Shown piece after piece: positions 1 through 64,000 of a DNA stretch of 64,000 nucleotides (its first letter is position 1; each line of letters starts with the position of its first letter). The notes below the pieces were generated by a model. That model was not told the DNA's origin. It did no database searches and saw only the letters and a program-made list of their open reading frames with translations. The stretch is from contig DATHSA010000054.1 of the NCBI GenBank assembly GCA_035464675.1, forward strand, positions 7,998 to 71,997. The letters are read 5' to 3'. The DNA is from Acidimicrobiia bacterium (GTDB lineage Bacteria > Actinomycetota > Acidimicrobiia > Spongiisociales > UBA11373). The translations under genes were made by a program, and so were the position numbers.

Positions 1-22
1 GAAGCCGGAGGATAGGCCGCAC

Positions 23-59
23 GCGGGTGGTGCCCGGTGCGGAACCGGGCACCACCCGC
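23..59 (-). terminator. 15-bp perfect GC-rich stem-loop downstream of a small membrane-protein CDS
   Basis: GCGGGTGGTGCCCGG (23-37) pairs with CCGGGCACCACCCGC (45-59) around a 7-nt loop. It lies 19 nt past the TAG at 78-80. No U-tract. Confidence 0.45.
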
Positions 60-77
60 AGTGCGCGGGGATCGGCG

Positions 78-302
78 CTACTGCTGCTCTTGGATCGTGG
101 GGGTCGGTCCCAGAGGCTCGGAGTCGGAGCCACCCGATGCGAGCACGACGGCCAGCACGATCGCCGAGACGACGACGGCCACGAGCAGGAGGGCCTGCAC
201 GAGACCTCGGACGCCCGCGCTCTCGCGGACCTGGCCGGTGTGCTCCGGCGCGCGCTGGTCCTCGCGGCGGGTGTCGGTTGTCGGCGTGACGAACGGAAGC
301 AT
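78..302 (-). CDS. Small single-pass membrane protein (74 aa), unknown function
   Basis: Internal ATG at 302 of ORF 78-446 is preceded by AAAGGAGGG. Translation MLPFVTPTTD...LVQALLLVAVVVSAIVLAVVLA contains one clear TM helix. The upstream part of the ORF overlaps tRNA-Ala on the other strand. Confidence 0.55.
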   Translation of the reverse strand: MLPFVTPTTDTRREDQRAPEHTGQVRESAGVRGLVQALLLVAVVVSAIVLAVVLASGGSDSEPLGPTPTIQEQQ

Positions 303-404
303 GGCGTTCCCTCCTTTCGACCGGCGTGATCTACCCGCCATGCGACGCCTCAAAACCTGGTCCGGGCCGGGGACCTGATGGCCGCTGATAGAATCGCCGC
401 TCCC

Positions 405-477
<73 letters not shown>

Positions 478-618
478 CCCTGCTGATTCCAGGCCGCACG
501 TCGCCACCTCCGGCGGCGAACAGACGCCGGTAGCCCTCGCGGTCCCGCGCTGAGATCGCGAAATATGCCCCTCCAGGCGATACCCTCTGTCGACAGCCGT
601 CTGTGGGAGGCGAATCCA

Positions 619-1653
619 ATGCCGATCCCACGCCGTGGACTCGTCCTCGGCGTGCTTCTCGCACTGTTCGGAATGATCGCCGCGCCCCCGGCGTGGTCGG
701 GCTCCGAGGAGGAGGTCGAGCGCGCCCGAGACGAGGAAGAGGCGGCGGCCCGTCGGCGTGCCGAGGCGCTCGCGGATCTCGATGAGGCGGTACGCGCCTT
801 CGAGGCGCTGCGAGCCGACCTCGAATCGACGAGAACCCGGCTGGGTCGGATCGATGCGACCCTCGCCGACTACGAGGTGCAGAGGGAGAGAATCCGGTCC
901 GACGCGCTCGACCAGGCAGCGGAGGCCTACATCGCCAGCTTCGATCACCAACCCACGACTCCGTCGCCCGACGATGCCCAGGAGGTGCTCGCCACCAGGT
1001 ACGTCCTGGAGAGGGTGACCACGTCGAACCAGTCGGCGCTCAACCGGCTCATCGCAGTCCGCGCCGAGATCGAGGCGCTGCAGTCCGACCTGATCGCCGA
1101 AGGCGAGCGCCTGGCGGGCCTGGAGACGGAGATGTCAGCGGTCGTCGAGCGGATGGACGCGCTGCTGGCCGAGGCCCAGGCCGAATACGATGCAGCCCGG
1201 CAGGCTCGCGACACCGCGGAGACCCGATTCGAGGCCGAGCAGGCTCGAGCGAGGATCTTCCTCTGCCCCGTCGACGGCCCTGTGGCCTTCAGCGACACCT
1301 GGGGTGCCCCGCGCTCCGGCGGCCGGCGCCACACCGGCCAGGACCTCATCGCTCGCACCGGCACCCCGCTTGTCGCCGTCAAGGACGGGTGGATCAAGTG
1401 GCCGTCGTACAACTCGATTGCGGGCTACGTGGTTCGCCTGCGGACCTCGGACGGGACGGAGTACTCCTACGCCCACATGAATGCGCCGACGATGTGGTCA
1501 GAAGGCGACTGGGTCCAGCAGGGAACCGTGATCGGTCATGTCGGCGACTCCGGCAACGCCTTCGTCCCTCATCTCCACATCTCGATGTGGCCCAACGGGG
1601 GGTGGACCGGACCGACGAATCCGTACTCACTGCTCGACGCAGCCTGCCGCTGA
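619..1653 (+). CDS. Secreted M23 (LytM-type) metallopeptidase with N-terminal coiled-coil
   Basis: ATG 619 inside ORF 565-1653 gives the signal-like sequence MPIPRRGLVLGVLLALFGMIAAPPAWSG. A long E/A/R/L-rich coiled-coil follows. M23 motifs HTGQD and PHLH are intact. Confidence 0.85.
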   Translation: MPIPRRGLVLGVLLALFGMIAAPPAWSGSEEEVERARDEEEAAARRRAEALADLDEAVRAFEALRADLESTRTRLGRIDATLADYEVQRERIRSDALDQAAEAYIASFDHQPTTPSPDDAQEVLATRYVLERVTTSNQSALNRLIAVRAEIEALQSDLIAEGERLAGLETEMSAVVERMDALLAEAQAEYDAARQARDTAETRFEAEQARARIFLCPVDGPVAFSDTWGAPRSGGRRHTGQDLIARTGTPLVAVKDGWIKWPSYNSIAGYVVRLRTSDGTEYSYAHMNAPTMWSEGDWVQQGTVIGHVGDSGNAFVPHLHISMWPNGGWTGPTNPYSLLDAACR

Positions 1654-1703
1654 GACTCAGAGCCGTAAGATCTCGGCGAGATACCGACGACCCGGAGGAT
1701 TCG

Positions 1704-2216
1704 ATGCGCGTCCGTCTGCTGATAGCCACCGTTCTCATCGCTCTCGTCGCCGGAGCCTGTGGCGACGATGATCTGGGAGGCCTCACTCCTTCATCGAACG
1801 GGAACACGGACACTCCGATCGGCAACGACTCGGGCAATCCCTTCGGGGACGGCGACTTCACGGGATTCACCAACGACGAGTGCCTCCAGATCATCCTGAC
1901 GTGGTCACAGGCGGCCTCACTCGGCTTTGGCGGAGCCGGCGACCTCGAGGACGTCGGTGAAGCCCTCGAGGACCTCGCCGGTTCGGTGCCACCGGAGGTG
2001 GCTGCCGGCTTCGCGATCTACGCCCAGGCGATGACGGCGTACGGGCAGGCACTGAGGGACGCCGGCATCGATCTCAACGACCCGGCGACGTACTCGAGTC
2101 CCGAAGCCCAGGCGGCCCTCACCGCTGCCTCCCAGGCGTTCGACTCGGAGGCGCTCGAGCAGGCCTCGGAGAACATCGGCGACTTCCTCGACGCACAGTG
2201 CTCCCAGGGCGGGTGA
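1704..2216 (+). CDS. Lipoprotein, unknown function
   Basis: ATG 1704, in frame within ORF 1389-2216, gives MRVRLLIATVLIALVAGAC-GDDD (lipobox). The mature part is acidic. Confidence 0.7.
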   Translation: MRVRLLIATVLIALVAGACGDDDLGGLTPSSNGNTDTPIGNDSGNPFGDGDFTGFTNDECLQIILTWSQAASLGFGGAGDLEDVGEALEDLAGSVPPEVAAGFAIYAQAMTAYGQALRDAGIDLNDPATYSSPEAQAALTAASQAFDSEALEQASENIGDFLDAQCSQGG

Positions 2217-2377
2217 CAGCGGCGCGCAGGACCAGCGCTCGCAAGGTGCCGGCCGGCCGGCGGGATGTCGTCGCGTGATGTGATCGGCAGGAGCCGGCTA
2301 CCCGTGGCCGGTTCTGGGGAAATGACCGCTCCCACGACGCGAAGTTCCCCGCTTCCGCCGTCCGGGCATGACGCCAG

Positions 2378-2758
2378 TCAGCCCGACGCCGCCTCGAACG
2401 CCATGCGGGGCGCGTCGCTCCACAGGCGCTCCAGGTCGTAGTACGCCCTCGTCTCCTCGTCGAAGAGGTGGACGACGATGTCGCCGAAGTCGAGGAGCAC
2501 CCAGGAGCCCTCCTCCATCCCCTCCCGGCGCAACGGCGTGCGGTCCAGGCCCGAGAGCCGAGCTTCGATGTCCTCGGCGAGAGTCCTGACGTGCCGGCGC
2601 GACGTGCCGGTGGCGATCACGAAGACGTCGGTCAGGACGATCACCTTCGAGACGTCGAGGAGAGCGAGGTCGTGACCCTTCTTGTCGTCGATTGCAGACG
2701 CGGCCGCCTCGGCGGCCTCGGCCGTGTCCGGATGCAGCGTTATGGGTTCGACCTCCAC
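2378..2758 (-). CDS. rsfS: Ribosomal silencing factor RsfS (Iojap family)
   Basis: C-terminal 126 aa of ORF 2378-3226: ...KKGHDLALLDVSKVIVLTDVFVIATGTSRRHVRTLAEDI...WVLLDFGDIVVHLFDEETRAYYDLERLW. GTG at 2758. Sits downstream of nadD as in many bacteria. Confidence 0.85.
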   Translation of the reverse strand: MEVEPITLHPDTAEAAEAAASAIDDKKGHDLALLDVSKVIVLTDVFVIATGTSRRHVRTLAEDIEARLSGLDRTPLRREGMEEGSWVLLDFGDIVVHLFDEETRAYYDLERLWSDAPRMAFEAASG

Positions 2759-2820
2759 GAACAGGGGTGCCTGGGGATGATAGAGGGGTCGCCTGACCAG
2801 GGACCAGGGAGCCGCGCGGA

Positions 2821-3390
2821 TCACCCCTCGAGATAGAGGCCGTTCTCCTCGATGTACGCGTACACCGGTTCGCGCACGAAGAAACGAATGCTCCTGCCTG
2901 CGGACCGCCGCCCGCGCAGCATCGTCCCGCTTATGGCGAGTTGGGGTACATCGAGCCATCTGACGGTGGCTCCGGTCGCCTCGACGGCTGCTCGCTCGAC
3001 CCCCGGACGCGGCATGACCGCAACGACGACCCGGTCCATGAAGTCGTCGACGCGGTGCCAGGACCCGAGCCCGGCGGCGGCATCGGCTCCCAGAATCAGG
3101 GCAACCTCGTCGCCGGCGAATTCCTCGAGCGTGTCCACCGTATAGGTCCACCCATCGCGTTGGACCTCGCGATCGTCGGCTTCGAAGTAGTCGACCCCCT
3201 CGACGGCCAGACTGGTCATCGTCCATCGGTGACCGGCTGGGCTCACCTCCCGCTCCGCCTTCTGCCAGGGCGCTCCCGCCGGGATGAAGGTGACGACGTC
3301 GAGCCCCAGCTCGCGATAGGCCGCCTCACCCGCCACGAGGTGGGCCCAGTGAGGCGGATCGAAGGTTCCCCCGAGGATTCCGCGGCGCAC
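2821..3390 (-). CDS. nadD: Nicotinate-nucleotide adenylyltransferase
   Basis: GILGGTFDPPHWAHL motif. GTG at 3390 gives the usual short N-terminus (VRRGILGG...). The longest ORF start (3483) would overlap the upstream gene by 59 nt, so the start is uncertain. Confidence 0.85.
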   Translation of the reverse strand: MRRGILGGTFDPPHWAHLVAGEAAYRELGLDVVTFIPAGAPWQKAEREVSPAGHRWTMTSLAVEGVDYFEADDREVQRDGWTYTVDTLEEFAGDEVALILGADAAAGLGSWHRVDDFMDRVVVAVMPRPGVERAAVEATGATVRWLDVPQLAISGTMLRGRRSAGRSIRFFVREPVYAYIEENGLYLEG

Positions 3391-3424
3391 GCCGGGGAGG
3401 ATAGGGGTGCGTGAGACCTGGCAC

Positions 3425-3868
3425 TCACCCTGCCGGGGCCAGCCTGACCCCCGGACCCGGTGCGAAGGACCCGCAGGTCGCACCCTCAGGATTCAGGTAG
3501 AGATTCCCCACCCGCAGCGAGAAGTGGACCGCCGGTGTCCCGTGGTCCAGACCCGAGGTGCCCACGACTTCTCCCCGTGAGACCAGGACTCCCTCCTCGA
3601 CAATGCGACCGCCCAGGTACGAGTACGAAGTGCGCACCGCGCCGCCGTGGTGAATCGTGACGCTGCTCCGGCCACCCACCTCGCCCGAGAAGGTCACGAT
3701 CCCGGATGCGGCCGCTCGAACCGGTGTGCCGATGGCCACCGCCAGATCGATACCCCAGTGCCCCCCGTAGGAGCCCTGCGGGGCGTAGGGCGCGACCACT
3801 GGCCCTGAGACTGGAAGGCCGAGCAGGCACGGCCCCGGAAGCAGTGCGACGAGGAGGACGATGGCCAC
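3425..3868 (-). CDS. Small secreted M23/LytM-domain protein, probably catalytically degenerate
   Basis: GTG start. N-terminal hydrophobic segment. The HWGID motif is present, but the second metal motif reads AVHFS instead of HxH. Confidence 0.7.
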   Translation of the reverse strand: MAIVLLVALLPGPCLLGLPVSGPVVAPYAPQGSYGGHWGIDLAVAIGTPVRAAASGIVTFSGEVGGRSSVTIHHGGAVRTSYSYLGGRIVEEGVLVSRGEVVGTSGLDHGTPAVHFSLRVGNLYLNPEGATCGSFAPGPGVRLAPAG

Positions 3869-3917
3869 CCAGTGAAAGATATGGGCGACCTGCGACGAGG
3901 GGAAGGGAGTAGCTCGT

Positions 3918-3948
3918 CAGTCGCCAGTCACCAGTCACCAGTCACCAG
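3918..3948. repeat. Heptanucleotide tandem array CAGTCRC x4.4
   Basis: cagtcgc cagtcac cagtcac cagtcac cag, read directly. Intergenic between the response-regulator stop and the M23 start. Confidence 0.9.
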
Positions 3949-3977
3949 CAGGATGCGTCAGACCCCGCGGGCGCGTC

Positions 3978-3998
3978 TTGCCAATTGCCAATTGCCAG
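3978..3998. repeat. Heptanucleotide tandem array TTGCCAA x3
   Basis: ttgccaa ttgccaa ttgccag, immediately followed by the hairpin at 4003-4023. Confidence 0.85.
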
Positions 3999-4002
3999 TC
4001 GC

Positions 4003-4023
4003 GGGACGAGCGAAGCGAGTCCC
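4003..4023 (-). terminator. Stop-codon-abutting hairpin with GCGAAGC core
   Basis: GGGAC-GAGCGAAGCGA-GTCCC. Its last nt is the first nt of the TAG complement (4023-4025) of the response regulator. The same 13-nt core recurs at 46945-46957. Confidence 0.5.
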
Positions 4024-4409
4024 TACGCGATCGCCTCGGTGGGGCCGGCGAGCAGGCCGAGCGCAACACTGCGGAGATCGTCCGGACGGAACGGCTTGGT
4101 GAGGAACGCATCGGCACCGCCGCGGTCGGCGCGCTCCCTGGTCTCCTCCTGGGCATGGGCGGTGAGCACGAGCACCTTCATCGCCCGGGTGCGCGCATCT
4201 GAGCGAATGCCATCGAGCACCTCCCAGCCGTCCATCCTGGGAAGGCCGACGTCGAGGATGAGGAGATCGGGTTGCGTGGTGAGCGCAGCCTCGAGACCTG
4301 TTGGGCCGTCGGAACGGGTCTCGACCTCCACGCCCGCAGGGCGCAGGCACACCGAGATGAGCCGCTGTATGACGGCGGAATCCTCGACGACCAGTACACG
4401 CTGAGCCAC
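4023..4409 (-). CDS. Stand-alone CheY-like receiver-domain response regulator
   Basis: VLVVEDS...DLLILDVGLPRMDG...VLVLTA...FLTKPF are canonical receiver motifs. 128 aa with no output domain. GTG start. Confidence 0.9.
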   Translation of the reverse strand: MAQRVLVVEDSAVIQRLISVCLRPAGVEVETRSDGPTGLEAALTTQPDLLILDVGLPRMDGWEVLDGIRSDARTRAMKVLVLTAHAQEETRERADRGGADAFLTKPFRPDDLRSVALGLLAGPTEAIA

Positions 4410-4490
4410 TTCACCAGACCTTCGTGTGACCTCGAGACAGGTATCGACTCGGCATCCGTCGCCCTTGAGAGGATCAGGGTCCGGCGCTCC

Positions 4491-5918
4491 CTACACCAGC
4501 CTCCGCACGGGACGCGTCGTTGGAATGGCCACCCGCTCCACGAAGCGCTCCAACTGACGAAGGTTGCGCACCTCGTGGACCTCGTCGCAAGCCTCGGCGT
4601 AGACACCCATCACCGAGTCGCCGGTGTCCCAGTAGCGGCGTCGCTCGGGATTCAGCCAGTACAGCGACCGCGCCGCGGAGGCGATTCGCACCAGGGCGCC
4701 CGGGTTCGGGTCGTGATAGTTGGAACGAGCATCGCCGGTGACGATGACGACCGTCCGCGGCGTGATGGCGTCGAAGTACTCGTCGGCGAACGTCCCGAAC
4801 GCGTTGCCGTAGTCGCTGTGTCCGTCCAGCCACACGACTTCGGCCTCGGTCCCAACGCGCTTCATCGCAACTGCGAAGTCGACCCCGGGGCCGAAGAACC
4901 GGGTCACCTCGTCGATCGTGTCGATGAACGCGAACGTGCGCACCTTGCTCAGCTGGGATGCGATCGCGTGCACCAATTGCATGGTGAACCGGGCGAATGT
5001 CGCCACCGAGCCGCTGATGTCGGTGAGCATCACGATCTCCGGCCTTCCCGGTCGGGGTGAACGGAAGCGAGGGTCGACGGGCACCCCGCCGGTCTGAAGT
5101 GACGAGCGAACCGTCCGTCGGACGTCGAGCCGTCCGTCGCGGCCCCGGCGCCGGCGTCGCGCCAGCCGGGTGGCGAGCTTGCGCGTGAGAGGATGCACTG
5201 CCTCTTCGATCCGCGACAGGTCCTCACGAGTGGCGGTGCTGAGATCGATGTCCTCGACCAGCGGACGGCGCAAGGTGCGAGCGACCGCCGACCGGCCCCG
5301 GTCGACGACCAGACGGCGGCGGATCTCGGCTCGGACTGCCTCCCGGAACTCCTCGATTCGACGGTCGACCTCGTCGCGCGTCAGTCGGATCTCGATGGCC
5401 GAAGGCTGCTCCGGTTCGAGATCCCCGCGGAGCCGCTCCGACAGGTCTTCGAGATCGAGCCGACGGAGCACACGGTACAGGTAGTAGGCACCCCCGACCG
5501 GGCGGCCCGGCTCCATACCGGCCAGTCGGGAGACGGCGAGCCGGGCGACCGCTTCCATGAGCCCGTGGTCTCCATCGCGCAGTGATGTGAACAATGCAGC
5601 GACGAGGTCGTCGACATCGCCCTCACCGGCACCGGTGCCCCCGCTGCCGGCCAGTGCCCGCATGTCCTCCTCACGACGGCGTTCTTCATCCGCACCGGTC
5701 GGTGGTGTGAGGGCAAAGAATGCCTCGAAGGCAGCCTCGAACGCATCGACATGGCGGGCGCTCTTGACGAGCGTCGCCCCCAGTGCCGCCTTGAGCGCGG
5801 GTCGGGATCCGATCTCGACATGTTCGAGAGCCCTCGCTGCATCGACCGTCTCGACCATCGAGACCGGGATGCCCGCCTCCCGCAACTCACCGACGAATGC
5901 CGCGAGAAAGCCGGCCAT
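4491..5918 (-). CDS. VWA domain protein, CoxE-like
   Basis: 475 aa. The C-terminal VWA region (IVMLTDISGSV...VVIVTGDARSN) and the N-terminal helical region are typical of CoxE-type partners of MoxR ATPases. Its ATG overlaps the MoxR stop by 1 nt. Confidence 0.8.
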   Translation of the reverse strand: MAGFLAAFVGELREAGIPVSMVETVDAARALEHVEIGSRPALKAALGATLVKSARHVDAFEAAFEAFFALTPPTGADEERRREEDMRALAGSGGTGAGEGDVDDLVAALFTSLRDGDHGLMEAVARLAVSRLAGMEPGRPVGGAYYLYRVLRRLDLEDLSERLRGDLEPEQPSAIEIRLTRDEVDRRIEEFREAVRAEIRRRLVVDRGRSAVARTLRRPLVEDIDLSTATREDLSRIEEAVHPLTRKLATRLARRRRRGRDGRLDVRRTVRSSLQTGGVPVDPRFRSPRPGRPEIVMLTDISGSVATFARFTMQLVHAIASQLSKVRTFAFIDTIDEVTRFFGPGVDFAVAMKRVGTEAEVVWLDGHSDYGNAFGTFADEYFDAITPRTVVIVTGDARSNYHDPNPGALVRIASAARSLYWLNPERRRYWDTGDSVMGVYAEACDEVHEVRNLRQLERFVERVAIPTTRPVRRLV

Positions 5919-6781
5919 CAGCCGGGCGCGGTCCCCTCGGCGAGGCCGGCAGCGACCCGATCGATGTCCGGCTGGTGCTTGAGCAGCACGTGCAGCGTGT
6001 CGGCCACCATGGTCTCGTCGAGGTCGGCCACTCCGAGAGCGAGCAGGGTGCGCGCCCAGTCAAGCGATTCGCTCACCGAGGGCGGTTTGCGCAACGTCTG
6101 GGCCCTGACGCCGGCGACGAAGCGAGCGATTCGGTCCGCGAGCGAGGTGACGAGGCCCGGCACGCGGGTGACGAGGATCTCGATCTCGCGTTCGATCGTC
6201 GGATATCCGATGTGGAGGAACAAGCAGCGCCGCTTGAGTGCCTCCGACAGCTCCCGGGTGTTGTTCGACGTGAGGTAGACCGCAGGCCGACTCGACGCCG
6301 ACACCGTGCCAAGCTCGGGGATCGAGACCTGAAAGTCGCTCAGCACCTCGAGCATGAGCGCCTCGGTTTCGACCTCGACGCGGTCGACCTCGTCGATGAG
6401 GAGCACCACGGGCTCCGACGACCGAATCGCCTCGAGCAGTGGTCGGGTCAGCAGGTAGTCCTCGCCGAAGATGTCCTCCTCGATCTCCGACCACTCTCGA
6501 CCCTGATCGGCCTGGAGGCGAAGAAGCTGCTTGCGGTAATTCCACTCGTAGAGCGCCTTCGCCTCGTCGAGGCCCTCGTAGCACTGCAGCCGGATGAGCC
6601 GCCTGTTCGTGGCCGCCGCGACGGCCTTCGCGAGTTCCGTCTTTCCCACGCCGGCCGGCCCCTCGACGAGCACCGGCTTTTCCAGCCTGTCGGCGAGGAA
6701 CACGACCTGGGCGATGCGGTCGTCGGCCAGATAGCCCTGCCCGGAGAGCGCAGGCTTGACGGAATCGGGATCGGGGAACAT
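5918..6781 (-). CDS. MoxR/CoxD-like AAA+ ATPase
   Basis: Walker A GPAGVGKT, Walker B VLLIDEVD, 287 aa, with the MoxR-type C-terminus. Confidence 0.88.
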   Translation of the reverse strand: MFPDPDSVKPALSGQGYLADDRIAQVVFLADRLEKPVLVEGPAGVGKTELAKAVAAATNRRLIRLQCYEGLDEAKALYEWNYRKQLLRLQADQGREWSEIEEDIFGEDYLLTRPLLEAIRSSEPVVLLIDEVDRVEVETEALMLEVLSDFQVSIPELGTVSASSRPAVYLTSNNTRELSEALKRRCLFLHIGYPTIEREIEILVTRVPGLVTSLADRIARFVAGVRAQTLRKPPSVSESLDWARTLLALGVADLDETMVADTLHVLLKHQPDIDRVAAGLAEGTAPG

Positions 6782-6801
6782 CGTGAGGATTGTACGGTCG
6801 A

Positions 6802-6843
6802 CCCGTTACCCGTTACCCGTTTCCCGTTGCCCGATACCCGTGT
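6802..6843. repeat. Heptanucleotide tandem array CCCGTTN x6
   Basis: cccgtta cccgtta cccgttt cccgttg cccgata cccgtgt. Intergenic between the obg stop and the MoxR start. Confidence 0.9.
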
Positions 6844-6866
6844 CAGCGACACCCGGGCAGCCGATT

Positions 6867-6901
6867 GGTGACGGGCGACCGGCGACGGGCGACGGGCGAC
6901 G
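6867..6901. repeat. Heptanucleotide tandem array GGYGACS x5
   Basis: ggtgacg ggcgacc ggcgacg ggcgacg ggcgacg. Ends 6 nt before the obg stop-codon complement (6907-6909). Confidence 0.9.
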
Positions 6902-6906
6902 ACCGG

Positions 6907-8172
6907 TCACGGCTCCCGGTCCGACTCCTCCGAGAACTCAAAGACAACGTCTCCGATCCTCACCTCGTCCCCGGGCTTGGCGCCCGCCTCGCGCAAGGCG
7001 TCGTCCACGCCTGCCTTCGCCAGACGCCGGGCTGCGAATCCGGCGGCCTCCGGCTTGGTGAGGTCGTCCAGTGCCACCGCCCGTTCGGCACGAAGGCCCT
7101 CGACCACCCAGCGCTCCCCGTCATGGTGGATCTCGAAGGCAGCCTGAGCCGGCCGGTGGAGCACATACCCCTCGCCGTCGGGCGTGTGCCTCGCAACCCG
7201 GTCCACCGCGTCGGCCACAGCGTGGAGCAGCACGGTGAGACCCTGGCCGGTGAGCGAGCTGATCAGATGGGCTTCGACCCCGATCCTGGCGAGCGCCTCC
7301 ACCGCGTCCGTGGCCTCGGGAACGTCGGCCTTCGACACCACGACGATCTCCTCGCGGGCGGCGAGGGCGGGATCATGGCGGGCAAGCTCCCGGCGCAGGA
7401 TGCCCAACTGCTCGATACATCCGATCTCCTGGAGCGACGACGGGTCGAGCATGACGACGAGGGCGCGGGCGCGCTCGGCGTGCCGAAGAAACCGATGTCC
7501 GAGTCCCTTGCCCTCGGCTGCTCCCTCGATCAGACCAGGGATGTCGGCGAGCACGAAGCGGCGATCGTCGAGATCGACGACGCCGAGGTTCGGTTCGAGC
7601 GTCGTGAACGGGTAGTCGGCGATCTTGGGACGGGCAGCCGACACCCGGGCGATCAGGGTGCTCTTCCCTGCGTTGGGAAACCCGATGAGGGCAGCGTCGG
7701 CCGCAAGCTTCAACTCGAACACGAAGTCGGCGTCGCGCCCGTATTCCCCTTGCTCGGCGAAATTGGGGACGACGTGCCTCGGTCCGGCCAGGGCAGCGTT
7801 GCCCTTCCCTCCCCGTCCGCCCGTCAGGAGCACGACCCGCTGGCCCGGTTGGGCGAGATCGGCCAACAGAGTGCCCGTGTCATCCCTGATCACCGTGCCC
7901 GGGGGGACCGCGAGGATCAGGTCCGAGCCCCGGCGGCCGTGTTGAAGGTCGCCCCGGCCGGGGCTGCCGGCCTCGGCGCGCCGATGGGGTCGCCGCTGAA
8001 AGTCGAGGAGAGTCGAGACCTGGTCACTGGCTTCGGCGATCACGTCGCCGCCGGCTCCCCCCGACCCTCCGAGAGGCTTGCCCCGGGGACGGCCTTTGAG
8101 TCGCTCGAAGGCGACGATCCCGGCGCCGCCGTCACCGGCACGCAGGTGGACGGTGACCTCGTCGACGAACAC
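6907..8172 (-). CDS. obg: GTPase Obg/CgtA
   Basis: MFVDEVTVHLRAGDGGAGIVAFERLKG... is the glycine-rich Obg fold. G-domain motifs GFPNAGKST and DIPGLIEGA are present. obg-rpmA-rplU synteny. Confidence 0.95.
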   Translation of the reverse strand: MFVDEVTVHLRAGDGGAGIVAFERLKGRPRGKPLGGSGGAGGDVIAEASDQVSTLLDFQRRPHRRAEAGSPGRGDLQHGRRGSDLILAVPPGTVIRDDTGTLLADLAQPGQRVVLLTGGRGGKGNAALAGPRHVVPNFAEQGEYGRDADFVFELKLAADAALIGFPNAGKSTLIARVSAARPKIADYPFTTLEPNLGVVDLDDRRFVLADIPGLIEGAAEGKGLGHRFLRHAERARALVVMLDPSSLQEIGCIEQLGILRRELARHDPALAAREEIVVVSKADVPEATDAVEALARIGVEAHLISSLTGQGLTVLLHAVADAVDRVARHTPDGEGYVLHRPAQAAFEIHHDGERWVVEGLRAERAVALDDLTKPEAAGFAARRLAKAGVDDALREAGAKPGDEVRIGDVVFEFSEESDREP

Positions 8173-8192
8173 GGCTCCTGCCGAGCCGCTGC

Positions 8193-8447
8193 CTATTCGG
8201 CGGCGACGACGTTGACTTCGCGACGACCCCGCCGGGTCCCATAGGTCACGATGCCGTCCGCGGTGGCAAACAGGGTGTCGTCGCTGCCACGGCCGACATT
8301 GCGGCCGGGATGGATGCGGGTACCGCGCTGTCGGACGATGATCGAACCGGCCGTCACCGTCTCGCCGTCGAACACCTTCGAACCGAGGCGCTTTGCGTGT
8401 GAGTCGCGGCCGTTCTTGGTGGAACCGCCGCCCTTGGTCTTGGACAT
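8193..8447 (-). CDS. rpmA: 50S ribosomal protein L27
   Basis: [22 protein letters not shown]...[13 protein letters not shown]. Confidence 0.95.
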
Positions 8448-8448
8448 C

Positions 8449-8940
8449 TCAGGACTCCTTGTCGGACGACTTTGCTGCGGTCTTCTTGGCCGTGGTCTTC
8501 TTGGCCGCAGGCTTCTTGGCCGTGGTCTTCTTGGCCGCAGGCTTCTTGGCCGTGGTCTTCTTGGCCGCAGGCTTCTTCTCGGCGGGCTTCTCCTCCTCCG
8601 ACGAGTCGGTGTCCGCCTTCGCCGCCTTCTTCTTCGGCGCCTCGATCTTCACGACCTCAAGCGTCGTGTACTTCTGGCGGTGGCCGCCGCGGCGACGGTA
8701 CCCCGTCTTTGCCTTGTACTTGAAGATATCGACCTTGTCTCCGGCAGACTCGCCGACGACCTTGGCGGTCACCTTGGCGGATTTGAGCTCGTCGCGGTTC
8801 GAGTACACCTTGCCCTTGGCATCGACGACGAGGAGCGGCGTGAAGGTGATCTCGCCGTCCTCGCGCACGCGCTCTACATCGATGACATCGCCTTCGCGTA
8901 CCTTCGTCTGCTTGCCGCCCGAGCGGATGATGGCGTACAT
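8449..8940 (-). CDS. rplU: 50S ribosomal protein L21 with long Lys/Ala-rich C-terminal tail
   Basis: ATG 8940 gives [23 protein letters not shown].... About 60 aa of tail follow: ...[32 protein letters not shown]. Confidence 0.92.
8475..8578. repeat. 30-bp tandem repeat x~3.4 inside the rplU 3' coding region
   Basis: The unit cgtggtcttcttggccgcaggcttcttggc is perfect at 8491-8520 and 8521-8550 and near-perfect at 8551-8580. It encodes [10 protein letters not shown] units. Confidence 0.9.
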
Positions 8941-8983
8941 GGTCAGAGGTCCTTGAAGAGAGGGAACGATGGGATCATAGCGG

Positions 8984-9004
8984 GAGTCACCAGTCACCAG
9001 TCGC
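8984..9004. repeat. Heptanucleotide tandem array SAGTCRC x3
   Basis: gagtcac cagtcac cagtcgc, the same unit family as 3918-3948. Followed by gggtCCCGGGCgac gagtgacgggc. Confidence 0.8.
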
Positions 9005-9027
9005 ACGGGTCCCGGGCGACGAGTGAC

Positions 9028-9046
9028 GGGCGGCCTCGGGCGGCCC
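9028..9046 (-). terminator. Stop-abutting GC hairpin after rne/rng
   Basis: GGGC-g-GCC tcg GGC-g-GCCC. The last C is the first nt of the TAG complement at 9046-9048. Confidence 0.4.
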
Positions 9047-10575
9047 TACTCCCCGTCCGGCTCGGGCATCTTCGCGCCCGCGGTGGCGGCGTCCTCGTAG
9101 AGCACCACGCCCCGGCCGACGCAGGTCGGGCACACATGGGAGAAGGACTCGAGTAGCCCCTCCGACTCGTTCTTACGGGTCATCTCGACGAGTCCGAGAT
9201 TGGACACCTCGAAGACCTGGGTACGGGTCTTGTCCTTCGCCAGAGACTCGCGCAACTTCCGGAGAACCGCATCCCGGTTCTTCGAGACCTCCATGTCGAT
9301 GAAGTCGATCACGATGATCCCACCGATGTCCCGCAACCTCAGCTGGTGGGCGATCTCCTCGGCGGCCTCCAGGTTGTTCTGGAGCACCGTCTCCTCGAGG
9401 TTGGAGTGCCCGACGAACCGGCCCGTGTTGACATCGATCACGGTGAGGGCCTCGGTACGGTCGATCACGACGTGCCCGCCAGAAGGCAGCCAGACCTTGC
9501 GGTCGAGCGCCTTGCGAAGCTGGTCCTCGACGTGGAACCGCTCGAAGATCGGCATCTCCTCGTCGTACAGGGACACCTTCGCCACCAGGTCGGGGTCGGT
9601 CTCCTTCAAGTACGCCACCACCTGCTCGTGAATGCGCGGATCGTCGATGAGCAGGCGGCGGAACTCCTGGGTGAAGTGCTCGCGAATCACGCGAATCACC
9701 ATCGGCGGCTCCTCGTAGATGAGCCGGGGTGCGCCGCCCTTGGGGACGGACTCCTCGATGTCGGCCCACACGCCCAACAGTCTCTCGATGTCCGCTGAGA
9801 TCTCGTCCTTGTTGGCGCCCTCGGCCGCCGTGCGCAGGATCATGCCGAAATCACCGAGATCCATCTCGCTGGTGATCTGACGATGGATCTCCTTGAGCCG
9901 GTCGCGCTCGGAGTCGGGGAGCCGGCGGCTGACCGATGGCGATGACACGTTGGGGTCGAGCACCACGAACCTGCCCGAGAGGCTCACCTCGTTCGTGAGC
10001 CGCGCCCCCTTGTGACCCATGGCGTCCTTGACGACCTGAACCAGAACCTCGTCGCCGACCTTCAGGGCCTTCTCGATTCGCGGACGCCGGCCGTCCTTCC
10101 CCAGTTTCAGATCCCCGGCGTATAGAACGCCGTTCTTCGGCTCGCCGAAGTCGATGAATGCGGCCTCCATCCCGGGGAGCACGTTGCGGACCTTGCCGAC
10201 GTAGATGTTGTCGGTCAGCGACGGCCGGTCGGACCGGGCGACGTAATGCTCGACGAGGAGGGCGCCCTCGAGGACCACGATCTGGGTCTGGTGAGGGGTA
10301 CGCCTGACCAGCATCTGCTTTCGGTCGGTGGTCGGCGGCGGGGCGATGATCTCCGGTTCGGGACGCCGCTCGGCGCGTCGGGACCGTCCCCGGCGTGGTT
10401 CGCGCTTCTTGCGTTCCTGACGGCCCCGCTTCGGAGGAGCCTCCGGTGCGACCTCGCGAACGCGCGTGATCTCGACGGTGCTACCGCCGATTCGACGTGT
10501 CGTCTTCTCCTCGACGGCTGTGTCGCCGACCCCGCGCCGGATGACTTCGGCGCGCTTCTTCTTGAACAAACCCAT
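9046..10575 (-). CDS. rne: Ribonuclease E/G family endoribonuclease
   Basis: S1 domain (NIYVGKVRNVLPGMEAAFIDFG) and catalytic core (GGIIVIDFIDM), with an Arg/Lys-rich N-terminal extension. 509 aa. Confidence 0.9.
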   Translation of the reverse strand: MGLFKKKRAEVIRRGVGDTAVEEKTTRRIGGSTVEITRVREVAPEAPPKRGRQERKKREPRRGRSRRAERRPEPEIIAPPPTTDRKQMLVRRTPHQTQIVVLEGALLVEHYVARSDRPSLTDNIYVGKVRNVLPGMEAAFIDFGEPKNGVLYAGDLKLGKDGRRPRIEKALKVGDEVLVQVVKDAMGHKGARLTNEVSLSGRFVVLDPNVSSPSVSRRLPDSERDRLKEIHRQITSEMDLGDFGMILRTAAEGANKDEISADIERLLGVWADIEESVPKGGAPRLIYEEPPMVIRVIREHFTQEFRRLLIDDPRIHEQVVAYLKETDPDLVAKVSLYDEEMPIFERFHVEDQLRKALDRKVWLPSGGHVVIDRTEALTVIDVNTGRFVGHSNLEETVLQNNLEAAEEIAHQLRLRDIGGIIVIDFIDMEVSKNRDAVLRKLRESLAKDKTRTQVFEVSNLGLVEMTRKNESEGLLESFSHVCPTCVGRGVVLYEDAATAGAKMPEPDGE

Positions 10576-10863
10576 GAACGAATCCCTTCGACGCCCGCGC
10601 CTGCGGGCCCTTGATTGAATCGGGCCGTCGGACCGGTGAGACGGCGCCCGCGCGGACCGGCGATGAAGGTCGGTCGCTGTGGTCGACGGAGACGGACGTC
10701 CTCACTGAAATGCTCCGGTCTCGACGGAGGGGGTGGGCGATCCACCAGAGGATCTCGCCCACGGAACCAAACGTTAGCAGGGGGGTCTGTGATTCCCGGT
10801 AGGAGCCTCCCGTCGCCGGCTTGCAGCCACCGACAGGGCCCACGCCCTCCGGATGGAATCGGG

Positions 10864-10891
10864 CTGGTGACTGGAGGCTGGTGGCTGGTAG
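10864..10891. repeat. Heptanucleotide tandem array CTGGWRR x4
   Basis: ctggtga ctggagg ctggtgg ctggtag, 12 nt upstream of the tdk ATG. It is the reverse complement of the CAGTCAC/TCACCAG family. Confidence 0.8.
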
Positions 10892-10902
10892 CTTCTTGGC
10901 AC

Positions 10903-11505
10903 ATGGACCGCAGAGACGATCGGGGCTGGGTGGAGGTGATCTGCGGCCCCATGTTCTCGGGCAAGAGCGAGGAGCTGATCCGGAGGATCACCCGCTACAA
11001 CATCGCTCGGGTCCCGACACAGACCTTCAAGCCGGCCATCGACGACCGCTACGCCACCGACTCGGTCGTCTCGCACTCCTCGCTCACCACGGCCGCCGAA
11101 CCCGTCGCCGACAGCACCGAACTGCTCAACCGCGTCAGAGAGTCGACAGTCGTCGTCGGAATCGATGAGGCGCAGTTCTTCGACGACGGCCTCGTGGACG
11201 TGGTCGCCCAGCTCGCCGACGCCGGTAAGAAGGTGATCGTGGCCGGCCTCGACCTCGACTATCTGGGGCGCGCCTTCGAGCCCATTCCGACACTCATGAC
11301 TCGGGCCGAGTACGTCACCAAGAGCCTCGCCGTCTGCCACCGATGCGGAGGCGCCGGCATGTTCACACAGCGCGTGATCGCCTCCGACGAACTGGTCGTG
11401 CTCGGGGCCGAGGGCGCATACGAGGCCCGCTGCCGCCGCTGCTACGACCCCGGGGAGGGCCAGCAGGAGCGCCTCGAGATCGAGTCGGAGACCGCGCCAG
11501 GATGA
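10903..11505 (+). CDS. tdk: Thymidine kinase
   Basis: ATG 10903 gives MDRRDDRGWVEVICGPMFSGKSEELIRR (P-loop). C-terminal zinc-ribbon cysteines CHRCG...CRRC. Confidence 0.92.
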   Translation: MDRRDDRGWVEVICGPMFSGKSEELIRRITRYNIARVPTQTFKPAIDDRYATDSVVSHSSLTTAAEPVADSTELLNRVRESTVVVGIDEAQFFDDGLVDVVAQLADAGKKVIVAGLDLDYLGRAFEPIPTLMTRAEYVTKSLAVCHRCGGAGMFTQRVIASDELVVLGAEGAYEARCRRCYDPGEGQQERLEIESETAPG

Positions 11506-11903
11506 CGCCGGGGGCGCCCGACGGCGACGACGCACCCGAGGCGCCGGCCTTCGGCGAGTCGTTCGCCCGGAGGGCTCTTCATTGGGATGCGGCGTACTCC
11601 GTGGCCGTCGGCCTCGCCATCGCGGCGTTCGCCAGCTCCATCGAGCAGCACCTCGACGTGTCGGCGTGGGTGGTGGCGACGACGGGCACCGGCGCCGTCG
11701 CCTGGGCCGGCGTGCTGGCCTGGCTGGCGCGTCGTCCCGAATGGCGGCAGTCGGCGGGCATCGCCGCAGTGGTGAACGGAGTGTTCGCCCTGGCGGTCAC
11801 GCGATGGGCGGTGTCCCTTGGCGGGTCGAGCGGGGTGATCCTCGGACTGCTGGCGCTCCAGGTGGCCGGATTCGCCGTCGCTCAGGGAGCGAGCGCCAGG
11901 TAG
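11502..11903 (+). CDS. Hypothetical membrane protein (133 aa)
   Basis: ATG 11502 overlaps the tdk stop (ATGA). Three to four hydrophobic helices. Confidence 0.55.
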   Translation: MTPGAPDGDDAPEAPAFGESFARRALHWDAAYSVAVGLAIAAFASSIEQHLDVSAWVVATTGTGAVAWAGVLAWLARRPEWRQSAGIAAVVNGVFALAVTRWAVSLGGSSGVILGLLALQVAGFAVAQGASAR

Positions 11904-11931
11904 TGGGTGCTGCACCTCGTGAACGCAGCCA

Positions 11932-13080
11932 CTAGACCTTCGGGACCGGGCTCCTGGTCATCCAGATCGAATTGACGATCCCGACGCTGACGGCCATTGC
12001 CAGGTAGAAGGATCCGCCGAACGAGAGGAACGGCAACGGCAACCCGGTCACCGGCAGGAGTCCCACCGTCATGCCGACGTTCACGAACACGTGAAAGCCG
12101 AACATCGCCGCGATTCCGGTGGCGGCAAGCTGGCCGAACCGGTCGCGAGCTGCGGCGGCGATCATCAACATCCGCCAGATCATCACCGCGTAGAGCGCCA
12201 GGACCAGGGTGCCGCCGACGAACCCCAGCTGCTCGGCCACCGCAGTGAAGATGAAGTCGGTCGTCTGCGACGGCACGAACGCCAGATTCGTCTGGCTCCC
12301 CTCGAAGAGGCCCTGACCGAACAGGCCGCCGCTCCCGATGGCGATCTGGCTCTGGTTCTGGTTGTAGTTGATCTCCAGGGTCTGCTCGCCGGGGCTGAGA
12401 AAGCCCTGCAACCGCTCGAGCTGATACTCCTTCAACAGATCGAGCTCCACGGCGACCACCAGGAGAGCGATGCTCAAGACGATCAACATGACCAGCTGGC
12501 GCACCGTTGTCCCCGCCACGAACAGCATCACCAAGGTCACGAACCCGAACACCAGCATCGTCCCCAGGTCGGGCTGCAGGAAGATCAGCACCGCCGGGAA
12601 TCCCACCAACGCCCCCACCTTGAGGAGGCGCGACCACTTCATGTTTCCCTCCTCGACCGGAGCGAGTAAGAGGGCAAGGGCGAGAATCACCGCCACTTTC
12701 GCCACCTCGGACGGCTGGAGATCGAACAGGCCGAACGAGATCCACCGCTGGGCGCCCTGACGAAGGACACCGATCGGGCTGAGGACCGCGAAGAGGACCA
12801 GAAAGGCCCCGGCATAGAGGAAGGGGGCGAGAAGCTTCCAGTAGCGGTCCGAGATGATCGAAGAGACCAACAACAGCGCCGCGCCGATCCCCACGAACAG
12901 GGCCTGACGCACCATCTGGGAACTGCGACTGATGCCGGCTGCCTCGAGCCGCGGCGCCGAGGCGCTCAAGATCATGATCAAGCCGAGCGCGGAGAGCGCC
13001 GCGGTGATCCCGATCAACACGAAGTCGGGCCGGGTCCTCGTCGGCCGGGGCCGCAGATCGACGGCAGAGATGCTGCTCAT
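11932..13080 (-). CDS. rodA: Rod shape-determining protein RodA (SEDS family)
   Basis: Polytopic FtsW/RodA signature (...GSGGLFGQGL..., LPVTGLPLPFLSFGGS). ATGA overlap with mrdA. Confidence 0.92.
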   Translation of the reverse strand: MSSISAVDLRPRPTRTRPDFVLIGITAALSALGLIMILSASAPRLEAAGISRSSQMVRQALFVGIGAALLLVSSIISDRYWKLLAPFLYAGAFLVLFAVLSPIGVLRQGAQRWISFGLFDLQPSEVAKVAVILALALLLAPVEEGNMKWSRLLKVGALVGFPAVLIFLQPDLGTMLVFGFVTLVMLFVAGTTVRQLVMLIVLSIALLVVAVELDLLKEYQLERLQGFLSPGEQTLEINYNQNQSQIAIGSGGLFGQGLFEGSQTNLAFVPSQTTDFIFTAVAEQLGFVGGTLVLALYAVMIWRMLMIAAAARDRFGQLAATGIAAMFGFHVFVNVGMTVGLLPVTGLPLPFLSFGGSFYLAMAVSVGIVNSIWMTRSPVPKV

Positions 13081-15071
13081 CGCTCGGTGTCGTCCCCGGC
13101 CCGCAGGGCCTCTGGATCCTCACCGAGCAGATACTGGAGGATCCGCCGGGCCGCAGGCGCCGCCACCTGACCGCCGGAACCACCCTGGTCGATGACCACC
13201 GCGACGATGAACTGCGGATCGCTCAGCGGAGCCCCTCCCACGAACCACGCGGTGTCGACATCCTCCACGTCGCCCTCCTCGGTGGCCTGAAGGATCTCGG
13301 CGGTCCCGGTCTTGCCACCCACCTCCTGGAAGCTGGCGCATTGCGAATTCGGCACGTTCTGCCCGCAGAAGCGCTCGAACGCTCGACGCGCGGTGCCATC
13401 GCCGCTGAAAGGGTCATCGAGGTTTCGCACCGCGGACACCACACCATGGAGATCTCGCTTGAGGGCGTCGACGGTCTCGGGATCGATCGCGACCGTGCGG
13501 GCCGCGCTGGGGAGGTTGGTGAAGATCACGTTGTTCTCCGAGTCCACGACCTCGGACACCACCCGGGGCTCCCACACCGTCCCTCCGTTGAGGATGGCCG
13601 CGTACGCCACCGCCATCTGCAGGGGTGTGACGATGAGAGCGCCCTGACCCGTCGCGATGTTCATCAGGTCTCCGCCCGCCCAGCCACCCTCGGCGCGGAC
13701 GAGCGGAGATCCCGCCTGCTGCTTCTCCTGGAACCACTCGCGGTCCGGCACCAGGCCGGTCGCCTCGAAGGGCAAGTCGATCCCGGTGCGGGACCCGAAG
13801 CCGAGCCGGCGCGCCCAGTCCTGGAGCAGGTTCTCGGACCATTCGATGTCGCGTTGCTGCCAGATGGCGAGGGCGATCGACCAGTAGTACGTGTTGACCG
13901 ACTCGACGAGCGACTTCGACAGATCCACGAACCCGTGGCCGCCCTCCCTCCAGTCGCGCAGCGGAGGCGTGTTCGTGAAGAGCAGTTCCCCGTCGCTGAA
14001 GAACGCGTACGGATTGCGCTCCTGGTCGATAATGTCCCGGTACTCCTCCTCGACGACCGGCGAGATGCCCTCCTCCAGCGCCAGGGTGTAGACGATCGGC
14101 TTGAACGACGATCCCGGCGGATAGTTGCCCTGGATGGCGAAGTTGTTGAGGACCCCGTTCCGGTCGAACGTCTCCCATTCGGTGGTGGTGATCCGCCCGT
14201 CGGCGAAGACCGTCGGGTCGAATGCCGGCACCGATGCCATGGCGAGCACGGAACCATCGCGGGGGTCGATGACGACCGCCGCAGCCCTCAAGACATCGGT
14301 CTCGCCCGACACCGCCGCCAGCGACATCGCCTTCTCCAGGGTGTCCTCGACGAACCGCTGGAGGTCGAGGTCGATCGTGGTCACGACGCTCCCACCAGGG
14401 CGAGGCGCGGTCTCGTCGATCACACCGAGGATCTCACCACGAGCGTTGATGCTGTAGGTGATCCGCCCCGGAGTCCCGCGAAGCAGGCGGTCGTAGGACC
14501 GCTCGACTCCGAACTTGCCGACTCTGTCGTTTGGGTCGATGCCCTGCCTACCGAGGTCCTCGGGGCCCGGAGCGCCGATGTAGCCGATGATGTGGGCGGC
14601 GGTGTGGCCCAGGGGATAGACCCGCACCGGAACCGGCTCGATGGCCACCCCCGGGAACCGCTCGATGTTCTCGAGCACGAACACCGCCATCGACTGGCTG
14701 ATCGGATCACCGATCGAGAACCGGGTGCCGGAGCCCTGATCGATGAACTCCTGACGGATGTCGGAGGCGCGGATGCCGAGAAGCGCCGAGAGGTTCTGGA
14801 TCAGGCCCTCCTCTCGATCGAGCGGGACGAGCTTGCGGTCGACCATCACTCGCAGGCTGGGGACCGTGCCCGCCATGATCTCGGTCCCATCGCGATCGAA
14901 GATGTCGCCCCTCGGTGCCTCGATCGAGACGACGGTGATGCGCTGGCTGGCAGCCACCTCGAGCGAGTCCTCCAGGTCGGTCACCTGGAGGAACCACATG
15001 CGCAGCACCAGCATCACGAAGAGGGCGGCGATCATGATGCCGACCGTGGCGATGCGCCAGCCGGGCTTCAT
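13077..15071 (-). CDS. mrdA: Penicillin-binding protein 2 (transpeptidase)
   Basis: N-terminal TM, SxxK (GSSFKP), and KTGT (GGKTGTAE). ATG 15071 overlaps the mreD stop. Confidence 0.92.
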   Translation of the reverse strand: MKPGWRIATVGIMIAALFVMLVLRMWFLQVTDLEDSLEVAASQRITVVSIEAPRGDIFDRDGTEIMAGTVPSLRVMVDRKLVPLDREEGLIQNLSALLGIRASDIRQEFIDQGSGTRFSIGDPISQSMAVFVLENIERFPGVAIEPVPVRVYPLGHTAAHIIGYIGAPGPEDLGRQGIDPNDRVGKFGVERSYDRLLRGTPGRITYSINARGEILGVIDETAPRPGGSVVTTIDLDLQRFVEDTLEKAMSLAAVSGETDVLRAAAVVIDPRDGSVLAMASVPAFDPTVFADGRITTTEWETFDRNGVLNNFAIQGNYPPGSSFKPIVYTLALEEGISPVVEEEYRDIIDQERNPYAFFSDGELLFTNTPPLRDWREGGHGFVDLSKSLVESVNTYYWSIALAIWQQRDIEWSENLLQDWARRLGFGSRTGIDLPFEATGLVPDREWFQEKQQAGSPLVRAEGGWAGGDLMNIATGQGALIVTPLQMAVAYAAILNGGTVWEPRVVSEVVDSENNVIFTNLPSAARTVAIDPETVDALKRDLHGVVSAVRNLDDPFSGDGTARRAFERFCGQNVPNSQCASFQEVGGKTGTAEILQATEEGDVEDVDTAWFVGGAPLSDPQFIVAVVIDQGGSGGQVAAPAARRILQYLLGEDPEALRAGDDTER

Positions 15072-15580
15072 AGCCGGAAGGCCGCGGTGCGGCGGCGGGC
15101 GGCACCCAACGTCCATGTGATGAACGGAAGGATCAGGCCCGACAGCAGGACGTTGTACGCGGAGGGGAGCATGATCTTCCTCACGATCCCTGCATCGGCG
15201 AGGGTCTTCTGGCCGAAGATCGTACCGAGGACCGCGAACAGTGCGAGTGCGCCCGCGGTGACCCCGAACACGAATGGGCCCAGGAGGCTGAAGTCGTCCT
15301 CGAGGCGGTCACTGAACCTCACGACGAAGAATGCCGTGGTCGTCGACACCAGCGCCCAGAGCCCCAGGGGCGAGTCGGCGAGCAGGTCGAGGATGAACCC
15401 GGCGACGAAGCCGACGCCGAGCGCATAGTCGGGAGGCAGGTGGCGGGCGTAGGCGATGACCACCAGTATCACCAGCGCCGGAGCCGCCCCGAAGGGGCGA
15501 ATCCTGGCGAACAGGGTGGTCTGGAGGGCGACCGCGATCACCACGATCACGAGCGCGAGTGCGAGTCGGCGCGCCTTCAC
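15068..15580 (-). CDS. mreD: Rod shape-determining protein MreD
   Basis: 170-aa polytopic protein between mreC and mrdA, with overlapping stops and starts. Confidence 0.8.
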   Translation of the reverse strand: MKARRLALALVIVVIAVALQTTLFARIRPFGAAPALVILVVIAYARHLPPDYALGVGFVAGFILDLLADSPLGLWALVSTTTAFFVVRFSDRLEDDFSLLGPFVFGVTAGALALFAVLGTIFGQKTLADAGIVRKIMLPSAYNVLLSGLILPFITWTLGAARRRTAAFRL

Positions 15581-16551
15581 GGTGACGACCCGGGGACGGT
15601 CGTGGTCGTCGTCGAGGTCGTGGTCGACGTGGTCGGAGGCGCCTCCTCCCCCTCACCCTCGGCCGGGCCTCCGGGGTCGGCAGGGGCGGTCGGGAGCCGC
15701 TCGAGCTCCTCCAGATCGTCGACGCCCGCCTCGTCGCGGGTGAAGATCAGCACCTTGACGAAGTCGACCCGGGTGACACCGGCGACCGGTTCTGCCTCGG
15801 TCACAAGTGAGAACTGCACCTCGGAGCGTGCCGCCCGGGTCACCCGGGCCACCGCGATCCCCGCCGGGAACCGGCCGTCGGCAGTGACCAGGAGATCGCC
15901 CTCGACGACGGCGGTGTTGGTGCCGAACAACTCGAGCCGCATCGCACCCGACCCCCGCCCGGTGAGCACGCCGGTCTCCCCTGTGCGCTCGACGCGGACC
16001 GCGATGCGCATCGTCGGATCGGTGATGAGTCGAATCCGTGCCACCGAGCCCGTGACCGCGACGACCCTTCCAATCAGGCCTGCCTCGTCGACGACGGGCA
16101 TGTCGAGTCCCACGCCGTCGTCACTCCCCTTGTCGATGACCCGGACATGATCGAACTCGGACACCCCCACGGCGAGGACCTGAGCCGCGATCGAGTCGAG
16201 GTCCTGCGGCGGTTGGATCCCCAGCAGGGCCTCCAACTCGCCCACCCTCACCTGGAGGCTCTCGGTCTCCTGGAGCTCTCGCTCCAACTCGGCGACTCGT
16301 TCGCGAAGCTGCAGGTTCTCCTGGCGGAGGCTGAACATGTCCGAGATGTTCTCGAAGAAATCCGCCACCGGCCGGGTGACCGTGGCGACGGCTCGCTGCA
16401 CGGGGGCGAAGGCCGCCTGGGTCCCATCACGGAGCGTCGAACCGAGACCCTCCCCCGAGCCGCGAAGGTCGATGGTCATGAGCGCGAGGCACAGGACGAT
16501 CAGCCCGATGAAGATCCCGGTGGTCCGGTCGACGCTGCCTGGCCGCCACAT
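15577..16551 (-). CDS. mreC: Rod shape-determining protein MreC
   Basis: N-terminal TM, a coiled-coil (LRQENLQLRERVAELERELQE), beta domains, and a Thr/Pro-rich tail. Confidence 0.9.
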   Translation of the reverse strand: MWRPGSVDRTTGIFIGLIVLCLALMTIDLRGSGEGLGSTLRDGTQAAFAPVQRAVATVTRPVADFFENISDMFSLRQENLQLRERVAELERELQETESLQVRVGELEALLGIQPPQDLDSIAAQVLAVGVSEFDHVRVIDKGSDDGVGLDMPVVDEAGLIGRVVAVTGSVARIRLITDPTMRIAVRVERTGETGVLTGRGSGAMRLELFGTNTAVVEGDLLVTADGRFPAGIAVARVTRAARSEVQFSLVTEAEPVAGVTRVDFVKVLIFTRDEAGVDDLEELERLPTAPADPGGPAEGEGEEAPPTTSTTTSTTTTTVPGSSP

Positions 16552-16564
16552 CGTGGCGCGGCCG

Positions 16565-17599
<1,035 letters not shown>

Positions 17600-17791
17600 A
17601 TCCGCCCCTGTTGGAGTGCGGGGAGTGTACCCCGGCGATGAATTTGAGCACGCGAGAACCGATCCGACAGGGTCGTTGTGCCCGAGAAGAGCCCCTGGCC
17701 ACCAGCAAGAAGGCCCTCCGCCATCCGCCTTCGGCAAGACGCGTGCCGGGTGAAATCCCGAGAGAATCCTCGCGAGAGGAGCCTTCTCCTG

Positions 17792-17826
17792 CGGAGGGCG
17801 GAGGGCGGACGGCGGTCGGCGGCCTG
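17792..17826. repeat. Heptanucleotide tandem array CGGWSGG x5
   Basis: cggaggg cggaggg cggacgg cggtcgg cggcctg, ending directly at the ndk stop-codon complement (17827-17829). Confidence 0.8.
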
Positions 17827-18225
17827 CTACTCGAAGAAGATCTCCAGCTCGCGCTCGGCACTCTCTGGCGAGTCGGAACCGTGGACGATGTTCTCGGTGA
17901 TGATCGTCCCGAGATCCCCGCGGATCGTCCCCGGGGCGGCGTCGAGGGGGTTGGTGGCGCCCATGAGGCCCCGGGCCACTGCCACCGCCGACGGGCCGGA
18001 CCACTCCATGGCCACGACCGGGCCGCTTGTGATGAAGGACACCAGATCGTCGAAGAACGGCTTGTCGACGTGCTCCGCATAGTGGCGCCGCGCCATCTCC
18101 TCGGGGATGGTGAGCATGCGGAGGCGCTCCAGGATGAGTCCCTTGCGCTCGAACCTCGTCATGACCTCTCCGACGAGCCCGCGCCGAACACCATCCGGCT
18201 TGACCATGACAAACGTGCGTTCCAT
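17827..18225 (-). CDS. ndk: Nucleoside diphosphate kinase
   Basis: [21 protein letters not shown]...NIVHGSDS (active-site His). Confidence 0.95.
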
Positions 18226-18245
18226 GTGGAGGCGGATGGTACAGA

Positions 18246-18308
18246 ATCGTTGCCCGTTCCCCGTTCCCCGTTGCCCGGGCGGAGAGAACGCGGGTGACGG
18301 GCAACGGT
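18246..18308. repeat. Inverted heptamer arrays (CCCGTTS x5, then NNACGGG x3)
   Basis: atcgttg cccgttc cccgttc cccgttg cccgggc ... acgcggg tgacggg caacggt. 18248-18257 is the exact complement of 18297-18306. Confidence 0.85.
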
Positions 18309-18313
18309 CGCCG

Positions 18314-19501
18314 TCAGGCGACCCCCAGCGCCTTCCTCGCCTCGGCGACGACGTAGATCGAGCCGGTGATCAGGATCGGATCGCCGGTGGCCATCGCCTC
18401 GGCCACGGCGGCGGCCACCGAGGCGTGGGCGGTGGCATCGACGCCGAGACGCTCCCGGGCGAGGGACGCCATGGTCTCGGCCTCGAGCGCCCGCGGGCTG
18501 TCGGCTGCCGCCGAGTGGACCTCCTGCACCAGCCCGTCGAGATGTCGAAGCATCGCCGGGACGTCTTTGTCCGCCATCGCGCCGACCACTGCGACCCAAC
18601 GGATATCCGGGAACTCCTCGCGCAGTGCCGTCGCCAGGGCGTGCATCCCCTGGGGGTTGTGGGCCCCGTCGGTGAGGATCAGCGGGTCACCCGCCACGAG
18701 CTCCATCCGCCCTGGAGAGGTCACGGTGGCCGCGGCCTCGCGTACCCCCGCCTCGTCGAGCGCACGATCGAACAGGGCCTCGACTGCTGCCACCGCGGTG
18801 GCGAAGTTGGTGACCTGATGCCTGCCCCGGAGACCCAGCCTCACGTCCTCGTAGGCCCCGAAGACGCCCTCCAGGTCGAATGCCCATCCGCCTTCCGTCC
18901 GCCCGGGGTCGACGATGCGGTAGTCCTCCCCCAGCCTCAGCCACCGGGCGTTCTGCTCTCTGACACGGGTTTCGGCGACCTCGAGCGCCTCCGGATCCAG
19001 GTCCCCGGTGACCAGGACCCCCTGGTCGTCGAGAATCGCCAGCTTCTCGGCCGCGATCTCGGGGATGGTGTCGCCCAGATAGGCGGTGTGCTCCAGGCCG
19101 ATGGTGGTGATCACCGCCACCGTCGACGTGGCGGCGTTGGTGGCGTCGAGCCTGCCACCCAATCCGGTCTCCACCACACCGACGTCGACCGCTCGCTCGG
19201 CGAACCATGCGAAGGCCAGCGCCGCTGTGAGTTCGAAGTACGTCACGAGATCCCCGGTCCGTTCCTCGTAGAGGTCCACGATCGGGGCGATGTCGGCGAC
19301 GGCCTCGGCGAACTCGCCCGGGGTCATGGGGAACCCGTTCAGGTGATAGCGCTGCTCCACGGCGTCCAGGTGGGGTGACGTGAACAAGCCGGCTCCGAGA
19401 CCATGCGCCGCGACAAGGGTCATGATCATTCGCGCGGTCGACGTCTTCCCGTTGGATCCGGCTATGTGAATGATCGGATACGCCTCGTCCGGCCGGGCCA
19501 A
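18314..19501 (-). CDS. folC: Folylpolyglutamate synthase / dihydrofolate synthase
   Basis: [13 protein letters not shown]-loop and Mur-ligase fold. The ORF-track start is TTG at 19501, but in-frame FolC-like sequence (DYEAAVAYLDSHIGRGVKPGLDRITGLLDI) continues upstream to the valS stop without any ATG, GTG or TTG. Confidence 0.85.
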
Positions 19502-19596
19502 TATGTCGAGCAGGCCCGTGATCCGGTCCAGCCCGGGTTTGACCCCGCGCCCGATGTGGGAGTCCAGGTAGGCGACGGCGGCTTCGTAGTCCGTGA

Positions 19597-22188
<2,592 letters not shown>

Positions 22189-22262
22189 CAGCGCTCGTCA
22201 TCATCGTGGAGCGAGTGTAGAGCACGCGGGCGCCAGACGCAGTCGGCTCTACCCTGCACCGG

Positions 22263-23450
22263 ATGACCGAACCCGGCCCGGAGCGGCGCAACCGCGAACT
22301 GGAGCGATTCCTCGAACCGGAGCGGTTGACCATCCTGCGAGCCCTCCCCGTCGTCGTCGCCGTCACAGTCGCCATCGCAACCATCGTCGCCATGGTGGTC
22401 CTGCGGCCCACAGGGGCGGAGCGTCCGGATCTCTCGGAGATCGGGATACCCCGCTTCGTCTACGACGCCGAGGTCACCGCAGTCGAATCCCGGCCATGCG
22501 CCGGCACCACCGACGTTCCCTGTGTCCTCGTCAGCTTCCGGTTGGACGAGGGGCCTGACGCGGAAAGCACCGTCGCGTTCGAGGGAGTGGTCTCCGAGAC
22601 CTCCCCCTCGTTCTCACCGGGCGACGACGTCGTCCTCGCCTACAACCCCGATGCCGACCCGGCGTTCCAGTACTCGTACTTCGATCGTCAACGCAGACCC
22701 GTGCTGCTGTGGGCGGGAATCCTGCTCGTGGTGGTGGTCATCGGGATGGCACGGCTCCGCGGCGTCACGGCATTGCTGGGATTGGGGGCAAGCGTCGTGG
22801 TCATCCTCCTCTTCGTGGTGCCGGCGATCATCGATGGACGCGAACCGGTGGCAGTCGCCATCGTCGGCGCCGCAGCGATCGCCTATCTCGCCCTGTACAC
22901 CGCCCACGGCTTCAGCCGCATGACCACGGTCGCCTTGCTGGGGACTCTGGCGGCGCTGGCGCTCACCGCCGTCCTCGCCGCCGTCTTCATCGCGGCGGCC
23001 CGCTTCACAGGGTTCACCGAGGACGTGTCCTTCATCCTCACGGCTGCCAGCTCCATCAACATCCGCGGGCTTCTCCTGGCCGGGGTGGTCCTCGGCAGCC
23101 TGGGGGCCATCGACGACGTGACGGTCACCCAGGCTTCGACGGTGTGGGAGCTACGGGCCGCCAACCCGACGATGTCGAGACTGCGCCTGTTTCGAGCGGG
23201 CATGCGCGTGGGCCGCGACCACGTGGCGAGCACCGTCAACACGCTGCTCCTCGCCTACGCGGGCGCCGCCATGCCACTACTGCTCTTCTTCGTGCTCGCC
23301 GGCCAGTCGCTCGGAACCTCCCTGAACAGCGAAATCGTCGCCATCGAGGTGATCCGGACAGTCGTCGGAAGCATCGGCCTGGTGATGGCGGTCCCGTTCA
23401 CGACGTGGCTGTCGGCGTGGATGGCCGACGACTCGGCGGCGCCTCACTGA
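22263..23450 (+). CDS. YibE/F-like polytopic membrane protein
   Basis: N-terminal TM plus an extracytoplasmic domain, then 6-7 TM helices. The motif LGAIDDVTVTQASTVWEL resembles the YibE/F family. Recognition is from memory only. Confidence 0.6.
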   Translation: MTEPGPERRNRELERFLEPERLTILRALPVVVAVTVAIATIVAMVVLRPTGAERPDLSEIGIPRFVYDAEVTAVESRPCAGTTDVPCVLVSFRLDEGPDAESTVAFEGVVSETSPSFSPGDDVVLAYNPDADPAFQYSYFDRQRRPVLLWAGILLVVVVIGMARLRGVTALLGLGASVVVILLFVVPAIIDGREPVAVAIVGAAAIAYLALYTAHGFSRMTTVALLGTLAALALTAVLAAVFIAAARFTGFTEDVSFILTAASSINIRGLLLAGVVLGSLGAIDDVTVTQASTVWELRAANPTMSRLRLFRAGMRVGRDHVASTVNTLLLAYAGAAMPLLLFFVLAGQSLGTSLNSEIVAIEVIRTVVGSIGLVMAVPFTTWLSAWMADDSAAPH

Positions 23451-23460
23451 GGGGAGGCCG

Positions 23461-24735
<1,275 letters not shown>

Positions 24736-24752
24736 CCGGTTCTCCTTCCGGC

Positions 24753-25367
24753 CTACCCGACGGCCTTGAGCTCTCTGCCCTCGAGGACCGTGTCCACCAC
24801 GCCGTACTCCTTGGCCTCCTCGGCCGTCATCCAGAAGTCGCGATCGGTGTCGACCTTCACCTTGTCGAGAGGCTTGCCCGTATGGTGAGCGAGGATCTCG
24901 TTCATCTCCTCCTTCACCCGGATGATCTCGCGGGCGTGGATCTCGATGTCCGTGGCCTGGCCTTCGAGCCCACCGATATGGGGCTGGTGGAGCATCACCC
25001 GGGCGTGGGGAAGAGCGAACCGCTTGCCGGGTGCACCCGCCGCCAGCAGGACCGCAGCCGCCGAGGCCGCCTGTCCCATGCAGTAGGTGGCGACATCGGG
25101 CTTGATGAAGTGCATCGTGTCGTAGATCGCCATCAGCGACGTCATGACCCCGCCGGGCGAGTTGATGTAGAGAGCGATGTCCTTCTCGGGCTCGTCACCC
25201 TCGAGGTGCAGGAGCTGGGCCATGATCAGGTTGGCGACGTTGTCGTCGATCGGCGTGCCCAGGAAGATGATGCGCTCCTTGAGCAGCCGGCTGTAGATGT
25301 CGAACGCCCGCTCCCCCCGGCTCGTCTGTTCGACGACCGTCGGGACCAGGTAGCTGTTCCGTATCAT
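24753..25367 (-). CDS. clpP: ATP-dependent Clp protease proteolytic subunit
   Basis: ...[11 protein letters not shown]...[12 protein letters not shown]...MLHQP (Ser/His catalytic context). Confidence 0.95.
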
Positions 25368-26770
25368 TCCTCGACCTCCGTGGGCTCGGGCTTCGTGTCA
25401 GTGGCGTCGGGCGACGCCTCACCTTCGCCCTCGTCTTCGGTCTCCGACTCATCGGCAGCCGGAGTAGGCAACTGGATCTCGTTGCCGTCTTCATCGACCG
25501 GTACGGCCAACTCGAGGAGTCGGTCGACGGCCTTGCGCCGCAGGATATCACCCGACAGTGCTTCTCCCCGACCACCCTCTTCGAGGGCGGCCCGGTAGTC
25601 GTCGACCGAAACCCTCGCCTCGGCGGCGAGAGCGACGATCGTCTCGTCAAACTCCGCGGGGTCGACATCGATTCCCTCGTGCTCTGCGATCGACTCGAGG
25701 AGGATGCGACTGCGGAGGTTCAACGATGCCTGGGATCGGAGGTCCTCGATGAACGCATCCCGGTCCTGGCCGGTGATCTCGAAGTACTGATCCAGTTCGA
25801 TTCCCTGGGTCTCGAGGCGATGGGCGAAGCGATGGAACACCGAATCCATCTCGGCCTCCACGAGGGGCTCCGGCACCTCGAGGTCCATGTCCTGGATCAG
25901 CTCGTCGACGAGACGCTGCTCGAACTCGGATCGGACCCCCCGCAGCCGGATCGCGTGGATCTGCTCCTCGAGCTCCTGTCTCATCTCATCGATCGTCTCG
26001 AACTCGGATACCTCGGACACCCAGTCGTCGGTGAGGTCGGGGAGCCTCTTCGCCTTCACCCGCTTGACGAGGACCCGCACCTCGACCTCCCGTCCGCCCT
26101 CCTCGCCGATCCCCTCCGGGAGAGTCGACGGGAACTCGAGGATCGCACCGGCGGCGCTGCCCCGGAGCGCCTCGTCGAGGCCCCCGAGGAGGGAGCCCGA
26201 GCCGACCTCGTAGAGCATGTCGTTCGCCGACCCGGCGGCGAACTCCTCGCCGTCGAGCCTCGTCTTCACGTCGGCGAGCACGAAGTCGCCATCGAACGCC
26301 TCGCGCGACACGTCGTCGAGCTCGGCGAACTGATCACGCATTCGCTCGATCTGCGCATCGATGTCCTCGGCCGTCACGTCGGGGGCATCGACCTGGACGC
26401 GCCGACCTTCGTACTCCGGCAGCCGATCCACGGTGGGCCAGAGGGTTATGCGGACGTCGACCTCCACGCCGGCATCGAGGTCGCGCACGTCCTCGAGGCG
26501 GGGGTAGACGACCGGGACCAGCTCGGTCTCCCGGATCGCTGCGGCGAGGGCGCGTGGGATGGCGTCGTCGATCGCTTCTTTGCGCAGCGTCTCCGCGCCC
26601 ACCATCGACTCGACCACCTTCACAGGGGCCTTGCCGGGGCGAAAGCCCTTGATCTTCGACTCTTTGGCGAGGCGGGTCGCGGCGGAGCGCTTGCTGGCCG
26701 CGAGAGCCTCTTCGTCGATGGTGAACGTCACGATGCGCTCGAAGCGCCCGGCGTCCTTGACTTCGGTCAC
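25364..26770 (-). CDS. tig: Trigger factor
   Basis: GTG 26770 is preceded by GGAGGAGAGGGT. It gives [21 protein letters not shown]...FRPGKAP, with an acidic C-terminal tail. The longer ORF would run into tRNA-His. Confidence 0.9.
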
Positions 26771-26836
26771 CCTCTCCTCCCGGTGACGACAAACGGCGAG
26801 AACGGCCGAGCACGCGCTCCAACCGCCTCGCCTCGG

Positions 26837-26911
26837 GGTGACCGAGGGGACTCGAACCCCCGACCTCCAGGGCCACAACCTGGCGCTCTAACCGCCTGAG
26901 CTACGGTCACC
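26837..26911 (-). tRNA. tRNA-His (anticodon GTG) with encoded G-1
   Basis: G-GTGACCG...CCAGG-TTGTGGC-CCTGG...GGGGGTTCGAGTCCCCT-CGGTCAC-C. Confidence 0.9.
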
Positions 26912-26915
26912 ATGC

Positions 26916-26985
26916 GGAGCCACAGGCTCCAATTCCTCCAGGGCCGCATCACACAGGCAGCTCTACCGCCTGAGCTACGGTCACC
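26916..26985 (-). pseudogene. Decayed tandem copy of tRNA-His (pseudo-tRNA)
   Basis: The 5' leader, acceptor and D-arm (tccgcatgGGTGACCGTAGCTCAGGCGGTAGAGC) are almost identical to the functional copy. The anticodon and T arms and the 3' acceptor do not fold. Confidence 0.6.
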
Positions 26986-27031
26986 ATGCGGAACTGCTGT
27001 TCCGAACCATGCGGGAACCCGGCGCTCGCAG

Positions 27032-27104
27032 TGCCCCCGGAGGGATTCGAACCCCCGACCAAGAGCTTAGAAGGCTCCTGCTCTGTCCACTGAGCTACAG
27101 GGGC
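27032..27104 (-). tRNA. tRNA-Arg (anticodon TCT)
   Basis: GCCCCTGTAGCTCAGTGGAC...GGAGC-CTTCTAA-GCTCT...GGTTCGAATCC...CGGGGGCA. Confidence 0.9.
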
Positions 27105-27149
27105 GAGGTCCGAACACCCGCCGGGCGCTCCTCTCGGCGAGTGCCCGTC

Positions 27150-27221
<72 letters not shown>

Positions 27222-27396
27222 CGGTTCCCGGGGCAGGATAGACCGGAAGCCTCCGGTCTCCAGCTTCCCGCCTCCAGCAAGGAACGCCTCACGGGTCAGT
27301 CGTGTTTCCCGCGGGTATCGGCGTTTCTGGTGCCTCGCTTCAGCCGGCTTCGCACAGCCGTTGTCAGTGCCCAAGTCCGGCCGGGAACGAACAGGG

Positions 27397-27482
27397 TGCG
27401 GGCGGTGGGACTCGAACCCACAATGGACGTGAAGCCCACCGGGTCCTAAGCCCGGCGCCTGTGCCAATTCGGCTACACCCGC
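27397..27482 (-). tRNA. tRNA-Leu (anticodon TAG), long variable arm
   Basis: GCGGGTGTAGCCGAATTGGC...CCGGG-CTTAGGA-CCCGG, a long variable arm, GGTTCGAGTCC, then CGCCCGCA. Confidence 0.88.
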
Positions 27483-27488
27483 GGGACG

Positions 27489-27560
27489 TGGGTCGCCAGG
27501 GATTCGAACCCTGAACCTGCTGGTTAAGAGCCAGTTGCTCTGCCGTTGAGCTAGCGACCC
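27489..27560 (-). tRNA. tRNA-Lys (anticodon CTT)
   Basis: GGGTCGCTAGCTCAACGGCAGAGC...CTCTTAA loop...GGTTCGAATCCCTG-GCGACCCA. Confidence 0.85.
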
Positions 27561-27993
27561 AGAGGCAGGGTAGCAACGTCGAAATACCAGCCACCCTCGG
27601 CCAACTCGTCGATCCACACCATCGTGCGGACCCACCAATCGGTGCTGCGACGAGCCGCAACTCGGCAAACACCATGGGCGAGATGATTCTTTCGATGACC
27701 CGGGCCGCCGGCTCGATCGCCTTGATCTGCGCCCGCCGGCGCCCCTGAGTGCTCCGGCGCCCGTTGGGTCGTGGGGCTGTTCGTCTCCGCATGGCCGCCC
27801 TCTGTTCGGAGGTCGAGTCCACACCGCGGCACCACATCGACAGGGTCGGCTTCGACATCGGAAGGATCTCGGAGATCTCCGTCAGCGACAGGCCGCATGC
27901 GCGTAGCCGGCGAGCCAGACCGAACCTCTCGTCCCTGCTGAGGACGCTCCAACGACCCGCCGTGACGCGCAACTCATCTGGAACCAGATCCAT
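27551..27993 (-). pseudogene. HTH-domain ORF wedged between divergent tRNAs, apparently frameshifted
   Basis: ATG 27993 gives MDLVPDELRV...RLRACGLSLTEISEILPMSKPTLSMWCRG (HTH-like). Third-position GC drops near 27645-27650 and resumes in another frame (STDWWVRTMVWIDELAEGGWYFDV...), which ends at a TAG inside the tRNA-Lys 5' end. The unshifted frame reads through two tRNAs. Confidence 0.3.
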
Positions 27994-28045
27994 GCCGACA
28001 AGGTATGGGAATGCTGTGACGCGACTTCGTGTCACAATTCGGCGA

Positions 28046-28119
28046 CGGGCTGTGGCGCAGTTTGGCAGCGCGCGTGCTTTGGGAGCACGAGGCCGCCGGT
28101 TCGAATCCGGCCAGCCCGA
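28046..28119 (+). tRNA. tRNA-Pro (anticodon TGG)
   Basis: CGGGCTGTGGCGCAGTTTGGC...CGTGC-TTTGGGA-GCACG...GGTTCGAATCC...CAGCCCGA. Confidence 0.9.
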
Positions 28120-28646
28120 CTAGCGGTTCAGCGACTCCTCCGCCGGCTCGTCGGACTCGGCGATCAGATCGCTCTTGACTCCCGGCTTCCCGATCGCGAT
28201 CAAACCACGGATGGTCGAGCCGATGAGGAGTGCCACCGAGACGAGGAGTCCGCCGAGCAGCGCCATCGCACCGGTGAGCACGTAGTAGACGGTCGCGTAG
28301 GAGATGGTGATCTCCTCGACTTCGGCCAGGGGGACCGTCACCGCCAGAAGCAGGATCACGCCCATCACGATCCCGACGACGCTGAGCAACGAGATCTGCC
28401 GGACCCGGGCGTAGAACTGCCGCTCGAACGAGAGATCTCCGCTGAGGCTGAAACCCAGAAGGGTCAGGATCAGGGCCAACACCGTGACGAGGGCTCCCAG
28501 GGCCGATCCACCAAGGAACGGGCAGTAGGAACCAGCGCTTCGATCAGGCCCAGCGCCTTGAAGGAGGCAAGTCGGCCCACGCCGAACACGATCGCGAACA
28601 GCGCCAGGCTCGCCACCGCGCCACCGGTGAGCGCTCCCGTCAGCAT
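28120..28646 (-). pseudogene. Membrane protein split over two frames (frameshift or assembly indel near 28533)
   Basis: ORFs 28470-28667 and 28120-28482 are both TM-rich. The third-position GC pattern switches frame at ...LIEAL / GSYCPFLGGSALGALVTVLALIL.... The downstream part has only a GTG at 28482. Confidence 0.4.
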
Positions 28647-28711
28647 CGGACGGCGTTCGACTCCCACGCGGGGAAGCTACCCGACCGGAGACGGCCGCAA
28701 ACCGGCGACCG

Positions 28712-29437
28712 CTATCCGCAGCTCGTACTGAACTGGCAGGTCAGGTCGAACGTCCCCTCGACGAGCACCTGGCGCGGGTCGTCGACGAGGCGCTCCTCCG
28801 CCGTGAACGAAAAGGTCCCCTGGATCCGCTCGTGGTCCCAGCGGGTGATCACCAACTCCCCGGTCCCCTCCTGCCCCCATAGATCGTCGCTGTTCGGCGA
28901 GTAGAAGGCCGAGAAGACACCGGGAGGAGCCTCGCCGGCGTCCAAGACGCCTCCGCCGATCTCATAGGTACCAGGACCGAACGGCAGATTCGCTCTCGTC
29001 GTCGCGTTCGAGGGGAACAGTGAGATCGAATCCGACACCTCTCCACCGGAGACGGTGCAATTGAACAAGAACAGAGCCGTGATCGACTCACCGGAAGCAA
29101 GCACTTCCTCGAAGGGGGGACTGTCCTCCGTCGCGAAGAAGTCGTACTGCTCCCGGAGTTCCTCCTCCGTGTACCAGTAGTCGGTCGTGAACGCGTAGGC
29201 ATCGTCGGCGCCCTCCCATTGGCGCTCCTCGCCACCGGTGACCGTCACCGCGCACCCGCCGTCACCCCCTGCAGGAGGCGCAGTCGTCGACCCGGGCGCT
29301 GCAGTCGTTCCAGGCAGGAGGGTCGTCCCGGGGCCACTGGTCCCACTGGTCGACGAGACGGAGCCACCGTCGTCGTCCCCGCAGGCTGAAGCCAGAAGCG
29401 TGAGCACAAGACCGACCAACACGACCGAACGCCGCAT
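28712..29437 (-). CDS. Lipoprotein, unknown function
   Basis: MRRSVVLVGLVLTLLASAC-GDDDGG lipobox, a Ser/Thr/Gly/Pro linker, then a globular domain of about 170 aa. Confidence 0.75.
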   Translation of the reverse strand: MRRSVVLVGLVLTLLASACGDDDGGSVSSTSGTSGPGTTLLPGTTAAPGSTTAPPAGGDGGCAVTVTGGEERQWEGADDAYAFTTDYWYTEEELREQYDFFATEDSPPFEEVLASGESITALFLFNCTVSGGEVSDSISLFPSNATTRANLPFGPGTYEIGGGVLDAGEAPPGVFSAFYSPNSDDLWGQEGTGELVITRWDHERIQGTFSFTAEERLVDDPRQVLVEGTFDLTCQFSTSCG

Positions 29438-29501
29438 GGGACCTCCCTGGTACCAGTGACGCGCGGAACTGTATGAGTCTGTGCGGGCTAGTGGGTGCGG
29501 C

Positions 29502-29945
29502 CTACGGAACGATCAGGACCGGGCACGGCGAATCGTGTGCCACCCTGTCGGCGACCGACCCGAGAATGAGCCGCTCGACCATCCCCGCCCCGCGGCGACC
29601 GACCACCAGGAGATCACAGTCCATGTCGCGAGCCAGCGTCACGAGCGCCGACGCCGGATCTCCAATCTCTTCGGCCGAGGTCACCTCGATTCCATCCGAG
29701 TCGAGGCGGTCGAGGGTCCGATCGAGCACCGACCGCTGAGCCTCGGCCATGGATCGGGACAGGGCGTCGGCAGGCGGTGGCGATCCGACGACGCCCCACC
29801 ACCCCTCCGGGGGCCTGACGACCGTCACGACATGCAGACGGGCCCCATGGACCCGTGCCAGCGCGGCGGCGACATTCCCTGCCCGGATGCTCTGATCAGA
29901 ACCGTCGACACCGACGATGACCACCTCGGGCGACCACTCGGCCAC
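29502..29945 (-). CDS. Universal stress protein (UspA family)
   Basis: GTG 29945 is preceded by GAGGAGGTGAGC. VVIVGVDGSDQS...LLVVGRRGAG...GSVADRVAHDSPCPVLIV. Confidence 0.88.
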   Translation of the reverse strand: MAEWSPEVVIVGVDGSDQSIRAGNVAAALARVHGARLHVVTVVRPPEGWWGVVGSPPPADALSRSMAEAQRSVLDRTLDRLDSDGIEVTSAEEIGDPASALVTLARDMDCDLLVVGRRGAGMVERLILGSVADRVAHDSPCPVLIVP

Positions 29946-30008
29946 GCTCACCTCCTCTTCGAATGGCCCAAGGGTACGACGACCCCACCGGCGAGGAAGA
30001 GGCAACGG

Positions 30009-30575
30009 TCAGCGCAGTCTTTCGGCAAGCGCCTCTAGGGCACGGGCGCGATGGCTCATCAGATTCTTCTCCTCCTCGCCGATCTCGGCGAGCGTGCGGC
30101 CTCCGACCTCGAACACCGGGTCGTACCCGAATCCCCCGTCGCCCCGCTCGGCCACGGCGATCTCGCCCTCCAGTACGCCCTCGGCTGTCACCATCCGTCC
30201 GTCGGGATGGACGAGAGCGACGACGGTGCGGAAGCGTGCCGCGCGATCGGTCGTGCCCTTCATCGCCTGGAGCAGGGCCTGCCGGTTGTCCGCGTAGGTC
30301 GCATCCTCCCCGGCGTAGCGGGCGGTATGCACGCCGGGAGCGCCTCCCAGTGCATCCACCTCCAGACCGGTGTCATCGGCGACCGCAGGATGACCCGTGT
30401 GGCCCGCAACTGCTCGAGCCTTGAGCACGGCGTTCTCCTCCAAGGTGGCGCCCGTCTCGACGACATCGGGCCAGTCGAGCCCTTCGATGGGTTCCAGGCC
30501 GGGAAGAACCCTCTGCAGGACCGCCAGGACCTCCGCCGTCTTGTCGGGATTCTTGGACCCGACCACCACCCTCAT
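30009..30575 (-). CDS. rdgB: Non-canonical purine NTP pyrophosphatase (RdgB/HAM1)
   Basis: [16 protein letters not shown]...[16 protein letters not shown]...FGYDPVF. rph-rdgB synteny with an ATGA overlap. Confidence 0.9.
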
Positions 30576-31270
30576 GCCAGAGCTGCGCGCTGGATGGCGA
30601 TCAGTTCCTCGATCCCCCCGGTGGCCAGGTCGAGGAGCCGGTCGAGCGTCTCCCGATCGAAGGGATGCCGCTCGGCAGTCCCTTGAATCTCGATGATCTT
30701 CCCGGCGCCCGTCATCACGACGTTCATGTCGACGTCGGCGGACGCATCGCGCTCATAGTCGAGGTCGAGCATCGGCTCCCCGTCCACGACGCCGACGCTC
30801 ACTGCGGCACAATGGTCGAGCACCGGATCGGCCGCCAGCACTCCGGCGGCGAGACCGGCCGCAACCGCATCCTTGAGCGCCACCCAGGCACCCGTGATCG
30901 AGGCGGTCCGGGTTCCGCCGTCTGCCTGGAGCACGTCGCAGTCGACCCTGATCGTCGCCTCTCCCATCACGGACAGGTCCACGACCGCGCGCAAGGACCG
31001 GCCGATCAGCCGCTGGATCTCCTTGGTCCGGCCCCCGCTGAGGGACGATCGGGATACCCGCTCCGAGCTCGAGCCGGGAAGCATCGAATACTCGGCGGTC
31101 AGCCATCCACTCCCCTGTTGGCGCATCCATGGCGGTACGTCGGCATCGAAGGAGGCGGTGCAGAGCACCATCGTCTTCCCCATCTCGACGAGCACCGAGC
31201 CAGGAGTCATCTCGGTGTAGCCGCGGGTGATGCGCACCTCGCGGAGCTCGTCCGGCTTCCGATCGCTCAC
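30572..31270 (-). CDS. rph: Ribonuclease PH
   Basis: GTG 31270 overlaps the upstream stop. [34 protein letters not shown]...[19 protein letters not shown]. Confidence 0.92.
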
Positions 31271-32010
31271 ACTTCCACCTCCATCCCCGGCACCGCATGG
31301 TCGACCGGGCCGTCGAAACGGGTGCCGGCTTCCGCGACCGACACCCCGGGATCCAGCGTAGGAGCCAGGTGCGTCACGATCAGGCGGCGAACCCCGGCGC
31401 GGGCCGCGATCGTCCCGGCCTCGCCGGCATAGAGGTGGTAGGGATAGCGCCCCTCGGGAGGGTCCCCCTGGGATGTCGCCTCGCAGAGCAGAACGTCGCA
31501 CCCCCGTGCGAGAGACTCCAGATCGCCGCCCGGCCCCGTGTCGCCGCTGTACACGAGCCGGCGTCCCCCTGCATCCAGCGCCGTGACCAGGGTCGGGACG
31601 GAGTGGAACGCGGTTCCGAACTCGAGGGTGAAGGGCCCCACACTGCGCCGATCCCCTCCCCCGACGACGTCGAACGCGAACACCTGGAACAACGCGTGGT
31701 CCGGGTCCACACCCAGGAACGCAGCGAACCGGTCCGGAAGACCTTCCGGGACGAACGTCGGGATGCCCCACTCGACGCGGGGGCGGGCCCGCATCGCGGC
31801 CAGGAGCGCCAGCATGTCGGTGCAATGGTCGGGGTGGACATGGCTCACGACGATCGCGTCAGGCCGGTCGAGGCGTTCGATCAGCGGCAGGTAGACGCCG
31901 GGGCCCAGGTCGAGGACCACCGAGGTGCCGTCTCTCTCGACCAGGTAGCCGGACGCGGGCCGGCCCGGCGTCGGGTAGGTGCCGTTGGATCCGAGGATGG
32001 TGAGGCGCAT
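31267..32010 (-). CDS. MBL-fold metallo-hydrolase
   Basis: [11 protein letters not shown] (HxHxDH) motif. 247 aa. Translationally coupled to rph. Confidence 0.8.
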
Positions 32011-32134
32011 CTCCTCGGAGCGTAGGACGCGGAGACGGACCGACGGTGCCGGCCCCGACTCCTGGCCCCGGTTGTCACGGCCACCGTGGACGCGCCTGCG
32101 GGCGCCCCACGATCCGGACGCCCATGCGCGACGG

Positions 32135-32905
32135 CTACGTGATCGCCTTGCGGAACGCCAGCGTCGCTCCGGTGAAGGTCACCACCGCCAAGCCTCCCGT
32201 CACGGCCAGCGCTTCACCGATGGCGCCCCAGTCCCATCCGGTGTTCACGAGGGCACGAAGCGCCTCCACGATGTACGTGATCGGGTTGAACGTCGCCACC
32301 GCATCGAGCCAGTCCGGGAGCAGGATCGACGGCATGAACGCCGTCGAGAGGAAGAGCACCGGGAAGGTGATGAGGATCCCCACGATCATCGTCAACTCTC
32401 CGTTCCGGGTGCGGAGGGCGATGATGTTGGAGAGGCCGGCCCAGGCGACTCCGAAGAGGGCGGCGAGCACCACCATCACCGCCACGCCGGCCACACCGGT
32501 GGCGAACCTCGCCCCCATCGCCAGGGAGACGAGCACGATCACGGCCCCCTGGGCCATCGCTCGCGAAGCGTCGGCCAGGAGCTTCCCGAGCAGGATGCTC
32601 GATCGTCGTATTGGTGCGATGAGGAACTTGTCGAGCATCCCGTCCTCGATATCGGTCACCATTCCGATCCCGGACTGGAACGCGGAGTTGAGAGCCGTCA
32701 ATGCCACGATGCTGGGGACCAGGAACTGCAGGTAGGAGTCGTACTCGAACCCGGGAAGCCGATCGAGGTTGCTGAACACCTGGCTGAACAGCAGCAGGAA
32801 GATCAGCGGCTGTGCGAGGGCGAAGAAGAGCAGCAGAGGGATCCGCACCAGCTTCTTCATCTGGCGGGCCCAGAGGATCCCCGACTCACGCAGGCTGCGG
32901 ATCAC
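32135..32905 (-). CDS. ABC-2 type transporter permease
   Basis: Six TM helices and a typical ABC-2 exporter permease layout. Overlaps the ATPase stop. Confidence 0.8.
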   Translation of the reverse strand: MIRSLRESGILWARQMKKLVRIPLLLFFALAQPLIFLLLFSQVFSNLDRLPGFEYDSYLQFLVPSIVALTALNSAFQSGIGMVTDIEDGMLDKFLIAPIRRSSILLGKLLADASRAMAQGAVIVLVSLAMGARFATGVAGVAVMVVLAALFGVAWAGLSNIIALRTRNGELTMIVGILITFPVLFLSTAFMPSILLPDWLDAVATFNPITYIVEALRALVNTGWDWGAIGEALAVTGGLAVVTFTGATLAFRKAIT

Positions 32906-33897
32906 CGGCGTCTCCTCATCCTTAGCCGGCTGGGCGGCTTGGCCTCCTCCACCCGCATCCGGCTCCCGGCGTGACGCAGGAATACGTCGTCGAGGGTGGG
33001 CGCCGAGAGTTCGAGGCGGGCGACGCTGACCGACGCCGAGTCGAGGGCTCTCACCACCTCGGCCAACTGGCTGGACGCATTGGCGGTGAACACCCTTATC
33101 GAGTGATCGAACCGGGCCGTCTCATCGCCGTCCGAGAAGCGGTCGAGCACCCCGGCCGCCTTGTCCATCTCGGCATCACCGACCTCGTCGGGGAGGGTCA
33201 CGGTTATCGCCTCCCCACCGAGGTCGCGCTTCAACGCGGCCGGCGTCCCCTCGACGGCGATCACCCCCTGATCGATGATCGCCAGGCGCGTGGCGAGGGC
33301 GTCGGCCTCCTCGAGGTACTGCGTGGTCAGGAAGATCGTGACGCCGCGCCCGTTCAACTCACGCAGGTACTCCCACAGGGCACGACGGGTCTGAGGATCG
33401 AGGCCGGTGGTCGGCTCGTCGAGGAAGAGCACCCGCGGGCCGTGAACCAGAGCCTGCCCGAGGTCGAGCCGCCGACGCATGCCCCCGCTGAAGGTGCCCG
33501 CCCGGCGGCCGGCGGCGTCGACGAGTTGGAGCACCTCGAGGAGCTCGTCACAGCGCCGATTCGCCTCGGCAGCGTCGAGCCCGTGGAGTCGCCCCTGCAT
33601 GATGAGGTTCTCGCGAGCGGTCAGGTCGTCGTCCACACCGATGAACTGGGCCGCATACCCGATCCGTTTTCTGACCTCTTCGGGATCGGCGGTCACGTCG
33701 ATCCCATCGACCGTGGCCACGCCCGACGTCGGTTTGAGGAGGGTGACCAGCACTCGGATCGTCGTGGTCTTCCCGGCACCGTTGGGACCCAGGAAGCCGA
33801 AGATCTCCCCCTCCTCGACAGCGAACGAGATCCCGTCCACCGCCCGAACCTCGCCGGGGTACACCTTGACGAGATCACTGACCCGCAGCAGCGACAT
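32902..33897 (-). CDS. ABC transporter ATP-binding protein (DrrA-like)
   Basis: Walker A GPNGAGKTT, signature FSGGMRRR, Walker B VLFLDEPT, plus a C-terminal accessory domain. Confidence 0.9.
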   Translation of the reverse strand: MSLLRVSDLVKVYPGEVRAVDGISFAVEEGEIFGFLGPNGAGKTTTIRVLVTLLKPTSGVATVDGIDVTADPEEVRKRIGYAAQFIGVDDDLTARENLIMQGRLHGLDAAEANRRCDELLEVLQLVDAAGRRAGTFSGGMRRRLDLGQALVHGPRVLFLDEPTTGLDPQTRRALWEYLRELNGRGVTIFLTTQYLEEADALATRLAIIDQGVIAVEGTPAALKRDLGGEAITVTLPDEVGDAEMDKAAGVLDRFSDGDETARFDHSIRVFTANASSQLAEVVRALDSASVSVARLELSAPTLDDVFLRHAGSRMRVEEAKPPSRLRMRRRR

Positions 33898-33907
33898 GAA
33901 GCGGAGG

Positions 33908-35272
33908 CTAACCGGCCGCCAGCACCGTCAGGCCGAGCGCGGTGAGGGCAACCATCAGAGCCAGCATGGCGTACTGGGTGCGCACCGCTCGGGACCCCGG
34001 GAAGACGGCGAGCGCCCGATCGTGAGCGAGTGCCACGCCCACGACGTGGCCACCGACGATCGCCGTCAACTGCACCCACCACACCGCGACCGGAGGGATC
34101 CACGTGTAGTCGGGCCCGTAGTCGATGGTGCCGAACAGGTTCCACCCGAGGCCCAGTGGGTCACTGAGCGCCGGGATCAACAGCTGCCCCTCGAAGGCGA
34201 TGAGGGTGAAATAGTGGGCAAAGGCATAGGCGAGGGCGATCGGCACCAGGGTGTGCGCAAACGACCCCGCCACCTCGGCGGGACCGGGGCCGTTGGGACC
34301 GGCGATCCGGGACGCCCACCACGACGCCGCGGCATACGCGCCGCCGATGACGGCCACGACCGCGACCAGGGCGATCGTCTTGAACCACATCGTGGACTGG
34401 TTGGCCCCCGCCAGCGCGAACGAGAAGTCGTCCCACCATGGGGTCCCCGAAATCCCGTCGTAGGTGACGGTGCCGATCATCGCTACGACGAACGCTGCGA
34501 GCCCGGGCCACCGGGGAAGGACCGGGAGAGCGCGCAGCCACCCCCTCCAACCGATGCGACCATCGGGCCTCCTGCCCAGCGGAGCAATCCCGCTGAGCAA
34601 GCGCTGATAGACGGACAACGCCTCGGTGGACGCCACGACGCGGTCGATACCGAACCTGAAGGCCAGCCCCATGATCGCCACCGTGTAGACCAGAGTCGCC
34701 AGGCCGAGGGTCTGAGGATCACCGGACTCCGGGTGCACGAGCTCGAGCCAGACGATGCCCATGAACACGATCGCCGCCGGCCACACGCCCTCGGGCCCCG
34801 GTCCGGAAGGTCCTTCGAGGCGGGCGAGACGACCCAGAGTCCGCCACGGGCTTATGACGGCCCAAAGGTTTCCGGCCATTGCAGCGGCGAACGGGAGCAC
34901 CAGCCAGACGACCACCCAGACCGCCACCGGCGCGATATTGCTCCGGGCATCGACGTCGCCGGAGAGCCCGGCAGCGATGACCAGGACAAGCCCGAACAGG
35001 CCGAGCGCCGACAGGATCCCGCCGAGCCGGCTCGGTAGCGCCCACCCACCACGCCATCTGGGCCCATCCTGAAGGCGCGGGCTCGGCCACAGGACCGCCA
35101 GCGCGCCAAACGTGATCAGCAGCACCACGCCGGCTCCGACCAGGAAGTACTCCAGTGGCACCGGGAGATCGCTCCTGCCTCCGATCCCGTGCGCCGAGGC
35201 GATGCCCGGGACGACAAGCGCCGCGAGGACCACGGCCAGGACGACTCCCCCGCGACGGACGCGTGGCGTCAC
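33908..35272 (-). CDS. Polytopic membrane protein with predicted N-terminal His after signal cleavage
   Basis: Signal sequence ...VVPGIASA-HGIGGRSDLPVPLEYF, then about 10-12 TM helices. Family not recognised. Confidence 0.65.
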   Translation of the reverse strand: MTPRVRRGGVVLAVVLAALVVPGIASAHGIGGRSDLPVPLEYFLVGAGVVLLITFGALAVLWPSPRLQDGPRWRGGWALPSRLGGILSALGLFGLVLVIAAGLSGDVDARSNIAPVAVWVVVWLVLPFAAAMAGNLWAVISPWRTLGRLARLEGPSGPGPEGVWPAAIVFMGIVWLELVHPESGDPQTLGLATLVYTVAIMGLAFRFGIDRVVASTEALSVYQRLLSGIAPLGRRPDGRIGWRGWLRALPVLPRWPGLAAFVVAMIGTVTYDGISGTPWWDDFSFALAGANQSTMWFKTIALVAVVAVIGGAYAAASWWASRIAGPNGPGPAEVAGSFAHTLVPIALAYAFAHYFTLIAFEGQLLIPALSDPLGLGWNLFGTIDYGPDYTWIPPVAVWWVQLTAIVGGHVVGVALAHDRALAVFPGSRAVRTQYAMLALMVALTALGLTVLAAG

Positions 35273-35718
35273 GAGACCTGGAGCTCGACCAGCAATCGGT
35301 GAGAGTCCTCGAGTTCGACCTCGAAGATCCCCGGGATGTTCGCGGCGAACTCGATCACTGCGGGCTGGCCGGGTGCGATGTCGGCGGTGAGGTCGTATCC
35401 GTGGAGGTGCACCTCGTCGGTGGCATCCCCGGCGATGGTGAGCCGTATCCCGGTTCCCGTGGTGATCTGGATCCGCCCGGACGTCGGGATCCCCTCGACC
35501 CGCACCTCGGCGGACGAGCCAATCACCTCGATGACGATGTCGACGAACGAGTCCGCCGTCGTCGTGGTCGCGGGATTGCTGGTGCTCGGAACCGGCGGCA
35601 GGGTGGTCACCGACGCGGTCGTGGAGGGGGTGTCGGCACCCGTCGTGGTCGTCGCATCGTCGTCGCCACAGGCGGGGACGATGAACACGGCGATCGCGAT
35701 CAACAGGAGTCTGCGCAT
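35269..35718 (-). CDS. Cupredoxin-like lipoprotein
   Basis: MRRLLLIAIAVFIVPAC-GDDD lipobox, a Thr-rich linker, and a C-terminal beta-domain ...DEVHLHGYDL...PGIFEVELEDSH. The stop overlaps the start of the downstream membrane protein. Confidence 0.6.
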   Translation of the reverse strand: MRRLLLIAIAVFIVPACGDDDATTTTGADTPSTTASVTTLPPVPSTSNPATTTTADSFVDIVIEVIGSSAEVRVEGIPTSGRIQITTGTGIRLTIAGDATDEVHLHGYDLTADIAPGQPAVIEFAANIPGIFEVELEDSHRLLVELQVS

Positions 35719-35746
35719 GGGACGGGAGGGTAGATCGACTTCGGCT

Positions 35747-36064
35747 TCAGTCGTCGAGGTCGGTGCGGATCTCCCAACGGATCTCGCCGCCTTCCAGGCG
35801 AGCCTTCACCCGATACTCGACCGAGGTGTCGTGAGTTTCGAACCGGACCTCGATCTCGTTCGCGCCGCTCGTGTTGATCCGGCCGAAAACCCTGCGCGGG
35901 AATCGTCGAGGCCAGCGTCAGAATCCCCGCGGTGGCGGTGACGGTCCCCGAGCGAAGTGGATGTGGTCGAGGGGCTACCCGCAGTCGAGCTCGTCGTCGG
36001 CGACGCCGACAGCCAGGGCCATGAAACCGATGACCGCTCCTACCGCAGTCAGTCTCTTGAACAT
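35747..36064 (-). pseudogene. Decayed small secreted or membrane-anchored protein
   Basis: A strong RBS (GAAGGAGATCGACCG) precedes ATG 36064, giving MFKRLTAVGAVIGFMALAVGVADDELDCG, then an in-frame TAG (35975-35977). Third-position GC indicates coding continues, shifts frame twice, and returns to ...NTSGANEIEVRFETHDTSVEYRVKARLEGGEIRWEIRTDLDD-TGA. Confidence 0.4.
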
Positions 36065-36175
36065 CGGTCGATCTCCTTCAGTTGGTGGTGGACACGCTGA
36101 ATCGTCCGTCGCACCGCCACACGGGCGCTTGAGTTCCGCCTTGGGGAATCCTGAAGCGGGGCACCCGCCCTGGAC

Positions 36176-36209
36176 GCGCTCGAGGGGCCCCGAAGAGCCC
36201 CTCGAGCGC
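36176..36209. terminator. 13-bp perfect palindromic stem-loop
   Basis: GCGCTCGAGGGGC cccgaaga GCCCCTCGAGCGC, about 150 nt downstream of the MoaD-like stop. No U-tract. Confidence 0.45.
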
Positions 36210-36358
36210 GAGGTAGCCGATCAGGCGCTCGCTGCGCCCCATCCGATCCCGGTCGAAGATGCGGCGGCGTCGGCGAGAACCGCGTACTCCGGGTCCGGTC
36301 TCGATCCCTCGGCGAGCGTCGGTGGGTACGCCGACCGAGGGATGGCGTGGATGATCAC

Positions 36359-36691
36359 CTATTCGCCGTGGCCATTCCCCGAATCGGCACGCCCTAATCC
36401 TCCAATTCGAGACGCTCCCCCTGAGACCGCCTGGAGGATCGTGACCACCGCTCCGGGTTCGATGGGGGCCGCCAGCCGCTCGGCGTCGCGGGCGGCGCGG
36501 CCGTCGTGGAAGACCGACACGTTGGGCCTGACCGAGCCGGTCTCGTCGAAGACGTGCACCCGCAGCTGCGGGAGAACCCTGAACAGCCCTTCGAGGGCCT
36601 CGCCGACCGTGGAGGCCTCGACTGGGATCTCCTTGCGTCCGTCGCCGATCTCCGCCAGCAGCGACGGGATGCGAACGGTGGCCGGCGGCAT
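36359..36691 (-). CDS. MoaD/ThiS/CysO-like ubiquitin-fold protein with 18-aa extension beyond the GG
   Basis: ATG 36691 shares 1 nt with the upstream TGA. MPPATVRIPSLLAEIGDGRKEIPVEASTVGEALEGL...EPGAVVTILQAVSGG is followed by ASRIGGLGRADSGNGHGE. Confidence 0.7.
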   Translation of the reverse strand: MPPATVRIPSLLAEIGDGRKEIPVEASTVGEALEGLFRVLPQLRVHVFDETGSVRPNVSVFHDGRAARDAERLAAPIEPGAVVTILQAVSGGASRIGGLGRADSGNGHGE

Positions 36692-37731
36692 CAGACCTCG
36701 AGCACGCCGACGCTGAGGATGCGGGGAAGCACTTCCGGCAACGCGGTCCACGTGTCGCCGCCATCGCCGGTGAGATGAACCGTGCCGGCCGTGGTCCCCA
36801 CGTAGACGCCGCCCGCTCCATCGGTGGCGATGGCGTCGCGCAGGACGCCGGCGTACACCGGCTCCTCGGGATGGCCCTCCCCCGACACGTGCCACGAGTC
36901 ACCGCGGTCCGTGGACCGGTATACCCGGAACTCGCCACCGAGCGGCATGCGGTGCTCGTCGCTTTCCAGGGGAACCACGAACAGCGCCCCCGAAGCCCCA
37001 TCGCGAGCGATCGGGAACCCGAACCGCGCCGGAAGGCCCTCCTCGATCCGCTGCCAGGAGTCACCCCCGTCATGGGTCCGGTAGACCCCGGTGTGCTCCT
37101 GACGCCAGATCGTGTCGGGATCGTCGGGGTCGGCCACGAGGCAATGCACGCAATAGCCGATCTCCTCGTCGTCCGGGTCGGGTGCCGGCTTGGTCACACC
37201 CTTGTTGGCGAGCTGCCAGGAGTCACCCCCGTCCTCGGTACGGAACACACCCACCGCGGACACGCCGAGCCACATCCGCTCGGCGTCGTTCGGGTCGAAG
37301 AGCAGGCGATGAGCCGCCAGCCCACCGAACCCGGGCTGCCAGCCAGGCCGAGTGGCATGCTCATTGAACCCCGGGACCGGCCGCCACGACGCACCGTCGT
37401 CGTCGCTGCGGAACAAGCCCGCCTGATCGACCGCGGCGTAGGTGGTGTCTCCCGAGGTGGCGATCGTCCACACGTTGTTGAGCTTGCGATCGCCCCCCTC
37501 GGGCCACGCCGGACCATCCACGATCTGCTCCCACTCACCGAGATCGGCGCTGCGATGGATGGCCGCTCCGAACCAGTTCGACCCCGTGGCAAGCAGATGG
37601 TCGCCCGACGGCGACCGCCCGAAGGTCGTCACCGCCCATCCCTTGAACTGGGGCCCCGACAGATCCCATCGGGAGCCATTCCCCCGCAGGAAGAACGCCC
37701 CTTTGACCGTGCCGATACCGATCGTCGTCAT
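36691..37731 (-). CDS. BNR/Asp-box repeat beta-propeller protein (sialidase-like fold)
   Basis: Five SxDxGxxW-type boxes: SDDDGASW, TEDGGDSW, THDGGDSW, STDRGDSW, TGDGGDTW. No signal peptide. Confidence 0.8.
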   Translation of the reverse strand: MTTIGIGTVKGAFFLRGNGSRWDLSGPQFKGWAVTTFGRSPSGDHLLATGSNWFGAAIHRSADLGEWEQIVDGPAWPEGGDRKLNNVWTIATSGDTTYAAVDQAGLFRSDDDGASWRPVPGFNEHATRPGWQPGFGGLAAHRLLFDPNDAERMWLGVSAVGVFRTEDGGDSWQLANKGVTKPAPDPDDEEIGYCVHCLVADPDDPDTIWRQEHTGVYRTHDGGDSWQRIEEGLPARFGFPIARDGASGALFVVPLESDEHRMPLGGEFRVYRSTDRGDSWHVSGEGHPEEPVYAGVLRDAIATDGAGGVYVGTTAGTVHLTGDGGDTWTALPEVLPRILSVGVLEV

Positions 37732-39401
37732 GTCGACTCCTCGGCCATGTGGTCGCGCATCACGGTGAGCCCGGTCGACCCGATGGCGAGCAGCCGGGCG
37801 TGGAAGTCCTTCTGATCGAACGCCGATCCCCGGCGCCGCCGCGCATCGGAGCGCAGATCATGGATGGCCTGCTGGCCCACCTTGTACGAGATGGCCTGCC
37901 CGGCCCATCCCAGATACCGGTTCATCTCGGAGACCGCGACGTCGTGCTCCTGCGCCGCATACTCTTCGAGCATCTCGACGCCGAGATCGAACGACCAGCG
38001 CTCTCCGGGATGGAACGGCTGGCCCTCGGGGACGGGCAGGTCGAGGTGCGACCCTATGTCTATGACGACCCGGCAGGCACGGAGCATCTCTGAGGAGAGC
38101 TTCCCCATCCTGTAGTCGGGCTTCTCGAGATAGCCCAGTTCGTCCATGAGATCCTCGGCATACAGCGCCCACCCCTCGCCCGATCCCGAGTACCACACGA
38201 GGAGTTTCTGCAACCGGGACACCCGGTCGCCGGCGGTCATCTGGAGTCCGCTCTGGAGGTGGTGGCCGGGGAACCCCTCGTGGTACGCAGTGGACACCTG
38301 ATCGAAGAGGGGGACCACCTGCGTTTCTCCGATCGACCACCAGACCGTACCGGGCCGGGTGAAGTCCTCACTGGGGCTCACGTAGTAGGCGCCGAGGGAT
38401 CCTCCCGGAGGCGCCATCTTCACGTCGACACGCCGAATCGGCTCGGGGACCTCGAAGTGTGCGCCCTCGAGGTCCGAAAGGGCGACCTCCAGCCTCTCCT
38501 GCATCAGATCCCGGAACTCCTGCTGGCTTTGGGTGGCCCGACCCGGATCCGTCTGGAGCAGGTGAAGCACCTCGCGGAGTTCGGCCTCGGGCAGGATCTC
38601 GTTCGCCACCTCCGACATCGCAGCGCGGATCCGTGCCACCTCCTCCCAACCCCAGTCGTAGGTGGCCCTGGGCTCGATGTCGGCGCCGAGAAACTTCCGG
38701 GCCAGGCGCACGTACCGCTCCTCTCCCACGCCGTCCGCGTCGATGGCATCCGGGAGATACGTCGACTCGAGATACCCGGCGATTGCCCCGTACGCCTGCT
38801 TCGCCGTGGCGACACCGTCGCCGAGCCGCGCAAGCAACCCCTCGTCGGCGACCTCCGCGGCCGCGCCGGGCAGTGTGTCGAAGAACGACCCGTCGGCGGC
38901 GTAGTTGCGGGCCTGACGCGCCGCCTCGATCACCTGCCGGCGCGCCACGGTCATTCCACGCGACCGCCCCAGTTCGAGTGTCTGCCGGTATCCGTCCAGG
39001 GCATCGCCGAGGCCCTCGAGACGGGAGGCGACGTTGGTCCAGCCGTCGGCGGTCGAGGTGTCCATGTGGTCGAAGACCTCCCGGATGTCCTGGATCGGCG
39101 ACGCGATGCTGTTCAACTCGAGGAGGTGCTCGTCCGCGTCGTGCCAGGCGAGTTCGTCGGCCGCGAACTGGACGGCGACGCGGTGAGCCAGACGCCCCCA
39201 CGGCTCGTCGGGTACCGGTGTGGCTTCGACCCTGCGCAGTTGGGACCGGATCAGGTCTGCGGTCGACTCGTACCCCGCGGGCGAGAAGTCGTTCATCTCG
39301 TGCTCGTGGCCCGGCACGCCGAGATAGGTCGCCAGCATGGGCAGATGCTGGACCAGCTCGTCCACCATGTCGCTGCCCAACTGATAGATGTCATCTGTCA
39401 A
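37728..39401 (-). CDS. DUF885 family protein (putative metallopeptidase-like)
   Basis: 557 aa. The AYHEGFPGHHLQ motif and overall length are typical of DUF885. ATGA overlap with the BNR gene. Confidence 0.75.
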   Translation of the reverse strand: MTDDIYQLGSDMVDELVQHLPMLATYLGVPGHEHEMNDFSPAGYESTADLIRSQLRRVEATPVPDEPWGRLAHRVAVQFAADELAWHDADEHLLELNSIASPIQDIREVFDHMDTSTADGWTNVASRLEGLGDALDGYRQTLELGRSRGMTVARRQVIEAARQARNYAADGSFFDTLPGAAAEVADEGLLARLGDGVATAKQAYGAIAGYLESTYLPDAIDADGVGEERYVRLARKFLGADIEPRATYDWGWEEVARIRAAMSEVANEILPEAELREVLHLLQTDPGRATQSQQEFRDLMQERLEVALSDLEGAHFEVPEPIRRVDVKMAPPGGSLGAYYVSPSEDFTRPGTVWWSIGETQVVPLFDQVSTAYHEGFPGHHLQSGLQMTAGDRVSRLQKLLVWYSGSGEGWALYAEDLMDELGYLEKPDYRMGKLSSEMLRACRVVIDIGSHLDLPVPEGQPFHPGERWSFDLGVEMLEEYAAQEHDVAVSEMNRYLGWAGQAISYKVGQQAIHDLRSDARRRRGSAFDQKDFHARLLAIGSTGLTVMRDHMAEEST

Positions 39402-39616
39402 TGGGACTCCGCCGATCGGCGTGGCGACGATAGCGAACGGGCGGCGGAAGGGTCATTGGCCGGATCCTGGCGCCTGCGCCGAAACAAGGATCTCCGAGTC
39501 GCCGCGCCATCGGCGTCGCCCGGCGGGAGCGGACGAGGAGAGGAACGCAGCCACGGGGTCGATGACTGGCGAGGCATGGGCGTGGTCCCCGAGCACCGCA
39601 CGTAGGCTTTCCGACG

Positions 39617-40309
39617 ATGTCTGGCTCCACCCGCCGCGATGCCTTCTTTGCGGGGGTGCGGAGCATCCTCCCCATCACTCTCGGGGTGATCCCCTTCGGG
39701 GTGATCGCCGGGGCGGCGGCCATCGAGTCCGGTCTGGCCGCCGGCCAGGCGATCGCCCTGTCCCCGGTCGTGTTCGCCGGCGCCGCCCAGCTCGCGACCG
39801 TGGACCTGATCGCACGCGACGCCGCACCGCTCGTGATCGTGCTCACCGCCCTCGTGATCAACGCCCGGTTCGCCATGTACAGCGCATCGCTCGCTCCGTG
39901 GCTCAAGGGATCGAGCCCGACCCGCAAGGGCGTGGCGGCGTATCTGCTCACCGACCAGGGATTTGCACTCAGCATCGTCCACTTCGACCGGACCGAGGCC
40001 GATCTCGACACCCGGATCGCGTTCTACTTCGGCGCCGCAGCCCCGCTGTGGGTGATCTGGCAGACCACCTCCGTGATCGGCGTCGTGATCGGCTCTGGGG
40101 TTCCGCCGGAGTGGTCGCTCGACTTCGCGATCCCGTTGGTGTTCATGGCACTGCTCTTCCCCGCGATACGCGACCGGGGGACCCGCGTTGCAGCCGTCGT
40201 TGCCGGCCTCGCCGCCGTGGCCCTGATCGGCCTGCCGCTCAACCTGGGTCTGCTTGCCGCCTCCGCGCTGGGCATCGCCGCCGGGACAGTCGTCGGAGCA
40301 GGCGAATGA
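39617..40309 (+). CDS. azlC: Branched-chain amino acid exporter subunit AzlC
   Basis: FFAGVRSILPITLGVIPFGVIAGAAA... polytopic protein, followed by an overlapping azlD. Confidence 0.82.
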   Translation: MSGSTRRDAFFAGVRSILPITLGVIPFGVIAGAAAIESGLAAGQAIALSPVVFAGAAQLATVDLIARDAAPLVIVLTALVINARFAMYSASLAPWLKGSSPTRKGVAAYLLTDQGFALSIVHFDRTEADLDTRIAFYFGAAAPLWVIWQTTSVIGVVIGSGVPPEWSLDFAIPLVFMALLFPAIRDRGTRVAAVVAGLAAVALIGLPLNLGLLAASALGIAAGTVVGAGE

Positions 40310-40632
40310 CGACCCTCTCGGCGCCGGTCGTGTGGACGGTGATGGCGGCAATCGGAGTCGGGACTTGGCTGCTGCGGATCTCGTTCCTGGCGCTTCTCGG
40401 CCGTGTCGATCAGGTTCCGCCCTCTCTCTCCCGCGTGCTGCGCTACATCCCCGCCGCAGTACTCGCCGCACTCGTGCTTCCCGCGCTGACCCACGCGACC
40501 GGCGGGTTCGACCTGGCCACCGACCGCTTCGCCGCCGGGGCGGTAGCGGCCCTGGTGGCGTGGCGCACCCGGAACGTGCTGGCAACGATCACGGTCGGGA
40601 TGGTCTGCCTGTGGATGCTGCAGGCCATCTGA
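40306..40632 (+). CDS. azlD: Branched-chain amino acid exporter subunit AzlD
   Basis: ATG 40306 (ATGA overlap). 108 aa with 3-4 TM helices. Only the C-terminal part of ORF 39388-40632 is credible. Confidence 0.75.
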   Translation: MTTLSAPVVWTVMAAIGVGTWLLRISFLALLGRVDQVPPSLSRVLRYIPAAVLAALVLPALTHATGGFDLATDRFAAGAVAALVAWRTRNVLATITVGMVCLWMLQAI

Positions 40633-40664
40633 GTGCCGGTCGGCCGGCCGCGTGGTGAGGCGGG

Positions 40665-41492
40665 TCACGACCCCTCAGGGCAGTTGAACGAGGCCTGGAA
40701 GATCGTCTCGTCGTCTTCAGGGCTCGTGAGCATCTGCGTCGACGAGGAGACGGTCTGGAACTCCCCGGACTCCGGCGCCCACAGATAGCGGCGCTCCGTG
40801 TACTCCCAGGTGGCGCCGAAGTCGGCTGTCGACGACGAGTGGGTCACGATCCCGTCGGCGACGCAGTCGATCCCGTCGAGGTGCGTCACGCCGCCGCCCC
40901 GAGCGAACTCGGCCACACCCACCCCGTCGATCGACGGCTGATGGATGTCGCATTCGGCGAAGTAGAAGAACCCGATGAACTCCGTCGACGCCCCCGAGGT
41001 GACTCTTCCGTACGCGACCTCCTCGGGCGCGTCGAATGTCGTCGCGCCGTACGCTTCTGCGGGCCCGAACACCTCCAGCTCGGCCGCGAATCCGTAGGAC
41101 AGCCTGATCTGGGCCCACGAGGTCCCCAGCGCCTCGTACATGATGAATTGGTCGAGTGCGCCATCGCCGTCGAAGTCGCCGCTCACATGGCTCACGCCGG
41201 GTGCGCCCAGATCCGGGGTCGTGGCGCCGGGCAGCCCGGCGCACGGTGGAACCGTCGTCGTCGTAACGGCGAGCGTGGTCGGAGTCGTCGTGGAAGCGAC
41301 GGTCGTAGATGTCGCCACGCCTGTCGTGGTGGCTCCGCCGTCGGTCGTCGTCGTCCCCGCGGTCGTGGACGTCGAGGCCGCCGTGCCTTCTCCGGAGTCG
41401 CCGCCCGTCAAGAGCACGATCACGACGACGAGGAGCAACGCGGCGATCACGGAGCCGAGGACGATCAGGATTCGGGTCAAACGCGGGTCCAT
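40665..41492 (-). CDS. Membrane-anchored extracytoplasmic protein with Thr-rich linker and FG-GAP-like DxDxDG motif
   Basis: N-terminal TM (ILIVLGSVIAALLLVVVIVLL), a poly-Thr linker, and GDFDGDGALDQ. Confidence 0.65.
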   Translation of the reverse strand: MDPRLTRILIVLGSVIAALLLVVVIVLLTGGDSGEGTAASTSTTAGTTTTDGGATTTGVATSTTVASTTTPTTLAVTTTTVPPCAGLPGATTPDLGAPGVSHVSGDFDGDGALDQFIMYEALGTSWAQIRLSYGFAAELEVFGPAEAYGATTFDAPEEVAYGRVTSGASTEFIGFFYFAECDIHQPSIDGVGVAEFARGGGVTHLDGIDCVADGIVTHSSSTADFGATWEYTERRYLWAPESGEFQTVSSSTQMLTSPEDDETIFQASFNCPEGS

Positions 41493-41570
41493 GACCTCAG
41501 GTTACGCCTCTCATCACGGGGCCCCCGTGTAATCTCCGCCCTGAACCCCCGTCTGACCCCTGGCATCGCC

Positions 41571-42722
41571 ATGCTCGTAGCGGCCCTCGACCCGGAGCTC
41601 TATCTCAAGTCCCAGCGCACTCAGCGGCGCATGGGGCGGGTGCTCGCGGCCAATGTCGTCGCAGCGCTGCCGGGAGCGGAGGTCAAGCGCCTCGCCGGAC
41701 ATCGCCTGCTCATCACCACCGATCACGCCGCTGCCGTCGAGCGGCTGAGCACGGTGTTCGGAATCGCCGCGGTCGAGATCGTCGAGCGCCTCGACGCCAC
41801 CGACATGGATGCCCTCGCCGATGAGGTCGCAGAGCGGATGGGTCCGGTCGTCGCCGGGAAGACGTTCGCGGTGCGCCCACGGCGGATCGGCACCCACACC
41901 TGGAACTCCCAGGACCTCGCCGTCGCCACCGGGGCTCGACTGGTCCGGGCCGGAGGACGCGTCGATCTCACGAACCCCGAAGTGACCGTGGTGGTGCGCG
42001 TCGTGGAGCGGACAGCCGACCTGACGGTCGAGCGCGTCCCGGCCGCCGGGGGTATGCCCCTCGGCACGCAGGGCAACGCCCTGGTGATGTTCAGCGGCGG
42101 CATCGACTCCCCCGTCGCCTCATACATGGTCGCCCGACGCGGCGTGTCCCTCGACTACATCCACTTCTCGCTGGGCTGCGGACAAGCCGACCATGCGGCC
42201 GCCATCGCCCACGATCTGAGCACCCGCTACGGCCACGGGTCGGACCCGCTCTGGATCGTGTGCGACATCGAAGCTGCGGTACCCGAGCTGACCCGCCGCG
42301 TCGACGCGCGGCTTCGGCAGATGGCGCTCAAGGCGCTCATGTACCGGGCCGCGGAGCAGATCGCCGCCGACCTCGCCGAGACCCGGGCACTGGTCAACGG
42401 CGAGTCGCTGGGCCAGGTGTCGACCCAGACCCTGGACAACCTTGCATCACTCGACCGCCTGGTCGACATCCCCGTGCTCCGGCCCCTGCTCGGCCTCGAC
42501 AAACTCGAGATCCGCCGCCGTTCCGAGGCGATCGGGACGTATGAGGCGTCGTCGCGAAGCCGCGAGTTGTGCGACATCTCGCAGGGTTCCAGGGTGTCGG
42601 TCGCCACCCGGCCGGGCCGGCTCATGGATGTCGGCGAGGCGATCGAAGATCTCGTGGCCCACACCGTGACGACGGCCAAGCAGCAACACCTTCGCGACTG
42701 GATGCCCGGCTCGATGGTCTAG
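41571..42722 (+). CDS. thiI: tRNA 4-thiouridine synthase ThiI-like (THUMP + PP-loop)
   Basis: ATG 41571. PP-loop FSGGIDSPVASYM, preceded by a THUMP-like domain. Confidence 0.8.
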   Translation: MLVAALDPELYLKSQRTQRRMGRVLAANVVAALPGAEVKRLAGHRLLITTDHAAAVERLSTVFGIAAVEIVERLDATDMDALADEVAERMGPVVAGKTFAVRPRRIGTHTWNSQDLAVATGARLVRAGGRVDLTNPEVTVVVRVVERTADLTVERVPAAGGMPLGTQGNALVMFSGGIDSPVASYMVARRGVSLDYIHFSLGCGQADHAAAIAHDLSTRYGHGSDPLWIVCDIEAAVPELTRRVDARLRQMALKALMYRAAEQIAADLAETRALVNGESLGQVSTQTLDNLASLDRLVDIPVLRPLLGLDKLEIRRRSEAIGTYEASSRSRELCDISQGSRVSVATRPGRLMDVGEAIEDLVAHTVTTAKQQHLRDWMPGSMV

Positions 42723-42772
42723 TCGGGTGCGCCCACGGTCCCGTCGGCACACCCGACTACCGTGGCGCAGCC

Positions 42773-43699
42773 ATGTCGGACTCCCTCGTCTCGGCCCGCG
42801 ACCTCACCAAGTCCTTCGGTGAGCTGAAGGCCGTCGACGGCATCGACTTCGAGGTGCATCGCGGTGAAGTGTTCGGGTTCCTCGGTCCCAACGGCGCCGG
42901 CAAGTCGTCGACAATGCGGATGATCGGCTGTGTCTCCCCCGTCACCTCCGGCGACCTCACCGTCCTCGGGATGGATCCCGAGAAGGACGGCCCCCGGATC
43001 CGGGCCCGCCTCGGAGTCGTCCCCCAGGAGGACAACCTCGATCTCGAGCTGACCGTCTACGAGAACCTGCTCATCTATGGCCGGTATTTCGGACTCAGCA
43101 AATCGGTGATCGACGAGCGGATAGACGAACTGCTCAAGTTCGCCCAGCTCGACGAGCGCCGCAAGAGCCGGGTCGAGCCGCTGTCGGGCGGCATGAAACG
43201 ACGGCTGACGATCGCCCGCGGGCTGATCAACACGCCCGAGCTGCTTCTCCTCGACGAGCCCACCACAGGGCTCGACCCCCAGGCCCGGCACCTGCTGTGG
43301 GATCGCCTCTACCGGCTGAAGCGGGAGGGAGTCACGCTCATCATCACCACCCACTACATGGATGAGGCGGAGCAGCTCTGTGACCGCCTGGTGATCATGG
43401 ACAAGGGCAAGATCGTCGCCGAGGGCTCGCCCCGACAGCTGATCGAGACGCACTCCACCCGCGAGGTCCTGGAGCTGCGATTCGAGGTCGGCACCCAGGA
43501 CAAGCATGCCGAGGATCTGAGGGATCTCGCCACGCGTGTGGAGGTGCTGCCCGACCGGGTCCTCCTCTACACGGAGGATGCCGACACCGCCTTCGAGGCG
43601 GCCCACGAGCGCGGCATCGTCCCCGAATCCACGGTGAGCCGGCGGGCGACCCTCGAGGACGTGTTCCTCCACCTGACCGGCCGGTCCCTGGTCGATTGA
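42773..43699 (+). CDS. ABC transporter ATP-binding protein (NodI/DrrA-like)
   Basis: ATG 42773. GPNGAGKSST, LSGGMKRRL, LLLLDEPT. Confidence 0.9.
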   Translation: MSDSLVSARDLTKSFGELKAVDGIDFEVHRGEVFGFLGPNGAGKSSTMRMIGCVSPVTSGDLTVLGMDPEKDGPRIRARLGVVPQEDNLDLELTVYENLLIYGRYFGLSKSVIDERIDELLKFAQLDERRKSRVEPLSGGMKRRLTIARGLINTPELLLLDEPTTGLDPQARHLLWDRLYRLKREGVTLIITTHYMDEAEQLCDRLVIMDKGKIVAEGSPRQLIETHSTREVLELRFEVGTQDKHAEDLRDLATRVEVLPDRVLLYTEDADTAFEAAHERGIVPESTVSRRATLEDVFLHLTGRSLVD

Positions 43700-44478
43700 T
43701 GGTGGTGCTCGCCCACTCCGGCCGCCTCATCGAGGCGTCTGCCCGTGTCTACCGCCGGACCTTCCGGGGCAGCCTGGTCAGCACCTTCTTCAACCCGATC
43801 CTGTTCCTGCTGGCGATGGGGGTGGGTCTCGGCCAGCTGGTCGACAGCGGATCGGGCGACGCCTCCCTGGAGATCACGTACCTGACCTTCCTCGCCCCCG
43901 GCCTCCTGGCAGCCACGGCGATGATGACCGGTGCGGGCGACTCGGCCTTCCCAGTCATGGCAGGGATCAAGTGGCGAAAGAGCTACGACGCGGTGCTCGC
44001 CACCCCCATCGGGGTGACCGACCTGGTGCTCGGCCACCTGGGCTGGGTCGCGGTCCGGTTGACCTTCGTCACCCTCGTCTACGCCATGGTGATGGCCGCC
44101 TTCGGGGCCACCACCGTCGTCGAGGGTTTGATAGCAGTGCCGCCGGCGGTGGCCACCGGGCTGGCGTTTGCCGGCGTCATCACCGCCTACACCGCCCAGC
44201 TCGAGGACGAGCGCGGGCTCTCCTCGATGTTCCGGTTCGGAATGACCCCCCTGTTTCTGTTCTCGGGCACGTTCTTCCCGGTGAGCCAGCTTCCGGGGTG
44301 GATGCAGCCGGTGGCCTACGCCACACCGCTGTGGCACGGCGTGTCGCTGTGCCGGGGCCTGGCCGTCGGCACCGAGTACGAGGTCAACCCGGTCATCAGT
44401 GCGGCATACCTGGCGGCAATGATCCTGCTGGGCATCGCCCTGGCCACGCGGACCATGCGGAAGAGGCTGATCAAATGA
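43696..44478 (+). CDS. ABC-2 transporter permease
   Basis: Six TM helices, overlapping the ATPase stop. Confidence 0.8.
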   Translation: MMVVLAHSGRLIEASARVYRRTFRGSLVSTFFNPILFLLAMGVGLGQLVDSGSGDASLEITYLTFLAPGLLAATAMMTGAGDSAFPVMAGIKWRKSYDAVLATPIGVTDLVLGHLGWVAVRLTFVTLVYAMVMAAFGATTVVEGLIAVPPAVATGLAFAGVITAYTAQLEDERGLSSMFRFGMTPLFLFSGTFFPVSQLPGWMQPVAYATPLWHGVSLCRGLAVGTEYEVNPVISAAYLAAMILLGIALATRTMRKRLIK

Positions 44479-45278
44479 GCGCCACGCTCCACTCTCGAGT
44501 GGTGCCTCCCTTCGTGCCCGGCAGCGCCATCCGCATGCTCGAGCGCAGCTACCTGGTGTACCGCCGCATCTGGGTGGTCATCTTCTCGGGGTTCTTCGAG
44601 CCGGTCTTCTACCTGTTCTCGATCGGCGTCGGCCTCGGCAAACTCGTGGGCGACGTCCAGGGCCCGGGCGGGCAAGCGGTCACATACGCGGCGTTCGTGG
44701 CTCCAGCTCTGCTCGCGGCCTCGGCCATGAACGGCGCGGTCTACGAGTCGACGTTCAACATCTTCTTCAAGCTGAGGTACGGGAAGGTGTACGACGCCAT
44801 CCTCTCCACCCCGATGCTCCCCCGGCACATCGCCGTCGGCGAGATAGCGTGGTCCCTGGGACGGGGCCTGATGTATGCCGTCGCCTTCCTGGTCGTGATC
44901 GCCAGCTTCGGCTACGTGTACTCGCCGTGGGCCGTGATGGCGGTGCCGGCTGCGGTCCTGATCGGCTTCGCCTTTGCTGCGGTCGGGATGACTGCCACCA
45001 CCTTCATGAAGTCCTGGCAGGACTTCGACCTGGTGAACATGGTGACGCTGCCGCTCTTCCTCTTCTCCGGCACGTTCTATCCGCTGGAGGTCTACCCCGA
45101 CGCGATCCAGACGATCGCCCGCTTCTCACCCCTCTATCACGGGGTCGAGCTGATCCGGGCGTGCACCCTGGGAGTGTTCGACTGGAGCATCGCCGGCCAC
45201 CTGGCATTCCTGGTGGGCATGGGTGCCATCGGCGTGATGATCGTGTCGCGGCGCCTCGACAAGCTGTTGCTGTCCTGA
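44475..45278 (+). CDS. ABC-2 transporter permease (second subunit)
   Basis: ATG 44475 (ATGA overlap). Paralogous to the previous permease. Confidence 0.8.
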   Translation: MSATLHSRVVPPFVPGSAIRMLERSYLVYRRIWVVIFSGFFEPVFYLFSIGVGLGKLVGDVQGPGGQAVTYAAFVAPALLAASAMNGAVYESTFNIFFKLRYGKVYDAILSTPMLPRHIAVGEIAWSLGRGLMYAVAFLVVIASFGYVYSPWAVMAVPAAVLIGFAFAAVGMTATTFMKSWQDFDLVNMVTLPLFLFSGTFYPLEVYPDAIQTIARFSPLYHGVELIRACTLGVFDWSIAGHLAFLVGMGAIGVMIVSRRLDKLLLS

Positions 45279-45348
45279 GCCTGCCGCCGACCTCTGCTGA
45301 TTGCCTGCAGGAGACGTACGATCTGACTCCCTCTCTGGAAGGTCACAG

Positions 45349-45753
45349 ATGCCACGAACGCTGTCGCTGTTCCTGATCGCACTCCCCGTCTTCCTGGTGA
45401 TCGATCTGATCTGGCTCGGGGTGGTGGCCCGCCGGTTCTATCGCGACCAGCTCGGGGGCCTCCTCCGAACCGACACCGTGTGGCCGGCGGCGATCGCCTT
45501 CTACGTCCTGTTCGTGCTGGGCCTGGTCGTGTTCGTTCTCAACCCGGCGATCGACGACGGCTCGCTCGGGAGGGCCATCGGGCTCGGGGCGCTCTTCGGG
45601 CTGATCACCTACGCCACCTACGACCTCACCAATCTGGCCACGCTGCGGGATTGGCCGCCCCTCATGACGGCGGTCGACCTGGTGTGGGGGACGGTGCTGG
45701 CGGCCAGCGTCTCGTCGACCACCTTCGGCATCGCCGACGCACTGGGGGTGTGA
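45349..45753 (+). CDS. DUF2177-like membrane protein
   Basis: ATG 45349 gives MPRTLSLFLIALPVFLVIDLIWLGVVARRFYRDQLG...YATYDLTNLATLRDWP. Confidence 0.6.
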   Translation: MPRTLSLFLIALPVFLVIDLIWLGVVARRFYRDQLGGLLRTDTVWPAAIAFYVLFVLGLVVFVLNPAIDDGSLGRAIGLGALFGLITYATYDLTNLATLRDWPPLMTAVDLVWGTVLAASVSSTTFGIADALGV

Positions 45754-45847
45754 GGGGGCGGCAAGGTCGCCGAGGCCCGCCCGGGAATGAGCACGGCCGC
45801 GCCGGGGTAGGGGCCCCGGCTGCGGAGGAGGGCCGACCAGCGTCTGT

Positions 45848-45864
45848 TCGGCCCGAAGGGCCGA
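45848..45864. terminator. GAA-triloop GC hairpin between DUF2177 and ssrA
   Basis: TCGGCCC gaa GGGCCGA. No U-tract. Confidence 0.35.
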
Positions 45865-45887
45865 AGTCGGCCCGGGAATGAGCAGAG

Positions 45888-46234
45888 TGGAGGTGCGGGG
45901 AGTCGAACCCCGGTCCTGTGAGCTCTCGACGTCGGTTCTCCGAGCGCAGCCGATAGATCGTTTCGGGGGACGGGACCCTATCGGCGGGCGGACCCGATCC
46001 CTAGCCGGAAGTGTCTTGACCCGCCGGTCCCGGCATCCCGGCGGGAGCATCCCCCATTGCGTCGCCCGGATCCGGCGAGGGGGGAGCCCTCCGGTCGGAC
46101 GGGCCGCTTATTTAGGCAGCCAGTGCGAAGTTGTCTTCGGCACGTATGTGTTTCCCGGTTCTTTAGCGAGGACTCCGGGGACCTCGGCTCGCTACCGACG
46201 CTTTGATTCTCACAGTCGAAACCATGTCACCCCC
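45888..46234 (-). ncRNA. ssrA: tmRNA (SsrA)
   Basis: The 5' end GGGGGTGACATGGTTTCGAC pairs with the 3' end CACCTCC-A (G3:U70). T-arm GGGGTTCGACTCCCC. Tag reading frame GCC GAA GAC AAC TTC GCA CTG GCT GCC TAA gives AEDNFALAA (46112-46141). Adjacent to smpB. Confidence 0.88.
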
Positions 46235-46342
46235 ATATGGGGACGCAGAAGCGTCGCCGTCAATGTACAACGCATCTGCCACTTTCGGGGATTCCGCGAG
46301 GGGGATGCCCGCTTTCTGTCCAGGCCGCCCCCACCTGAGCAC

Positions 46343-46359
46343 CCTCCCCCGAGGGGAGG
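46343..46359 (-). terminator. CGA-triloop hairpin downstream of smpB
   Basis: CCTCCCC cga GGGGAGG, about 43 nt past the smpB stop. Confidence 0.35.
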
Positions 46360-46401
46360 TGGAGACAGCGTGCGCGCCAACGCGGGGCAACGGGCAACGA
46401 T

Positions 46402-46860
46402 CTAGTCGATGCTCCGGTACTTCATCGCCTTGTCCATCTCCCGATCCGCCTGGCGCCTCTTGATTGTCTCGCGCTTGTCGATCCGGGTCTTGCCTTTGCC
46501 GAGGCCCAACTCGACCTTGGCCTTCCCGTCCTTGAAGTACAGCGACGTGGGGATCAGGGTCAGACCCTTCTGGGCGAGTGCGGCTCCTATGCGGGCGATC
46601 TCGTTGCGGTGCAGCAGGAGCTTCCGGGGACGATCCGGGTCGTGTCCGCCCTCATGGGCGTATTCGTAGGGGGCGATGCGGAGCCCGTAGAGCCACATCT
46701 CGCCGTCCTTGACAGCGGCGTACGAGTCCTTGAGGTCGGCTCGCCCGTTGCGCAGGCTCTTCACCTCGGACCCGAGCAGCACCAACCCGGCCTCGTAGGT
46801 CTCCGAGATGGCGAAGTCGAATCGGGCCCGCCGGTTGGTGGCAATGGTCTTCACTCCCAC
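46402..46860 (-). CDS. smpB: SsrA-binding protein SmpB
   Basis: ...IATNRRARFDF...YEAGLVLLGSEVKSLR...LLLHRNEI.... Confidence 0.95.
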   Translation of the reverse strand: MGVKTIATNRRARFDFAISETYEAGLVLLGSEVKSLRNGRADLKDSYAAVKDGEMWLYGLRIAPYEYAHEGGHDPDRPRKLLLHRNEIARIGAALAQKGLTLIPTSLYFKDGKAKVELGLGKGKTRIDKRETIKRRQADREMDKAMKYRSID

Positions 46861-46911
46861 GAGAAGACCCTAAGGCCGGTGTCGTTCGTTCGGACGGGTG
46901 GGCTCCTCTTT

Positions 46912-46940
46912 CGAATCGCGAATCGCGAATCGCGAATCGC
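46912..46940. repeat. Heptanucleotide tandem array CGAATCG x4
   Basis: cgaatcg x4 perfect, directly followed by the hairpin at 46941-46961. Confidence 0.92.
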
Positions 46941-46961
46941 GGCCCGAGCGAAGCGAGGGCC
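46941..46961 (-). terminator. Hairpin with GCGAAGC core after ftsX
   Basis: GGCCC-GAGCGAAGCGA-GGGCC, 7 nt from the ftsX stop complement (46968-46970). The core is identical to 4008-4018, with compensatory outer-stem changes. Confidence 0.5.
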
Positions 46962-46967
46962 AATCCA

Positions 46968-47849
46968 TCAGTCCCTCAGGAAGCCCCACATCCCGAAGGC
47001 GCTCCCGAGGAGACCGGTACCGGCGCCGAAGCCGAGCACGATGAGAGCCTGGCGAATCATGAAGTCCGTCGGCGGATTCAGTGACCCGGGATCGGTGGCC
47101 GTCGACAGCAGCTCAGCGATCGAGCCACCGGCCGCCCACACGAGGGCTATGGCGAGCACGGCTCCGATCACGCCCTCGATCACACCCTCGAGAAGGAACG
47201 GGATGCGAACGAACCAGTTTCCCGCACCCACCAGCTTCATGATCCCTATCTCGTCTCGTCGGGCGAAGATTGCGATCCGGATCGTGTTGGCGATGAGAAC
47301 CACCGCGGCCAGGGCGAGGACGATCCCGATCCCGAGCGCAAACGTCCTCATCTTCCCCGCCCGTGCCACCAGATTGTCGATCGCCTCGTCTGCCGATGAA
47401 ACCTGGAACACCCCGGGGACGACGACGAGCCGATCGCGGATCGTCGAGTAGTCGGCGGCCTCGGTGGGTCGTATCCGGAGAGATGCCGGCAGGATCGACG
47501 GGTCCTCCTCGACTATCTCGATGAGGGAGGGCTGATCCGAGAAGATCTCGCGGAACTCCTCGAGTGCCTGCGTCTTCGTGTAGTAGATGACCTCGTCGAC
47601 CTCGTCCCAGGTCCGGATGTCAGCCTGCATGGAGTCGATTTCCTCCAGGCTCAGGTCGTCGCCGAGGAAGGCGATGACACGAACGTTGTCGTCCCACCTG
47701 CCGATGTCCTGGTCGATCGACCAACCCACGATCCTCGTGCCGAACACCAGTGCCAGCATCACGAAGACGGCGACGACGGCAGCAAAGACCACCAGGACGT
47801 TTCGGCGGAGGTTCGAGATCGCCTGCTCGAGGATGTACTGGAACCGCAT
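46968..47849 (-). CDS. ftsX: Cell division ABC transporter permease FtsX
   Basis: ATG 47849 gives MRFQYILEQAISNLRRN.... Four TM helices with a large periplasmic loop. Follows ftsE. Confidence 0.9.
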   Translation of the reverse strand: MRFQYILEQAISNLRRNVLVVFAAVVAVFVMLALVFGTRIVGWSIDQDIGRWDDNVRVIAFLGDDLSLEEIDSMQADIRTWDEVDEVIYYTKTQALEEFREIFSDQPSLIEIVEEDPSILPASLRIRPTEAADYSTIRDRLVVVPGVFQVSSADEAIDNLVARAGKMRTFALGIGIVLALAAVVLIANTIRIAIFARRDEIGIMKLVGAGNWFVRIPFLLEGVIEGVIGAVLAIALVWAAGGSIAELLSTATDPGSLNPPTDFMIRQALIVLGFGAGTGLLGSAFGMWGFLRD

Positions 47850-47850
47850 G

Positions 47851-48588
47851 TCAGCCTTCGGTGGCCTCTTGCTCGCCGGTGGCACTGGCTCCGACCGGCT
47901 CCTCCACACCCATCTGGTAAGCGCCGCGGGTCTGGTCGCGGATGACCCTGCCACGCTCGAGAGCCACCACCCGGCGTCGCATGGCGTCGACGATCGCGTG
48001 GTCGTGAGTCGCCATCACAACGGTCGTGCCGGTGCGGTTGATACGGTCGAGAAGCCGCATGATCCCCACCGAGGTCGCCGGGTCGAGGTTCCCGGTCGGC
48101 TCGTCGGCCAGGAGGATCAGGGGCCGGTTGACGAACGCCCGGGCGATCGAGACCCGCTGCTGCTCACCGCCGGACAACTGATTGGGGAGGCGGTCCGACT
48201 TGGCGGCGAGGCCGACCAGCTTGAGCACCTGAGGCACCTGCGACCGGACGACGTTCTTGGGACGGCCGATCACCTCGAGAGCGAACGCGACGTTCTCGTA
48301 GACCGTCTTGCTGGGGAGCAGCTTGAAGTCCTGGAAGACGGTGCCGATGGAACGTCGGAGCATGGGGATCTTCCAGGCCGGCAACGCGGTGATCTCCTTG
48401 CCGGCGACCCAGATCTGCCCTTCCGTGGGAAGCTCCTGGCGGAGCATCAGGCGGATCAACGTCGATTTTCCCGAGCCCGAAGGACCGACGAGGAAGACGA
48501 ATTCGCCCTTGGAGATCTCGAGGTCCACGTCCGTGACGGCGACGATGTCGCCGTCGTAGACCTTCGCTACGTCCTGCAACCGGATCAT
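47851..48588 (-). CDS. ftsE: Cell division ATP-binding protein FtsE
   Basis: [30 protein letters not shown]. Confidence 0.93.
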
Positions 48589-48725
48589 GTACGCCTCTCG
48601 GAGTGCTGCCGCGGTGTCCCTTCGGCACCCACTCCGCCCGCGACGCTCGCGGCGAGGTTAGTGACCGACTTGGGAAAGCCCGATGATTCTGGTGCATCGC
48701 CGGAGATAGGCCAATCGGGCCGGAC

Positions 48726-48815
48726 GAGAGCGAAGGGCGGAGAGCAGAGGGCGAAACCTCGGCATCGATGCCCGCTCGGGGCGGAGAGGCGGAAGGGTAA
48801 GGCAGGAGGCCGGGA
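48726..48815. repeat. Purine-rich period-7 tracts downstream of prfB
   Basis: gagagcg aagggcg gagagca gagggcg (48726-48753) and gcggaga ggcggaa gggtaag gcaggag gccggga (48781-48815), ending at the prfB stop. Confidence 0.55.
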
Positions 48816-48816
48816 C

Positions 48817-49930
48817 CTAGCCCGCGGACTCCGCCTGTTCTCGCCGCCACTGGAGGTAGGCGTCGACGAATCGGCCGATCTCGCCGTCGAGGACGCCGTT
48901 GACGTTGCCGATCTCCACGTCGGTCCTGAGGTCCTTGACCATCTGATACGGCTGGAGGACATACGATCGGATCTGCCGGCCCCAGGCCGCCTCGCCCTGC
49001 TCACCGCGGATCTCGTCCAGCTGCTCCTCACGATCCCGGCGGGCGCGCTCTGCGAGCCGGGCGGCAAGAAGGGTCATGGCGCGGTTCCGATTCTGCAGCT
49101 GGGAGCGCTCAGCCTGGCAGGCGACGACGATCCCGGTCGGGATGTGGGTGATCCTCACCGCGGAATCGGTCTTGTTGACATGCTGCCCGCCTGCTCCCGA
49201 GGCCCGGAAGGTGTCGATCCGCAGCTCCTCCGGGTCGATGGCCACGTCCTCGATCTCGACCTCCGGTATGACATCGACCCCGGCAAAGGACGTGTGTCGT
49301 CGCGAGGCCGAGTCGAAGGGACTTATGCGAACGAGGCGGTGCACTCCACGCTCCCCCTCCAGGGTCCCGTAGGGACGATCACCCCGGACCGTGATCGTCG
49401 CCGACCTGATCCCGGCCTCCTCGGCCTCCAGGTACTCGTCGACCTCGACCTCGAAGCCCTCGCGCTCCAGGAATCGCAGGTACATGCGAAGCAGCATCTC
49501 CGCCCAATCGGAGGCATCGACCCCGCCGGCGCCGGCGTGGACGCTCAAGATCGCCGGGCTGTCGTCATACTCGCCGAAGTACAACGCCTCGCGCTCCAGT
49601 TTCGACAGATCCTCGTCGATCCGGCCCAATTCGACGGCGACGTCGGATGCGGCACCGGCATCGGACTCCTCCTCGGAGAGCTCCAGAAGCACCTCGGCGT
49701 CGTCGATCGCGGCGGCCAGTGAGCCGACCCGGTCGATGATCCCTTCGTAGCGAGAGAGGGTTCGAGTCACCTCGAGGGCGTTGTCACGGTCGTCCCAGAG
49801 ATGAGGGTCGGCCGACCGGTCTCTCAGGTCGTCGAGTGCGGCGCGCTTCGCTTCGACGTCAAAGGAACCTCCTGGCGTCGTCGAGGCGCGATTGGAGCGA
49901 GGCGATGAGGGCGCGGGGATCGTCGTGCAT
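48817..49930 (-). CDS. prfB: Peptide chain release factor 2, with programmed +1 frameshift
   Basis: ORF0 is ATG 49930 ... AGG AGG TTC CTT TGA C (TGA at 49859-49861). A +1 shift joins it to ORF 48817-49770 (LDVEAKRAALDDLRDRSADPHLWDD...). The SPF and GGQ (SGAGGQHVN) motifs are present. Confidence 0.93.
49858..49873 (-). promoter_or_regulatory. RF2 autoregulatory frameshift site
   Basis: An internal SD-like AGGAGG sits 3 nt upstream of the CUU UGA C slippery/stop motif. Confidence 0.9.
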
Positions 49931-50010
49931 CGTCCGAGAGGTTAGGGCTGCGGAGGGTCGTTTCCCGTCACCCACTGCCCCCGCCGATCGAGGCGGTACC
50001 GTGGGGGTTC

Positions 50011-50514
50011 ATGAAGCGCTCGGTCCTGGTGCTGGTTCTCGTGGCGTCTGGCTGCGGTGAAGGCGGTGGCATTACGTCGACGACGACCGAAGCCACCACC
50101 ACGACGACCAACGTCGTGACAACTTCCACAACGACCGCCGAGCCGACCACGACGGTCGCACCTACGACCACGGCAGCCCCAGCCGCGACGACCGCTCCGA
50201 CTACGACCGTTCCGTCAGGGCCATCGCAGGTGACCGGCCTGGCCGTGGGCCTGGGTGGAGGGAGCCTCGAGGTCGCCGTCACCTGGGATCCGCACCCAGA
50301 GGCCGATCACTATCGCGTCTACTTCTCCGAGTTGCCGGGCGGTGAGAAGGAGTTCGTACGTACCGTCGAGCCGATCGAGACGGTCGGCTCCCAGGTGGGC
50401 TTCATCGACTACCCGAGGAACCAGACCGAGGGCGAGACCTGCTATCAGGTGAGCGCCGTGAACGGCGAAGGAGTCGAAGGCCCGCTCTCGGTGGAGGCCT
50501 GCTTCTACGCGTGA
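50011..50514 (+). CDS. Lipoprotein with Thr-rich linker and fibronectin type III-like domain
   Basis: MKRSVLVLVLVASGC-GEGGG lipobox, a poly-Thr linker, and ...LEVAVTWDPHPEADHYRVYF...CYQVSAVNGEGVEGP. Confidence 0.75.
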   Translation: MKRSVLVLVLVASGCGEGGGITSTTTEATTTTTNVVTTSTTTAEPTTTVAPTTTAAPAATTAPTTTVPSGPSQVTGLAVGLGGGSLEVAVTWDPHPEADHYRVYFSELPGGEKEFVRTVEPIETVGSQVGFIDYPRNQTEGETCYQVSAVNGEGVEGPLSVEACFYA

Positions 50515-50516
50515 CG

Positions 50517-50533
50517 GGCGACCGCTGGTCGCC
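50517..50533 (+). terminator. Hairpin immediately after the lipoprotein stop
   Basis: GGCGACC gct GGTCGCC begins 3 nt after the TGA (50512-50514). It is part of the recurring GTGACGGGCGAC motif. Confidence 0.4.
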
Positions 50534-50744
50534 TGCAGATCGCGGTGCGCCATCTGGCACGGGGCCGGCTGGAGGAGGCAGGCATCCCGCCCCTGAGACC
50601 TCCCGTCACGCGCCGAATGTGCCTCACCGGCCGGACCACACCGAACCCGCAGAGACAAGGAGCAGGAGTCCGGTGATGGTGGCAGCAGGGGCCCGTTGAC
50701 TCATATGCAGTTCGCCGGTAACCGAAAGGGCGACGGGCGACCGA

Positions 50745-53372
<2,628 letters not shown>

Positions 53373-53562
53373 TGGATGCTCATGTTAGGGAGCGGCCGAT
53401 CGTCTGAGGAGAGGGCCGCTCGCCACCTCCAACGCTCGATCCGCTCGCCCTCTTCCAGCAACAGAGCGATCCGTGATCCAGGACGGGTGACGGTAACCGG
53501 GCCGTGACGTCGTTCCGGGTGAAGACCATCGGCGGGCCCTCTCGAAGGATCCGGCGACTGCC

Positions 53563-54210
53563 TCAGAGTTCGATGAGCTGCTCGCGAATCGCGTAGAGGA
53601 CGGCCTCGTTGCGGGAGTGAAGGCCCAATTTGTCGAGGATGTTGCGCACGTGATTCTTGACGGTGTTCTCACTGATGAACAGCACGTGACCGATCTCCTT
53701 CGACGTCAACCCCCTGGCCACGTGCTGAAGCACCTCGATCTCCCTGCCGGTGAGGACCGGGCGTCGCGGGGCCGTGAAGTCCTGATGGCGAAGAAGCTGG
53801 GAGAGCACGTCGAGCAGCTTGCCGGCCATGAGGCCGGAGAGGGCGGCTCCGCCGGCCGCGACCGAATGGAGGGAGGCCGCCAGCTCGCCGAAGGGCGCGT
53901 CCTTGATCAGGTACCCGCGCGCACCGACCTTGATGCACTCGAGGAGATCTTCCTCGGACTCGGAGCCGCTGAGCATGACGACATGTGAATCGGGCGAAAC
54001 GGCGCGAATCTTCTCGACCGCGTCCAGGCCGGAGACGCCCGGCATCAGGATGTCGAGCAGCACCAGCTCGGGTTGGAGCGACTCGGCCGCGGTGATGGCC
54101 TCGTCGGCGTCGTCCGCCTCCCCCACCACATCGAAGCCCTCGCGCTCCAGCGCGGCCGCAAGGCCTGTGCGGAAGAGATCGACGTCGTCTACGACGAGAA
54201 CACTGGTCAC
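53563..54210 (-). CDS. LuxR/NarL-family response regulator
   Basis: Receiver domain ([10 protein letters not shown]...[10 protein letters not shown]...) plus a C-terminal LuxR HTH ([36 protein letters not shown]). GTG overlaps the hpf stop (GTGA). Confidence 0.9.
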
Positions 54211-54761
54211 TCTGGCTCGATCAGCCCGAGCGATCCCCCACGCCGTCGATATAGGACCCCATACCGGTCCGTATCGGCGTTGAGGAACAGATAGAAGCTG
54301 TGTCCGAGCAATTCCATCTGAAGGGCTGCCTCCTCGGGAGTCATCGGCTTGACCGAGAAACGCTTGACACGGTCGATCCGAAGCTCGTTGTCGTCTTCGC
54401 TCTGTTCTTCGACGCTCAGTCCGCCGTCATTGAGCCGTTTCTCCCCACGCTGCCGATGGAGGGTGATGATCCGCTCCTTGAGCCGGCGCAGCCTCCGCTC
54501 GAACTTGTCGATGGCTCCGTCGAGCGCGGCGCGCTCGTCGAACGCCGCAGACTCGACCCTCACCATCTGTCCGGCGACCTTGGAGGTGATCTCCACGCGG
54601 TATTTCTCCTCCGAGATCCGGGGGTTGTGTTCCGCCGAGAATTCGACGTCGACGAACTCGCCGTCGTCGAAGACCCTGGTGGCGTGATCGACCTTGCTGG
54701 AGGCCAGATCATGCAGCTCTTCGGTGAGAGACATGTGGGTTGCGTGGACGCGGATATCCAC
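54207..54761 (-). CDS. hpf: Ribosome hibernation promoting factor (long HPF)
   Basis: N-terminal RaiA/YfiA fold ([18 protein letters not shown]...) and a C-terminal dimerisation domain ([30 protein letters not shown]). Confidence 0.9.
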
Positions 54762-54941
54762 AGAGTGCTCCTTTCAGGGCAGGGTCCAGCTCCGAGTCGA
54801 GGGGACGACATGGTGGGCCGAGGGAAGGCGGACGACCGCCAGTGCCCTTCTGCGGGGCCGTCTGTGGGGCACCCAGGCCTTCAGGGCTTCTCGCTCTCCC
54901 TCGGCGCGTGACCCAATGGTACCGGACCCCCGGCCGGGCGA

Positions 54942-55505
54942 TCAGGGCCGAACTGCAGTGCCCCGGAGCGCCGAGGTCGCCGTGACCGCGTGACATGCAG
55001 TGGCGACCCTCGCTGCGGCGCAGAGCGTGGTGCCGGTGGTCACGACGTCGTCGACAAGGATGGCGCCTTCCCCGGGATGCCGGGTCAGGGTGAATCTCGG
55101 GATGCCGCGGCGCCCCCCGGCCTGGCCGGCGCGTCGTGCCACCCAGAATGCAGGCCGCAGCGCATGAACAACCGGCAGGCCGGTGAGCCGGGCAACGATC
55201 GCCGTCACCGCAACGCCGGAGTCCACGCCGTAGCGCCACCGGCGCGCGACGACGCGAGGCACCGGAACCAGGCACTGCGCATGGCCGGGCAGGATCTGCG
55301 CCATCGCTCGGGCGAGGGGACCTGCTGCCGCCTCGAGCGCCTCGTACTTGAGGCGGTGAACCAGGCGCCTCGCCGCCCCTTCGTGAACGAACGCCGCGCG
55401 AACCAGGACGCTCCCGAGGTGCTGCTCAGGGGCGGGTGACAGGGTGCCGGCGCAGCGGGTGCAGAGATCGTCGCGGGCGGCGTCGGCGCAGGAGAGGCAG
55501 AGCAT
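54942..55505 (-). CDS. comF: ComF-family phosphoribosyltransferase-like protein
   Basis: ATG 55505 gives MLCLSCADAARDDLCTRCAG (Cys motif) ... ILVDDVVTTGTTL (PRT motif). Confidence 0.8.
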   Translation of the reverse strand: MLCLSCADAARDDLCTRCAGTLSPAPEQHLGSVLVRAAFVHEGAARRLVHRLKYEALEAAAGPLARAMAQILPGHAQCLVPVPRVVARRWRYGVDSGVAVTAIVARLTGLPVVHALRPAFWVARRAGQAGGRRGIPRFTLTRHPGEGAILVDDVVTTGTTLCAAARVATACHAVTATSALRGTAVRP

Positions 55506-55662
55506 CCGAGCGAAGTCTCTCTCGGCACTGTGACACGCCCGGCGACCCACGGAACCGCCGGAGGGACTAGCGCGTTGCCCGTCTCCGCAAATGGACACTA
55601 CTCGCGGTTGAGTGACCACTCTCTGTGACCTACAGTTACCCCAGCAGGGCAAAGGGGAACTC

Positions 55663-57432
55663 ATGCCGTTCGATGTCGAAGTGAGCCGTGAGCGTCGTCG
55701 GCAGCGGCGGCTCCGGAGGCTCGCCTGGTTCCTGGCTCCCATCGTCGCCTGGCTGTGGCTCCGCATCGCCGCAGGAAACCCGGTGTCGCCCGGCTGGCCC
55801 GACCTCGGCCCCGACGCCGCCACGTGGCTTCCGGGATTCTTCGTGATCCTCCTCCTCGTGCTTCTGATCCTCGGCCCGATGCTCGGGAATGGCCGCTCCC
55901 CCGAGGTCGTCTACCTGCCCGAGCAGATCGACGTCTCATTCGACTCGGTCAAGGGCCTCGGGCCTGTGCTCGTCGAGGTGCGCCACACCCTGGAGGTCTT
56001 CCTCAACCATCAGCGGTTCCGCGAGGAGATGGGGGGCGCCCCACGCCGCGGGGTCCTCTTCGAAGGGCCGCCGGGAACCGGCAAGACGCACACTGCCAAG
56101 GCGATGGCCAAGGAGGCCGGCGTGCCCTTCCTGTTCGTCTCATCCACGGCTTTCCAGAGCATGTGGTACGGCGCCACGGCGCGGAAGATCAGATCCTTCT
56201 TCCGGAATCTGCGAAAGGTGGCCCGCGCCGAGGGAGGCGCCATCGGATTCATCGAGGAGTTCGATGCGATCGGCGCCACGCGGGGTGGCATGGATCGCTT
56301 CGCCGCGACCCGCATCGAGCGCTCCGCCATCTCCGAGGGCACCGGCGGGGTCGTCAACGAGCTGCTCACACAGATGCAGAGCTTCGACGATCCGCCCCGG
56401 TCCATCCGGCTGTCGAACTGGTGGCGGCGTCTCATCAACCGTTTCCTGCCCCCGACCGTGCAGATCAAGCTGCGCTCGGCTCCCTTCGCCAACGTCCTGC
56501 TGATAGGGGCGACGAACCGTGCCGACGCTCTCGACCCCGCCCTGCTCCGCCCGGGCCGATTCGATCGCATCCTCCACTTCGGCCTGCCCGCCCGCAGGGA
56601 TCGTCGCGAGCTCATCGATCTCTTCCTCGAGAGAAGGGCGCACGACGAGACGGTCGACGACGTCGCCCGCGACGACCTCGCGGCGTCGACTATCGGATAC
56701 ACGCCTGCCTCGCTGGAGAGGCTGTTCGACGAGGCGCTGCTGTTCGCTCTGCGCGACGAGCGACTCCGCCTCGGGGCCGAGGATCTGCGCCGGGCGCGCA
56801 TGGACATCGAGATCGGCCTGGCCGAGCCCACGGAGTACACCCCGGAGGAACGGGAGACCATCGCCGTGCACGAGTCGGGCCATGCCGTCGTCGCCCATCT
56901 CGTTGGGAGGGGACGGAAGCTCGACGTGCTGTCGATCGTGAAGCGGAGAGACGCCCTCGGCCTTCTCGCCCACAGCGAAACCGAAGAGCGTTACACGCGA
57001 CGCCGGACCGAGTCGCTGGCGTTGATCCAGATCGCGCTCGGAGGGATGGTCGCCGAGGAGCTCTTCTACGGGGAGTCGGGCACCGGTCCGGCTGCGGATC
57101 TTGCCACTGCCACGAAGATGGCCGCCGAGATGATCGGCGCAATGGGATTGGGTGGTTCGCTCGTCTCGCTCCTGGCGGCCGACCCGGGACTCGTCGGTGG
57201 CGACCTCACCGCCCGGGTGCTGGCCGACGACCGTGCCCGCACCGCGGTCGAGGAGCTTCTCGACGAGCAGAAGGCGGTGGTGACCGCACTGCTCCGTGAC
57301 AACCGCCGCCTCATCGAGGCCCTCCGCGACGCCCTACTCGAACGCAACGAGCTGGTCTCCCGAGAGATCACCGAGGTGATCGAGGCCGCGAAGGAGCGCT
57401 CCGGCGCGGTGCTCGATCTGACGGACGCCTAG
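55663..57432 (+). CDS. FtsH-like membrane AAA+ metalloprotease paralog
   Basis: ATG 55663, two N-terminal TM helices, GPPGTGKTHTAKA Walker A, LIGATNRADALDPALLRPGRFDR, and HESGHAVVAH zinc motif. Confidence 0.8.
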   Translation: MPFDVEVSRERRRQRRLRRLAWFLAPIVAWLWLRIAAGNPVSPGWPDLGPDAATWLPGFFVILLLVLLILGPMLGNGRSPEVVYLPEQIDVSFDSVKGLGPVLVEVRHTLEVFLNHQRFREEMGGAPRRGVLFEGPPGTGKTHTAKAMAKEAGVPFLFVSSTAFQSMWYGATARKIRSFFRNLRKVARAEGGAIGFIEEFDAIGATRGGMDRFAATRIERSAISEGTGGVVNELLTQMQSFDDPPRSIRLSNWWRRLINRFLPPTVQIKLRSAPFANVLLIGATNRADALDPALLRPGRFDRILHFGLPARRDRRELIDLFLERRAHDETVDDVARDDLAASTIGYTPASLERLFDEALLFALRDERLRLGAEDLRRARMDIEIGLAEPTEYTPEERETIAVHESGHAVVAHLVGRGRKLDVLSIVKRRDALGLLAHSETEERYTRRRTESLALIQIALGGMVAEELFYGESGTGPAADLATATKMAAEMIGAMGLGGSLVSLLAADPGLVGGDLTARVLADDRARTAVEELLDEQKAVVTALLRDNRRLIEALRDALLERNELVSREITEVIEAAKERSGAVLDLTDA

Positions 57433-57434
57433 GA

Positions 57435-57522
57435 ACCGTTCCCCGTTGCCGGTTACCCGTTACCCGTGCGTCCGATCGCGTCCGGAGATCGGGGAACGGG
57501 GAACGGCGGGCCGAAGGCCCGC
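57435..57522. repeat. Inverted heptamer arrays plus GAA-triloop hairpin between convergent genes
   Basis: accgttc cccgttg ccggtta cccgtta cccgtgc (57435-57469), then ggggaac ggggaac (57491-57504). 57436-57447 is the exact complement of 57495-57506. The hairpin GCGGGCC gaa GGCCCGC (57506-57522) abuts the ahcY stop. Confidence 0.88.
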
Positions 57523-58769
57523 TACGTCCCGATCTCCCACGACGCCAGGTATTGCTCCTGCTCGTCGGTGAGGCGCTCCAGCGAGCCCCCGAGACGCTCC
57601 AGAGCGATCGTCGCCACCTCCGCATCGAGATGATCAGGCAGGCGATAGACCCGGTTGTCGAGGCTGTCGCCTTCCTTCACCAGCCATTCGGCAGCGAGCG
57701 CCTGGTTGCCGAATGACATGTCCATCACCTCGGCAGGATGCCCCTCGGCAGCACCGAGGTTGACCAGTCGGCCCTCGGCCACGACGTGGATCCGGCGCCC
57801 GTCCGGCATGGTCCACTCGTCCAGTTCATGGCGGATCCGCCGGGGCCCGGTTGCCCGCCTCTCGAGCTCGCGGAGATCGATCTCGACGTCGAAATGTCCG
57901 GCATTGGCGAGGACGACGCCGTCCTTCATCACGTCGAAGTGCCGATCGCGCAGCACGTGGCGGTTACCGGTGACCGTGATGAACACGTCTCCGATGCGGG
58001 CAGCCTCGTCGGCGGTCGCGACGGTGTATCCCTCCATCACAGCGGCGAGTGCCCGCACCGGATCGACCTCGACCACCACCACCCTCGCCCCGAAGCCGTC
58101 GGCCCGCGAGGCGACACCGGCGCCGCAGTCGCCAAAGCCGACGACGACGACGGTCTTGCCTGCGATCAGCAGGTTGGTGGCCCGGATCACCCCGTCGAGC
58201 GCCGACTGGCCGGTGCCGTGCCGGTTGTCGAACAGGTGCTTGGTCGCCGAGTCGTTGACGGCGACCACGGGGAAGCGCAGCACGCCCTGCTGTTCCATGG
58301 CCCTCAGCCGAATCACGCCGGTCGTGGTCTCCTCGGTCGAACCGATCGGGACCTGGCTGGGCCGCTCCTTGAGGAGGGTCGTGACGAGATCGGCGCCATC
58401 GTCCATCGTGATCTCGGGCTGGCGGTCCAGGACCGCGCGTATATGGGCGTAATAGGAGTCGGCGTCCTCGCCCCGGATGGCGAAGACGGGGATTCCCGAC
58501 GCCACCAGGGCCGCTGCCACATCGTCCTGCGTGGAGAGGGGATTCGAGGCACACAGGGCGACATCGGCGCCGCCGGCGCGGAGCGTCTCCATGAGGTTTG
58601 CGGTCTCGGCCGTCACATGGAGGCAGGCTGCGATGCCGACTCCGGCGAGCGGAGTCTCCTTCTCGAAGCGCTCCCTGATCGAGGCGAGGACCGGCATGCG
58701 GCGCCGCGCCCACTCGATACGCAAGGCGCCGCCGTCGGCAAGCGAGGAATCGGCGATGTCGTAGTCCAT
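57522..58769 (-). CDS. ahcY: Adenosylhomocysteinase
   Basis: ATG 58769 gives MDYDIADSSLADGG.... NAD-binding motif VVVVGFGDCGAGVA. 415 aa. Confidence 0.93.
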   Translation of the reverse strand: MDYDIADSSLADGGALRIEWARRRMPVLASIRERFEKETPLAGVGIAACLHVTAETANLMETLRAGGADVALCASNPLSTQDDVAAALVASGIPVFAIRGEDADSYYAHIRAVLDRQPEITMDDGADLVTTLLKERPSQVPIGSTEETTTGVIRLRAMEQQGVLRFPVVAVNDSATKHLFDNRHGTGQSALDGVIRATNLLIAGKTVVVVGFGDCGAGVASRADGFGARVVVVEVDPVRALAAVMEGYTVATADEAARIGDVFITVTGNRHVLRDRHFDVMKDGVVLANAGHFDVEIDLRELERRATGPRRIRHELDEWTMPDGRRIHVVAEGRLVNLGAAEGHPAEVMDMSFGNQALAAEWLVKEGDSLDNRVYRLPDHLDAEVATIALERLGGSLERLTDEQEQYLASWEIGT

Positions 58770-58808
58770 GGGGTGGAGGTTACCGGTGCCCCGACCCGGC
58801 CCGGCAGC

Positions 58809-58976
58809 CGCAACTCGCAATACGCAATACGACAGAGCGCGTCAACTGTCCCGCCACGATCGGTCATATTGCGTATCGCGCCGAGCGGCGCGATCACGCC
58901 ACTAGCGATGCCCTGCGGGCCGCGTCGGCCCGAGCCGCGGGACTTGCGTATCGCGGGGGCCGCCCGAGGCGGCCCC
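58809..58976. repeat. CGCAATA/TATYGCG heptamer blocks in direct and inverted orientation, plus a 9-bp CGA-triloop hairpin
   Basis: cgcaact cgcaata cgcaata cgacaga (58809-58836); tattgcg tatcgcg (58867-58880); acttgcg tatcgcg (58942-58955); GGGGCCGCC cga GGCGGCCCC (58956-58976), abutting the upstream gene's stop. Confidence 0.85.
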
Positions 58977-59962
58977 TACTCCGCCAGCCGCTTCTTCAAC
59001 TTCTCGATCACTTCCACGGGCATCGGGTCGACCCCGGACCTCTCGGCAAGTGCGACCGAGACCAGGTCCCCCACGATGACCAGGGAGAACAGGCGGGCAA
59101 GCACGCCCTCACCGCGCGACGCCACTTCGCCGGCGACCTCCACACCCTCCATGAGCTCCCGGGTGAGCCGAACGCGACGGCCGACTCGCGGATCGTCGCC
59201 CGAGTCGGTGAGCAGCACGATGCCGACGGAGTCGGCGCCCAGGTCCGGATGCGCCGTCCAGCCCACCAGCTCGTTGTGATCGAGCTCCGGGAACGCCGAC
59301 CAGTAGGCCGGCGCCTTCGAGTTCTCGTTGATCTGTGTCTTCCACCGTCCGGCCGCAGTCGACGTGACGCCAGGGGTGCCATAGACGATGGTGATCCGGC
59401 CATCGAGGGCTTCGGCCAGATTCTCGGCCTGCTTCTGCGCCTCACCGCCGAGCAGGTCCTCGACCACCTGTGCAGCCTCGAGGAGTCCGGTCGCGGTCGC
59501 CCCCACCACGCCCGAGGATTCGAGCACGCGAAGGACGGCACCGGAGAGGTAGCCCATCGCGGCGCGGGGCTGGGGCCCGTCAGGAATTTCGACGTGCGGG
59601 ATCCCGTGCTCGCGGGCGATCTCGGCGAGGGCGCCGCCCGTCGACATCGTGCCGACGGGGAGGCCCTCGGTGATGGTGGCTTCGACGGCCGAGAGCGTCT
59701 CTTCGGTGTTTCCGCTGTGGGAGACCCCGATCACCAGGGGTCGAGAGGCCTCGGCCCACCCGGGCAGTCCGTAGGACTTGTGGACGGCGACCCTCCGTCC
59801 ATGCGCTTCGGCGAACACCGCAGCCACGTCTCCGGCGACACCCGAGCCTCCCATGCCGACTACGAGGGCTTCCTCGGCGTACGGCATGTCGGGCGGGGAC
59901 ATCTCAGCCGCCCACCGCAGCTGGTCGGGGAGGTCGGCGATCAGGTCACGCATTTCGGTCAT
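58976..59962 (-). CDS. SIS-domain bifunctional phosphoglucose/phosphomannose isomerase-like protein
   Basis: ATG 59962 is preceded by GAAGGAGA. LVVGMGGSGVAGDV...VIGVSHSGNTEETL SIS motifs. Confidence 0.8.
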   Translation of the reverse strand: MTEMRDLIADLPDQLRWAAEMSPPDMPYAEEALVVGMGGSGVAGDVAAVFAEAHGRRVAVHKSYGLPGWAEASRPLVIGVSHSGNTEETLSAVEATITEGLPVGTMSTGGALAEIAREHGIPHVEIPDGPQPRAAMGYLSGAVLRVLESSGVVGATATGLLEAAQVVEDLLGGEAQKQAENLAEALDGRITIVYGTPGVTSTAAGRWKTQINENSKAPAYWSAFPELDHNELVGWTAHPDLGADSVGIVLLTDSGDDPRVGRRVRLTRELMEGVEVAGEVASRGEGVLARLFSLVIVGDLVSVALAERSGVDPMPVEVIEKLKKRLAE

Positions 59963-60129
59963 TCGGTCTCCTTCGGCGGCGTCTCGTCGACGACCATGTG
60001 AGGCACCCCGTCTCGCACCGGGTAGGTGCGGCCGCACCCGGTGCAGACGATCTGGTCGCCCGACTCCTCCACACGGCTCCGGCATACCGGACACTGCAGA
60101 ATCGACAGCAGTTCAGGCGGCACCGACAT
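59959..60129 (-). CDS. Trm112-family small zinc-ribbon-like protein (56 aa)
   Basis: Absent from the ORF track (under 60 aa). MSVPPELLSILQCPVCRSRVEESGDQIVCTGCGRTYPVRDGVPHMVVDETPPKETE. ATGA overlap downstream and a 17-nt overlap with the PMM stop upstream. Confidence 0.75.
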   Translation of the reverse strand: MSVPPELLSILQCPVCRSRVEESGDQIVCTGCGRTYPVRDGVPHMVVDETPPKETE

Positions 60130-61462
60130 GTGAGGCCTCCTCCACGATCTGCTTCACCTTCTGTACGAGCGCCTCCACGTGGGCAGCCTTCGGCGCCTCG
60201 ACGTTGAGCCGCAGCACCGGCTCGGTGTTCGACGGGCGCAGGTTGAACCAGCGGTCGTCATAGGTGACCGTCAGGCCGTCGAGGCGGTCCTGGGCGCCGT
60301 CGAACGCGACGGCCACCGCCTCGATCGCCTCGGCCTGGCCGTCCACCTCCAGGTTGATCTCACCCGACTGGGCGAAACGCTCGTAGTCGCCCCGGATCTC
60401 GGACAGCCGCCGGCCGTCCTCGCTGATCAGACGGAGCAGGACCAGCATCGCCAGGATCCCCGAGTCCGCCCGGTAGTGGTCGCGGAAGTAGTAATGGCCG
60501 GAGTGCTCACCACCGAAGACGGCACCGGTCTCCTTCATGACCGCCTTGATGTACGAGTGGCCTACCCGGGTTCGCACCGGCGTCCCCCCACGCTCCCGAA
60601 TCGCCTCGGGCACCGCAGCCGAACAGATCAGGTTGTGCACGACGGTCGCTCCCGGCTCCCGGGCGAGGAACCAGGCGGCGATCATCGCGGTGACGGTGCT
60701 GCCGGGAAGGGACCGTCCGCGGTCGTCGATGAAGAATGCCCTGTCGGCATCTCCGTCGAACGCCACGCCGAGATCGGGCGGATTGCGGTCGATCAGGCGC
60801 TCGAGGTCGAGAAGGTTCTCGGGGCGGAGGGGATCGGGGTGGTGGTTGGGGAAGGTCCCGTCGGGCGCCAGATAGAGCGGGATGAGTGTCGCCGGCAGCC
60901 GCTCGAAGAGATCGGGCACGACCACGCCGGCCGTTCCGTTGCCCCCATCGACGGCGACCCGGAGCTCCCCGATCGATCCGGCATCGACGATGCCCATCAG
61001 GTGATCGATGTAACGCTCCCGGATGTCGACCGGGTGAGTCTCGCCGGTGGCGTCCACCGGCTCGATACCCTTCGCGGCCAGCCGCTTCACGTCGTCGAGC
61101 CCTGAGTCGGCCCCGACGGGAGCCGCCGCGGCGAGGCACAACTTGATGCCGTTGTAGCCCTTGGGATTGTGGGAGGCGGTGATCATGGCCCCCGGCTGGT
61201 CGAGATCCCCGGCGGCGAAATACACCATGTCGGTGGTGACCAGTCCGAGGTCGTCGACATCCACCCCCTGTGACGTGATTCCCTCGATCAGGGCGGTGGC
61301 GAGGATCGGCGAAGAGATCCGAACATCCCGACCGACGGCGATTCGCGGGGCTACCGCGAAGGCGGCGAACGCGGCCCCGATTCGTCGGGCGGCCTCGTCG
61401 TCGAGTTGATCGGGCACGATGCCCCGGACGTCGTAGGCCTTGAAGATCGCATCGAGGTCCAT
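60113..61462 (-). CDS. manB: Phosphomannomutase/phosphoglucomutase
   Basis: ATG 61462 gives MDLDAIFKAYDVRGIVPDQL...ITASHNPKGYNG (active-site Ser loop) ...FDGDADR. Confidence 0.92.
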   Translation of the reverse strand: MDLDAIFKAYDVRGIVPDQLDDEAARRIGAAFAAFAVAPRIAVGRDVRISSPILATALIEGITSQGVDVDDLGLVTTDMVYFAAGDLDQPGAMITASHNPKGYNGIKLCLAAAAPVGADSGLDDVKRLAAKGIEPVDATGETHPVDIRERYIDHLMGIVDAGSIGELRVAVDGGNGTAGVVVPDLFERLPATLIPLYLAPDGTFPNHHPDPLRPENLLDLERLIDRNPPDLGVAFDGDADRAFFIDDRGRSLPGSTVTAMIAAWFLAREPGATVVHNLICSAAVPEAIRERGGTPVRTRVGHSYIKAVMKETGAVFGGEHSGHYYFRDHYRADSGILAMLVLLRLISEDGRRLSEIRGDYERFAQSGEINLEVDGQAEAIEAVAVAFDGAQDRLDGLTVTYDDRWFNLRPSNTEPVLRLNVEAPKAAHVEALVQKVKQIVEEASHVGAA

Positions 61463-61611
61463 GCGCGAATTGTGGCATGCGGGCGGGGCTCGGCCTCGCG
61501 CCGGGCGAATCGTCACCCGTCGCCCGTCGCCGGTGCTGGTGCTGGGGCAGTCGAGAGCCCCGTCCGCGGTGATGGGGCAACGGGCAGACGTCCCCGTACA
61601 CTCCCCCACTG

Positions 61612-62319
61612 ATGCCCGCCTCCATATCCATCGTCATCCCGGTCCACAACGAGGTCGGATTCATGCCGGCGGCGATGGAGCGCCTCATGGCGGAATTGGG
61701 AACCGTCGATGCCACCTTCGAGGTGATCGTCGCCGAGAACGGCTCCACGGACGGCACCGGGGAAGTCGCGGATCAGATCGCCGAGGACGATCCCCGGGTC
61801 AGGGCGCTACGGCTCCCCGAGCCCGACTACGGCGCGGCGATGCGGGCCGGATTCATGGCCTCGACCGGCGAGTGGGTCGTCAATTTCGACATCGACTACT
61901 TCTCGGCCGATTTCCTGCGGGCGGCATTGGAGCTGAGCAATGAGGCGGACATCGTGCTCGCATCCAAGCGTGCCGAAGGAGCCGAGGATCGCCGCAGTCT
62001 GTTTCGCCGCCTCGGGACGCTGGGCTTCAACATCCTCCTCAGACTCATGTTCGGGTCGAAGGTGAGCGACACCCACGGGATGAAGATGGTGCGCGGATCC
62101 CTGGCACGGGAGCTGACCCCGACGGTCATATCGAACCTCGATCTCTTCGACACCGAGCTGGTGATCCGCGCCGAGCGCGCCGGAGCCCGCATCAGGGAGG
62201 TGCCTGCGCGTGTCGAGGAGCTGCGCGACGCCCGTTCCAGTTTCCTCAGCCGGGTGCCGAGGACGCTCAAGGGGATGTGGAGGATCAGACGGGCCCTCCG
62301 GCGCGAGTCAAAGCGATAG
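61612..62319 (+). CDS. Family-2 glycosyltransferase (polyprenol-phosphate mannose/glucose synthase-like)
   Basis: SIVIPVHNE...VAENGSTDGT...DIDY is the GT-A DxD context. 235 aa. Confidence 0.8.
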   Translation: MPASISIVIPVHNEVGFMPAAMERLMAELGTVDATFEVIVAENGSTDGTGEVADQIAEDDPRVRALRLPEPDYGAAMRAGFMASTGEWVVNFDIDYFSADFLRAALELSNEADIVLASKRAEGAEDRRSLFRRLGTLGFNILLRLMFGSKVSDTHGMKMVRGSLARELTPTVISNLDLFDTELVIRAERAGARIREVPARVEELRDARSSFLSRVPRTLKGMWRIRRALRRESKR

Positions 62320-62324
62320 CCCGG

Positions 62325-62361
62325 CTCGTTCCCCGTTTCCCGTTACCCGTTGCCCGTTACC
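62325..62361. repeat. Heptanucleotide tandem array CCCGTTN x5, overlapping a CDS 3' end
   Basis: ctcgttc cccgttt cccgtta cccgttg cccgtta cc. The minus-strand TAA at 62343-62345 and the last residues GVTGNG are encoded inside the array. Confidence 0.88.
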
Positions 62362-64000
62362 CCAGGCTCTGGCCCCCGAAGGCGCCTCCTGACGGCCATT
62401 GCGAGTAGCCCGATCAGGGTCAGCGCGGTCAGCCACTTCCCCGCCATCTCGGCCCAGGTGTCCGAGAAGCTGATCACCACGTGCTCTTGAGTGGGCACGA
62501 CGACCATCAGCGAGGGCGCCGCCCGGTACGGACCGTCGGCACCGTCGGCCTGCCAGTTGGGGAAGTAGGACACCTTCACGAGGTGAGGGACCCCGACTGC
62601 GGTGGTGTCGAACTCGATCCGATGGTCTTCGACCGAGATGTTCGTGATCGTCCCGGCCTCGAGGATCCGGGGCCGCGCCGTGGTCGCGACGTCGTCGATG
62701 CGCGGCCAATCGGATGGGCCGGTCTCGACCAGCCAGCGGTCGAGCGCATTGACGTCGTCGTACCACTCGAGCGCGGCGTCGTAGAACGAGGCGTCGCCGT
62801 CCCAGACGGCCGGGATGAAGGCGCCCGCCTCCACGAGCTGCGTCTCAGGCAGGGCGAACACCGTGAACGGCGGGCTCTCGGCGAGGACCTCGAGCCCGTA
62901 CTCCTCGGCTGCCCCGCGTGCCGTCTCCGTGTAGGACACGTAGTACTCGACGCCGTACACGTCGAGGTGACGGATCGCCCGGTCGAAGTTCATGCCGCGG
63001 TACTCGAGGCCCGAGACGGGATTCGAGGGCCGCTGGGAGACTTCGCTGGCATTGAGAAAGTGGAACGGCGTCGTCAGGGACGACTCGAAGAGGAGGCCCT
63101 CCATCGAGGGATGCCCCTCCGACCAGTACCCGGTGAGCATGAGCGCCATCGGCGTCCCGTAGCGGTTCATGTCGTTGTTCGCCTCCCACATGACCCGCCC
63201 TGGAGGCAGCGTATCGAGCTCCTGCATCAGGCCCTGGTACTCGGCCCACCTGTCGGTGTGGAGCACCCACTCCCCGTCTCCGGTGAGGGCGTACTCCTGC
63301 TTCCCCTCGTATCCCTCGTAGTTCCAGGCAGCCCAGTACGGGGTGCGTTGGATGCCGACGATTCCGGCGACGAGGAAGAAGATGGCCGCCGCACCGGCGG
63401 CGATCCATCTCGTCGCGTCACCCCCTCGCAATCGGCGGGCGATGGCGACGACGGCAGCACCGACGGCGATACCGGCGAGGAGATGGACGAAGTAGTACCA
63501 GTAGGGCAGGAGCCGGGCGTTGTAGAGCTTCCGGTAATCGATGAACTGGATCACGTAGTAGCCGGCGACCGGAAGGATCAGCATCGCAACGACCGGCGAT
63601 ATCGGATGGCGCCGCGCCACCGACCACACCAGTCCGGCGGCGGCGAGGACCACGAGTGGCCACAGCTCTCGCGGGAACACCTTGTCGATGCCTTCGACCG
63701 GGAACCACCCCATGTCCGAAGTGAGTCCCACCCGCGCAAGAAGGGGCACCGCCCAGAACGCGGCGATCCCGAAGCCGAGGGCCCAGGATCCGAGCACGGC
63801 AGAGGGGCCCTTCTTCCTGAACAGGAGCGGGATCGTCGCCAGGATGATCAGCCCCGTCGTGATGATGTGTGACATCGCCGTGAGAGCCAGAACCACGCCG
63901 GGCCCGATCGAGAAGCCCCGGCCCGAGTGGACGTTCTTCACGAGCATCCCCAGATAGACCATCGAGAGCGCAAAGGACCACGAGAAGGAGTACTCGCCGG
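62343..64000 (-). CDS. Large polytopic membrane protein with extracytoplasmic C-terminal domain (possible GT-C type glycosyltransferase), 5'-truncated by the window edge
   Basis: ORF 62343-63962. The frame stays open with TM-like sequence to nt 64000. About 10 TM helices plus a soluble domain of about 250 aa. Convergent with a GT2 polyprenol-phosphate sugar synthase. Confidence 0.6.
   Translation of the reverse strand, partial: GEYSFSWSFALSMVYLGMLVKNVHSGRGFSIGPGVVLALTAMSHIITTGLIILATIPLLFRKKGPSAVLGSWALGFGIAAFWAVPLLARVGLTSDMGWFPVEGIDKVFPRELWPLVVLAAAGLVWSVARRHPISPVVAMLILPVAGYYVIQFIDYRKLYNARLLPYWYYFVHLLAGIAVGAAVVAIARRLRGGDATRWIAAGAAAIFFLVAGIVGIQRTPYWAAWNYEGYEGKQEYALTGDGEWVLHTDRWAEYQGLMQELDTLPPGRVMWEANNDMNRYGTPMALMLTGYWSEGHPSMEGLLFESSLTTPFHFLNASEVSQRPSNPVSGLEYRGMNFDRAIRHLDVYGVEYYVSYTETARGAAEEYGLEVLAESPPFTVFALPETQLVEAGAFIPAVWDGDASFYDAALEWYDDVNALDRWLVETGPSDWPRIDDVATTARPRILEAGTITNISVEDHRIEFDTTAVGVPHLVKVSYFPNWQADGADGPYRAAPSLMVVVPTQEHVVISFSDTWAEMAGKWLTALTLIGLLAMAVRRRLRGPEPGVTGNG

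Follow-up and report, generated by a model that had tools for sequence, protein, structure and literature searches.

The window, a stretch of 64,000 nt from an Acidimicrobiia (Actinomycetota) chromosome, carries short tandem arrays with a 7-nt period, and the genes flanking them are ordinary housekeeping genes (e.g. SecA, Obg, SmpB, FtsH-like). Arrays proposed in the initial annotation were borne out by Tandem Repeats Finder (TRF) and by direct reading of the sequence, the two giving matching coordinates. As for the less regular entries, the arrays at 46385 and 50728 are present but have 2 copies only, and the signal is weak at 58942-58955 and also at 48726-48815, where TRF assigned period 14 and 2 copies to a degenerate RAGRGCG tract. 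The arrays and their partners are as follows, with the source in brackets:

3918..3948: CAGTCRC, 4.4 copies, solo; in the 632-nt gap between predicted genes 2821-3390(-) and 4023-4409(-); no significant fold, z +0.54 (TRF, sequence)
3978..3997: TTGCCAA, 2.9 copies; the response-regulator gene 4023-4409(-), so identified by an external gene call in locus L083, has its stop 25 nt away (TRF, sequence)
6801..6841: NCCCGTT, 5.9 copies; distal arm of a hairpin, with a G-rich mRNA-sense sequence; the AAA gene 5918-6781(-) starts 19 nt downstream (TRF)
6870..6901: GACGGGC, 4.6 copies (GCCCGUC in the mRNA sense), stop-adjacent arm; 5 nt past the Obg stop (6907); pairs with 6801-6841 in hairpin 6782-6906, -65.3 kcal/mol, z -3.6, 0/200 shuffles as stable (TRF)
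8985..9002: AGTCACC, 2.6 copies; flanked by the RNase E/G and L21 genes; a partial inverted partner lies near 9015-9026, and the fold is weak, z -0.96 (TRF, sequence)
10862..10893: GGCTGGT/GACTGGA, 4.6 copies, reading CCAGCCN/CCAGTCN on the opposite strand; the spacer is divergent, and gene 10930-11505(+) starts 36 nt downstream (TRF, sequence)
17791..17822: GCGGAGG, 4.6 copies (mRNA-sense unit CCKCCGC, rich in C); 4 nt past the stop of gene 17827-18225(-) (TRF)
18248..18277: CGTTSCC, 4.3 copies, distal arm, G-rich in the mRNA sense (TRF, sequence, fold)
18288..18308: GACGGGCAACGG, degenerate partner arm; 5 nt past the stop of the Mur-ligase-like gene 18314-19501(-); with 18248-18277 it forms hairpin 18226-18313, -39.4 kcal/mol, z -2.05
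46385..46399: GGGCAAC, 2.1 copies (GUUGCCC in the mRNA sense); 2 nt past the SmpB stop (TRF)
46912..46941: CGAATCG, 4.3 copies, perfect, quasi-palindromic; between the FtsX and SmpB genes (TRF, sequence)
48726..48753: degenerate RAGRGCG heptads, C-rich in the mRNA sense; 63 nt past the stop of the release-factor gene 48817-49770(-) (TRF, period 14, 2 copies)
50728..50741: GGGCGAC, 2 copies (GUCGCCC in the mRNA sense); 3 nt past the SecA stop (sequence)
57436..57467: CCGTTNC, 4.6 copies; 3 nt past the stop of the FtsH-like gene 55612-57432(+) (TRF)
57490..57506: CGGGGAA, 2.4 copies, inverted partner of 57436-57467; the convergent AdoHcyase gene has its stop 15 nt away; hairpin within 57433-57521, -48.3 kcal/mol for one strand and -47.4 for the other, each with z about -2.6; a small GC stem, 57507-57521, follows the two arms (TRF)
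58816..58831: CGCAATA, 2.3 copies; its inverted partner, TATTGCG/TATCGCG, is at 58867-58880, and the segment 58790-58900 folds with -57.1 kcal/mol, z -2.9 (TRF, sequence)
58867..58880: TATTGCG TATCGCG, inverted partner arm of 58816-58831 (sequence, fold)
61511..61531: CGTCGCC, 3.0 copies, divergent region; assignment uncertain, since it may fall inside an N-terminal extension of ORF 60113-61609(-) (TRF)
62327..62362: CGTTNCC, 5.1 copies, solo; 7 nt past the stop of gene 61612-62319(+); on the opposite strand it encodes the C-terminal GVTGNG (6 codons) of gene 62343-63998(-) together with its TAA stop; unstructured in the fold, z +1.19 (TRF, sequence)

Perfect period-7 arrays of at least 2.5 copies numbered 9 in the window, all intergenic (9/9), versus a dinucleotide-shuffle expectation of 0.25. 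At periods 5 and 8-12 no such array was present in the 64 kb, and the 4 observed at period 6 were all coding (4/4). When the window was taken together with 72 related loci of about 20 kb each, 106 period-7 arrays were obtained, versus 3-6 for each of periods 5, 8, 10, 11 and 13; 96/106 were intergenic, in agreement with the claim that the arrays are mostly found in spacers. Enrichment was seen at period 7 (and 14), and the other frame-breaking periods had none. Lag-7 autocorrelation of intergenic DNA relative to background was 1.77x in the window, 3.44x for relatives within the clade and 0.97x for those from sister clades. The intergenic 7-base tandem repeats are real, far above chance and present in related loci beyond the window.

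In a tree of the FtsH-like protein, arrays occurred in 13/13 genomes of the window's clade at 0.2-1.7 per kb; sister clades had almost none, and a second, distant cluster also possessed them. The arrays were found in dozens of independent MAGs. Convergent spacers had a median of 72 nt in the clade versus 12 nt in the sister clades, which argues that the arrays are added DNA replacing no indispensable element. They are a heritable, genome-wide trait of one Acidimicrobiia clade, not a local element.

As had been proposed, the property in common is the period and not one sequence, 72 canonical units being present among 105 arrays. The units, 'unrelated or only partly related' in the initial annotation, are not unrelated but belong to a few recurring families: identical-unit pairs at unlinked sites and in different genomes numbered 67 versus 10.5 expected, and AACGGGN, CCAGTCN and GCGAATY recurred at unlinked sites. 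In the CCCGTTN family, six core positions were constant while N was any of the four bases; such concentration of variation at one position was not general among the arrays (48 vs 48.9 expected, p about 0.7). In the orthologous spacer after the FtsH-like gene, nearly all clade genomes had heptamers unrelated to one another, and the sister genomes had no array. Blocks and alternations were observed inside arrays, such as (GAGTTTG GAGTCTG)x5 and CGGGAAA x3 followed by CGGGCAA x4, and homologous arrays with conserved flanks (L053 versus L054 and L075) were either equally long or differed by exactly 14 nt. Near-identical strains, whose divergence of only about 0.05-0.25% is too small to inform a slippage rate, showed no copy-number difference, and their arrays were identical in independent assemblies apart from a 1-nt deletion at 50728-50741, the only difference seen in any array.

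The claimed proximity to stop codons was upheld: an array lay within 10 nt of a stop in 30/101 cases and within 10 nt of a start in 2/113, and in tandem spacers of 150-1000 nt the figure for stops was 11/26 versus 2.0 expected (p=1.6e-6). Stop-adjacent arrays had more C than G in the mRNA sense in 19 cases versus 6 (p=0.015), a skew flipping with the gene strand, and array-free post-stop regions had no C/G skew. In the window, 7/7 stop-adjacent arrays were C-rich in the upstream gene's sense, whichever strand that gene was on, and all of them lie in one replichore, as cumulative GC skew changes monotonically from one end of the window to the other. This polarity was not reproduced by CCCGTTN in unrelated metagenome contigs, for which crude gene calls gave 3 sense versus 9 antisense. 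Inverted partner arrays accompanied 45/118 arrays (about 40%) versus 14-17 in controls, and paired arrays form long imperfect hairpins that lack U-tracts; in several spacers these are strong, z ranging from -2 to -3.6. The GC hairpin described beside the arrays is indeed often present, but it is mostly the inverted partner array itself. Hairpins were more stable on the sense strand in 4 cases versus 6, i.e. without sense-strand bias. U-tract terminators were not found and canonical intrinsic terminators were not enriched in this DNA, and an Rfam search yielded no match. Arrays that are solo, have a G-rich sense strand or are located in divergent spacers are numerous.

A tentative explanation, possible but clearly short of probable, is that the arrays constitute a transcription-linked 3'-end module selected directly after stop codons. 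In one version, C-rich, G-poor single-stranded heptads would serve as Rho loading sites; in the other, array/inverted-array stem-loops would act as U-tract-less terminators or 3' exonuclease barriers; the unit sequence could vary freely provided that composition, 7-nt register or pairing was kept. Stop adjacency holding in long spacers, the C excess at stops next to unskewed array-free regions, its uniformity on both strands of one replichore in the window, the enriched inverted partners and the strong hairpins all fit such a module; rut sites are likewise C>G, YC-rich and without consensus (PMC9499579), and the lack of enrichment of canonical intrinsic terminators would demand another termination mode. 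However, the sister clades do with 12-nt convergent spacers and no arrays, the solo, sense G-rich and divergent arrays as well as the hairpins' lack of sense-strand advantage count against it, the CCCGTTN polarity was not reproduced in the metagenome contigs, and pairing of arrays would mask a rut site. Published evidence for Rho preferring a 7-nt register was not found, and reporter and transcriptome studies of the heptamers in Xanthomonas and Nostoc did not reveal a function (PMC4692102). Recurrence of a limited set of units at unlinked spacers and across genomes, together with the constant core six of CCCGTTN, would also be expected of multivalent sites for a clade-specific protein binding in 7-nt steps, e.g. 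a cold-shock/OB-fold protein with one heptamer per domain, which would read a small core vocabulary such as CCCGTT or CCAGTC. The clade-restricted onset fits the gain of a trans-acting factor, and CspB is cited in PMC4679880 as binding heptamer repeats, one protein per heptamer. This is nevertheless unlikely, given the 72 different canonical units, the unrelated units at an orthologous spacer across genomes and the fact that single-position variation is not general; no candidate protein was identified.

Folding into G-quadruplexes or i-motifs, with a G3 tract plus 4-nt loop per unit affecting transcription or replication, is less probable still. Each heptad of AACGGGN (the commonest family), ACGGGCG, AGGCGGG and ACTGGGG has one G3 tract, arrays of at least 4 such units (e.g. 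6801-6841, 18248-18277 and 62327-62362) fit G3N4 x4, and such structures have been put forward for the heptamers of Xanthomonas (GGGAATC) and Nostoc (GGGGAYT) (PMC4692102). However, a G3 or C3 tract was present in 41% of clade units versus 31% of random intergenic 7-mers (p=0.057), units with such tracts had no different copy number (median 4.0 vs 4.3), and CAGTCRC, TTGCCAA, CGAATCG and CGCAATA are incapable of quadruplexes, yet quadruplex-incapable arrays behave alike in the genome. Least probable of all is a dispersed miniature mobile element (REP/BIME- or MITE-like), or chance or an assembly artefact. Inverted pairs in intergenic DNA resemble REP pairs and some units recur, but the loops and flanks of different pairs have no consensus and many units are unrelated, in support of the earlier view that the arrays are not one mobile element. 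Chance and artefact are refuted by the shuffles (0.25 vs 9 observed) and by the independent assemblies of near-identical strains, the dozens of independent MAGs also speaking against an artefact.

The reading that we consider best, with a probability somewhat above even, is that the arrays are heptanucleotide simple-sequence repeats (SSRs) arising from 7-nt-biased slippage and tolerated only outside reading frames. Repeats of this sort are the long SSRs (LSSRs) of Mrazek and the STRRs of cyanobacteria. A lineage-specific bias in replication or repair may favour slippage or misalignment in 7-nt steps (14-nt double steps), which would seed, lengthen and shorten short arrays. Since seven is not a multiple of three, arrays would persist only at sites where they disrupt neither a reading frame nor a promoter or ribosome-binding site, mainly directly 3' of stop codons, and at times they would run into gene ends and supply the last codons plus the stop. 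Inverted pairs probably result from expansion in both arms of a stem already present, or from intra-hairpin template switching that copies one arm onto the other, the paired arms giving long imperfect stem-loops. Different units in orthologous spacers would reflect array turnover that is fast relative to protein divergence. Period specificity, intergenic location, clade restriction, internal blocks, 0/14-nt differences, unit turnover and added DNA were counted for slippage, as were the lack of a function-specific signal, the ordinary housekeeping neighbours and the literature parallels. On the other side, slippage alone leaves the preference for 7 over 5, 8, 10 or 11 unexplained, and the unit recurrence (67 vs 10.5), the stop-hugging in 150-1000 nt spacers (11/26 vs 2.0) and the C>G mRNA-sense polarity flipping with gene strand (19 vs 6) were counted against it.

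The initial annotation was wrong in stating that no described class matches, heptanucleotide repeats being known (Mrazek 2007; cyanobacterial STRR; Xanthomonas GGGAATC); the arrays are a new bacterial example, from an Acidimicrobiia clade, of a described, still unexplained excess of heptanucleotide SSRs in non-coding DNA. According to Mrazek, Guo and Shah 2007 (PNAS), as cited in PMC4679880 and PMC4692102, heptanucleotide repeats are the best-known over-represented longer SSR class in prokaryotes, with which the 7n3 rows of Huang and Mrazek 2014 agree (PMC4060949), and polymerase slippage is among the proposals for heptamers in the cited literature (PMC4692102, PMC4679880, PMC4060949). Common to prokaryotic LSSRs and the clade arrays, as far as these accounts go, are over-represented 7-nt units, patchy across lineages, with many units per genome and those of non-multiple-of-3 length kept out of genes (PMC4060949). 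The LSSR surveys, as represented there, do not cover Acidimicrobiia MAGs and give Actinobacteria a median 7n3 score of 0; stop adjacency, mRNA-sense polarity and clade-level onset were not found reported in this literature, in which Mrazek 2007 is represented by citing papers.

A close parallel in placement is with the Xanthomonas GGGAATC arrays, 89-93% of which are intergenic, at a mean of 28 nt from the upstream ORF versus 160 nt from the downstream ORF, with about 70-75 of about 185 (about 40%) forming inverted pairs capable of stem-loops (Rehm et al. 2015, PMC4692102). The Xanthomonas GGGAATC and Nostoc GGGGA(C/T)T heptamers share with the clade arrays an intergenic location, proximity to the upstream ORF, inverted pairs, heterogeneous units with a conserved core, length and sequence varying between related species at the same sites, and housekeeping neighbours; they differ in having one dominant G-rich unit per genus, which folds into G-quadruplexes, and a preference for 4 units (PMC4692102). 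The clade arrays, in contrast, comprise dozens of units, mostly quadruplex-incapable and without significant G3 enrichment, and the arm next to the stop is rich in C on the sense strand. Cyanobacterial STRRs (short tandemly repeated repetitive sequences) of Calothrix (PCC7601), Nostoc and Anabaena, as cited in PMC4692102 (Mazel et al. 1990), are likewise several intergenic heptamer families in one lineage. They belong to another phylum. The genome of the window is high-GC, and the sequence compared here covers its 64 kb and related loci, each about 20 kb long. The STRR1 unit CCCCAGT presumably equals the ACTGGGG/GACTGGG units in L011 and L081.

Phase-variation SSRs (Haemophilus, Neisseria) are also short tandem units and change length by slippage, but they occupy the promoter or the 5' coding part of surface/antigen genes and vary within populations, whereas the clade arrays lie 3' of SecA, Obg, SmpB and FtsH-like genes and are unchanged between near-identical strains. 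The Beggiatoaceae TAACTGA repeats are intergenic heptamer direct repeats of 2-6 copies with a patchy phylogeny, but have a single unit located a few nt upstream of start codons (MacGregor 2015, PMC4679880), while the clade arrays avoid starts (0-2 within 10 nt) and are placed after stops. TAACTGA can provide stops in all three frames (PMC4679880), comparable to the TAACGGG that gives the stop of 62343-63998.

TRF returned period-7 calls at essentially all positions where the initial annotation had placed dispersed intergenic heptanucleotide arrays, and direct reading of the sequence concurred, so that the arrays are real. The calls in the window were as follows.

Period-7 arrays called by TRF in the window (position, unit, copy number)
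3918-3948, CAGTCAC, 4.4 copies
3978-3997, TTGCCAA, 2.9 copies
6801-6841, ACCCGTT, 5.9 copies
6870-6901, GACGGGC, 4.6 copies
8985-9002, AGTCACC, 2.6 copies
10862-10893, GGCTGGT, 4.6 copies
17791-17822, GCGGACG, 4.6 copies
18248-18277, CGTTCCC, 4.3 copies
46385-46399, GGGCAAC, 2.1 copies
46912-46941, CGAATCG, 4.3 copies
57436-57467, CCGTTAC, 4.6 copies
57490-57506, CGGGGAA, 2.4 copies
58816-58831, CGCAATA, 2.3 copies
62327-62362, CGTTACC, 5.1 copies

Most members of the original list thus stood; the weak ones were those at 58942-58955 and 48726-48815, as well as those at 46385 and 50728, each with two copies. The "purine tract" at 48726-48815 was a degenerate RAGRGCG array that TRF scored at period 14. 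Genes were called in the window, which has a G+C content of 66-68%, by codon usage, and these calls agreed with external calls on near-identical contigs. They included the housekeeping genes for SecA, ValRS, Obg, RNase E/G, an FtsH-like AAA protease, AdoHcy hydrolase, FtsX and a Mur-ligase-like protein; SmpB and a release factor were added by the external calls.

The period-7 feature is genuine and statistically overwhelming. In a run-length test that counted only perfect arrays with 2.5 or more copies, with dinucleotide-preserving shuffles as the null, the window possessed nine at period 7, all nine intergenic, versus 0.25 in the shuffles, whereas periods 5 and 8-12 yielded none and period 6 yielded four, all four coding. 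Autocorrelation of the intergenic DNA of the window was 1.77x background at lag 7 and 1.50x at lag 14, and that of coding DNA contained the 3-nt series only. TRF was also run on a larger set, made up of the window and 72 related loci for which gene calls were usable (1.16 Mb, 15% intergenic). There, the comparison with other periods proposed in the initial annotation again singled out 7: 106 arrays of at least 2.5 copies were found, 96 of them intergenic, along with 17 at period 14 (14 intergenic), versus 3-6 at each of periods 5, 8, 10, 11 and 13 (5, 4, 4 and 6 at 5, 8, 10 and 11), while arrays of periods 6, 9, 12 and 15 were mostly coding. Copy number was mostly 2-6 per array.

The initial statement that no described class matches such arrays was incorrect, since prokaryotic heptanucleotide LSSRs and the arrays of Xanthomonas and Nostoc have been described (PMC4679880, PMC4692102). 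As reported through these two papers, Mrazek et al. (2007) found heptanucleotides to be the most abundant long-SSR class in most repeat-rich prokaryotic genomes, which included Burkholderia, two cyanobacteria, Xanthomonas and three Actinobacteria, and suggested that DNA polymerase interacts with just this length, 7 nt, which favours slippage. Huang and Mrazek (2014) found '7n3' to be the only SSR class with positive medians in several phyla (Planctomycetes 2.0, Chloroflexi 1.0, Deferribacteres 1.0 and Bacteroidetes 0.75, with Actinobacteria at 0; PMC4060949). Rehm et al. (2015) described GGGAATC arrays in Xanthomonas and GGGGAYT arrays in Nostoc, found no function for them, and stated that it "remains to be elucidated" (PMC4692102). 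The present arrays resemble those of Rehm et al., of which 89-93% are intergenic, with a mean distance of 28 nt to the upstream ORF versus 160 nt to the downstream one, and about 70-75 of about 185 are in inverted pairs; heterogeneous units, variation at the same site between sister species and housekeeping neighbours are also shared (PMC4692102). Both the proximity to gene 3'-ends and the frequent inverted pairs were observed here, as were all the properties of LSSR/STRR-type repeats, namely an excess of exact 7-nt units, period specificity, non-coding bias, many dispersed units with a patchy distribution and, in a small sample, length change by whole units. In contrast, the TAACTGA repeats of Beggiatoaceae have a single unit and lie just upstream of start codons (PMC4679880). 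The common consensus and defined ends of REP/BIME or MITE elements were not found, as units, loops and flanks differed between sites. Neither was the pattern of contingency SSRs, which vary between close strains and are located in promoters or 5' coding regions of genes for surface or virulence functions; the present arrays are found 3' of genes with housekeeping functions. A heptanucleotide excess was already on record for some prokaryotes in 1990 and 2007; what is new here is its occurrence in a high-GC actinobacterial lineage with a sharp phylogenetic contrast; our literature search found no description of heptad arrays in Acidimicrobiia.

In a species-level genome collection, the 80 best matches to the FtsH-like protein were almost all from Acidimicrobiia/Actinomycetota MAGs (57-83% identity), and period-7 arrays were confined mainly to a subset of the related loci. 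In a neighbour-joining tree of this protein, all 13 members of the clade containing the window (the window and the loci L001, L058, L024, L039, L007, L028, L002, L012, L015, L011, L005 and L008) carried arrays at 0.2-1.7 per kb, whereas the sister clades were essentially array-free, with none, for example, in about 22 kb each of L003 and L019. Intergenic lag-7 autocorrelation was 3.44x in clade loci versus 0.97x in sister loci. A second, distant cluster (L062, L053, L054, L056, L075 and L068, plus L032) carried arrays at moderate density and appears to be independent of the clade. These findings indicate that the trait is heritable and lineage-specific, and it has probably arisen more than once. 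This contrast between clades is the most useful new handle. It allows the cause to be tested by relating the gene content of MAGs to their heptad density. A metagenome scan for (CCCGTTN)3CCCGTT gave, among the matches listed, more than 120 contigs with a G+C content of 35-76%. Other heptad arrays were present on these contigs too, with 147 arrays at period 7 versus 4 at period 5 and 18 at period 8. Arrays of this unit with at least four copies on so many of the listed contigs indicate amplification of the same unit in many organisms that are not related, and some contigs of low GC content may come from eukaryotes.

The array family has no one defining sequence, as 72 canonical units were counted among 105 arrays. 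Identical units nevertheless recurred in unlinked spacers and different genomes, with 67 such pairs versus 10.5 expected (maximum 20) when letters were shuffled within units; the leading units were AACGGGN (= NCCCGTT), ACCAGTC, ACGGGCG, AGGCGGG and AATTCGC. Single-linkage clustering of units at one mismatch or fewer was dropped in favour of these pair counts, because random sets percolate too. In the spacer directly downstream of the FtsH-like gene (55612-57432, + strand), nearly every clade genome had a different unit, while sister-clade genomes had no array there and a convergent gene about 10-25 nt on.

Units following the FtsH-like stop codon in the window and related loci
window, CCCGTTN
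L001, ATRTCAG
L004, TAGCCAG, at least 15 copies, reaching the contig end
L008, GTTCARA
L011, GACTGGN, more than 12 copies
L012, GTCNCCA
L028, AGTYACC plus inverted arm
L039, CCGCWSC plus inverted arm
L058, CCTCCCG
L062, ACAGCCG plus inverted arm

Heptamers containing ACTGG recurred in several clade genomes, and GACTGGG/GGGGACT (L011, 2620-2710; near-identical strain contig L081, 262-288) corresponds to the STRR1 heptamer of cyanobacteria, CCCCAGT. One hypervariable position beside a recognised 6-nt core, although conspicuous for CCCGTTN in the window, was not general: per-array maxima of positional variation summed to 48 versus 48.9 expected (p ~0.7).

When array positions were mapped relative to stop codons, as the initial annotation had proposed, a bias toward gene 3'-ends was found, with 30 of 101 distances to a stop being 10 nt or less versus 2 of 113 distances to a start. 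Of the 26 tandem spacers that were 150 nt or longer, 11 contained an array no more than 10 nt from the stop, where uniform placement would give 2.0 (p=1.6e-6), and none contained one that close to the start. Seven arrays in the window started 2-7 nt past a stop, following the genes for Obg, the Mur-ligase-like protein, SmpB, SecA and the FtsH-like protein and the genes at 17827-18225 and 61612-62319; in L001, L004 and L008 the stop codon itself lay inside the array. The convergent gene 62343-63998 (- strand; 551 aa product without a Pfam match) takes its final six codons (GVTGNG) and its TAA from the CCCGTTN array at 62327-62362 (array-encoded end at 62343-62362), and arrays can therefore remodel gene 3'-ends. 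They also represent added DNA, as the median convergent spacer was 72 nt in the clade versus 12 nt in sister clades.

Among the 25 stop-adjacent arrays with non-zero skew, 19 had C>G in the mRNA sense versus 6 with the opposite skew (p=0.015, mean skew +0.20), while array-free post-stop regions showed no C/G skew. In the window this polarity was observed for genes of both strands, and since the cumulative GC skew was monotonic, placing these genes in one replichore, it follows transcription rather than replication. For CCCGTTN, the sense polarity was not reproduced on the metagenome contigs (3 sense versus 9 antisense among the matches listed, with crude gene calls and mixed taxa).

A reverse-complement partner was located within 150 nt for 45 of 118 arrays, versus 14 and 17 in the reverse-only and complement-only controls. 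The paired spacers were predicted to fold into long imperfect hairpins of array and inverted array, while the solo arrays at 3918, 10862, 17791 and 62327 were unstructured on folding.

Predicted folds of paired spacers in the window
6782-6906, -65.3 kcal/mol, z -3.6
18226-18313, -39.4 kcal/mol, z -2.05
57433-57521, + strand -48.3 kcal/mol, z -2.55; - strand -47.4 kcal/mol, z -2.57
58790-58900, -57.1 kcal/mol, z -2.9

Units of the two arms often differed slightly (e.g. NCCCGTT versus GCCCGTC), which suggests that each arm may be homogenised separately. RNA-level selection on the hairpins was not supported, as sense folds were not more stable than antisense folds (4 versus 6, n=10).

Several arrays had an internal sub-structure, such as (GAGTTTG GAGTCTG)x5, CGGGAAA x3 followed by CGGGCAA x4, and alternating CCCGTTA/CCCGTTC; judged from sequence, such block and alternating patterns are what one- and two-unit slippage would be expected to produce. 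Lengths of homologous arrays in L053, L054, L056 and L075 (flanks 88-95% identical) differed by 0 or exactly 14 nt, the whole-unit change expected of slippage, in a small sample. L081 and L083 are near-identical contigs of ENA sample ERZ27272641, and in them unit number was unchanged in the arrays at 3918, 3978, 6801, 6870, 46385, 46912 and 48726, the strains being only about 0.05-0.25% diverged, and the sole array difference was a 1-nt deletion in that at 50728; all that this comparison shows is that the arrays lack the hypervariability of contingency loci. Look-ups of exact proteins found no other strain. Purifying selection on spacers, considered because of the low intergenic divergence of L081 (4/1618 versus 105/5946), was withdrawn because the mismatches cluster: 106 fell in the first ~1 kb of secA versus 3 in the remaining 6.5 kb, nearly all in one recombined tract at 52329-53392, with the remaining alignment about 99.95% identical. 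Upstream of secA, L081 had a different gene (L081 1-321 versus window 53373-53562), which together with the clustering points to a putative recombination tract or synteny break. A spacer specific to this strain consisted of TAA, (CCAGTCN)4, a loop and (GGGGACT)3. In L004 (4468-4577), the contig ends within the TAGCCAG copies, which start at the FtsH-like stop codon; thus, long arrays terminate short-read assemblies, and their true lengths are underestimated in MAGs. Since such arrays end contigs and can supply gene ends, they matter in practice for MAG assembly and annotation.

The most likely mechanism, which we favour somewhat above even, is that slippage biased to 7 nt would generate the arrays, selection against disruption of reading frames, promoters and ribosome-binding sites would filter their sites, and hairpin arms would expand in parallel. 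Slippage alone does not account for three observations: the adjacency to stops in long spacers, the C-rich polarity that follows transcription, and the vocabulary of recurring units. These leave room for a role of the arrays at the transcription or RNA level, which is possible but doubtful. A rut site would be a poorly structured, YC-rich RNA segment with C>G downstream of the stop; C exceeded G in 19 of the 25 stop-adjacent arrays, but many were paired with a G-rich arm, and any Rho dependence is putative. The literature search found nothing specific on a 7-nt register in Rho binding. No intrinsic terminator (hairpin plus U-tract) was found at any array, terminator-like sites overall numbered 9 versus 5.7 and 9 versus 6.0 in shuffles (not significant), no canonical promoters were found at arrays, and Rfam detected only tRNAs and tmRNA in the window, with no other structured RNA family. 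G-quadruplexes were rejected as a general explanation: units with G3/C3 accounted for 41% versus 31% background (p=0.057), copy number was no different, and the G3-4 tract in every unit and the preference for four units of quadruplex heptamers were not found.

A protein reading the heptads would draw on the same stop adjacency, polarity and unit vocabulary, and is considered quite improbable. Also a long shot is the proposal in which a trans-acting factor that arose at the base of the clade would write or read nucleic acid in a 7-nt register right after stops, such that C-rich sense heptads, with or without a G-rich return arm, would form a replaceable 3'-end module, e.g. a Rho-loading or termination platform, whose unit drifts while period, position and polarity are kept by selection. 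Both stop adjacency and transcription-linked polarity are simple predictions open to Term-seq.

Several other features were observed in the window and its strain contigs. The tRNA cluster at 26835-28120 comprises six genes (His, Arg, Gly, Leu, Lys and Pro), and few protein-coding genes could be called with confidence in this region. The tmRNA (45885-46234, - strand), with tag peptide AEDNFALAA, lies about 170 nt downstream of SmpB (46402-46860, - strand) on the same strand; a GC-rich stem and a heptad array of two copies are located between them. An L21 (rplU)-like gene (8449-8940, - strand) encodes a lysine/alanine-rich C-terminal tail with a 10-residue unit repeated 3-4 times, seen by TRF as a coding period-15/30 tandem repeat at 8479-8591 (100% matches at period 30). 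Contig L083 (8133-8190 versus window 488-531) has about 100 nt of extra GC-rich, partly duplicated sequence (GACCGGCGTC...GGCGACGTGCGGCC), which adjoins a tRNA-Ala gene (window 405-479).

Follow-up and report, generated by a model that had tools for sequence, protein, structure and literature searches.

The 154-bp spacer between a gene for a CheY-like response regulator and a small M23 peptidase gene is most probably filled by a chimeric copy, devoid of a gene, of a composite repeat that is dispersed in this genome and its relatives, and not by a switch for either gene. The modules of the spacer belong to families, their hairpin-array-TAG order recurs, modules are replaced between species, and variants spread within arrays. 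Copies of the composite repeat in the genus, one of uncultured Actinomycetota, number from dozens to more than 100. In our reading, the spacer is a copy of this fast-evolving repeat that the genome tolerates; the main rival is a generic stem-loop effect at the 3' end of the upstream transcript. For the CheY-M23 locus itself the result means very little: one candidate riboregulator or terminator is removed.

The CheY-M23 spacer and its neighbourhood

The window (the whole stretch of 64,000 nucleotides that was analysed, positions 7998-71997 of contig DATHSA010000054.1, or C54) belongs to assembly GCA_035464675.1 (G000; 2.13 Mb, 68% GC, 83 contigs, 94% complete). The genes of the region are all on the minus strand, in the order rplU, rpmA, obg, an AAA ATPase gene, a VWA/CoxE protein gene, the CheY-like REC gene, the spacer (3869-4022), the M23 gene, and then nadD and rsfS (Pfam CTP_transf_like and RsfS). 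An orthologue of the REC gene was present in 29 of 31 relatives. The features of the locus are as follows.

3425-3868, minus strand: small M23 peptidase gene (Pfam Peptidase_M23, E 6e-18)
3876-3881, minus strand: probable -10 box TATCTT of an M23 leaderless promoter, 7 nt ahead of the GTG at 3868
3918-3948, plus strand: heptamer array CAGTCAC (TRF: period 7, 4.4 copies, score 55)
3949-3977, plus strand: 29-nt centre between the arrays (read directly)
3973-3981, plus strand: inner junction GCGTCTTGC, on the inner border of the class-2 array
3978-3998, plus strand: class-2 array TTGCCAA (TRF at 3978-3997: 2.9 copies, score 40)
4003-4023, plus strand: REP-like "GA hairpin" GGGAC-GA-GC-GAA-GC-GA-GTCCC (match to model R1 at 4001-4025, 35.3 bits; this copy belonged to the training set of the model)
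4025-4023, minus strand: TAG stop of the REC gene (plus-strand letters CTA at 4023-4025)
4023-4409, minus strand: CheY-like single-domain response regulator, REC (Pfam Response_reg, E 5.6e-25)

Direct reading and TRF placed the hairpin, both arrays, the GCGAAGC heptamer, the 154-bp spacer and the base shared with the stop codon where the preliminary description had put them. The letters that it quoted as minus strand, GCGAAGC included, are those of the plus strand and are antisense to both genes. On the plus strand, 3918-3948 reads CAGTCGC, three times CAGTCAC and CAG, while 3978-3998 reads twice TTGCCAA and once TTGCCAG, with TCGC at 3999-4002. The 29-nt centre holds the palindrome CCCGCGGG (3964-3971) and TGCGTCAGA; the latter is also present in the centre of another element (C76), and this weak similarity of one 9-mer is suggestive of homology between the two centres. 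The junction GTCT(C)TTGC recurred at C32:36861, C59:47011, C66 and C20, and 33% of the occurrences of TCTCTTGC were 15 nt or less from an array, compared with 5% for TCTTGC and a background of 0.95%. No ORF was found between the arrays at 3918-3998, so that the spacer is not itself an IVS-like PF05635 cassette.

In the GA hairpin, an outer stem of 5 bp is followed inwards by a GA/GA internal loop that is invariant, a GC stem of 2 bp and a GNA loop, and the last base of the hairpin (4023) doubles as the first of the complement of the stop codon. Its RNA fold had a predicted energy of -9.9 kcal/mol for the plus strand and -7.8 kcal/mol for the minus strand. The order in the sense (minus-strand) RNA is UAG-GGGAC-UC-GC-UUC-GC-UC-GUCCC, (UGGCAAU)x3 and (UGGUGAC)x4. 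Since GCGAAGC (4010-4016) is on the template strand, it is absent from the mRNAs of CheY and M23, and any role of it would require single-stranded DNA or an antisense RNA. The genome contains 600 copies of this heptamer, compared with about 497 expected, and the window contains 17.

These folds bear on the main rival explanation, which we consider unlikely. According to it, the spacer is an RNA-level 3'-end element whose hairpin (or array stem, where the arrays are complementary) terminates the upstream transcript, shields it or is a cleavage site of RNase III, and the VWA/AAA/CheY transcript is insulated from M23-nadD-rsfS in the manner of REP elements and 23S IVS stems. However, the mRNA has the weaker UC/UC hairpin, the two arrays of the spacer are not mutually complementary, and the RNA folding check that had been proposed revealed no special fold, the whole spacer folding no better than its shuffles (z = -0.15). 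No terminator-like site was found in 3300-4700, where the hairpin is followed by GCGAC-UGGCAAU and no U-tract, although intrinsic terminators of actinobacteria are often without U-tracts, which counts for a 3'-end element. A scan of 3000-5000 with Rfam gave only sub-threshold matches (best 15-18 bits vs gathering scores of 40-69).

As judged from the sequence, the M23 gene is probably transcribed from a leaderless promoter of its own (TATCTT, 7 nt, GTG at 3868); a TANNNT hexamer was located 6-9 nt ahead of an in-frame M23 start in 8 of 16 orthologous spacers, and no sigma-70 promoter consensus was found at the locus. Such a promoter downstream suits the view of the spacer as a 3'-end element or insulator. 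The position of the CAGTCAC array, at about -50 to -80 from the proposed start, also raises a second rival, which we regard as very improbable: that this array is a protein-binding or phase-variable copy-number module that tunes M23, nadD and rsfS. The array is just upstream of the putative -10 box, its copy number differs among species, and heptamer and other SSRs near promoters lead to phase variation in other bacteria (PMC12721329). However, it is located upstream of the -35 region, where changes of spacing matter little, and its unit is different in each relative.

Heptamer arrays of the host genome

TRF found 301 period-7 arrays of at least three copies in G000. The corresponding counts were 5 for period 8, 10 for period 5 and 3 for period 10, so that period 7 outnumbered period 8 by 60-fold. 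With genes called by a crude GC3-based method, 213 of the 301 arrays were located entirely between genes, while repeats of periods 6, 9 and 12 were mostly coding. The dominant family, class 1 (unit CCCGTYN), comprises 157 arrays. Mismatches within class-1 arrays amounted to 1-3% at positions 1, 2, 4 and 5 and to 9%, 7% and 20% at positions 3, 6 and 7, respectively, which shows that the decay is not uniform along the unit and makes position 3 its second most variable position. These values indicate a constraint on C1, C2, G4 and T5 that recognition by a factor would fit better than pure neutrality.

Class 2 comprises GC[AG]AT[TA]N units (for example CGCAATT, GCGAATC, CGTATCG and TTGCCAA), and its unit AATTGCC forms 8 arrays genome-wide. 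The two arrays of the spacer had been described as unrelated to each other, but both belong to genome-wide unit families: TTGCCAA in family phase is GCCAATT, and CAGTCAC in the family phase CCAGTCA is the class-1 unit CCCGTCA with a C-to-A change at position 3.

At least two arrays were present in 42 of 158 array-bearing spacers, commonly as a C-rich arm followed by a G-rich near-complement. Many of these pairs are inverted, with the potential for stems of about 30 bp, which counts for a 3'-end element, but their arms mismatch at the variable positions, which counts against it. The orientation of the arrays relative to gene direction was unbiased genome-wide, and arrays were equally frequent in convergent spacers. 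This lack of strand polarity argues against a simple sense-RNA signal, and both observations speak against a promoter module.

Array lengths peaked at 30-31 nt for units with or without G3 tracts. The G-quadruplex as the cause of about four units was rejected for the CheY-M23 spacer: its TGGCAAT and TGGTGAC units have GG only, so that a three-tetrad G-quadruplex is impossible, while class-1 arrays of the genome do have G3. As a general account of the four units the G-quadruplex is weakened, since arrays without G3 share the same peak.

The pattern CCCGTNN x4 had 111 occurrences in G000 and none in G001 and G002, two genomes of the same genus. Samples of 59-80 kb contained 9-20 period-7 arrays in G001, G002, G005 and G009, and 11 kb of G003 contained 7; an 80-kb sample of G008 contained none.

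Other spacers of the window carry such arrays. The spacer between obg and the AAA ATPase gene (6801-6901) is filled by an inverted class-1 pair (ACCCGTT x5.9, 28 nt, GACGGGC x4.6); the corresponding spacers of G001 and G002 have no arrays, and that of G003 shows nothing beyond a degenerate periodicity of 7 nt (GCTCATC/GCTCATT). An AGTCACC x2.6 array (8985-9002) at the 5' (upstream) end of rplU (L21) overlaps the listed ORF 8449-9006, and its unit is identical to that of the CAGTCAC array of the CheY-M23 spacer. The spacers upstream of rplU in G001, G003 and G009 have arrays as well, each with wholly different units. A 15/30/45-nt tandem repeat inside the L21 ORF (8479-8591), with period-30 copies 100% identical, encodes a lysine/alanine-rich, histone-H1-like extension (weak Pfam HC2 match).

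A hairpin family attached to the arrays

Inspection of all class-2 loci revealed a GA hairpin on their outer side, and a class-2 array is the constant neighbour of this hairpin. When searched with a regular expression requiring pairing, G000 contained 12 hairpin copies directly following class-2 arrays. The adjacency recurs at dozens of loci in the sister genomes. The modular arrangement is therefore not random slippage, as the preliminary description had argued. The family has the form GGCC-GA-GC-GNA-GC-GA-GGCC. Its outer stem of 4-5 bp covaries (GGCC/GGCC, CCCC/GGGG, GCCC/GGGC, GGGAC/GTCCC) while the GA..GA is invariant; one inner pair was changed (GC/GC to AC/GT), and the loop of 3-4 nt varied between GAA, GCA, GGA, AAA, GTCA, GCCA and GAAA, being mostly G-N-A. 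These pair statistics are partly circular because the copies were gathered by a search that required pairing, and the independent support comes from array adjacency and copy numbers. The invariant GA/GA and GNA positions indicate a constraint, into which recognition by some factor would fit better than pure neutrality. The GCGAAGC core of the spacer is present and flanked by GA/GA as had been noted, but it is not a special conserved signal, as the loop varies in the family and the count of the heptamer is near expectation.

A covariance model, R1, built from 14 copies of G000 and 2 of G001, gave the following numbers of matches.

G000 (own genome): 24
G001 (same genus): at least 104
G002 (same genus): at least 84
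G003 (same genus): 28
G007 (other genus, same family): 22
G009 (other genus, same family): 14
25 other relatives (other genera, same family or order): 0-9

The counts of most other genera are at background level. The hairpin at 4003-4023 is significant only as a member of this family. Composites ordered like the CheY-M23 spacer (class-1 C-arm, 33-44 nt, TCTTGC, class-2 array, hairpin) were found at C32:36861-37015 and C59:47011-47136. Hairpins also occurred in tandem and inverted clusters and in three-fold higher-order repeats of about 95 nt.

A second copy of the modules is present in the window at 46912-46963, where CGAATCG x4.3 is directly followed by the hairpin GGCCC-GAGCGAAGCGAG-GGCC; this hairpin matches R1 at 46939-46963 (35.9 bits), and a convergent gene has its stop 6 nt away. 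Locus L093 (G001:C25:30300-30919) has three head-to-tail units of about 95 nt, each with a hairpin, a short array, a centre and an array, which amounts to a BIME-like higher-order amplification of the composite. The G001 spacer orthologous to 22229-23456 of the window has a variant hairpin, GGGGCG-CTT-CGCCCC, after class-2 arrays, so that the hairpin partner of class 2 itself exists in subfamilies.

On the opposite strand the hairpin reads TAG-GGCC-TCGC-TNC-GCTC-GGCC-(GCAATTN)n. The search for a stop-hairpin-array pattern that had been proposed showed that the pattern recurs: in 5 of 13 copies of G000 the hairpin had the TAG stop of a long ORF at a distance of 0 or -1 nt, and among 20 loci sampled from G001, G002 and G009 there were 13 TAG stops and one TAA stop within -1 to +3 nt. 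With TAG at 30% of stops, 13 TAG of 14 corresponds to P ~2e-6. The base ahead of the TAG abutting the hairpin was a G in about two-thirds of the cases (hand count), which is not far above the usage of G at third codon positions. That the hairpin begins 0 or -1 nt past stop codons at many loci favours a 3'-end element.

The same counts bear on a third rival, coincidence, in which a palindrome that arose by chance and two slippage products of separate origin came together in one spacer. GCGAAGC near its expected frequency would agree with chance, as would the abundance of 5-bp stems in DNA of 68% GC. However, the hairpin-array adjacency at 12 loci of G000 and at dozens in sister genomes, the excess of period 7 over period 8 and the association with TAG leave coincidence with hardly any probability.

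No Y1_Tnp/RAYT gene (PF01797) was found in G000-G003, G007 and G009 (MAGs 88-98% complete), while control genomes were positive. No reverse transcriptase (RVT_1, PF00078) was found in G000-G003 (MAGs 88-98% complete), which leaves a DGR- or telomerase-like origin unsupported. At this completeness, a gene that the scans failed to find may only have escaped assembly.

Turnover of the orthologous spacers

The CheY-M23 synteny is kept across the family but the content of the spacer is not, as follows.

G001: AGTCTCC x4 and a perfect 11-bp palindrome
G002: AGTCTCC x2
G003: CGTTGCC x4
G009: two long arrays
most other genera: no arrays

Among the compared orthologues, only the G000 spacer has the hairpin. 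The idea of a functional device belonging to the CheY/M23 locus fails under the refuting condition on orthologous spacers that had been set beforehand, since the three same-genus spacers have no hairpin and have other arrays, and arrays differ or are absent in the rest; the missing hairpin counts equally against a 3'-end element. The orthologous spacers have only the -10 region in common, and the other spacers along about 55 kb of synteny (72-85% nucleotide identity) showed equal turnover. This remodelling was so complete that it left no clean empty site from which target duplications could be inferred. The position of the CheY stop is identical in the hairpin-free G001 and G003 (TAG) and G002 (TAA), which shows that the hairpin joined an existing TAG and did not supply it.

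Comparison with G009 showed a variant spreading inside one array: its orthologous array is (GGTGACG)x7 followed by (GGTGACT)x4, and this G-to-T is the same change that separates the CAGTCAC array from class 1. In G001 and G002 (L003 and L002), the perfect 11-bp palindrome CTTGGCCGGCC-TCC-GGCCGGCCAAG is located 35-70 nt past the CheY stop, after the AGTCTCC array.

The reading of the spacer as a copy of a composite repeat would divide it into four modules: the 21-nt REP-like hairpin hard against the TAG stop codon, the class-2 array (GC[AG]AT[TA]N)n, a semi-conserved junction and centre, and a second heptamer array that is a one-base derivative of CCCGTYN. The arrays would gain, lose and homogenise whole 7-nt units by slippage or gene conversion, and the modules would arrive through some copying process with a preference for the ends of genes that stop in TAG. 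No function specific to CheY or M23 would belong to the element; the upstream transcript would gain at most a generic 3' stem-loop, and transcription of M23-nadD-rsfS would begin at a leaderless promoter of their own, on the downstream side of the arrays.

PF05635 genes bracketed by heptamer arrays

A side result on PF05635 genes is a more useful outcome than the CheY-M23 locus itself. At C56:8851-9310 of G000, an inverted class-1 pair encloses a gene for a four-helix-bundle protein (23S_rRNA_IVP / TIGR02436), and the second PF05635 gene of G000 (IVP-2, C78:8220-8790) is the centre of a class-2 composite whose inner junctions, CGACAGAG and TCCGTCG, are those of gene-less elements. The two genes themselves span C56:8943-9257 and C78:8319-8630. 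This bracketing of IVP genes, as IVS stems bracket them, is a further point for a 3'-end element. Avd, a DGR protein, is a homologue of this family (PMC10053308). Both PDB relatives have five chains per entry.

We examined 44 PF05635 loci from genomes of the order, the phylum (Actinomycetota of 38-68% GC), Rhodospirillales, Deinococcus and Clostridia. A 7-8-nt array was present within 140 nt upstream in 32 of the 44 loci, downstream in 34 and on both sides in 26, and flank arrays were 19-fold more frequent than in the rest of the same loci. The two flank units were inverted with at most one mismatch in 11 of 18 comparable pairs. Each lineage has its own unit, heptamer or octamer, around its PF05635 genes, and G008, the genome without arrays in its 80-kb sample, has ATTCGCA x11.7 and CGAATCG x9.3 around its single PF05635 gene.

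The accB-accC interval of Xanthomonas campestris, X. citri and Stenotrophomonas (L183, L184 and L185, outside the 44 loci) also contains a PF05635 gene. Its upstream flank, CGGGAAT x4.3-4.4 (x3.9 in X. citri; ~1429-1459), is the GGGAATC repeat of Rehm et al., and its downstream flank, CCCATTC x4.3 or CCATTCT x5.1 (~1843-1872), is an approximate complement that makes an inverted pair. We found no description of heptamer arrays as arms of PF05635 cassettes in the literature searched, and the PF05635 gene is not mentioned by Rehm et al. (PMC4692102).

Dispersed period-7 arrays numbered 15 in 399 kb of PF05635-positive genomes and 2 in 400 kb of negative genomes (10 genomes each). This is a trend only, and the view that the presence or absence of PF05635 strictly predicts whether a genome is rich in arrays was rejected. 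In three lineages, the units of the dispersed arrays match those flanking the PF05635 gene in the same genome. The bracketing is an association and not a mechanism. A tentative extension, which we hold to be rather doubtful, is that bacterial heptamer repeats, including those of the spacer, the roughly 300 others of G000 and the GGGAATC repeats of Xanthomonas, are the arms of an IVS-like PF05635 cassette, that gene-less pairs and single arrays are its non-autonomous derivatives, and that a pentameric protein makes, maintains or uses the arrays in trans. The bracketing gives the heptamer repeats of cyanobacteria and Xanthomonas, a decades-old question, a testable protein partner.

Comparison with known systems

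The 23S rRNA IVS with a PF05635 / TIGR02436 ORF (Avd-like; PMC10053308) likewise has an ORF of this family between inverted repeat arms. The CheY-M23 spacer differs in having no ORF between its arms, and the PF05635 cassettes of G000 differ in being located between protein genes and not in rRNA. Repeats of 7 nt are known from the STRR heptamers of cyanobacteria. Other such systems are the G-rich heptameric SSRs GGGNATC / GGGGAYT of Xanthomonas and Nostoc (Rehm et al. 2015, PMC4692102) and the TAACTGA repeats of Beggiatoaceae (MacGregor 2015, PMC4679880). The two arrays of the spacer differ from the G4-forming SSRs (Rehm 2015) by the lack of a G3 tract. The arrays of G000 resemble heptameric SSRs in their 7-nt tandem units, intergenic enrichment, preference for about four units, inverted pairs and length differences among related species, but they differ from them by their many unit families and their attachment to a REP-like hairpin.

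The d(GCGAAGC) or GNA-triloop DNA mini-hairpin is known from biophysical work. The GA hairpin resembles it in GC-GAA-GC flanked by GA/GA, and most members of the family have a G-N-A loop closed by C-G, but the loop is not fixed across the family.

The REP/BIME elements (REPINs) of Enterobacteria and Pseudomonas and the SMAG elements of Stenotrophomonas are known repeats built on short palindromes. The GA hairpin shares with REP and SMAG a GC-rich imperfect palindrome of about 21 nt with tens to hundreds of intergenic copies. It also shares with them the frequent position a few bases from stop codons and the occurrence singly and in tandem and inverted clusters. The TAG that abuts the palindrome on one strand at many loci may correspond to the conserved GTAG located 5' of REP palindromes. 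The GA hairpin differs from these elements by its invariant core of tandem GA/GA and a GNA triloop, which is not the REP consensus, by the absence of a detectable RAYT/Y1 transposase, by its joining to heptamer tandem arrays and by the confinement of the family to one genus and a few neighbours. A hairpin joined to heptamer arrays and TAG stops is REP-like but undescribed, and its presence in a lineage in which no RAYT gene was found raises the question of how such repeats spread.

Follow-up and report, generated by a model that had tools for sequence, protein, structure and literature searches.

A predicted two-gene module pairing a ubiquitin-like protein with an Asp-box beta-propeller in bacteria and Thermoplasmatota

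The closest described relatives of the ubiquitin-like protein (Ubl) considered here are CysO, from the Mycobacterium tuberculosis CysO-CysM-Mec system, and the A. orientalis carrier solved as 4N6E, which like it are about 90 residues long up to a ...V(S/A)GG end. CysO belongs with a PLP protein (CysM) and a JAMM protein (Mec). Archaeal SAMP systems require only an E1, a Ubl and a JAMM protein, and in Haloferax the genes for SAMP1/MoaD-type Ubls, E1 and protease are dispersed. In MoaX, the carrier MoaD is fused to its partner MoaE, and activity requires cleavage according to PMC4326299. Here we compare these systems with a locus in 64,000 nucleotides of an Acidimicrobiia bacterium (the window, by which we mean the whole stretch analysed).

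Three genes on the minus strand overlap at their junctions (Table 1). The ORF list and the sequence confirm what an earlier note on this DNA had read from it, namely an ATGA at 37728-37731, where the DUF885 stop overlaps the propeller start, and a TGATG at 36689-36693, where the propeller stop overlaps the Ubl start. The flanking genes are housekeeping genes, including ClpX, trigger factor, SecA, SmpB, MreB and ValRS. Pfam scans of about 50 ORFs from end to end of the 64-kb window found no ThiF/MoeB E1, JAMM, MoaE, ThiG or PLP (CysM) domain, in agreement with that note, among ORFs picked by a crude GC3-based gene caller that a small gene may have escaped. PADLOC models for Bil, CBASS Cap2/3 and other anti-phage Ubl systems gave zero matches for all three proteins.

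Table 1. Features of the locus, in window coordinates
Feature	Coordinates	Strand	Remarks
DUF885 gene	37728..39401	minus	557 aa, TTG start; PF05960 match
Propeller gene	36691..37731	minus	346 aa; BNR / Sortilin-Vps10 Asp-box matches in Pfam
Beta-grasp (Ubl) gene	36359-36691	minus	110 aa from the ATG used in homologues
Ubl core, residues 1-92, end ...TILQAVSGG	36416..36691	minus	PF02597 profile stops at GG
Post-GG extension ASRIGGLGRADSGNGHGE, 18 codons + TAG stop	36359..36415	minus	Alignment with L075 DNA
GC-rich hairpin CUCGAGGGGCUC-UUCG-GGGCCCCUCGAG	36179..36206	minus	~150 nt past the Ubl stop codon

Profile matches and residue conservation bear out the earlier assignment of the beta-grasp protein, which is a Ubl of the CysO/SAMP/MoaD type and carries an invariant GG. 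The protein matches ThiS (PF02597) over residues 12-92 at 29.5 bits (cut-off 22.5), passing the ThiS/MoaD superfamily threshold, and its profile also matches CysO, SAMP1 and MoaD structures. The solved structures that match best are CysO 3DWG (E = 1e-16) and 4N6E (5e-15), followed by SAMP1 (3PO0, 4HRO and 2L83, at about 1e-9). The GG and 10 further positions are invariant in 45 Ubl sequences, and the GG is kept even in tailed and fused forms; Ubl function probably depends on it. Equivalog assignments failed. NCBIfam SAMP1 (NF041918) is the best family match, but its 50 bits lie below the curated cut-off of 60, and MoaD (TIGR01687, MPT synthase small subunit) scores 32.4 bits against a cut-off of 49.5, with no MoaE in the window. 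Unlike SAMP1, the window Ubl is not known to be conjugated to proteins. Membership of the CysO-CysM-Mec pathway was likewise rejected, since neither CysM nor Mec clusters with the Ubl among the window ORFs or the listed neighbour families. In place of these partners stands a beta-propeller, a fold that to our knowledge is not known to use thiocarboxylates.

BNR and Sortilin-Vps10 Asp-box matches in Pfam identify this partner as an Asp-box propeller. An AlphaFold2 model (pLDDT 92, pTM 0.91) has seven four-strand groups, and both sequence and fold place the protein in the family of 3B7F (Reut_B4987 / YP_299179.1, Ralstonia eutropha JMP134), which it matches at E = 1e-48 with 32% identity over residues 6-341 and with a Foldseek TM of 0.89. 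3B7F is listed with 7 blades and 5 Asp-boxes (PMC2716378), and five canonical Asp-boxes sit on seven blades in the window protein too; the earlier note was thus right about an Asp-box propeller and wrong in giving it five blades. Structural genomics labelled 3B7F "glycosyl hydrolase, BNR repeat", and the match gives fold and not mechanism. Invariant residues of the family are W131, H141, D167, H196, Q211, H213, F237, F239, R261, R298 and D304, with a His/His/His/Asp/Arg set constant across all clades. Judged by strand pattern, successive inner strands of the model begin at H141, H196 and D304. The proteobacterial clade and 3B7F have Asp in place of Cys194, an exchange typical of a metal ligand. 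Together, the His/Asp/Arg set and the Cys194/Asp swap look like a metal site on the propeller axis.

The propeller, judged from its sequence, looks like an enzyme, though not the exo-alpha-sialidase (GH33) of its database label. GH33 sialidases have a conserved Tyr/Glu nucleophile pair, an acid/base Asp and an Arg triad and are usually secreted, whereas no Tyr or Glu is invariant in 61 or 48 propeller sequences, so that the nucleophile is missing, and no secretion signal is apparent by inspection; the shared features are Asp-box repeats on a propeller fold. By the same inspection the N-terminus leads directly into the first beta-strand with no apparent signal peptide, and the protein appears to be cytoplasmic. 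GH74 xyloglucanase, which has these features as well, was also rejected: two tandem seven-bladed propellers form its catalytic cleft, whereas the single window propeller aligns to one GH74 half with a target-normalised TM of about 0.3. Other Foldseek neighbours of the model are DAIP and two Asp-box propellers, the sortilin Vps10 domain and Ycf48/HCF136 (TM 0.4-0.6, identity 14-17%). Neither has the axial His/Asp constellation, and their biology, as a eukaryotic sorting receptor and a photosystem II assembly factor, is unrelated to that of the pair. Both were solved with bound peptide ligands; sortilin binds the neurotensin C-terminus (3F6K) and Ycf48 the D1 tail (5OJR).

Propeller and Ubl genes are adjacent in 141/144 loci with enough flank. 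Where the propeller gene comes first, the median gap is 2 nt; 53/120 such pairs overlap and 117/120 lie within 50 nt. Carriers span more than 10 bacterial phyla (Actinomycetota, Planctomycetota, Chloroflexota, Acidobacteriota, Bacteroidota, Hydrogenedentota, Verrucomicrobiota, Nitrospirota, Nitrospinota, Calditrichia, Bacillota and Gemmatimonadota among the groups found) and, in archaea, Thermoplasmatota. Among cultured bacteria the pair is found in Pseudomonas aeruginosa, Ralstonia solanacearum, Cupriavidus metallidurans CH34, Burkholderia, Paraburkholderia, Mitsuaria, Nonomuraea and Arthrobacter. R. solanacearum and C. metallidurans CH34, which like the source of 3B7F are Burkholderiaceae, have propellers (in a plasmid collection) that are 28-29% identical to that of the window, with a MoaD/ThiS gene directly upstream. 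Two lineages (P0199/P0316-318 and P0232) have natural fusions of Ubl and propeller; AlphaFold2 models one such fusion at pTM 0.78, with VSGG at pLDDT < 50 and no confident docking. No third conserved gene accompanies the pair, and no other neighbour cluster appears in more than 18/74 loci. The neighbour families listed for 40 loci include no linked substrate or pathway genes, CysM and Mec/JAMM are absent from the 25 most frequent (130 flanking ORFs), and MoaA lies downstream in a few planctomycete loci only. Ubl and propeller form a widespread, self-contained, conserved two-gene module, with the Ubl tied to the propeller as tightly as any operon partners. We found no description of the pair within the literature that could be searched.

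This pairing sets the locus apart from the described systems. Like SAMP1, the window Ubl has no E1 or JAMM gene beside it, and the occurrence in Thermoplasmatota adds an archaeal likeness; however, SAMP genes have no propeller neighbour, whereas for this Ubl family the propeller is an obligate one. As in MoaX, a carrier can be joined to its partner, here a propeller instead of MoaE, and with such fusions, or with residues after GG, the chain would have to be cut at GG wherever the carboxylate takes part. With neither an E1 nor a JAMM gene close by, it is fair to describe the locus, much as the earlier note did, as an uncharacterised module of a Ubl or sulfur carrier. What survives of that suggestion is the two-gene pair; the C-terminal tail and DUF885 drop out as parts of it.

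The window Ubl does carry 18 extra residues (ASRIGGLGRADSGNGHGE), as had been noticed: the PF02597 match ends exactly at GG, residues 91-92, and the encoded protein has no free GG carboxylate. The earlier note had taken this tail to imply proteolytic maturation; orthologues argue against a designed pro-sequence. The stop falls exactly at GG in 33/45 close homologues, and a stop codon directly follows GG in 65/74 genome loci. Tails occur sporadically in 12-27% of Ubl members, across all clades, and differ in length and sequence wherever present. Carriers of the QbsE/QbsD and HcyS/HcyD systems also extend beyond GG, but dedicated maturation of that type was rejected here, with no conserved extension and no linked JAMM. 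In the closest stop-bearing relative (L075) the gene reads GGG GGC TGA, then TCTCCGCGGATTCGAGGATTAG, where the window reads GGG GGA GCG TCT CGA ATT GGA GGA TTA G, and the window's tail codons match the L075 3' UTR. Based on this DNA alignment and the homologue C-termini, the tail is read-through of a former 3' UTR after a one-off, recent loss of the stop codon, an outcome that the earlier note had named as evidence against its own proposal. An assembly or sequencing artefact, or a decaying Ubl copy, is very unlikely. The tailed sequence is known from one MAG contig (P0001), and immediately downstream a gene for a small secreted protein has been shortened or frameshifted relative to L075. However, the difference from L075 comprises several substitutions and a 3-nt indel and not a one-base error, the protein, 87% identical to its nearest homologue, keeps each of the 12 residues invariant in the Ubl family, and many other assemblies have comparable tails of independent origin. 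The window copy would be either trimmed to GG or inactive.

DUF885 might do such trimming, as one candidate within its Acidimicrobiia clade only. The protein matches PF05960 (E = 6e-135, full length, 1-532 of 532), which upholds the earlier assignment and its HEGFPGHH motif, and it has no signal peptide. The zincin-like motif H374-E375-GFPG-H380-H381 and E409 are invariant in 12 orthologues; as HE-x4-HH the motif differs from the canonical HExxH. A larger version of this idea, that of the earlier note, makes DUF885, propeller and Ubl one module in which DUF885 trims the tail or processes or conjugates the Ubl. The ATGA coupling to the propeller gene fits this, as do the presence of DUF885 throughout the closest clade and the placement of the family by Pfam in the Peptidase_MA clan (PMC12572635). 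Tails are also commoner beside DUF885 (6/14 against 8/67 other unique Ubls; Fisher p = 0.013, kinship ignored). Part of that enrichment is explained by GC, since 5/31 of the other loci at a GC of 0.64 or more are tailed, and against such GC-matched loci it is expected to be weaker; within the clade, moreover, the tails share no sequence and are missing from several members. We know of no DUF885 member with demonstrated peptidase activity, and a PDB profile search returned uncharacterised proteins only; the window protein matches one uncharacterised protein, 3IUK, at E = 5e-108. Gene neighbourhoods weigh most heavily against the proposal. Among loci with at least 3 kb upstream, 20 have DUF885 and 76 do not; it occurs at 3/74 genome and 12/80 metagenome loci, where the Ubl always shares 62% identity or more with that of the window. 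It lies next to the pair only in the closest clade (L001, L003, L004, L075-78, L082-L095) and is absent from the archaeal loci examined and from annotated cultured-bacteria loci. The proposed conserved trio is therefore not syntenic beyond one Acidimicrobiia clade, where DUF885 is a local operon neighbour outside the conserved module, and a three-protein system is improbable.

For the pair itself we favour, at a probability of about 0.4, a model in which the Ubl, once activated by an E1 acting in trans, would present its GG end to the metal-like axial site of the propeller, probably to transfer sulfur. A generic MoeZ/MoeB/UbaA-type E1, encoded elsewhere in the genome, would adenylate the GG carboxylate and most likely turn it into a thiocarboxylate. 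The flexible VSGG tail would insert into an axial pocket bordered by three invariant His together with two Asp, two Arg and the Cys/Asp position, where the sulfur would be used on some substrate, the propeller taking the role that MoaE, ThiG or CysM have toward their carriers. Conservation of the pair, the fusions, the invariant GG, CysO and SAMP1 as closest solved proteins, the invariant His/Asp/Arg residues and the peptide-bound structural neighbours sortilin and Ycf48 support this model. An E1 in trans, expected as in the CysO system, has precedent in mycobacteria, where one MoeZR serves several carriers (PMC3227635). Against it stand the lack of confident VSGG docking in the modelled fusion and of linked substrate or pathway genes. 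Propellers with no adjacent Ubl but the same invariant residues occur in Streptomyces and Rhodobacterales, and one propeller is fused to a Ser/Thr kinase; propeller activity may therefore be independent of the Ubl. Fusions and tails also often leave the GG unfree as encoded, so that sulfur transfer needs a separate protease, which two alternatives do not.

One of these makes the propeller a Ubl hydrolase, a functional analogue of JAMM/Mec/QbsD whose Zn-type His/His/His/Asp axial site cleaves after GG. It would mature tailed or fused precursors and free Ubl adducts or conjugates, and the cassette would be a minimal SAMP-like modifier system of Ubl and maturase/deconjugase with E1 in trans. Random tails tolerated in all clades, fusions with a low-confidence VSGG linker and the absence of JAMM from scanned window ORFs and frequent neighbours are consistent with this, the axial residues and Cys/Asp swap fit a hydrolytic metal site, and SAMP systems and MoaX cleavage at GG are precedents. 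Yet the propeller has no sequence or fold likeness to peptidases, orphan and kinase-fused propellers keep the site with no Ubl, a carrier with a peptidase has no output step, and most Ubls stop at GG and need no maturation; we consider a hydrolase rather unlikely. The other alternative, also unlikely, is that the Ubl is not chemically activated and acts as a non-covalent subunit or regulator of a metal-dependent enzyme or ligand-sensor propeller, with GG retained only for flexible docking. Given the fusions and tails, the encoded protein can do without a free carboxylate; orphan propellers have the full set of invariant residues, the kinase fusion suggests a sensor-domain role, and neighbour clusters and most frequent families in about 150 loci include no linked E1. 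However, an invariant terminal GG within the ThiS/MoaD C-terminal motif is a hallmark of E1-activated carriers, and selection would have no hold on the exact stop after GG, seen in most genes, were the carboxylate of no importance.

It is possible, if doubtful, that 3B7F-type propellers are a new class of enzyme acting on the Ubl C-terminal Gly-Gly, by sulfur insertion or as non-JAMM metallohydrolases. If so, a propeller would perform thiocarboxylate-dependent sulfur insertion or Ubl maturation and deconjugation, and the pair would be a widespread minimal prokaryotic Ubl system, overlooked in P. aeruginosa, R. solanacearum, C. metallidurans and others under the "exo-alpha-sialidase" label.

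The hairpin beyond the Ubl gene has no match in Rfam. Its stem reaches about 19 bp in the computed fold, the 301-nt segment around it has a folding z = -5.25, and it occurs once in the window against 0 expected by chance. It is identical in the window, L075 and L076 although the flanks diverge, and probably serves either as terminator of the operon or as a conserved RNA element.

A ThiS/MoaD-type beta-grasp protein (Ubl) and an Asp-box/BNR beta-propeller form a conserved two-gene unit. Searching GTDB genomes and JGI metagenomes with a Ubl alignment returned 154 loci, and loci from exact-protein look-up brought the number analysed to 158. A propeller homologue lies directly beside the Ubl gene in 141/144 loci with enough flanking sequence. 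The propeller-then-Ubl order is found in 120 unique loci at a median intergenic distance of 2 nt (53 overlap and 117 lie within 50 nt), and 14 loci have the reverse order, with the Ubl first. Pair loci span at least 12 bacterial phyla, and a search started from the propeller side found the pair in Thermoplasmatota archaea as well. Cultured carriers include Pseudomonas aeruginosa (WP_023090681.1 and WP_003123007.1, possibly the products of PA1355/PA1356), Ralstonia solanacearum, Cupriavidus metallidurans CH34, Burkholderia, Paraburkholderia, Mitsuaria, Nonomuraea and Arthrobacter; NCBI labels the two proteins in cultured bacteria "MoaD/ThiS family protein" and "exo-alpha-sialidase". Five propellers, two from Streptomyces and three from Rhodobacterales, have no adjacent Ubl.

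The earlier note had proposed a trio of DUF885, propeller and Ubl as the module. DUF885 accompanies the pair solely in the window's own clade, where the whole order ThiI-x-AzlD-AzlC-DUF885-propeller-Ubl is maintained. All-against-all clustering of ORFs from 74 loci revealed no conserved third partner, with no other neighbour common to more than 18/74, and the Pfam families of 130 flanking ORFs were diverse, the most frequent being ECF sigma factors (7), Ser/Thr kinases (5), DUF885 (3) and MoaA (3). Because DUF885 is clade-restricted and no other neighbour is conserved, the conserved unit comprises two genes, not three.

Ser/Thr kinase genes adjoin the pair in about 18 planctomycete loci (e.g., L007–L010, at about 6.0–8.9 kb). 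Several Planctomycetota loci have a MoaA-like radical-SAM gene (Mob_synth_C) as the next gene downstream of the Ubl (L007, L009 and L010, 10341–11420), and in such genomes the Ubl might double as MoaD. We also observed a CysRS-like gene in Thermoplasmatota (L079:6197–7420), cysS in Burkholderia (L174:764–2158), a YbaK/EbsC Cys-tRNA deacylase gene near the P. aeruginosa pair (L166:5164–5640) and, divergent from a Rhodobacter orphan propeller, the egtB-egtD ergothioneine genes (L163:1586–3767). These neighbours are cysteine- or thiol-related. The pairs in P. aeruginosa and at one further locus (L080) are also flanked by VOC/glyoxalase genes. In all, the cases are too few to count as evidence or enrichment.

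The window, from an Acidimicrobiia MAG, is 67% GC, and two NCBI proteins (P0001 and P0046) are 100% identical to proteins encoded in it. ORF calls, sequence and Pfam confirm the three contiguous minus-strand genes and both junctions described earlier, an ATGA overlap between DUF885 and propeller (37728–37731) and a TGATG overlap between propeller and Ubl (36689–36693). Equally, the reported absence of E1, JAMM, MoaE, ThiG and CysM genes nearby holds in Pfam scans of about 50 ORFs spanning the whole 64 kb, and no E1, JAMM or pathway enzyme is linked to the pair at the loci examined. The surroundings are housekeeping genes (ValRS, MreBC, PBP2, RodA, Obg, ClpX, trigger factor, a tRNA cluster, tmRNA/SmpB, SecA, an FtsH-like protease and AhcY). 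Between the ThiI-like gene and the operon lie AzlC, AzlD and one further gene, a synteny restricted to the closest clade (L075–L078).

Features of the window, with coordinates, strand and supporting details
Feature	Position	Strand	Details
DUF885 gene	37728–39401	minus	557 aa; Pfam DUF885, E = 6e-135
Asp-box propeller gene	36691–37731	minus	346 aa; Pfam BNR/Sortilin-Vps10
ThiS/MoaD beta-grasp protein (Ubl) gene	36359–36691	minus	110 aa; Pfam ThiS, 29.5 bits
Intergenic region with hairpin	36065–36365		301 nt
Hairpin	36179–36206	minus	GC-rich; CUCGAGGGGCUC-UUCG-GGGCCCCUCGAG; folded stem about 19 bp
Small gene	35747–36064	minus	Shine-Dalgarno and signal peptide (MFKRLTAVGAVIGFMALAVG...); stop after 29 codons
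Lipoprotein-like and membrane-protein genes, downstream of operon	33908–35718	minus	149 aa (lipoprotein-like); 454 aa (polytopic, without Pfam family)
ThiI-like tRNA sulfurtransferase	~41570–42722	plus	ThiI ferredoxin-like, THUMP and PP-loop domains; no rhodanese domain detected
tmRNA	45885–46234	minus	146 bits; adjoins SmpB
SmpB	46405–46869	minus	
Six-tRNA cluster	26837–28119		downstream of trigger factor
Large ORF	47587–49719	plus	711 aa; coding-like GC3; without a Pfam hit at E 1e-3 or 1e-4
Large ORF	62346–63998	minus	551 aa; coding-like GC3; without a Pfam hit at E 1e-3 or 1e-4

The 18-residue extension of the Ubl beyond its GG, to which the earlier note drew attention, is real: the ThiS Pfam profile ends exactly at G91-G92, so that ASRIGGLGRADSGNGHGE is a true extension of the ORF. 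Its interpretation as a designed pro-sequence did not survive comparison with homologues, which gave the very result that the earlier note had listed as a refutation. Among 45 close homologues (55–87% identity), 33 stop exactly at GG, each at 90–93 aa, and the other 12 carry tails of 3–37 residues with no mutual similarity; in species-representative genomes (n = 74), 65 Ubls end at GG and 9 have tails of 1–27 residues. The 3′ end reads ...GGG GGC TGA TCTCCGCGGATTCGAGGATTAG in L075, the closest relative with a stop codon directly after GG, and ...GGG GGA GCG TCT CGA ATT GGA GGA TTA G in the window, which makes the window's tail codons homologous to the L075 3′ UTR. Several substitutions and a 3-nt indel removed the stop, and reading continues to the next in-frame TAG. 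As judged from these alignments, the window's tail is an evolutionary accident specific to one genome. The original headline, an extended GG tail processed by DUF885, is largely explained away, and neither the tail nor such processing is of much interest in itself.

Ubiquitin signalling has its prokaryotic roots in ThiS/MoaD-type carriers, and the known carriers are each defined by a partner enzyme (MoaE, ThiG, CysM, TtuA or JAMM peptidases); to our knowledge, a beta-propeller is not among these partner types. Among solved structures, the Ubl is closest to CysO (3DWG, 1e-16), to 4N6E, a ThiS/MoaD-family carrier of A. orientalis, and to SAMP1. Its scores fall short of the NCBIfam cut-offs for SAMP1 and archaeal MoaD, so it represents a distinct subfamily: a member of the ThiS/MoaD superfamily that, by the tests available, falls outside the CysO, SAMP1 and MoaD subfamilies.

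The propeller belongs to the family of 3B7F, a Ralstonia eutropha structure available since 2007. Its predicted structure (pLDDT 92, pTM 0.91) matches 3B7F with a TM of 0.89; GH74 half-domains, sortilin Vps10, Ycf48 and DAIP are weaker neighbours, and identity as a GH74 enzyme was rejected. The propeller has five Asp-boxes, and its blades number seven instead of the five given in the earlier note, according to the model and the match to 3B7F, itself listed as "function not known, 7 blades, 5 Asp-boxes" (PMC2716378). The exo-alpha-sialidase label is unsupported, as the propeller has no apparent signal peptide and no invariant Tyr or Glu. Residues W131, H141, D167, H196, Q211, H213, F237, F239, R261, R298 and D304 are invariant throughout all clades, and the orphans, the fusions and the members from archaea and proteobacteria share them as well. 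The Cys194 position holds Asp in members of the 3B7F/proteobacterial clade and, at one locus, Thr. In the strand pattern of the model, H141, H196 and D304 stand at the start of innermost strands of successive blades, which would place them round the central axis, on the face that holds the active sites of propeller enzymes. Three His and an Asp with a Cys/Asp swap look like a metal site, not an obligatory Cys nucleophile.

That Ubl and propeller are linked directly, whether physically or functionally, is supported by natural fusions. HMMER, run exhaustively against 1.84 billion representative proteins, yielded 625 family representatives at E ≤ 1e-30. The matches listed include proteins about 450 aa long, made up of a Ubl that ends in ...SVAGG or ...ISGG, a linker of about 7 to 13 residues and then the propeller from its first strand. 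One fusion lineage has four members (P0199 and P0316–318, at 69–76% identity to P0199), and P0232, whose linker differs from the P0199 type, is taken as an independent fusion. Like the sporadic tails, the fusions show that not every gene encodes a Ubl with a free GG carboxylate. AlphaFold2 was run on single chains only, so P0199 was used for docking. The alignment comprised 4 fusions, 8 propellers and 33 Ubls, since MAFFT misplaced the 92-aa Ubl rows once stand-alone propellers numbered about 10 or more. Both domains folded (pTM 0.78), the VSGG had pLDDT below 50, and there was no confident docking. A further protein, P0188 (704 aa), carries a Ser/Thr protein kinase N-terminal to a propeller of this family with all invariant residues kept; with the planctomycete kinase neighbours, it hints that the propeller is capable of a sensing or binding role.

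An intact GG-type Ubl is thus encoded with, and occasionally fused to, a predicted cytoplasmic propeller bearing an enzyme-like invariant pocket. We tentatively propose, at a probability of roughly 0.4, that the Ubl is activated in trans by an E1. By analogy with MoeZR, which is reported to do this for several mycobacterial carriers (PMC3227635), a generic E1 encoded elsewhere would adenylate and thiocarboxylate the Ubl, whose GG-COSH tail would then be delivered to the axial metal-like site of the propeller for use of the sulfur. The propeller would correspond to MoaE, ThiG or CysM, and the pair would resemble the carrier-plus-partner arrangements of MoaD-MoaE or CysO-CysM, or possibly of SAMP and JAMM. 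It is unlikely, in our view, that the propeller is instead a GG-specific hydrolase analogous to JAMM, a role that would account for tolerated tails and fusions without a second protease. Slightly less likely still is a Ubl that is not activated and serves as a subunit of a propeller acting autonomously as enzyme or sensor, as favoured by the orphan propellers and the kinase fusion.

We consider the DUF885-peptidase model of the earlier note improbable. DUF885 has an invariant HE-x4-HH...E motif, and Pfam assigns the family to the Peptidase_MA clan (PMC12572635). Searched with a DUF885 profile at E up to 10, the PDB yielded no characterised peptidase, only uncharacterised DUF885 structures (3IUK, 3O0Y and 3U24) and noise. 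Tails do occur more often with DUF885 linkage (6/14 vs 8/67 unique Ubls, p = 0.013), but this clade-restricted and statistically fragile association is confounded by GC content and shared ancestry and is therefore not relied on. That the tail is an artefact, or the window's Ubl a decaying copy, is highly improbable; the Ubl retains 12/12 family-invariant positions. PADLOC gave no hits to a known defence system.

The pair is widespread, from Acidimicrobiia to Pseudomonas and Thermoplasmatota, yet unnoticed under routine annotation. We found no description of a MoaD/ThiS-propeller pair in the open-access subset of the literature searched, and text search of the two main prokaryotic Ubl gene-neighbourhood surveys (PMC1779556 and PMC2948915) gave no mention of propeller, BNR or sialidase. 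A beta-propeller would be a new partner type for ThiS/MoaD-type carriers, and the linkage gives a concrete hypothesis for 3B7F-type propellers, which have long had a solved structure with function unknown. The pair could bring to light a new chemistry of sulfur insertion or a Ubl protease of a new kind, and because P. aeruginosa, R. solanacearum and C. metallidurans carry it and are amenable to genetics, it is a good experimental lead.

Downstream of the Ubl gene lies a hairpin with a single occurrence in the window; its sequence is the same in L075 and L076 as in the window, despite diverging flanks. The region around it has a folding z of −5.25 and no U-tract, and neither hairpin nor region matched an Rfam family; the hairpin may be a terminator or an unknown RNA element. 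In the small gene that follows, the conserved C-terminal part (...EIEVRFETHDTSVEYRVKARLEGGEIRWEIRTDLDD) runs on in a different frame, and an intact 185-aa homologue lies at L075:6635–7192, so the window copy is probably a pseudogene, frameshifted or deleted, or reflects an error of assembly. After the lipoprotein-like and membrane-protein genes come an ABC ATPase and an ABC-2 permease, in the same order as in L076.

Follow-up and report, generated by a model that had tools for sequence, protein, structure and literature searches.

Two hairpins beside heptamer arrays in an uncultured Acidimicrobiia genome are probably copies of a dispersed REP/BIME-like DNA repeat

The window, by which we mean the whole 64,000-nt stretch of DNA analysed here, comes from a draft Acidimicrobiia genome of 2.13 Mb and 68% G+C and contains two short hairpins with an identical 13-nt core. 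Copy 1, GGCCCGAGCGAAGCGAGGGCC, lies at positions 46941-46961 with its purine-rich, folding strand on the plus strand. Its core, CGAGCGAAGCGAG (46945-46957), is flanked by the outer stem GGCC/GGCC, and the predicted fold comprises 5 bp, a 2x2 GA/AG internal loop, 2 bp and a triloop. The foot of the hairpin is 6 nt from the TGA stop (46968-46970, minus strand) of ftsX (ORF 46968-47954; Pfam FtsX_ECD and FtsX domains), and on its inner side, distal to ftsX, stand four perfect CGAATCG units (46912-46939, plus strand), an array of what we call the WATYGCG class. Copy 2, GGGACGAGCGAAGCGAGTCCC (4003-4023, plus strand), has its core at 4007-4019 within the outer stem GGGA/TCCC. It ends in C4023, complementary to the G in the TAG stop (4023-4025, minus strand) of a response-regulator receiver gene (PF00072; 4023-4409, a call also present in an ENA contig), and thus stem and gene overlap by one base. 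Beside copy 2 lie about three TTGCCAA units (3978-3998, plus strand), the last of which ends in G, and the same intergenic spacer holds a second array with another unit, CAGTCAC (3920-3948, plus strand).

An earlier note, made from the letters of the window, had described both hairpins, their common core, two differences in each arm of the outer stem with complementarity intact, and a position just 3' of a minus-strand gene in each case, and direct reading of the sequence agrees with all of this. Its two perfect heptamer arrays need a small correction, since the CGAATCG array is perfect and the TTGCCAA array is not. A covariance model built from 69 copies, with which the window was scanned up to E <= 10 with filters off, gives 35.1 bits for each hairpin (E about 1e-7 for both; 1.3e-7 for copy 1), and the next match in the window reaches only 19.5 bits. 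A third, degenerate copy had also been claimed at 48722-48740; this segment has no complementary arms and overlaps no model match in that scan, and we do not count it as a family member. The matches at 11403-11430 (19.5 bits) and 1059-1080 (17.9 bits) were treated as chance, because they have neither an adjoining heptamer array nor the full core and look like ordinary sequence.

Other genes nearby, assigned by Pfam, encode SmpB, an FtsE-like ABC ATPase, a class-I release factor and an M23 peptidase. A tmRNA (146.5 bits, 45885-46234, minus strand) directly downstream of smpB completes the gene row prfB-ftsE-ftsX-smpB-ssrA, and a tRNA gene cluster occupies 26837-28119. Upstream of the release-factor ORF (48817-49770), positions 49858-49880 of the minus strand read AGGAGGTTCCTTTGAC, in which a Shine-Dalgarno-like AGGAGG is separated by a short spacer from CTT TGA C, an arrangement that resembles the +1 programmed frameshift site classically seen in prfB; the ORF begins at position 28 of the PCRF profile, consistent with such a site. 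Rfam searches of the window, of both hairpin elements and of ten relatives' loci, at gathering and permissive thresholds, returned no match to the elements; the only matches at gathering score were the tmRNA and tRNAs, with nothing near threshold on the elements.

The core is not restricted to the window. Exact CGAGCGAAGCGAG occurs 13 times in the genome, against about 0.2 occurrences expected from base composition. With the loop base left free, CGAGCG-N-AGCGAG is present in 27 copies (reversed-pattern control, 4), in 143 and 83 copies in two sister species of the same genus, and in 18 copies in a third congener with a control of 10; across the three congeners with 27, 83 and 143 copies, the reversed control gives 3-14. 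The stemmed form GS-core-SC was found in 103 of 401 Acidimicrobiia genomes, with controls near zero, and it forms bursts of 79, 54, 31, 20, 14 and 14 copies in scattered lineages: copy number is high in G001, G002, G373, G335, G294 and G007 and about zero elsewhere. We analysed 141 copies, taken from this genome (G000), 22 loci of its relative G001 and 48 regions of G002. Of these, 113 are outside called coding regions, and 74, hereafter family A, have a heptamer array before the core on the purine strand. Gene positions come from rough codon-usage gene calls, and the calls that place 9 of the 74 inside coding regions are probably spurious. A genome-wide search for further copies had been proposed in the earlier note; many were found, and the outer stem is kept in them (68 distinct copies). 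The copies relate to one another as paralogues within a dispersed repeat and do not represent conserved orthologous sites.

In the 68 distinct copies, 89.5% of the cells at the proposed stem pairs are paired, compared with 81.2 +/- 0.9% after shuffling (none of 500 shuffles reaches the observed value) and 26-45% with slid partners. A separate permutation gave 229 Watson-Crick pairs among 296 against 180 +/- 4.6, and a count of double-sided stem changes gave 27 against 7.5 +/- 2.3 in shuffles. Because stem pairing and double-sided changes both exceed the shuffled and slid controls, the fold-back is maintained, and the covariation first noticed between the two window copies is real and family-wide. 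That covariation had been taken as the signature of selection on structure. The maintenance of the fold-back supports this in part, but the structured 3'-end RNA kept by selection that it implied is unsupported.

The core C-G-A-G-C-G-N-A-G-C-G-A-G is invariant in all 68 aligned copies, a set selected for the exact core. It can be parsed as C:G, G.A, A.G, G:C, C:G and then G.A around N, in which positions 4-10 are the exact sequence of the d(GCGNAGC) mini-hairpin and positions 1-4 facing 10-13 are an exact CGAG/CGAG block; thus all the conserved bases are paired on the purine strand and only N is free. The complementary, pyrimidine strand would instead have C.T and T.C mismatches and a TNC loop. 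The 'CGAG block', which consists of C:G, sheared G:A, sheared A:G and G:C pairs, is a DNA motif solved by NMR (PMC10085684). The d(GCGNAGC) mini-hairpin, studied by Hirao and co-workers, melts at 70-76 C, is formed by GNA loops only and is stabilised by N in the order A > G > C > T; the DNA form melts at 76.5 C, whereas its RNA counterpart melts at 39 C (review PMC13037366). Outside called coding regions (113 copies), A occupies the loop position 72 times, C 27 times, G 14 times and T never, so that A makes up 64% where 16% A and 16% T would be expected. The extremes of this bias agree with the published order, A being commonest and T absent. By analogy with these motifs, the conserved part seems best explained as a DNA, not an RNA, hairpin, and we infer that it folds as DNA. 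ViennaRNA reproduces the predicted topology, with the two strands differing by 0.4 kcal/mol as DNA and by 2.1 kcal/mol as RNA. The nearest-neighbour DNA fold is only -5.1 kcal/mol, from a parameter set that has no entries for the mini-hairpin and CGAG-block motifs. Because the DNA energies separate the strands by so little, the strand argument rests on the published motif measurements. Wobble asymmetry in the three inner pairs of the outer stem (G:T 8 versus A:C 4) singles out no strand.

In family A the hairpin usually sits at the outer end of a WATYGCG heptamer array, and the usual layout is (ACGCG)TTCTGTCG or TCTTGC, then (WATYGCG)3-5, GGC, the core, GCC and a pyrimidine linker; the inner boundary TCTGTCG or TCTTGC is present in 31 of the 74 copies. 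There are 407 period-7 arrays in this genome. The core is carried by 21 of the 56 WATYGCG-class arrays (about 40%), with units such as AATTGCG, AATCGCG and TTGCCAA, whereas arrays of the three commonest CCCGTT-type units carry it in only 5 of 161 cases. The remaining WATYGCG-class arrays have G+C-rich end hairpins of unrelated sequence, among which the C-GNA-G triloop occurs in 5 of 16 and its complement C-TNC-G in none of 16. Twelve elements are two-armed, back to back, with a cap at each outer end. The combination of array and cap in alternating orientation, along with reuse of the core in a second kind of element, is that of a BIME-type mosaic, and the intergenic period-7 tandem arrays themselves correspond to bacterial heptamer repeats (STRR/LSSR).

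This second kind of element, type B, reads CCTCCCCCGC-loop-GCGGGGGAGG-TGGA-core-GCCGGAGGGGG in this genome and has the general form CCTCCCCC(GC)-loop-(GC)GGGGGAGG-TGG(A)-core-(A/G)C(C)GGAGGGG. Its sites include C56:2358, C70:14353/14417, C24:7805/7878, C79:35859 and C83:5978, as well as loci L016 and L024 of G001. The elements are arranged as inverted pairs and, in G001, also as tandem rows of four with spacings of about 57-140 nt, and the first of the two hairpins often has a GNA loop. An identical core lies inside yet other repeats, namely CTCCCCCC...GGGGGGAG-ACA-core-AGAGGGGGG in G373 and GTCCCCCTTTCAAGGGGGACG-core-AGGGGGATC in G294. Judged by these sequences, the core is also part of B-like repeats in other families of the class.

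Comparison with relatives indicates rapid turnover. When the family-A sites of G001 and G002 were mapped onto this genome, the core was kept at only 1 of 38, the ftsX-smpB spacer. At that spacer, in a comparison covering 30 relatives, G002 and one metagenome contig (FtsX 78% identical) share the hairpin with this genome. It is missing from the closest relative (93%), which has another array, AGTCTCC; other congeners have yet different arrays, and in outgroups the spacer measures 13 nt. The stop at the response-regulator locus is directly followed by a different heptamer array in every genome, and the hairpin is found there in this genome only. The units after the receiver-gene stop (window 3869-4022 and orthologues L042-L046) include AGTCTCC, CGTTGCC, CCGCTGT and TGGCAAT, and to judge from them the arrays are replaced wholesale at a fixed spot. 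A metagenome strain in ENA, 99.8% identical, has the same element as copy 2 and is therefore uninformative on gain or loss. Between G001 and G002, three orthologous copies keep the hairpin and its flank and differ in loop base or array unit; the hairpin is more durable than the arrays. It is nevertheless far too unstable between species for a gene-specific regulator, and a gene-specific function is therefore improbable. No clean pair of filled and empty sites with defined ends was obtained among the relatives compared. Because whole spacers differ between relatives, propagation or mobility as a unit is inferred.

The placement of the copies relative to genes falls into two nearly equal groups. 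Among the 64 classified family-A copies, 34, including both window copies, turn their hairpin side toward an opposite-strand stop codon 0-17 nt away, and 30 toward a same-strand gene start 5-190 nt away. The spacers of the 55 classifiable copies are convergent in 16, divergent in 12 and tandem in 27, roughly as random placement would give, which argues against a dedicated terminator. Since the array is always 5' of the purine core, transcripts reading into a stop-adjacent copy carry its weaker pyrimidine version. As to strand, the purine strand is unbiased with respect to local GC skew (12 versus 15), so that there is no link to the leading or lagging strand, and its relation to the majority coding strand is weak (8 versus 19, p = 0.05).

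The stops adjoining core hairpins are TAG in 27 cases, TAA in 4 and TGA in 6. Stops beginning with TA make up 8 of 10 at core hairpins in G000 (p = 0.003; baseline 33%) and 17 of 21 in G002 (p = 0.007; baseline about 52% among the other genes of the fetched loci). Pooling gives p = 4e-10, which exaggerates the effect because the baseline differs between the genomes. Furthermore, a TA lies within 12 nt beyond the core, at its outer end, in 48 of the 74 copies (65%) compared with 11.5% at random positions. Orthologues in this genome that have no core end in TA-stops in 14 of 21 cases, suggesting that a TAG already in place accounts for at least part of the preference. The effect appears specific to core-bearing caps, since heptamer arrays in general show only modest enrichment of TA-stops (55% versus 33%, p = 0.04) and plain hairpins none. 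At several start-adjacent hairpins the pyrimidine linker is followed by a TANNNT box (TACACT, TACCCT, TATACT) and then by ATG 6-8 nt on (L066, L097, L072 and L078 in G002; L001 and L008 in G001). This layout is like that of a leaderless-mRNA promoter, in which the repeat would occupy the position of the -35 element. TAG is also the commonest stop, at 50%, in about 290 kb of G002 (L052-L099), against 31% here; TAG use seems higher in the species richer in hairpin copies, in a G002 sample that is biased to element-bearing regions.

Taken together, we consider it probable, though well short of certain, that the hairpin is one instance of an intergenic DNA repeat module, dispersed and amplified by lineage among uncultured Acidimicrobiia, which is REP/BIME-like and acts at the DNA level. 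The invariant 13 nt would then be two documented DNA folds stacked on each other, a CGAG block below and a GCGNAGC mini-hairpin on top, with an apex in which a C:G pair is closed by a sheared G:A and N is the single unpaired base. The outer stem, 3-5 bp of free sequence, would extend this fold, which would form only on the purine-rich strand. The module would abut a neighbouring gene either at its stop codon, preferably TAG or TAA, or at its -10/start region. When the duplex opens, the purine strand may snap into a compact hairpin, and this fold-back may be maintained by the process that copies or replaces the elements, or by fold-back templated repair, with any effects on neighbouring transcripts as by-products. 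Repair of this kind could yield 'compensatory' changes without selection on RNA. Several observations do not favour a DNA-level repeat: no mobilising enzyme of the Y1/RAYT or DDE_3 type was found in the three expanded genomes, all draft MAGs; the comparison of relatives yielded no clean filled and empty pair; the wobble pairs and the DNA energies described above separate the strands little or not at all; the purine strand shows no bias with respect to GC skew; and the tight placement beside stop codons would also suit an RNA role for about half of the copies.

An element that works at the 3' end of RNA, either as an intrinsic terminator without a U-tract or by blocking 3'-exonucleases and so stabilising the upstream mRNA, is in our judgement unlikely, yet it deserves serious consideration. 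In E. coli, REP sequences have been reported to act in the latter way, and U-tracts are often missing from actinobacterial terminators. Such a role also fits the tight placement at stop codons of about half of the copies, and RNA folding is predicted for both strands, the mRNA-sense versions reaching -9.9 and -7.8 kcal/mol. However, the other half of the classified copies lie upstream of a same-strand gene start, the 12 of 55 between divergent genes are about as many as random placement gives, and the sites are not conserved at orthologous genes. Where a copy does adjoin a stop, it is the weaker, pyrimidine version that enters the mRNA. The T-run of an intrinsic terminator is absent after both window copies, and copies are not confined to positions downstream of genes. 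In addition, the loop bias tracks the stability extremes of the DNA mini-hairpin, and the core matches motifs that are far more stable as DNA than as RNA (PMC13037366). The turnover and orientation data largely refute a conserved structured cis-regulatory RNA or small RNA, which we regard as scarcely credible. Stem covariation is what such an RNA would show, but the structure is merely 21-25 nt, has no match in Rfam, occupies every intergenic orientation, and occurs at high copy number in lineage-specific bursts at loci that are not conserved between orthologues.

Two further explanations dispense with RNA. The hairpins could have arisen in place, with no element involved, by replication slippage and fold-back template switching, the 13-mer being merely the most stable end-point reached independently each time. 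Template switching in quasi-palindromes produces paired changes in a single step, which would account for the double-sided stem changes. Different heptamer units at the same orthologous spot in sister genomes and cap hairpins of many unrelated sequences would also fit. Nevertheless, we hold an origin in place to be improbable: it would require more than 100 independent convergences per genome on a motif with 12 specified bases, and neither the 5-fold difference in copy number between congeners nor the patchy bursts across the class agree with it. The copies also have flanking motifs in common beyond the core, namely the GGC/GCC stem, the pyrimidine linker and the TCTGTCG/TCTTGC boundary. The 13-mer could alternatively be read as a direct repeat, AGCG-N-AGCG, forming a duplex-DNA binding site for a nucleoid-associated protein or a regulator. 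The strictness with which 12 positions are conserved, in several repeat families and across the class, would suit such a site, and E. coli BIME/REP elements bind IHF, gyrase and Pol I (PMC2817692). Binding to duplex would give no need for arms of free sequence to stay complementary, however, and would leave the match between loop-base bias and hairpin-stability extremes unexplained; no candidate protein emerged either, and we consider the chance of such a site very small.

The dispersed DNA repeat, which we favour, resembles the REP/BIME/REPIN elements of Enterobacteria and Pseudomonas (PMC2817692, PMC3116915) in several respects. Those too are short, G+C-rich imperfect palindromes present in tens to hundreds of copies, strictly intergenic and often right after stop codons; they form mosaics with other motifs and inverted pairs, vary in copy number between relatives, and have a palindrome preserved by paired changes. 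In contrast to REP, the Acidimicrobiia element is joined to heptamer tandem arrays and has a conserved apex, the 13-nt all-paired purine mini-hairpin, on a stem of free sequence, whereas in REP the stem sequence itself is conserved. It also differs in having no RAYT in the expanded genomes and no GTAG head. A search for RAYT/Y1 (PF01797) gave no match in the draft MAGs G000-G003, G007, G009, G020 and G036, with 6 known genomes positive, and GTAG is not found at any palindrome foot in the alignment; heptamer units lead into feet that consist of GGC/GCC or variants. The element is REP/BIME-like in distribution and dynamics, yet it is not a member of the REP family. A RAYT-like appearance was also seen at nucS (EndoMS) of G001, which is bracketed by two plus two inverted type-B copies. 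This candidate was dropped as a coincidence, because nucS is unbracketed in G002 and six other genomes. A nucS homologue is present in G001 (C19:6307-6972), G002 and six other relatives and was not found in G000, G003, G009 and G020; from G000 the gene may truly have been lost, or repeats flanking it may have left a gap in the assembly.

MITEs that target TA (IS630/Tc1-mariner) share with these elements their small size, non-autonomy and inverted ends, a TA immediately outside the element end (in 65% of copies here), and a junction at which a stop codon can survive. Here, by contrast, the ends are variable beyond the core, a TA duplication at both ends is undemonstrated, and the IS630-type DDE_3 domain (PF13358) is absent from the draft MAGs G000-G002. 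Draft MAGs often lose IS elements. The heptamer repeats described elsewhere, including cyanobacterial STRR, GGGNATC of Xanthomonas and Nostoc (PMC4692102) and TAACTGA of Beggiatoaceae (PMC4679880), are likewise intergenic period-7 arrays, with several unit types per genome, rapid change and a function without explanation. The WATYGCG class differs in ending in a G+C-rich hairpin; no capping hairpin is mentioned in the abstract of PMC4692102 or came up in a term search of PMC4679880. As for the mini-hairpin and the CGAG block, they have been studied in oligonucleotides, phage and plasmid origins, the phage N4 promoter and a human promoter and are undescribed as a conserved unit of a chromosomal repeat family. 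The likeness drawn here is one of sequence.

A bolder and distinctly speculative reading is that the CGAG block and the GNA mini-hairpin together are the working DNA signal of a RAYT-independent propagation system in Acidimicrobiia. The single-strand fold would be recognised or exploited by a putative enzyme that sets hairpin-capped heptamer arrays beside TA (TAG/TAA stops and -10 boxes), and the signal would be common to several otherwise unrelated repeat families across the class. If the DNA-repeat reading that we favour holds, chromosomes would here make natural, high-copy use of two DNA folds that have so far been met mostly in oligonucleotide chemistry and in a few phage and plasmid origins. 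The long-unexplained heptamer arrays of bacteria would be tied to a defined terminal structure, giving a handle on what makes and moves them, and, should the TAG/TAA link result from targeting, it would represent a kind of insertion preference new for bacterial repeats. Expression of neighbouring genes may be affected, because the elements lie on stop codons and promoters, and in comparative screens they can mimic covarying RNA structures.

The elements have a practical consequence for assembly as well. Many copies lie within 100-150 nt of contig ends, for instance at C33:17, C50:14, C57:14, C36:91 and C42:85 in G001, at C4:89, C5:155 and C9:75 in G002, and on several contigs of G373, so the core repeats apparently break short-read assemblies of MAGs. 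One G001 contig terminates, after a type-B copy, in G and C homopolymers plus N.
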